A DNA stretch of 44,248 bases from positions 13,876,586 to 13,920,833 of the forward strand of contig NC_057752.1 in the NCBI RefSeq assembly GCF_004010195.1, read 5' to 3'. The notes under the pieces were generated by a model. It made no database searches. It saw nothing but the letters and a program-made list of their open reading frames with translations, and was not told the origin of the DNA. Source of the stretch: Chiloscyllium plagiosum (Eukaryota). The position numbers and the translations under genes were made by a program. Positions 1 through 44,248 of this stretch are shown here, in pieces; the stretch's first letter is position 1; every line of letters begins with the position of its first letter.

Positions 1-582
1 AGGTGCTGCATTTTGGGAAAGCAAATCTTAGCAGGACTTATACACTTAATGGTAAGGTCCTGGGGAGTGTTGCTGAACAAAGAGACCCTTGGAGTGCAGG
101 TTCATAGCTCCTTGAACGTGGTGTCGCAGGTAGGATAGTGAAGGTGTTTGGTATGCTTTCCTTTATTGGTCAGAATATTGAGTACAGGAGTTGGGAGGTC
201 ATTTTGCGGCTGTACAGGATATTGGTTAGGCCACTATTGGAATATTGCGTGCAATTCTTGTCTCCCTCCTATCTGAAGGATGTTGTGAAACCTGAAAGGG
301 TTCAGAAAAGATTTACAAGGATGTTGCCGGGGTTGGAGGATTTGAGCTGCAGGGAGAGGCTGAACAGGCAGGGGCTTTTTTTCCCTAGCGCGTCGGAGGC
401 TGAGGGGTGACCTTTTATAGAGGTATACAGAATTGAGGGGCATGGATAGGGTAAATAGGCAAAGTCTTTTCCCTGGGGTGGGGGAGTCCAGAACTAGAGG
501 GCATAGGTTTAGGGTGAGAGGGGAAAGATATAAGAGACCTAAGGGGCAACGCTTTCACGCAGAGGGTGGTACATGTATGGAA
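1..582 (+). mobile_element. CR1 (HER1-like) LINE ORF2 3' fragment
   Basis: Peptide LYRILVRPLLEYCVQFLSPSYLKDVVKPERVQKRFTRMLPGL, typical of the CR1 ORF2 C-terminal region; frameshifted. Confidence 0.88.
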
Positions 583-770
583 TAAACCAGTTGGACTTTA
601 ACCTGGAGTTGTGTGATGTCTGACTTTGTCCACCCACCCAGTCTAACACCGGCACCTCCATACCACTGTGTCCTTCCAGTCCTGAAGATGAGTCCCTCTG
701 GACTCCATGTTAACTCCCCAGATGCTGCCAGACCCACTGAGTTTCTTCAGCACTTTATGCTTTTGTTTGC
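580..770 (+). mobile_element. Two adjacent degenerate PLE terminal fragments
   Basis: 580-660 matches the tail of the 8185-8308 element. 676-770 has CTGAAGA-T-GAGTCC(CTCT)GGACTC, a hammerhead stem II with GAAA lost, followed by a GATGCTGCCAGACC tail like 13195 and 40861. Confidence 0.55.
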
Positions 771-1990
771 CCTGAAATCTCAACTTCCATTTTTGTTTTG
801 CCATATGAGACAGTCCTACCACTGAATGGGAATTTCACTCTGCAGGTTTTCACACCACCGTGTGAATCTGTTTATCATGTTTTATGTGGAACAGACCAAG
901 CTGCTCATGAGTGCTTGCCTGTTCAAAGTTTTACTCCATTTGTCAGTAAAGAGCAGAAGTTTGTCCCCACCTGCTCCCTGGCACAGCAATTTCAAAGTTA
1001 ATTGCAAATATTAAGACATCAAAGATCTTTGCTCTTTTATTTTTGGACTAGTGTCATGGCATCTTTATTACAGGAGGTAGAATAACTCTCTCTTCCAAAA
1101 GTGCGATTGTTGAGAATTGTTTTGGCTTCCAAGTCCAAGGGAGACCATAAGACATAGGAGCAGAAGTAGCCCATTTGAGTTTGTTCTGCCATTCAATGAG
1201 ATCGTGGCTGATCTGATAATCCTCCCCTCTGCTCTCCCTGTACCCCTTGGTCCCCTTTGTGATGATAAGACGTAGGGGTTTTTGTTTGCAGTTACTCTCT
1301 GTGTAGGTGTACAAATACAAATCTGTGCGACTGAAATTTGTGTTTTGCTTGAATTAATGTTGGCACACTCCTCTTTCTTCTTAATCACCTGTGTCCTCTG
1401 AATACAATTTGTAAACTAACAGCCCTGCTTACATTTTAGTGAGAAGTTTGTCTGAGACTTGCTACAGTCTGTGGAACTTTCCAGAGGACCGTGGCGTCTG
1501 GGCTGTTGAGTGATTTATTTTTGAGGCTGATTCTTAGATGTTTGACAGGCAAGGGAGTGAAATTAGAGTTTAGTGGATAGAAAGGCAAGTTGACACTGCA
1601 ATTGGATCAGCCAAGAGTGTTATCAAATGGCAAAGTAGGATTGACGCCTAATTTTCTTCCCAATTTTTATTGCTGTATGGCATTCTATTACTTTTTTTGT
1701 TTAAGAAAAGTGTTTTGTGGTCTATAGTCTGCAGATCTCTTGCAGCAAATAATTTTCTAATTGTCACAGCTTGTGATCTTGAGTCTGATTTCCATTTCCC
1801 TTGGGTTTTGGGACCTAGATCTTGTGCTCCCATAATTCCCCCTCGAGGAGGGTGATGTATGCTGGCTTGTGCATCTCCCCTTCTCCCTCACGGTTTTTGT
1901 TTGTTGTTCGAGAAAGCTGTTGCAGATTGGAAGGATTTTGGTGTGGGCAGAGGTGTGGATTGTACTTATTTTTCCCCAGCACCCATGTGG

Positions 1991-2011
1991 TGTGTGTGTG
2001 TGTGTGTGTGT
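1991..2011. repeat. (TG)n microsatellite
   Basis: Direct inspection. Confidence 0.9.
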
Positions 2012-2855
2012 ACTGCGTCCTATACCTGCGTGCGCAAAGAATGACAAGTGTGTAAATCTCTCTTTATATTTTACCATCAGGAAGAAAAGAAACACCCGAG
2101 TGGCCAGTGACCAGCAGTGCCCTTTGAGAAGGGCACTGCTGCATGGTCAAAAAAAGTGAAGGGGAGGGCAAGGATTAAATCAAAATAGAGTTGGAGGGGG
2201 AGTGTGGATTGTATGTGCATGTAGGAGAGTAAGGCTCAATTGAACTAAGCAAATTGGAACACCATCTGTGTATTCCTTCAATTGGCATTGTTTTATCTGT
2301 GCGATACACTAAAGGGCAGGCGATAGATGGATGTCTGATATTTGGCTCACTGCTGTTTTCTGCCATTTTCAATGCATTTACAAAAGCCACACATTACAGA
2401 TATGTGGCTCCTAACTATACAGACACCGTGCAGTGTCAAAGAAAAATCGCTTTAAACACACCATTTAAGCTGACTGAGCAAATAAACAGTGATGTTCCCT
2501 TGAAAGGATAATGTTGGCAAAAAGGCAATGAGTTGACCGTGAGGTGCTCCCTCAGTACTGCACTGGAATCGCTGCAAGGGGAAGGCTTTCTTTTACTTTA
2601 AACTGTGTTGATCCCACATGTTGGAAAAATTGAAACTTTTTCTCCCACGTTGTGGACTTGGTTAGGAATTGCTGCGCTTGCAAAGCTGCAAGAATCCCTG
2701 CAGTTTGTAAATGCCTCCAATTTCAAGCTAGCTTTCCACTTTTGCTTCCCATTTTGGGAAGACAAGGTAGATCTAGGTTTTAATCCTGATAGCTGATGAA
2801 ATTTGAATTCAATTTTTTTTAAAAATCTGGAATTAAGAATCTAATGATCAATGAT

Positions 2856-3556
2856 TGTGTTGCTGAACAAAGAGACCTTGGAGTGCAGGTTCATAGCTCC
2901 TTGTCAGTGGAGTCGCAGGTAGATAGGATAGTGAAGAAGGCATTTGGTATGCTTTCCATTATTGGTCGGAGTATTGAGTACAGGAGTTGGGAGGTCATGT
3001 TGTTGCTGTACACGACATTGGTTAGGACACTGTTGGAATATTGCGTGCAATTCTGGTCTCCTTCCTATCGGAAAGATGTTATGAAACTTGAAAGGGTTCA
3101 GAAAGATTTGCAAGGGTGTTGCCAGGGTTGGAGGATTTGAGCTATAGGAAGAGTTGAATAGGCTGGGGCTGGAGCATCAGAGGCTGAGGGTTGACCTTTT
3201 TAGAGGTTTATAAAATCATAGGATAAATAGACAAGGTCTTTTCCCTGGGGTGGGAGAGTCCAGAACTAGAGGGCATAGGTTTAGGGTGAGAGGGGAAAGA
3301 TATAAAAGAGACCTAAGGGGCAACTTTCTCATGCAGAGGGCAGTGTGTGTGTATGTATGAGCTGCCAGAGGAAGTGGTGGAGGCTGGTACAATTACAGCA
3401 TTTAAGAGGCATTTGGATGGGTATATGAGTAGGAAGGGTTTGGAGGGATATGGGCTGGGTGCTGGCAGGTGGGACTAGATTGGGTTGGGATATCTGGTCA
3501 GCATAGACGAGTTGGACCGAAGGGTCTGTTTCCACGCTGTACATCTCTCTGACTCA
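2856..3556 (+). mobile_element. CR1 (HER1-like) LINE, 5'-truncated with 3' end, nested in a tRNA-SINE
   Basis: QRDLGVQVHSSL...LEYCVQFWSPSYRKD; 3' tail GGACCGAAGGGTCTGTTTCCACGCTGTA; SINE sequence on both sides (2790-2855 and 3557-3770). Confidence 0.88.
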
Positions 3557-6439
3557 ATAACCTTGAATCCATTGTCAATTGTTGGGAAGAATCCATCTGG
3601 ATTCACTAGTGTCCTTCAGGGAAGGAAATTGTCATCCTTACCTAGTCAGGCATACATATAACTCCCAGACCCACAGCAATCTGGTTGACTCCTAACCACC
3701 CTCTGCCCATCCCTCATTGCTCAATAAATGCTAGCCCAGCCAGTGATGCCCTCATCCTGTGAATGACATTTCAAAAACTATTTGCTATCCCCTGATTGAA
3801 CACAGCAACATATAACATCCGAGAGCGGTAGCATTCATGGCAAGACCCAGTGCGTTCAGAAGGAGAACAAGTTGGGCCAGAAATGAACCCAATCTGATCG
3901 AACGCTTCCAGTGCCATTTGATGGACATTGTGGCAATGGTGAAGGTCGTTCAGCCCGTCGAGCCTACTACGCCATTGAATGTGATCGGGACCGTGACCTC
4001 AAATCCACATTCCCACCTTTTTTCACCCCCTTCCCCACGTAACAAGAATTAATCTATCTTGACCTTTTTCTTTAAAGCAGAGAATGCTTTTGTTTGGTCT
4101 GGTTTTATTCCCTCTTTTTAATGCACTGGCTCTTGTAGGAATTATCTGTGTTGGTACTGTGGTTTTTAAATGTTTGCCAGACCCACATCCATTTGCGGGT
4201 ACCACCAACAGCATTACGTCCTAATCTGGGGGCACTTGAACAGTGAGGAAAAATACTACTGGCTACTTTTCTTCACCCCCCCCCCCCCCACCCCACCCCC
4301 CCCAATCAAATGGGGTGTTATCGCAAACTCTGTGCCCCAACCTTCTTGAGATCCCATTTACCTATTGTCCTGCTATGGCTGACCTTCATTAGTTGCTGAA
4401 CTCAGTCTGGTTTTGAAAGTGTCTGTGTCTCTCAATCAAATTTAGTTAAATGCTCTTTGGGTTGTTTGGTGATTATGAAAGGTGTTACACTTACACACGT
4501 TAGCTGACCTGTGCCCTGAGGAGATGTTTGCCTTTTTTAGTCAGAAGACGTTTGACCTTTGGCCTGGAGGTGGGAAGGGTGGTTCAGTTAGGCCATGTCT
4601 CTTTTTGAGGCCTGATTCATTTGGGTTTGTTGAAGGTCTCTGGTTTTGATAAGCTACTTGCTGACCTTTTGCATTTCCTATCTTGACCATTTGTGTAATG
4701 GTCTTGTTTTTTGTCATGGGGATCTTGGGCAGGAGCATAATCCTGACCTGTGACTGGAGAGCCTGACCACCTTCTTTTGAGAAGTTTATTGGCTGTGTCG
4801 CGCCATTCCATTTAAAACCCTGTAGCCAAGCTGTTTGCTGCTTGGCTCACGCCAGAGCTCTGTACAGGGTATAGTCTGCCTGGTGTCAGCATTCCTGTAC
4901 AGTGAGTGTTTAACTTGTGCGGGGGGGGGAAGAGAGAGAAATCAAACCATTTACCCTTCTCAGGGGTAGTGGGGCTTGTATTTGGAGTCTGTAAAGAAAA
5001 CTGTTGGCTGCTTAAAAGATCTTGTCTGCGTTGCATGGATGCGGCTGCTTTTTAGATTCTTTTAATTTTGCTGTTGTGGCTTAATGGTGGGTGTTGAATA
5101 ACTTTGGTCTTCTGCACTCTGAAAGGCAAAGTGAATAGGGTCAGTATCCATTCCCAATCCAAATCTCTGCTGTTTTGCAGAGTAAACATCAATGACTGGG
5201 CCCAGCATTTATTGCCTATCCCTAGTTGCCCCTTGAGAAGGTGGTGAGCTGCCTTCTTGCAGTCAATGTGCTGTAGGTTAAATGCCCTTAGGGAAGGGAA
5301 TTCTAGGATTTTGGCCCAGCCAAGACTGAAGGAACGGTGACATATTTCCAAGTCTGGATGATGAGGAGCTCTGAGGGGAACTTGCAGGGGTTGGTGTTCC
5401 TGTGCATCTGTTGCTCCTGGTCCTTGTTGAGGGGGTTTGGAAGGTGCTGTTGGAAGAACCTTGAGTTGCCAAAAGAGGTCATGTTTTTTTTAAATTGTGT
5501 GTCTTCAGTCAAGGCGATGTAGAAAGTAAACTGGTTTCCACTTGTGGAATGGGGCCCAAAGTTGGGGCCACCCATATATAGTGGCTAGTAATGAATCTGT
5601 CAGGGAATTTGGAAGATAGTGGTCCTCTCTCACGTGACAGATTGTGTCTCTGTCCATCCCCTACCCCTGCGTGTGCTCTGGCTTCAAGTCCCACACCAGG
5701 ACTTTATAGTCAAGCAAAGTATTATTCCCAACGTGACCAAACATGTTGAGGGTCAACAGGCAAATCCTTCCAACACGTGCCAATAGCAGACAGTGAGAGT
5801 GTGAGATGTTCTTAGCTTGATCAAACATAAGGCTTCTGGTTTCAGATTAACACCATGTACTTTTGTGTTGTGGGAGGTTAGGGGTCAAACTGCGGAAAAC
5901 AAGCCGCATTCTTCATCCTGTCTTGTCTTGGATGGGGAAAGTAGTCCGAACCAATTGAGGATAAAATTCTTTACCTGCAAATGTTCAGACTTTGCACATG
6001 GCTACTACGGGGAAGTGACTGAGGTAAATAGTTATGGGTCTATTTAAGAGGGAGCTGGATGAACATGAGGCAGAAAGAAACTAGGCCAACATTAGTGAGG
6101 TAAGGATGGATGGTATGACATAGTCGGGCGAAATTGTCTGTCCTGCTGCTGTGAATACTTACTGATTCCCTGGGCCATAGGGAGGGAGTTTCTCCATCTC
6201 TCTCTTTATTACCTGCATACTGGGCACAAAGGTATCCAGGGATTAATGACTTTTGGAGGAATCCAGGATGAAGTTAATCATGGCATTAATAGGTTTGTTT
6301 TTGTTTTTAATTTCATGGTCGTAAAAGAAAAAAATCAGCAAGAAAATTTTAGATTACTTTTTTTTTTACTTTCCCCCAGTTGGCTGTGTCTCCAAAATGG
6401 AGGCAACTGAGGATAGGATAGCGATGGGAATGAGATGTC

Positions 6440-7215
6440 ATGGACATTTGAAAATAGTAGGCCATTCAGTCTTTCGGGCCTGCTCCCCTATTAATCACGG
6501 CTGATCAGTCAATTCAGTCTCCTGCTCCCACTTTCTCCCCCTATCTCTTTTAGCCCTAAGAACTAATCTGACTCCTTGAAAACATTTGTGTTTTAGCCTT
6601 GATGGGCCAAATGTCTGCTTGCCGCACTGTAGAAACTCTCTTCTCTGCGTGAAGATGTTTTTTTTTTCCCTCATCTCAGTCCTAAATGGTTTACCCTGTT
6701 TAGATTGTGACCCCCTGGTTCTGGACTCCCCCCACCATTGGGAACATCCTTCCTGAGTTTACCCTGTCTGGTCCTGTTAGAATTTTATAGGTAGGAGTGG
6801 GGGAATCTCAAACTGCACTGCATATAGTCTTAACCTGTACAACTGCAGCAAGACAGCCCTGCTCCTGTACTCGAACCCTCTCGCTATGAAGGCCCAACAT
6901 CCCATTTATCTCCTTCGCCTCCTGCAGGCTTACTTACAGTAACTGGTGTACAAGGGCACCCAGATCTCACTGGACCTCCCACTTTCCCAACCTATCGCCA
7001 TTTGGAGAATAATCCACCTTCACATTTCTGCTCCCAAAGTGGATAACCTCACTTATCCATATTACTACATCTGCCAGGTACGTACCCCTCACTCACTCAG
7101 TCCAAATCACAATGGAGCATCTCTACACCCTCCCTCAGCCTCTGCTGTTAAGTCTTTTAGAATGGATGCTAGCGTTTTCCCCACCAACCATGTCAGGCTC
7201 ACCAGTCTTTTGATT
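6440..7215 (-). mobile_element. Degenerate CR1 LINE fragments
   Basis: Reverse-complement similarity to the other CR1 copies (GTTCTGGACTCCCC, CTGCTCCTGTACTC, CCAAAGTGGATAACCTCAC). Confidence 0.65.
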
Positions 7216-8184
7216 CACTCACTCACTCGCTCGTCTTTTGAAAGTAGCAGAGTTATATTAGAGGGCCTCCAACCCATGAGGTGAAATCTCCTCCAGGGAG
7301 TTGGCAAGCTTTGGCTGTTGGCATAGAAATAGGCGGCAGTTTGCCCGTCATGCCCTCACTGTCAAGATCGAATATGGTTTGGAGCACTGGCGTTACCCGT
7401 TGTGGGGGTGAAGAGGTTGAAGGGAGAGACAGAGGAGCCTTGATGTGTGTGCTGTCGCTTCTCGACGAACTCTGAATCAATCTCTACCCCGGCCCTGCAG
7501 CAGGATGTCAGCTGTTTCTCTCTTGACTGCATGGAGCCAACACGGTTGTCATGGCGACTGCTTACTAGGCTGTTCTCAGCTGTCGCTGTAATCGTCCTTT
7601 GGCACCCAACCCTTTTCAGGAGGAACTCGACAGTGCCTTCAGCAACTCTTTGCCTTCTCTAGCCTGCTCTGCGAGGAAATATTTCTGAAGGGGATTTAGC
7701 TTTTGTTTTGGTCAAGATGAGGTAAAGTAAGGCTTCATCTGATCACTGTGTGTGTGTGTGGCTTTTATTGTGCTGTGTCAGTGTCTGTTTTCACGTGTTG
7801 CTGCAGATAATCTCAAACCTGTTGTGCATTGACGCGGAGGAAGCCGTTCAGCCCCTCAAACCAATTCCCACCATTCAATTAGATCTGGACTGGCCTGTAT
7901 TGTAGGTACCTACCAGTTTGTGGGGCAGGAGAGAAGCATTGAAGTGTTTCATTCAAGATGGGCAATGGGTGTACACCTGTTTTTGCTACAGATCTTTTAC
8001 GTTTCTCTATTTCTTTCAGGTGGGGCATCGCTGTCCATTTGCCCATTTTTAATACTGTGATTTCCCCCTACTGCCCATCCTTAATTGCCCCTTGTACGAA
8101 GTGTCTTGTTCCCCCATTTCAGGGGGGCAATTCAGACTCTATCATGTTGCTGTGGCTTTGCAGTCCTATGTGGTCTAAACCAGA

Positions 8185-8308
8185 ATTCTGTAAGAATTGT
8201 CTTACAATCGTATTCTCCACAGCCACCTGATGAAGGAGCAGCGCTCCGAAAGCTAGTGTTTCCAAATAAACCTGTTGGACTATAACCTGGTGTTGTGATT
8301 TTTAACTT
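8185..8308 (+). mobile_element. Penelope-like terminal (pLTR) fragment inserted in a SINE
   Basis: Hammerhead followed by TTCCAAATAAACCTGTTGGACTATAACCTGG, related to 580-660 and 30600-30650; flanked by TAAACCAGA/TAGACCAGA; the host SINE resumes at 8309. Confidence 0.7.
8224..8258 (+). ncRNA. Minimal type-I hammerhead ribozyme motif (PLE-associated), intact core
   Basis: CAC-CUGAUGA-A-GGAGC(AGC)GCUCC-GAAA-GC-UA-GUG: stem I CAC/GUG, 5-bp stem II, palindromic AGCU stem III, CUA cleavage triplet. Confidence 0.8.
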
Positions 8309-8637
8309 TAGACCAGATAAGAGCGACAGATTTCCTTCCCTATTACTAAATGTTGCCCAAAGGACGTTCGTCAGCCCACGTAGGTTTTTCCAATGTGACT
8401 TTATTTTCACCAGTTTTTAGATTTATTAACCGAATTTAAATTCCACCAGCTGTCATGATAGGAGTTGATCCACTGTCCTCTGAGCATTTGCCTAAGCCTC
8501 TGGGTAACTAATGCAGTGACACTACCTCTCCGCCACCCACTGAAAACCAGGGGAAAATCTGGAAGTACCTCTGACTTCTTTTTAACCTTCATATAATTGA
8601 GACTGAGTTTGGCAAATAAAAGAGGAGCCTCTGATTA

Positions 8638-8941
8638 TTAGATTACATTACAGTGTGGAAACAGTCCCTTCGGCCCAACAAGTCCACACTGACCCGCCAA
8701 AGCGCAACCCACCCATATCCCTACGTTTACCCTTTACCTAACACTACGGGCAATTGAGCATGGCCAATTCACCTGACCTGCACATCTTTGGACTGTGGGA
8801 GGAAACCGGAGCACCCGGAGGAAACCCCCACAGACACAGGGAGAATGTGCAAACTCCACACAGTCGCCTGAGGCAGGAATTGAACCCGGGTCTCTGGCAC
8901 TGTGAGGCAGCAGTGCTAACCACTGTGCCACCGTGCTGCCC
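8638..8941 (-). mobile_element. Full-length HE1-like V-SINE
   Basis: tRNA-like head (GGCACAGTGGTTAGCAC; GGTTCAATTCC), V-domain TGTGTGGAGTTTGCACATTCTCCC...CCTCCCACAGTCCAAAGA, CR1-like tail, TAATC end repeat. Confidence 0.9.
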
Positions 8942-9079
8942 GTTATCTGGCATTTGATTGTGCATTACTCGGCAAGATCGCAATGTCCCAATGCTTGGCT
9001 AAATTGTTATCCGGCATTCGAATGAAATTCTTCCCACCTGTGTCCTTCAGATAATCGAGGTTCCTCTGTAAACCAAAGA

Positions 9080-10120
9080 TGAGGCAAGTCTTGGTGCATC
9101 GGTACAGGGCCCTGGTGAGACTACGTTTAGAGTACGGGCTGTAGTTTTGGTCTCCTTACTCGGGAAAGGTTCCACTTGCACTGGAGGCAAGTTACAGCAG
9201 GTCTTCTGGGGATGAAGGGGTTTATCTTGAGGAAAGGTTGAGTAGATTGAACTCCAGTGAGTGTGGGGACAGAGGAATAAGAGGGTGATCTTATGGAAAC
9301 ATCCAAGTTTTGACTAACTGCTGAGGAGATGTTCCAGAACTAGGGGATCACAGTATTAAAAATGATGGGAGACCCCTTCCATACTGAGAGGAGGGTTGGA
9401 GAGTATAGCTGCTCAATATCGAATGGTGTTACTGTCACTGAATTCTCCCACTATCAACATCCTGGGGGATACTGTTGATCAGAAACTCATCTTGCCACAA
9501 GCACAGTGGGCGGCACGGTGGCACAGTGGTTAGCATTGCTGCCTCACAGCGCCGGAGACCCGGGTTCAATTCCCGCCTCAGGCGACTGACTGTGTGGAGT
9601 TTGCACGTTCTCCCCATGTCTGCGTGGGTTCCCTCCGGGTGCTCCGGTTTCCTCCCACAGTCCAAAGATGTGCAGGTCAGGTGAATTGGCCATGCTAAAT
9701 TGCCTGTAGTGTTAGGTAAGGGGTAAATGTAGGGGTATGGGTGGGTTGCGCTTCGGAGGGACTTGTTGGGCCGAAGGGCCTGTTTCCACACTGTAATGTA
9801 ATCTAATCACAGCAGCCATACAAAGCAGGTCAGATGTTAGGAAACCTGCTCACCTCCTGACTTCCCAAAGCCTGTCCCACCATCTACAAGGTGTTAAGAG
9901 TGTGATGGAATACTCCCCACTTGCCTGGATGGGGGCAGCTCCAATAACACAAGAAGATTGACACCATCCACGACCAAGCAGCCCCCTTGATTGGCACCAC
10001 ATCCACTCCCTCCCCCCACTGACACTCACTCAGTAGCAGCAAAATGTACTGTCCACAAGATGCACTACCGAAATTCACCAAAGATCTTCAGACAGCACCT
10101 TCCAAACCCATAACCACTTT
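9080..10120 (+). mobile_element. Old CR1/L2-clade LINE fragments interrupted by a V-SINE
   Basis: CCCTGGTGAGACTACGTTTAGAGTAC...TTTTGGTCTCCTTAC (LVRxxLEY..FWSPY) and TACAAG...GTGATGGAATACTCCCCACTTGCCTGGATG (MEYSPLAWM). Confidence 0.6.
9508..9808 (+). mobile_element. Full-length HE1-like V-SINE
   Basis: Same structure as, and near-identical to, the 8638-8941 copy. Confidence 0.9.
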
Positions 10121-13100
10121 CTTCTAGGCTAGAAGTAGGGTGAAGGCCACAACCACATCAGCCATGATCTTAACGAATGGCGGAGTGGGCTCGAGAGGCT
10201 GACTAGCTGCCACCTGTTCCTATTTTTCAATGGCCTTACAAGTTCTTGATTCAGGCTGGCACTGAAACTAGACAGCCCTGGTATTAGGAGTGAATTCAGG
10301 CTGATTTTTAGATAAAACACTTTGGTACATTTTATTTTATTTCAAATGAAGTTGCCCTGAGACACCTTTATTTTGGCAGCGCTCTGTTCTGTGCCTAGAT
10401 GCAGCTCGCTTGTATGGTGATGTTTTTTTTTTCTGCAGCTGAGCTCCAGGGTTTAGAGTCTGACTCAGGCAAGGAAGAAAGCTGGAACACTATCTCTGAC
10501 ACCTTTTTAAAAAATTTTCTTCTGAGTTAGACGACAAACGTCTGAGAGATTACGACTCTTTTTTTTTTTAACCCAATCATGCCTGTCATGTAATGGAACA
10601 GGACCAACCAGTGAGCCCCTTCTATGCCATGTCCTGTGCCCTGTTGGCCTGAGTTGCTGTGAAAATGTTGGGGGATATCTAAATCTATCTGCTGACACCT
10701 CGCACTCCCCTGTAGATTTCTTGGGAGGGGGGTGGTATTCTGAAGGAGAGAGTAAGTGATTCCTGGAAGGGGGCTTAAAGCATTAGTGAGTCAGATTTGT
10801 GAATAATGAGTTTCTGGGCAAGATGGTGCCCAGCCTTGGGCAGCTGCCCTTGCATCGCCCCACCCCCAGGATTGCACAAACAAGAAGGGAATGCTTCCTG
10901 TCAAATTCCTGGAATAATCATCATCCCCTGGTGATTTCGACATTAACTTGAGATGAGCTTCGGCACTGGCTTTGCTCTGGGGTCTGGAGTCCTGGGCTGG
11001 GTGGGGTGTTTTTTTTTTTGGAAAGTTGCTATCCTTCCTTTTTCCTTCTGAGGTGTCAGCCAGGAAGTGCTCAGTGTGAGCTGGTTTTCATGTCTGTTTT
11101 GAAGCGAATAATGGGACATTGCTCTGGAATGAGTCCTCTTGGATCTTCAGCGCTCTGTCTCTCCCCACCCTCCGGTAGCCGGGAAATCTACCACTGAGTA
11201 AGAGGAACGGGAGTTCTGTTCCTTCCCCTTATTCTGACCCCTCCAAACCTTTAGTGCTTGCAATGAATTAAAAATTAGCATGCTCTGTGTCTTCACAACT
11301 GGGATTGTCAAGAATCGATTGATATTTCACAAAGAAATTGGAGGGGGCAGGATTTATGAATGTTGGAAATGCACCCCAAGAGATGAACAATTCGGATGCA
11401 AGCCCTTGTCTCAAACTTTAGTCAGCTTTGATACCACTGCTCTGTTTGCCTCTCCTGTTCAGGGTGCTGTGTATTTTCAGCAGTGACATGCCTTGTGTTC
11501 TCTTAATCCCACCGCACTCATCCACCATCTACACCACCAGCCCTCCCACCCAGTTTTCTGATCTACATTGGCTCCACACCACCCATCTCCCACCATGCTC
11601 ACCCAGTCTTCAAACCCCTTTTCTAATTTTGCCCCTTCCCATTTCTGTTGCTATCTAACCCTCTTGCCTTTTCTCCATCACCTCTCCTGCCTTTTCGACC
11701 ATTTTTACTGGTGGCTGTCCCTTTCGCTCTCCAGGAACGATGCCATGGATTTTCCTCTGTTAACATCTCCTGCTTTTTTACGTCTACCTTTTACCTCACT
11801 GGCCAAGTTTAGAGGTGCCATTTTACTCCCTTTCCTTTTGTGGCTGTTTCTGTATGATTTACATTTTCTGTGCAGTGCCTTGGAACATTTTTCTTAGGAA
11901 CACTTCTGTGATTCCCTTCTGTCGTCCCGGTTTGATGCGTGTACCAACCAAAGCAGTTGTGATCCATTTTTTTTTTTTTTTGCGGCTATTCGGCCCACTG
12001 GGTCTACATCGACCCACCGAAGAGCATTCCACCCAGACCCATTTCCTGTTGTTCGGAGCGGCTGCTCTATGCTGTGTTCTGACTTGCTTACAAATTTCCG
12101 AACAGCAATGGGGACTTATTCGTGACCCGCGGACTGCCTTTTTCTTTCTTTTTTTTCTCTCCAATTTCCCCCACCTCCACCCGAATTGCAGTCGCGAAAG
12201 CAGACTATCCAGGTGGTTGTGGGGAGCTTGCCGTGCACCAATGAACAGCAGTGACTTACATCTCAAAAGGCACCTCCATTGGGGGTGTCCAGTGGTCATC
12301 TGGGACCGGCATCGGTTGTCACGGCGATTCTGGTTTCCAGCAGGAGTCTGCAGGGCCGACTTTGGAAAGATCTTGCATTCTTCGAGTGACCACTTGGATT
12401 CACACAGTGGGGTGGGTGGGGCGGGGGTGCAGCGCAGTCTAACTCGAATTGGCTGCGATTGGAAGCTGCTGCTGGGAGGCGCCAGTGGATGTTTTTGTTT
12501 TTGGGAACGGTTGCTTTTGTGGGCGCGCTGACGTGAGGTCTGACCCTTTTTTTTTGCCCTAAAAGGTCGCCTTTTTGTTTTTGGAGGAGTTTGGGTCTTA
12601 TGACCAGGTGAGCCGCCATAGGCTCTGGATTGAAAAGGGATGGTCCCTTCCTGCCGCGATGGCGGAATTGTTTTAACACTTCAAACCGGCGTTGTGGCAG
12701 CATTAAGTCCTTGTGTGATTTTTAAGGGCGCAGGGCCTGTCGTGTCTGTGCAGGTCTGACACTGGTGATCACTGAGTCGGTGGATGCCAAACCAATGTTA
12801 GAAATTGGATTGGGTGTTGATGCTGGGGGGGGGGGGTGGAATGAAGCGGAAGATGCCAGACCAATTGGTTTTCTTTTCTTTTTAAATGGGGGGAAGGGGA
12901 TCGACGGTTACTGGGGAAAAGGCAGGAAAGTGGAGTTGAGGGTGATTGGATCAGCCATGACCATCACTGATTTAATATTCATTGTATCTTGTTACAAAAT
13001 ACATGTGCGACGTGTATTGGGACTCTTGACGCCATCTTAAAACACACACATGAACCAAAACACAAGATAAAGGCAGAACATAACGAAATAGTGTCCAACT

Positions 13101-13144
13101 TTACAGTCCTTCCTGTAAAATGCTGGGCTTGGTGGCCAGGCACT

Positions 13145-13180
13145 AGACCTGATGAAAGGCTGATGCCTGAAACGCTGTTT
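13145..13180 (+). ncRNA. Degenerate hammerhead motif with one core substitution
   Basis: AGAC-CUGAUGA-A-AGGC(UGAU)GCCU-GAAA-CG-CU-GUUU; the required U of the NUH triplet is C. Confidence 0.6.
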
Positions 13181-13272
13181 TTCCTGCTCCCTCGGATGCT
13201 GCCTGACCTGTGCTTTTCCAGCAACCTCCTCTGGACACTGATCTCCAGCATCTGCAGACCTCACTTTCTCCT
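13145..13272 (+). mobile_element. PLE terminal fragment, same family as 40731-40905
   Basis: Hammerhead-like core followed by CCTGCTCC..GGATGCTGCCTGACCTG..CTTTTCCAGCA..GATCTCCAGCATCTGCAG..CTCACTTTCTCC. Confidence 0.65.
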
Positions 13273-14899
13273 ACCTCGACCCTTTCACCACGTATTGGAT
13301 GCCTCGATGGGCTGAATGGCATGTCATTACTGAGGCCAGGGGTCTTGGTGCTGTGCTTCCCTATTTTTTTTTATTTATATACACACACACACACACCCCT
13401 TCCTAAACCCATTCATCCCAGACACTGGGAGGCGCTGAGCAGGGCAACCCAATACATTTGCTAAAGCACTGAGGGAGTGCAGACTGATTGTACATTGGGG
13501 TGGGCGCAGCCTTGTTACAAGTTCCTTTCAAATGATGGGATTTGTTTTATTTTTGTTTTTGACATTTGGATTGTTGCCAGCAGCTAGCTCTCGCCATAAC
13601 CTTGGTGATGGCCTCACAATGTCTTGTTCCCATTAATCATTGAAACCCTACAGTGCAGAAACAGGCCATTTGGCCCAACAAGCCCACACTGAATCAACAA
13701 AATCAAAAAGTTACTCTTCAGAGAGTAAGTCCGAGAGCACCTCATGCAAAGGGTGGGTGACCAGAGCATTCACTTGACTACATCTGCTTGGGCACTTGCT
13801 GACCTACTTTGGTGCCCACTCCAGTGAGGCTTCAGCTTTTTTTTGAATAAAAAGTTGAAGCCTTGTTTTCAGTTCACTCTTCGATCTCTATCTGGGTTTT
13901 GTTCTAACCTGTCTAGTATCCCCGATTTTGTGATTTGCTGGCTGTGCTTTCAGCTTGCCTGGGCCCCATGCTCTGGAATTCCCCCCCCCTGCCTGAGGTG
14001 TGGTCTCCTGATGGTTTGAGAGGGATTTTCCACTCCCCAGTGGATACTCTCACAGGAAGGCTGTCCCGACAATCACTCTGCAAAGTGAATCGATGCTCGC
14101 TGTTGTTATATTGTGTACATTCCAAAGTTTATAGCCTTTTTCCCACCTTTGCATTTAGTCTCCTAATGCCCTCTTTCTATTTACCTTTTTTCCTCCTGTT
14201 TCCAAACTGCCCACGACATTTCTGATTTCTCCCTCTCTGTCTCCTCCAAACGTGTTCAGTTGATCCAGCTAACTGAGGTGTCTCTGCACTTTTGAGGCCT
14301 AGTCAACAATTGATCTCAATGTTGCAGTGAGCCCCTTCTTTCTCTCTCCCCACTCTTGCCCTAACTCAATCAGTCAAGCGGGCAGGGGGCACAAATTTAA
14401 TATGGAAAGGAATTGAAACTGAATTGCTCCTTCCATCTCCTGGCCCATTATTCAGTCCAACTCGCTGTTTCTTCACAAGAATAGAAGAAACAGGCAGGAG
14501 TAGGCTGAAACTTGCTTGGCCACCCTGTAATTGCCGGGGATTGGAAGCTAATTTCCAGTTTACTGTTACTGATAATAGTGCTAAGCAAAATAAGACCTCT
14601 GAGACATTTATAATTTTTTTTTTAAAAAGTACTTCTGTTCACCAAGTAAACCAAAGATGTTGGATATAAGAGAGAGAGGAAAAAACTGTTTCAAGCAGTG
14701 GAAGAAATGAACGACCTTTTCTCCATTCACCTTGAAGATAGGGCACTGTATTGGCAGCATTAAAGAAACCATTCAGCCTATCTGCTCCTCCATTTGATAC
14801 AATTGTGGTTGATCTTTCACCCCCACCCCTTTTTTTAAATGTGTTCAACAGTGGAGGAATTTCCCCCCCCCCCCCCCCACATGTCTCCTGATCTCGGCA

Positions 14900-16110
14900 C
14901 TAAACCGAGATATATCCTTATATCCAACATCCTGAGACCTCTTTCCTCCTTCCCATCCCTGTGTTCTAGATAACCCCAGTCAAAGGGCAGCAACCTTTTC
15001 AGTACAGACCTGGTCCCAACCTTTCAGAATCGAGTCCTGTCTCAATGAGATCCCTGCTCGTTCTGCTCCACTCCAGAGAATATCAACCCAATTTACTCAG
15101 TCTCTCCTTATGGGATCGATTGAGTGAACTTTTGCTGTGCCACCTCCAATTTGAATGTAATCTTGAAATATGAAGACTAAATTTGCACACAACATTCTAG
15201 ATATGATACCACCAAAGCCCTATATGATTGTAAGCAAGCCTTCCTTTATTTCTATGTGCTCATCCCCTTCGCCTGCCTATGTGGTCATGTGATACGAGGA
15301 AGCTAGTGTGACCCCGTTATGTCATGTTTGTGCCCCAGATCGAAGCAAGGTGATTCAATGTAGCTGCAGGAGCAGGATGGAATTTCTGCCTGTCTCTGGA
15401 AAACTAACTCCGCCTATCCAGTCTCTCTCTTCACACTGCATCTCTCTAGCCCAGGCAACATCCTGGTGAATCTCCTCTGCATCCTCTCCAGTGCAATCCC
15501 ATCCGTCCTGTAGTGCAGTGACCAGAACTGCACACAGTCCTCCAGCTCTGCTCTAACTAATGTTATCTGCAGCCCTATCCTAACCTCCCAGCTCTTGCGT
15601 TCCATGTGTTGACTAATAGAGGCAAGTGCGCCATATGCCTCCTGGAAAAAGAGAGAGAGAGACTGTGTGTGTGTGTGTGTGTACATACAATCGAAGGGCA
15701 AAAAGAGACGAAGCAGGTTTACTGGTAATTACAAAATATGGATTGACAGTTGGAGATGCGAGCATGAAATATTGGATAAAATGATCATGAGCTTTAGTTT
15801 AAATGTCAGTTACTGGGCTCGACAGCACAGAAAAGTCCTTTCGGCCCATCGAGTCTACGCTAGTCCAAATCAACCCTCTAGCTATTCTAATTCCATTATC
15901 CGGTACTTGGTCCATAGCCTTGTATGTTTGGACATCGCAAGTGACCCATCGAAGTCCTCCTTCAATGTGCTGAGGGTTTCTGCCTCTCCCACCCTGACCA
16001 GGCAGGGAGTTCCAGATTCCTCACCACCCTCTGGGGGAGAAAGGGGTTTCCTCGCGTCCCCTCTTAAACTTCCTGCCCCTTCCCTTAATTCTATGCTGTG
16101 GTCGTGCGAT
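14900..16110 (-). mobile_element. Cluster of CR1 LINE fragments
   Basis: ORF 15414..15701(-) reads LVRAELEDCVQFWSLHYRTDGIALERMQRRFTRMLPGL; CR1 3'-end-like sequence near 15820-16100. Confidence 0.7.
15650..15682. repeat. Compound (GA)n(TG)n microsatellite
   Basis: Direct inspection. Confidence 0.85.
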
Positions 16111-16489
16111 ATAGTCATGTGGACTTTGTGAATAAGTGGTGATAGGATTGAGTAAATGTGACTTTTTGGAAACAGTCTGTTGAAATAGGCAATACCATTT
16201 TGAATGTGTACGTGAATCCCATGTGTGAATTCAGGTTTAAACACACAAACCTGAGCTTTGTGTGTCAGTGGATATCAAGGGTCAACTTGCCCTTTCACCT
16301 CCTTAGACAGCTTATCTACTTGCCTGTATTTAGAATTGCCAGCTATAATCTGTGGATTGTAATTGGGAGGGAAATGTTTACAGATGCAAAATTGGCTTAG
16401 CCGTAGAAGACCGAGGGTCGAGGGGTGTTTTTCTGACTGGAGATCTGGGACCAGTGGTGCTCTGCAATGATTAATGCTGGAACCTTTTT

Positions 16490-16710
16490 TGTTTATTGTT
16501 GTGGTTCTGTTCACCGAGCTGGAAATTTGTGTTGCAAACGTTTCGTCCCCTGTTTAGGTGACATCCTCAGTGCTTGGGAGCCTCCTGTGAAGCGCTTCTG
16601 TGGTGTTTCCTCCGGCAACAAAAAATTTTTTTGCAACAAAAATTTCCAGCTCGGCGAACAGAACCACAACAACGAGCACCCGAGCTACAAATCTTCTCAC
16701 AAACCTTGAA
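16490..16710. mobile_element. PLE fragment with inverted terminal duplication, inserted in CR1
   Basis: Inverted arms at about 16496-16538 and 16630-16672; hammerhead on the minus strand; GAACCTTT on both flanks (16480, 16708); CR1 sequence on either side. Confidence 0.7.
16534..16573 (-). ncRNA. Minimal type-I hammerhead ribozyme motif (PLE-associated), intact core
   Basis: Minus strand GCA-CUGAGGA-U-GUCACCU(AAAC)AGGGGAC-GAAA-CG-UU-UGC: stem I GCA/UGC, stem II with one A-G mismatch, palindromic ACGU, GUU triplet. Confidence 0.78.
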
Positions 16711-18177
16711 CCTTTGTATATATGTAGGAGGTCTGATTAGTAAGTTTGCAGATGACGTGAAAAATTGATGGAGTTATGGGTGGTGAGGAAGGTTGTCAAA
16801 GGATATAGATCAGTTGGAAAGTTGGGCAGGGAAATGGCAGGTGGAGTTTAATCCTGACAAGGGTGAGGTGATGCATTTTGGGAGGTCAAATCCAAGGGGA
16901 AAGTATACAGTAAAGGGCAGGACCCTTAGGAGCATTGATATCCGGAGGGATCTTGGGGTACAAGCCCACAGCTCCCTGAAAGGGGCAGCACACGTGGGTA
17001 AGGTGGTAAAGAGGGCAATACAGCATGTTTACCTTCATCAGGCAGGGCACTGAGTATACAAGGTGGCAGGTCACATTACAGCTGTATAAAACATTACTGA
17101 GGCCACATTTGGAGCATTGTGTGCAGCCCTGATAACTTTATCAGGGTCATGGATAGGGTGGGCGACTGGAGTCTTTTTTTTTCCCAGGGTGGAAATGTCA
17201 AATACTAGAGGGAGTAGGTTTATGGTTTGGGGCGGGGGGTGAAGTGAAATGAGATGTGCAAGGAAAGCCTTTTACCCAGACCGTAGTAGGTGCCTGGAAC
17301 ACACTGCTTGGGGGGAGGTGGTAAAACCCGATACAATAGCAGCATCGAACAGGCATTTACACAGACACGTGAACAGGTAGAGAATAGAGGGATATGGACC
17401 GTGTGCAGGCAGATGGGATTGGCTTAGAATGGCATCATGGTCAGCACAGACATGGGCCGAAGGGCCTGTTCCTGTGCTGTACTGTTCTGTGTTTTTAGTG
17501 AGGTGGGAAACAGAGGATTTATCATTGTAAGGCCCAGGCTGATTGAATTTATCTTGTCTGCACGATGAATGGAGTTTGACTTTGGGCCATCTTTTGTTTA
17601 ACCCTGTGGGTGTGATTGCTGTGGTATTAGGTCCCGTACTCCAATCTGTCTTGTGTCTCCGCGCTAAAGCGAAGCCTCGCTGCATTGCAATCTTGTGTGC
17701 TCTGTGCATGCGCAACTTTCAGCTTGCGCCATTTTACCCTGAGCGTGGGGCGGCCCCGGTGTCGATGTCTGGGGAGCTCTGTCTGTAACTGGTGCGTTCC
17801 TGGACTGGTATTGAGGACTCTGGAAGTTGGCTGAAATCAGGAAGGGTGCAGGGTGGCCGGTGAGGGGTTGGGGATACAGGAAACGTTTTGATTTTGACTT
17901 TGCTTTGTTTTGCTGTAAGAGGAACCATTTGAGGTTTTTTTTTGTGGGATCTGGGTGGCTGGCTTTTTTTTTTAAACCCTCCCCACTCCAATGAGTCCCA
18001 CAAATGTGCTGCATTGTGATGGCGCCCAATTGTATTGACTGACATGATAATAGCTATTATCCTAAAGTTGGCTTCTCTGCCCTGGATGGGCCTTGAGGCC
18101 ACTGCAGGTGGGATCAGAGTCCATTTGATTTCTTTTTCTGTGAGAGTCTAAAAGGCTTCTTTTTTTCTTCTTTCAAG

Positions 18178-34506
<16,329 letters not shown>

Positions 34507-34613
34507 GTAAGGCGAGGGGGAGAGAGAGAGAAAATGTGTCTGAACGAAGCAGGGAAGCATGGCATTGTGGACGCTAACCTACACCACCTGCCACTTTAGC
34601 TGCAGAGCAACGT

Positions 34614-34621
34614 CTACCTCA
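34614..34621 (+). promoter_or_regulatory. let-7/miR-98 8mer target site
   Basis: CTACCTCA starting 108 nt after the stop; proximal let-7 sites are known in ALK4/5/7 3'UTRs. Confidence 0.65.
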
Positions 34622-37600
34622 GTACACAAAGAGCCAATCCTGCAGACGTGTTGACTGTTGTATTTGGGGTAAAGGGGGAGGGGTGTCGGGAGGGAATGCA
34701 ACAGGGTGGTGGTGGGTGGGGGGGGGGGGGGTGGGGAGAGAAGGGTGTGATTTTTGAGGCAAGCAGAAGCCAAACTTGACTACAGTAAGTATTATGGATA
34801 ATTTTAACAGCAAATTACCACTTTCCATAATTTGGAATGAACAAGAGGGGCTTCCTGGCAACAGTGAAGCTTGGAACAGCTTGTGATTTTTAAGAATTGG
34901 TAACTGCGTGTTTGTTTTTCAACAAACAATGACTATATTTGACTTGTTTTGAAATTGCAATGTGCTCCTTAACCAACCCCCCCACCCCCAACCCCTTGAG
35001 TTGTGATATCTCTTTTAAATTTTGTTTTAGGGATTTTTTTGGTTGTTTTTACTGCCTTTGTTTTTTAAAAGGTCTGCATTAGAAGTGGAGAAGATTGTCC
35101 TCAGTTGTTTTTTATTGTTGTATGAAAGAATTTAAATAGTCAGGTAGAAGGAACAGGAGAAGCGATTTATTGAGATGTGTTCTCTGATCCTTCATCTTAA
35201 GAAACAGGTTTTCTGATTATTGCATGAGACAAGTTGACGTATCGGAGATCTACATCTTTTCATCTTCAGTGTAGCCTGACTGACCTGAGTGTATCCCTCC
35301 ATGATGCATCCTTTTCAACTCTTCAAATGGGTGTTACCCATTCAATGGTTCCTGATGGTAGAATCTGCTACCACTGCACTCATGGTGCTTTCAAGGGGAA
35401 GCTCCCAGGATTGGGGGGTGGGTGGACAACAGTACATCGTTGTGGAGCAGAATTAACTATATTTCTTCTGAACAACACAGGAATGCTTTAAAACATGAGC
35501 CCTTCACCACACCAAAGGCCCCTTCTGTTGCTCTGGTGTGAGATATTTGCACTACTGTCACATCCTCTGAGCTGGATGATCATGAGTTACCATTTGTGGT
35601 GACTATCATGTATTATGGTCACCATTTGCTGTCTGTCTTTTGGGCCTTTTGTTCCAATAGACTTTTTTTTTATTGAGACAAGCAGCCTAGGAGATTTCCC
35701 CACTCCACCCCACCCCAGCAACATCACTGCAGTTTGTCCGTTAACATTTTTTTAAAAAAAGCTGTTTTTCACTGAGATGTCAGAACAGCAGGGCTAAAGT
35801 GGCCAGCAGGAAAATGGGGGAGGCAAGATGGCCGCCATTTTGATCCCCACCGTGTTTTTTTTCCCTGGACATGAAGTGGGCCCATTTTGAGGTAATGAAT
35901 TCTTGAACTGCGGTGAAGGTGTTGACTTAATTTTAATTTTAGTGTCATTTCTTCCCCCACTCCCCAATTACAGTATCTTTAGGGGGCAGCTTTTGAATAT
36001 GCCCAGAAATAGCCCAGGCTGAATTATTTAGGACAAACGTTGGGCCCTAACCTCTGAGGGGTTTGCTTGTCATGGCCAAATAGGTAGTCCCCATTTGGGG
36101 CTTTGTTCCAATGAACTCCTTTTATTGAGACAAGCAGCCTAGGAGATCCCACAGGAAGGATGGCATTGCTGGGACTAAGGCCTTTGTTACCAGGAACCTC
36201 CTGTGTTCAAGTCCAAAACAGCTCAGCACTGCCCTCTGGTGGTTGCGTATTTATGAAAACTGATGGACAGACTTCTCGAAGCACACTGCACGGCACCTTG
36301 GGCCTTCACTGACTTTCTTGAGAAAGGAATGTCAGTATGTTTTATCTTGATTGTTTTTTTCCGTCTTCCTCTGTCCCCCACCACCCATTCCTCTTTCACT
36401 TGTCACCGAGCCAGTTTTTGTTTTGCAACTGGCCAAATGACATTCTTTTAGCAATTTGTTTTTTTTTATTGAGCTGGCTGTGTTTTTTAAATGAGCAATT
36501 TTTTTTTTTGAAGTGAGCCTTTGGGATTGCTCCAAATTTGAAGCAATTTAATGCCACATGAGGCCTGCGTAGTCAGCTTTGCGGCTGGCATGAGGCAGTT
36601 GACTTTGGGCACAAGGGGTAGTTGATCGAGCTCTTGGCACCATTCCAGGTTGCGGTGGGAGGGTGGGCAACACTTCCTCAGTGAGGGCAAAGATCACTGA
36701 TTTCAATCTCTCCATACGTCATTTTTTTTTTACGAAAGCTCGTGAGACGCTATCTGTGCAGGCCAGGGGGTGAAACTTCAAACCTGATTTGATGTGCTAC
36801 AGATTGCGTTATTTATGAAGTGAATCGTAACTTGGCTTTGTGGGGAGCAAAATAAAGTAAAATGCACTTTCCTTGTTTCTCCAACCGCTGGGCATTTTCA
36901 GTTGTCGGCCACCTTGAAAGCATGACGCTTTGGTCACTTTTTGATTGCTTTTAAATTGTGGATTAAAAGATTTATTGTCTGAGCAGCGCACTCTCTCTTG
37001 AGTGAGGGGCCTGCTCTTTAAAATTTGAAAAAGGTGTTGCCAAACCAATCTCCTGGACAATGAGGATATCGCTGCTTGAATACTGATCTCATGTCACTGA
37101 GGCAACAATGATGTGTGAGCTGTAGAAACAGGGCTATATTAAGGCTTTTTTTTTTGTCACCCTCTCATCTTGGCCCTGATTTGGCACAGCGTTAAGATCA
37201 GTGCTGTTGGGACTGTACCATTTAAAAAGGTTGGTAGATGCTTTTACTATGGCAGCTGTGCCCTTTTTTTCTTAGCCTTTTTGCCTCTCATGCAGCTGGT
37301 GTGAGCTGTCCTGGCATTGAATGCCCACTTGAATTGGCACTGAATGCCAAAATTGATTGGCATGTACTGCACGTGGGAATCTGTTACTCATTTAACTCCA
37401 AACTACTGACTTCTGCTCATCCTTTTTTTTTTAAAAAGAAAAGAAAAATTACCTCACGGTATGCAGATAGAAAATGTTACAAGTGTTCTGATGTGAAACT
37501 TGATATTTTAGACCTTGTATTTTGACTTTGACATGCTAGGTAAATTTAAGACTACTGCTGTTGTATAAACAAATCACTTGACATTTTGAATATTTTTGTA

Positions 37601-39043
37601 TGGGGGCTCTATGCTGTTGTGGCTGGTGACAATATTTGTAAATCTGTTTCTTGCTGCTAATAAGACTTCAAATGCTGCACGACCTTATTTTAAAAATGAA
37701 AAGGGCCCACTGTACGATTGACTGGCCGAAATCTTGCTGGCGAAGGTCATCGGTGGGTAGAGGATCTGTCATTTAACCATCTGCCTGACATCCATTTTGG
37801 GTGGGGAGAAGTCTTTTTTTTTTAATGTTTTCTGCACGTACTGCTTTCAAAAGGGCAATTCCTTCTTTCCATGCCATCCCGCACACACTCCGAGGGGGCA
37901 ATTACCACAACACTTGACATCCTTGCTGCTCTGAGGGGCAATTCCACTCCCAAAGTTTTTCAATGCTCCTGCCCTTCAAAGAAAAAGCCATGTGCCCCTC
38001 CAAAAGCAAGTTGCCAACATTTTTTTTTTTGAGGCATTGCAACACTGGATGGACTGGAGGAGTGTTCTTTGAGTATTGGCTGTAGCCATGCTGCACCACA
38101 ATGCATGCTGGGAACCAGAGAAGCCGTATTGGAAGGGTTAAGTTACTTTGCTGAAAGGTGCAACTTGGGTTTCAGGTAAAAAGTTCTTTTGGATGGGGGG
38201 GAAGGGGAGAGAGATTCATACCCAAGTTCGGTTTTTGTCTTTAGCCAAAGTAATCTTGGCCTCCTCTCCACCTTTGCTCACTTCCTTTTTGGTCCACTTG
38301 TAGCAATCTTGTCATTTTACTTTTGCCTGAGCTCTTGGGTGGCATTGACCAGGCCAAACCTGACTCTGTGGTGCCATGACCAGCCTGCAAGTGGCACACT
38401 AGAAAAGGAGGGTCGGCCATCTCCATGGTTGTTTTCTAAAAAAAAAACACTTTGGGGTGTGCCAAGGTTACAAATAGAGGACTTTTAGAAGTGTTGCCAC
38501 TGTAACATTGGAAATGTGGCAGCCCGTTTGCACACAGCAAGCTCCCACACACTACAATGTGATGGCGGACTGCTCGAATGGAGTTGTTGAGGGATTTTTT
38601 TCAATGTCCCCCACCACCAGGGGGTGCTCTCTTGCATGTGTTCTCCAAACAGGATGATGCTTCCATTCAGTTGGGAGCGAGGGTCCCAGTCTGCTCAAAC
38701 AATTTGACTGAAAAGCAGTAGTCTCCCTGGTGCTGCTGAGATTACGGGCTCAGGTTCCATTTCGGTGTTCGAGCTTGTTTAAGATTCTTCTCTTATTAGA
38801 CCGACCTGCCTCCACCACTTCCTCTGGCAGTCAAATCTCCAGTCAGTGCTGCTCTTGTCAAACTTTGTTTGACTTCTGCTGATTTTAAACAGGCTCGGTT
38901 AGTGAGACGGTTGGTCATCCATATACCAAATCCAACAAGGTTTCGGCCTATCCCGCTGTATTTGAACTAACTGGAGTGTGTTTTAACTGATGTATTGCAT
39001 TCTTCACTGTTTTGTGATCAGATTTGTGTGTACATATTGAAAG

Positions 39044-39049
39044 AATAAA
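39044..39049 (+). terminator. Candidate polyadenylation signal
   Basis: AATAAA with upstream TGTA motifs and downstream TTTTTCATTTGTGTTGGATTTT; repeats resume about 450 nt later. Confidence 0.5.
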
Positions 39050-40374
39050 GATAAGGTTTTTCATTTGTGTTGGATTTTAATTTGCTGAAATGATTGGCCT
39101 CTTTCAGAGGTTATTCAGACAAGAGCAAGAATTTGGCTTTTTCCGTTGACTTTTCCTTATTTTTGCAAATTTAACAAAGAAAAGGTCCTTGAATCGCGAT
39201 GTAAAATCAATTTCTGTAGCAGCAAGTAACTGCAAGGGGAAGAAATCACAGCTGGGAGGCAGTTACCCTCGAATAGCCTCACTGTAGGATACATTGGGGA
39301 TTGTGTGTGTAAGAAGGACGCTCCCAAATTTTCACGTGAGTTTTTTGACAGGACGTATTAAGGTAACTTGGAAGACGGATTTGTACAGTGCATCAGGGAT
39401 TGAGGTCAGATTAATAAGAGATCTCGTAGTTAAGGATCCTGTTTGTGGGGGGTGGGCAACAAATGGTCAAAGTCCAAATTCAATTTGAAGATGAGCAACT
39501 CTGCTCTCAAACTAGTATCTTTACATGGGATGTGGGCATCGCTGTCCAAGCCAGTGCATATTGCCCATCCCTAATTGCCCCTTGAGCTGAGTTTGTTTTG
39601 AAAGGATTTTTCTTTTTTAATTCAGGAGTAGGCCATTTGGCCCCTCTGCCATCTGTTTTTATGATAGCTGATCATCCAACTCAGTCCCCTGTGCCCACTT
39701 TCTCGCCACATCCTCGCATCCCTTTAGTCCCAAGAGTTCGAAGCATTCAACGTTTTTGGCTGCTTGAGTCAGCCATATTGGCCGTGGGTCTGGAATCCCC
39801 TGTGGACCAGATTAAAAATGGCAGATTTTCATGCGAGGTGATGTTTGGTGAACTAGATGACAAATGAGGTTTTTCATAACAGTCCTGCTCACCATTATGG
39901 AGAGTTTACATTACCTTCCACATTTAGTGAAGTTAAACTTGTTCTGTTTCCATAATGAGACTTTGAACTTGTACCTTCCACGTGAACCTCCAGGTCTAGT
40001 GGATGATTAGATTCTCCCCCTTTTTTTTTCCTAAGGAAGGAATGTTTCTCAACAGCAGCTTGGTATTAATTATTTTCTTTCGCTGGGAACCAGTGGCCAA
40101 CAATACCTTTGCCTGTCTCTGAAGTTGTTTTGACGTCAAATGTGAGACAATGGCCCTTGTAATTTTCCAGCCGAGCTCTGTGGAAATAATCCTTTATTAA
40201 CAAGCTAGTGCATGCCATCCAATCCAATCTCTGCAGGCAAGCTTGAATACTCCCACTCCCTGCAGGAATGTGAGGAAAGAGGACAAAGGTGAACACGTTT
40301 CAAATATCAACTACAGCTTCCATTTGTAAAGAAACCCAACAACCCCAGCCTACAATTTGGGTTCAATACAGGCA

Positions 40375-41070
40375 TACAGCTGTACAGTGCGGAAACACTG
40401 TTCGGTCTAGCCTGTCCATGCCAACCAGATATCCCAATCTAGTCTAGTCCCACCTGCCAGCACTTAGCCCATATCCCTCTAAACCCTTCCTATTCATATA
40501 CCCATACAGATGCCTTTTAAATGCTGTAATTGTACCAGCCTCCACCACTTCCTCTGGCAGCTCATTCCATACACGCACCACCCTCTGTGTGAAAAAAGTT
40601 GCCCCTTAGGTCCCTTTTATATCTTTCCCCTCTCACCCTAAACCTATGTCCTCTAGTTCTGGACTCCCTCTCTTTCTCTTCTTCCCCCCCCCAAACCCAG
40701 GGAAAAGACCTTGGCTATTTACCCAATCTGGAGAAAGTGAGGCCTGGAGATCAGAACTGAAAAATGTGTTGCTGGAAAAGCGCAGCATGTCAGGCAGCAT
40801 CCAAGGAGCAGGAGCCCGGAAGAAGGGTTTATGCCCGAAACTTCGATTCTCCTGCTCCTTGGATGCTGCCTGACTTGCTGTGCTTTTCCAGCAACACATG
40901 TTTCAGCTATTTACCCAATCTGCGCCCCTCATGATTTTATAAACCTCTATAAGGTTTATAAACCCTCCAGGGAAAACAGCCCAGCCTATTCAGCCTCTCC
41001 CTGTAGCTCAAATCTTCCAACCCTGGCAACATCCTTGCAAATCTTTTCTGAACCCTCTCAAGTTTCACAA
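40375..41070 (-). mobile_element. CR1 LINE 3' fragment, host of the hairpin insert
   Basis: Reverse complement of the 3090-3556 copy. Confidence 0.85.
40731..40905. mobile_element. Hairpin-shaped PLE-derived insert with 17-bp TSD, nested in CR1
   Basis: Inverted arms 40764-40814 and 40849-40899 (49/51 complementary); mutated hammerhead core in the loop; GCTATTTACCCAATCTG at 40714-40730 and 40906-40922. Confidence 0.8.
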
Positions 41071-43073
41071 TATTGTCGTGTTTTTTTATTCAAGGCTGGT
41101 GGTTGCTGTCAGAGGAAAATACTATTGATGCTGGAAATCTGAAATCGAAACAGAAAATACTGGAAATCCCCAAAATCCATCTTGATCACTAATGTCCTTT
41201 TTTGGGAAGGAAATCTGCTGTCCTTACCTGGTCTGGGCTGTATGTGACTGCAAGCCCACGGTAATGTAGGTAACTCGATCACTGCCCTCTGAAATGGTCC
41301 AGCATTCTGTTCCATTCAATGGTTTTTTTTTTATTATAAAATTTCCTAGCATTTACTGCTATTAGGGAGGGAATTTCAGGATTTTCACCCAGTGCTGCTG
41401 CAGGAACGGCAATTTTACTTCCAAGTCAGGATGGTGAATGATTTGGAGGGGAACGTGCAGGGGCTGGTGTATCTGCTACCCATCAGGAAGGGAAGTCCAG
41501 AGCTTCAGACCCCAGCAATTCACGGCAGAGCCAGAAGTGTAGGAACACGGTTCCAGGAGAGGAGTTGTATGGGATTGGAGGGGCTAACTCAGGTAGGGAG
41601 GGGATGTCGGGGCTGGAGGGGGTGACCGAGATGGGGAGGGGGTCCAGGGGCCCGGAGGGCTTGGGGGGGGGGAAAAAAAGCAGCAAATCTTAAAACTGGC
41701 TCTGAAACAGGCTGTGTTTCATTGTACGTTGAGGTGAACAGAACAGGACCACAGCCGATAGCAACCTGTTTTGTGTTTGTCTAAAACTATCGCCTGCGTA
41801 CTAACCCGGGTTTTATTGGGGGCAGGGGGTGGAAATAGTCAAATCTCGAGGTTCAAAAGCTGAATGGATGAGGAATCCATTTTAAGCCTTGGACGGTTTG
41901 CTGGGTCCTTTCGAGGTCTAGGCCTGAGATAGAAGGCCTCCCATTTCCTGCATGTGTGGAGTCTGCTGCACTCTGGCATGGCGAAGAGCATTGGTCTCAG
42001 TAAAAGCAAGGGCAGAGAAAGATGGTTCAATGGACAACACTTGAACCCGGCTTGTGGAACCCGCCAGCATTGAGACCTGGCGTGGTGGTGGTGCTTTCTA
42101 TAGCTTTGCACGCTCTGTAGATCTGTGTCGGGCGAGACACTTTGGAAGGTGATTGGTTCGTGTCGCCAAGAAAGAGAGAGATGTGTGGGAACCAGAGACC
42201 ATAACAAATAAACTGTTGTTGCCTGAGCGTGACTATCTCATGATGCACCAAGTTGCTGAGGCTGTTTGTACTGAGCTCAACTCTAGTTGCTGCGGCGTTC
42301 CCAACCTGCACATTTCTGTCCCAAAACAATGGAGACATACATATCAAATCATATACCTGGAAAACCAAACGGGGGTCTGGCCAACTCCTAATTAATTTCT
42401 TCGAGTTCCAACAGATCCAGAGTTGAGAATTGCTTACAGGTGAACTTAGCAAAAAGGAAAATGTCTTGTGGAGAAACAGGGGGCCTGTGTGTGGTTCTGT
42501 TTTGATTTTTCAAGATAAACTCTATCCTCTCAGTAAGCGAATGTGGGCACATGCTGACGGAGAGTTCCCTACCTTTTGTAGTTGTTGTCAGCTGCTAGAC
42601 ACTCCTCCAACCATGACAGCCATGGACTTTCAGAGAGAGCTTGCATTTCTGTGGCGCCTTTCGTAATCTCGGGGCCCCTGTCACTTTCCTGGCAGCCAAT
42701 AAAGTGCATCTATACCTTTCATGTAATGGCGTGGGGACAGGAGGAAGTGAAAGGGAATTTCAGGACAGAATTCCTTCAGTTGGGACCCAGGCAGCTGAAG
42801 TCACAGCTACGAGGGTGGTAGTAGGATTTTAAAAGCGGGGATGTTCAAGAAACCAGGATTGAGGGTCTGCAGGTGCCTTGGAGAGGCATGGGGCTGGAGG
42901 CGATCCCAGAGATGGTGGGTTGCTGCTGGTGGTGAGTGCTGTTCTATTAGGTCTCTCAGCCAGTATGCCTTTAAGAGAAATGCAGAGGCATAGATACAAC
43001 CAATAGCCAATGTCTTTTCCCCAGGGTAGGGGAAACTAGAGGGCACAGATTTAAGGTGAGCAGAGAAAGGTTA

Positions 43074-44248
43074 AGAGTCATAGAGATGTACAGTAAGGAA
43101 ACAGACCCTTCAGTCCAACTCGTCCAGGCTGACCAGATATCCCAACCCAATCTAATCCAATTTGCCAGCTCTTGGCCCATATTCCTCTAAACCCTTCCTA
43201 TTCAAATACCTCCCCCTTCGCCCCAGAGGCCTTTTAAATGTTATAATTGTACCAGCCTCTACCACATCCTCTGGCAGCTCATTCCATACACACTCCACCC
43301 TCTGTGTGAAAAAGTTGCCCCTTAGGTCCCTTTTATATCTTTCCCCTCTCACCCTAAACCTATGCCCTCTAGTTCTGGACTCCCCCACCCCAGGGAAAAG
43401 ACTTTGCCTATTTACCCTATCCATGTCCCTCATCATTTTGTAAACCTCTATAAGGTCACCCCTCAGCCTCTGACACTCCCGGGAAAACAGCCCCAGCCTG
43501 TTCAGCCTCTCCCTACAGCTCAATGCAAGGGTCCTACCATTAAGTGTATAAATCCTGCTAAGATTTGCTTTCCCAAAATGCAGCACCTTACATTTATCTG
43601 AATTAAACTCCATCTGCCACTCTTCAGCCCATTGGCCCATCTGGTCCAGATCCTGTTGTAATCTGAGGTAACCTTCTCCGCTGTCCACAACGCCTCTCAC
43701 CCTCCTCTCTTGCCTCCCTCGGGTTAAATTCCCGCCTCAGGCGACTGACTGTGTGGAGTTTGCACGTTCTCCCCGTGTCTGCGTGGGTTTCCTCTGGGTG
43801 CTCCGGTTTTCTCCCACAGTCCAAAGATGTGCAGGTCAGGTGAATTGGCCATGCTAAATTGCCCATAGTGTTAGGTAAGGGGTAAATGTAGGGGAATGGG
43901 TGGGTTGCACTTCGGGGCAGTGTGGACATGTAGGGCCGAAGGGCCTGTTTCCACACTGTAAGTAATCTAATCTAATCTAAAACCTCCAATTTTGGTGTCA
44001 TCTTCAAACTTACTAACTGTACCTCTTATGCTCGCATCCAAATCATTTATATAAATGATGAAAAGTAGTGGACCCAGCACCAATCCTTGTGGCACTCCAC
44101 TGGTCACAGGCCTCCAGTCTGAAAAACAACCCTCCACCACCACCCTCTGTCTTCTACCTTTGAGCCAGTTCTATATCCAAATGGCTAGTTCTCCCTGTAT
44201 TCCATGAGATCTAACCTTGCTAATCAGTCTCCCATGGGGAACCTTGTC
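43074..44248 (-). mobile_element. CR1 LINE with internal deletion, interrupted by a V-SINE; runs off the window end
   Basis: LQQDLDQMGQWAEEWQMEFNSDKCKVLHFGK...[23 protein letters not shown] and SKFEDDTK read on the minus strand at about 43990-44100. Confidence 0.9.
43720..43980 (+). mobile_element. 5'-truncated HE1-like V-SINE nested in CR1
   Basis: Starts at the B box; V-domain; tandem TAATC tail. Confidence 0.88.

What the first reader, a model, noticed from the sequence alone, without database searches (positions are those of the whole stretch)
580..41170. At least four hammerhead-bearing Penelope-like families around one gene
Seen: CUGANGA-stem II-GAAA motifs or remnants at 682, 8227, 13149, 16534(-), 19530(-) and 40817, with different stem II sequences (GAGUCC/GGACUC, GGAGC/GCUCC, AGGC/GCCU, GUCACCU/AGGGGAC, GGGU/GCCC). 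The structure is kept while the sequence differs. Established: PLE pseudo-LTRs carry minimal type-I hammerheads with palindromic stem III, thought to act as dimers. Inference: short ribozyme-plus-tail units of 120-220 bp are the dominant PLE product here. They may be severely truncated insertions or non-autonomous, retrozyme-like elements in this shark lineage.
Basis: partly seen in the sequence, partly recalled or inferred. Interest (0 to 1): 0.7.

Follow-up and report, generated by a model that had tools for sequence, protein, structure and literature searches.

The report
Truncated Penelope retroelement ends with hammerheads
The short ribozyme-bearing repeats around this receptor gene are real, but they are the cut-down tail ends of Penelope-like jumping genes, often pasted in as mirror-image pairs, a pattern already described in other animals.

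Summary
Two of the six named sites (8227+, 16570-) are complete minimal type-I hammerheads (none in 300 shuffles); 13149 keeps core, stem II and GAAA; 682, 19550 and 40817 are decayed. They fall into five end types; AGGC/GCCU and GGGU/GCCC are one family. Public contigs show other 16570-family copies run on past this copy's 5' end and fold back elsewhere, so these are truncations rather than fixed-length units. No tandem hammerhead units occur, so the retrozyme test fails here. A 0.7 kb decayed frame beside 19550 looks like a PLE endonuclease end by eye, but no search confirmed it. Scattered solo minimal hammerheads of several families per genome are published (PMC4209133), and this scan noted the same thing many times elsewhere in this genome. 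Left open: whether some families start at a fixed point just before the ribozyme or at its cut site.

The parts
581..666 (+). Family A 3' end with tail, no hammerhead; abuts the broken end of another repeat fragment
   Evidence: Aligns to 8265-8309 and 30607-30654; left flank 400-583 matches other repeat copies up to 583
669..790 (+). Type C unit: decayed hammerhead (core 682, 6-bp stem II, GAAA lost) plus downstream stretch; ends approximate
   Evidence: weak similarity to family B, E 0.009-0.07; no second C copy found
8185..8308 (+). Family A single arm with complete minimal type-I hammerhead (core 8227, predicted cut after 8255), short 3' end; inserted in an older repeat
   Evidence: Full motif; 9-nt duplication with 1 mismatch 8176/8309 (68 of 1000 random boxes give 9 or more); flanks match an older repeat family
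13148..13272 (+). Family B single arm: core, stem II, GAAA, damaged cut-site region, long (tail) 3' end
   Evidence: family 3' end fixed at 13272/13273 in all 4 runs laid
16490..16617 (-). Family D left arm: complete minimal hammerhead (core 16570, ATG at the start of stem II, predicted cut after 16537), short 3' end
   Evidence: other copies continue beyond 16617 with one consensus
16615..16710 (+). Family D right arm: starts at about the predicted cut site (with a local 17-nt duplication), carries a 38-nt tail
   Evidence: 41 of 43 nt identical to the left arm; tail seen in alignment; 8-11 nt duplication 16477/16705
19480..19785 (-). Type E inverted arm with decayed hammerhead (core 19550); ends approximate
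   Evidence: Homologous to 20466-20598(+), E 7e-5; locus shared with organism B (table 8)
19830..20500 (+). Decayed, frameshifted reading frame, probably the C-terminal part of a PLE protein (endonuclease end); not confirmed
   Evidence: Translation; by-eye likeness to PLE GIY-YIG alignment; searches gave no relative
20466..20660 (+). Type E forward terminal stretch, lacks the hammerhead; ends approximate
30487..30652 (.). Family A head-to-head palindrome centred on hammerhead stem II/loop II; tail on the left arm only; in an intron
   Evidence: hairpin z -8.4; 8-nt duplication 30478/30653 (weak on its own)
40730..40906 (.). Family B head-to-head palindrome: left arm with tail starts 4 nt past the cut site, right arm starts 2 nt before the mutated core (40817)
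   Evidence: Arms 55 of 58 identical; 17-nt flanking match 40714/40906 (0 of 1000 random boxes); three other copies of the host repeat hold the target once; hairpin z -18.4
18180..34506 (+). Host gene, coding exons 2 onward of a type I TGF-beta/activin receptor (ACVR1B-like name is recalled)
   Evidence: Exon translations; exon 22504-22731 matches TGF-beta receptor type I structures, E 4e-42

Best explanation
These are dead-on-arrival 3'-end insertions of several endonuclease-bearing Penelope-like retrotransposon families. The element's protein nicks host DNA (giving a target duplication), starts reverse transcription at one of two internal sites 50-130 nt downstream of the hammerhead (giving a short end and a long 'tail' end), and usually stops within about 130 nt, so the hammerhead is simply what lies next to the start site and is carried along whole, in part or not at all. 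In many events a second, inverted copy is joined head to head, with a centre that differs from event to event. The ribozymes then decay neutrally. Shown here: motifs, two 3' ends per family, variable 5' ends, inverted arms with tail on one arm, one firm target duplication. Inferred from published PLE work: the enzyme, the two start sites, the fold-back step. Not shown: the autonomous partner, any cleavage.
For: Two discrete 3' ends in each of families A, B, D, and in 3 of 3 palindromes only one arm has the tail, as described for PLEs (PMC3846280 passages; PMC8557442 passages; two RT start sites define the tail, PMC11167929). D has an ATG at the start of stem II, as the Poseidon ORF does. Target duplication at 40714/40906 confirmed by three intact host-repeat copies. 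In 3 of 3 contig runs, 84-126 records run on beyond 16617 with one consensus (agreement 0.73-0.79), whereas beyond the B 3' end the letters are random (0.33-0.34); two listed joints show other D copies with different centres (16519 to 16640; 16617 to 16685). 5' ends relative to the core range from -47 to +38 in A, B, D and further up in E. 4 of 6 hammerheads are damaged.
Against: No full-length RT plus GIY-YIG partner was found; no genome was available and ten protein searches on the candidate frame gave no true relative. Both core-bearing B copies start 1-2 nt before the core, and earlier notes of this scan report 5' ends clustered just upstream of the core (unchecked), which random truncation does not predict. 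Target duplications other than 40714/40906 are short enough to be chance on length alone. Only the best-supported rows of the joint and loose-end tables were shown.
Confidence: 0.78

Rival explanations
1. Some families (B, perhaps A) are copied from a short dedicated RNA that begins just upstream of the hammerhead, made by a pLTR promoter or a non-autonomous master copy, and mobilised in trans by a PLE protein, like a SINE.
For: 2 of 2 core-bearing B copies start 1-2 nt before the core; very high summed contig depth over B and D (about 7e5 against 3-60 in unique bins; not a copy number); pLTR sequences suffice for mobilisation in trans (PMC3846280); earlier notes report clustering.
Against: Family D continues upstream in other copies; the 8227 insert starts 42 nt upstream of its core; the third B arm starts 33 nt downstream of the core; n is tiny.
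Confidence: 0.15
2. The units are monomer offspring of non-LTR retrozymes: tandem hammerhead arrays elsewhere in the genome make circular RNAs that are reverse transcribed by PLE enzymes.
For: Non-LTR retrozymes related to PLE pLTRs are reported in the one chondrichthyan sampled, with many dispersed monomers (10.64898/2026.07.22.740005).
Against: No tandem hammerhead units among the 12 tandem rows or the self-matches; unit ends do not run cut site to cut site; head-to-head pairs with a one-sided tail are the PLE pattern, not the head-to-tail retrozyme pattern.
Confidence: 0.04
3. The palindromes are MITE-like DNA transposons that move as fixed hairpins.
For: Three inserts are 165-220 bp inverted repeats with flanking duplications.
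Against: Arms are unequal, the outer ends differ by the tail, duplications vary from about 8 to 14-17 nt, single arms also occur, and centres differ between copies.
Confidence: 0.02

Closest known systems
Minimal hammerheads (min-HHR) of metazoan PLE pseudo-LTRs (Cervera and de la Pena 2014, PMC4209133)
   Same: Core with an extra base after A9, G10.1-C11.1, variable stem II, palindrome in place of stem III, 3-bp stem I; several sequence families per genome; mostly solo motifs ascribed to truncated PLEs; some pairs on opposite strands.
   Different: No shark appears in the part of that paper's supplement that I could search (file 2; file 1 not searched). Density here (about one end per 5 kb) looks higher than its 4,000-9,000 motifs in coelacanth and Xenopus; not counted genome-wide by me.
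Insertion units of EN+ PLEs, Penelope/Poseidon type: inverted 5'-truncated pLTR plus tail (PMC3846280, PMC8557442, PMC11167929)
   Same: Head-to-head inverted copy, 30-40 nt tail at one end only, target duplication, strong 5' truncation, ATG at stem II start (family D).
   Different: Both arms are under about 130 nt, so most inserts hold no coding body; the autonomous partner was not identified; clade assignment untested.
Non-LTR retrozymes (PMC7761336 passages; 10.64898/2026.07.22.740005)
   Same: Short, non-coding, type-I hammerhead, related to PLE terminal repeats.
   Different: Defined by head-to-tail tandem units each with a complete ribozyme and by circular RNA; neither is seen here.

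Membership tests
PLE minimal hammerhead (min-HHR) | Core CUGANGA with an extra base before stem II | tested here: met
   4 of 6 sites (682, 8227, 13149, 16570); 40817 has U4G; 19550 has the core without the extra base
PLE minimal hammerhead (min-HHR) | Stem II closed by G10.1-C11.1, followed by GAAA | tested here: met
   3 of 6 have both (8227, 16570, 40817); 13149 has A-U; 682 lacks GAAA; 19550 has no 3-bp stem
PLE minimal hammerhead (min-HHR) | Palindrome in place of stem III, N-U-H triplet, stem I of 3 bp or more | tested here: met
   2 of 6 (8227, 16570); 0 of 300 shuffles
PLE minimal hammerhead (min-HHR) | Stem II covariation within a family | tested here: inconclusive
   One pair of copies (B): one A-U versus G-C change, one half of it at a CpG, in a copy damaged elsewhere
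PLE minimal hammerhead (min-HHR) | Self-cleavage as a dimer | not testable with these tools
   Needs an in vitro assay; cofolding did not give the active dimer fold and is no test
EN+ PLE insertion unit | 5' truncation with fixed 3' ends | tested here: met
   Loose ends at 16617 share a consensus; at 13272/13273 they are random; two 3' ends per family
EN+ PLE insertion unit | Inverted 5' copy, head to head, tail on one end only | tested here: met
   3 of 3 palindromes; type E shows an inverted arm but its tail could not be placed
EN+ PLE insertion unit | Target-site duplication | tested here: met
   Firm for 40714/40906; plausible but short for 8176, 16477, 30478; not found for 581, 682, type E; weak for 13149
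EN+ PLE insertion unit | Link to an RT plus GIY-YIG ORF | tested here: inconclusive
   Decayed frame 19830-20500 resembles PLE endonuclease ends by eye; no search confirmed it
Non-LTR retrozyme | Two or more consecutive head-to-tail units, each with a complete hammerhead | tested here: not met
   None in the window; rest of the genome not available
Non-LTR retrozyme | Abundant unit-length circular RNA | not testable with these tools
   Only a polyA single-cell run was laid
Non-autonomous fixed-length family (SINE-like) | Shared 5' end across copies | tested here: inconclusive
   Not met for D or among the A arms (-42, about +8 to +14, +38); 2 of 3 B arms start at -1/-2
MITE | Equal terminal inverted repeats and constant duplication length | tested here: not met
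   Unequal arms; duplications of about 8 to 14-17 nt

The most novel reading that the evidence does not exclude
The breakpoints are not random but record the RNA that was copied: core-bearing arms stop at a fixed RNA start just upstream of the ribozyme, and some partner arms stop at the ribozyme's cut site (the right arm of D begins within about 2 nt of it). If so, a very large set of genomic inserts would be a fossil record of in vivo cleavage by PLE minimal hammerheads, whose role is unknown and whose cut ends were not seen in lizard RNA-seq (PMC11167929), and at least one family would be a SINE-like non-autonomous PLE derivative.
Probability: 0.13. Interest if true: 0.58.

Novelty: new member of a known kind. 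Interest (0 to 1): 0.2.

Why it matters
As it stands, modest: it adds well-marked PLE end families to the repeat annotation of a shark-like genome (about 2.2 kb, 5% of this window, by my coordinates) and warns that their hairpins mimic microRNA precursors in Rfam scans. Its value is as material: the copies are so many that a genome-wide map of 5' ends and fold-back centres against the ribozyme could test how PLEs prime, fold back and whether the minimal hammerhead cuts in vivo.

Tried and rejected
No whole genome is held, so no genome-wide profile. Rfam: 0 hammerhead among 6 matches; the mir-1791, mir-2007, MIR528 and MIR860 hits are the palindromes. Candidate frame 19830-20500: Pfam and NCBIfam, nothing near a cut-off; phmmer over 1.84 billion proteins, 1 hit, a repetitive FIVAR protein rejected as spurious; three word-seeded searches, 0 hits from 3, 0 and 8 candidates; PDB 0; Atlas no usable hit; viral contigs 0 of 16; motif look-ups in the PMC8557442 supplement found nothing useful. 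These blanks are weak for a short, decayed, frameshifted piece. DNA pattern scans for outside copies: viral contigs 1, 0 and 0 matches, metagenomes 16 matches; all 17 loci were rejected as chance because similarity did not extend beyond the pattern region (one short 38-nt match). No RNA holder was listed as such. One polyA single-cell run, about 2 in 100 read, showed no pile-up of starts or ends (table 6); this library cannot show cut ends or circles and is no evidence either way. An empty orthologous site for B or D in organism B could not be read from the rows shown. Folding energy does not single out the hammerheads (z -0.7). The piece near 41105-41165 had no match at E<=0.5 and is left out. 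Cut-site coincidence: 1 of 4 arms that begin inside or past the ribozyme starts within 2 nt of the cut; too few to count.
Full report
Setting. No genome was held.

Observation. Of 30 CTGANGA cores, 3 are followed by a stem II and GAAA (8227+, 13149+, 16570-; 1 of 300 dinucleotide shuffles reach 3; with stems of 4 or more, 2 observed, 6 of 300) and 2 are complete minimal type-I hammerheads (8227+, 16570-; 0 of 300). They fit the published consensus point by point (PMC4209133, main text parts 1-2 of 4 and supplement file 2 part 2; sites). The other four named sites are damaged: 13149 (A-U closing pair, C at 16.1), 40817 (U4G, no 5' stem I), 682 (GAAA lost), 19550 (no stem II or I). Rfam reports no hammerhead. 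Self-comparison groups the pieces into five end types: A (581, 8227, two arms at 30525), B (13149, two arms at 40817), C (682), D (two arms at 16570), E (19550 and 20466).

Three inserts are head-to-head inverted pairs: 16490-16710, 30487-30652, 40730-40906 (arms 41 of 43 and 55 of 58 identical for D and B, looser for A). Each of families A, B, D has two discrete 3' ends, a short one and one longer by about 25-40 nt, and in 3 of 3 pairs only one arm carries the extension. That is the inverted pLTR plus 'tail' of Penelope-like insertions (PMC3846280 passages; PMC8557442 passages); in vitro the tail is the stretch between two internal RT start sites, and the Poseidon ORF begins at stem II (PMC11167929 parts 1-2 of 4). 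Family D has an ATG in that place. The B pair is flanked by a 17-nt match (0 of 1000 random boxes), and three other copies of the host repeat in the window hold that target once, with a 14-nt overlap. Duplications at 8176/8309 (9 nt, 1 mismatch), 30478/30653 (8 nt) and 16477/16705 (11 nt, 1 mismatch) abut the element ends but are reached by 68, 183 and 15 of 1000 random boxes; none was found for 581, 682 or E. The three centres differ: loop II in A; in B one arm starts 2 nt before the core and the other 4 nt past the cut; in D one arm starts 47 nt before the core and the other at about the cut, with 3 nt of microhomology and a local duplication.

Outside copies. I laid 4 of 24 listed runs on 12900-20800, which covers B13149, D and E but not A or C. 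In 3 of 3 contig runs, 84-126 records continue beyond 16617 with one consensus (agreement 0.73-0.79, median 14-17 letters): this D copy is a truncation of a longer family. Beyond 13272/13273, 275-658 records per row continue with unrelated letters (0.33-0.34 in contig runs; 0.39 and 0.58 in the RNA run): a fixed 3' end. Two joints among the 12 rows shown in table 5c (191 not shown) give other D centres. Summed depth over B and D is about 4e5-1.5e6 against 3-60 in unique bins, which indicates very abundant families but is not a copy number. The E locus is present in organism B, so it is old; depth rises over its 3' part (165-315) and falls to background further 5' (10-29), as truncation would give.

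The ORF question. Between the inverted E arm and its forward homologue (E 7e-5) lies a 0.7 kb frameshifted frame. Its end (SAIGQYL..., then EATYP..GP in another frame) resembles by eye the S-A-x-x-x-H and E-A-x-x-I..P blocks of Poseidon, Perere and Nematis endonucleases (PMC8557442 supplement part 55 of 59), and I recall similar upstream motifs from PLE proteins, but ten searches found no true relative. It stays probable, not shown.

Mechanism. Most likely (0.78): PLE endonuclease nick, internal priming at one of two sites, early stop, often an added inverted copy made at insertion; the hammerhead is a passenger near the start site and decays. Rivals: a short dedicated template for some families (0.15; 2 of 2 core-bearing B copies start at -1/-2, and unchecked notes report such clustering); retrozyme monomers (0.04; no tandem units; definition from PMC7761336 passages, and 10.64898/2026.07.22.740005 parts 1-3 of 5); MITEs (0.02).

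Known or new. Thousands of dispersed solo minimal hammerheads in several families per vertebrate genome, ascribed to truncated PLEs, were reported in 2014. Penelope elements are listed for the whale shark (PMC8455134, one passage), and retrozymes plus PLEs for one chondrichthyan (its supplementary tables, which may name these families, were not seen). Five literature searches showed no paper describing these particular shark-type families; the library lacks most subscription journals and Repbase. PMC6155905 was seen as passages; Lunse et al. 2017 only as a reference entry. This scan has 98 notes matching 'hammerhead' in this genome, 8 shown, with the same reading. Verdict: real, new members of a known kind, interest 0.2.

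Noticed in passing
window 40757-40906 and 30514-30652: The palindromes fold into long hairpins (z -18.4 and -8.4) and draw spurious microRNA matches in Rfam; the 30525 and 16570 pairs lie in introns of the receptor gene, so its pre-mRNA may hold double-stranded stretches.
   Followed up: partly
window 581-790: A family A tail end is directly followed by a type C unit in the same direction, right after a broken repeat fragment; possibly one PLE end inserted at another, order unresolved.
   Followed up: partly
window 29264-29985: About 720 bp bounded by TGT...ACA inside another repeat; looks like a solo LTR (recalled, ends printed).
   Followed up: no
window 25392-25810: Stretch starting CAGT that recalls a Tigger-type DNA transposon remnant; no matching inverted end was seen.
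   Followed up: partly
window 41105-41165: Possible inverted tail remnant of type C by eye; no match at E<=0.5.
   Followed up: partly
window 8693-9760, 26226-27560, 32803-33190, 43720-43960: A SINE-like family in at least five forward and two inverted copies, including an inverted pair 722 nt apart at 92%.
   Followed up: no
window 16615-16632: A 17-nt local duplication at the D junction shares a variant with the right arm only, so it probably arose after insertion.
   Followed up: partly
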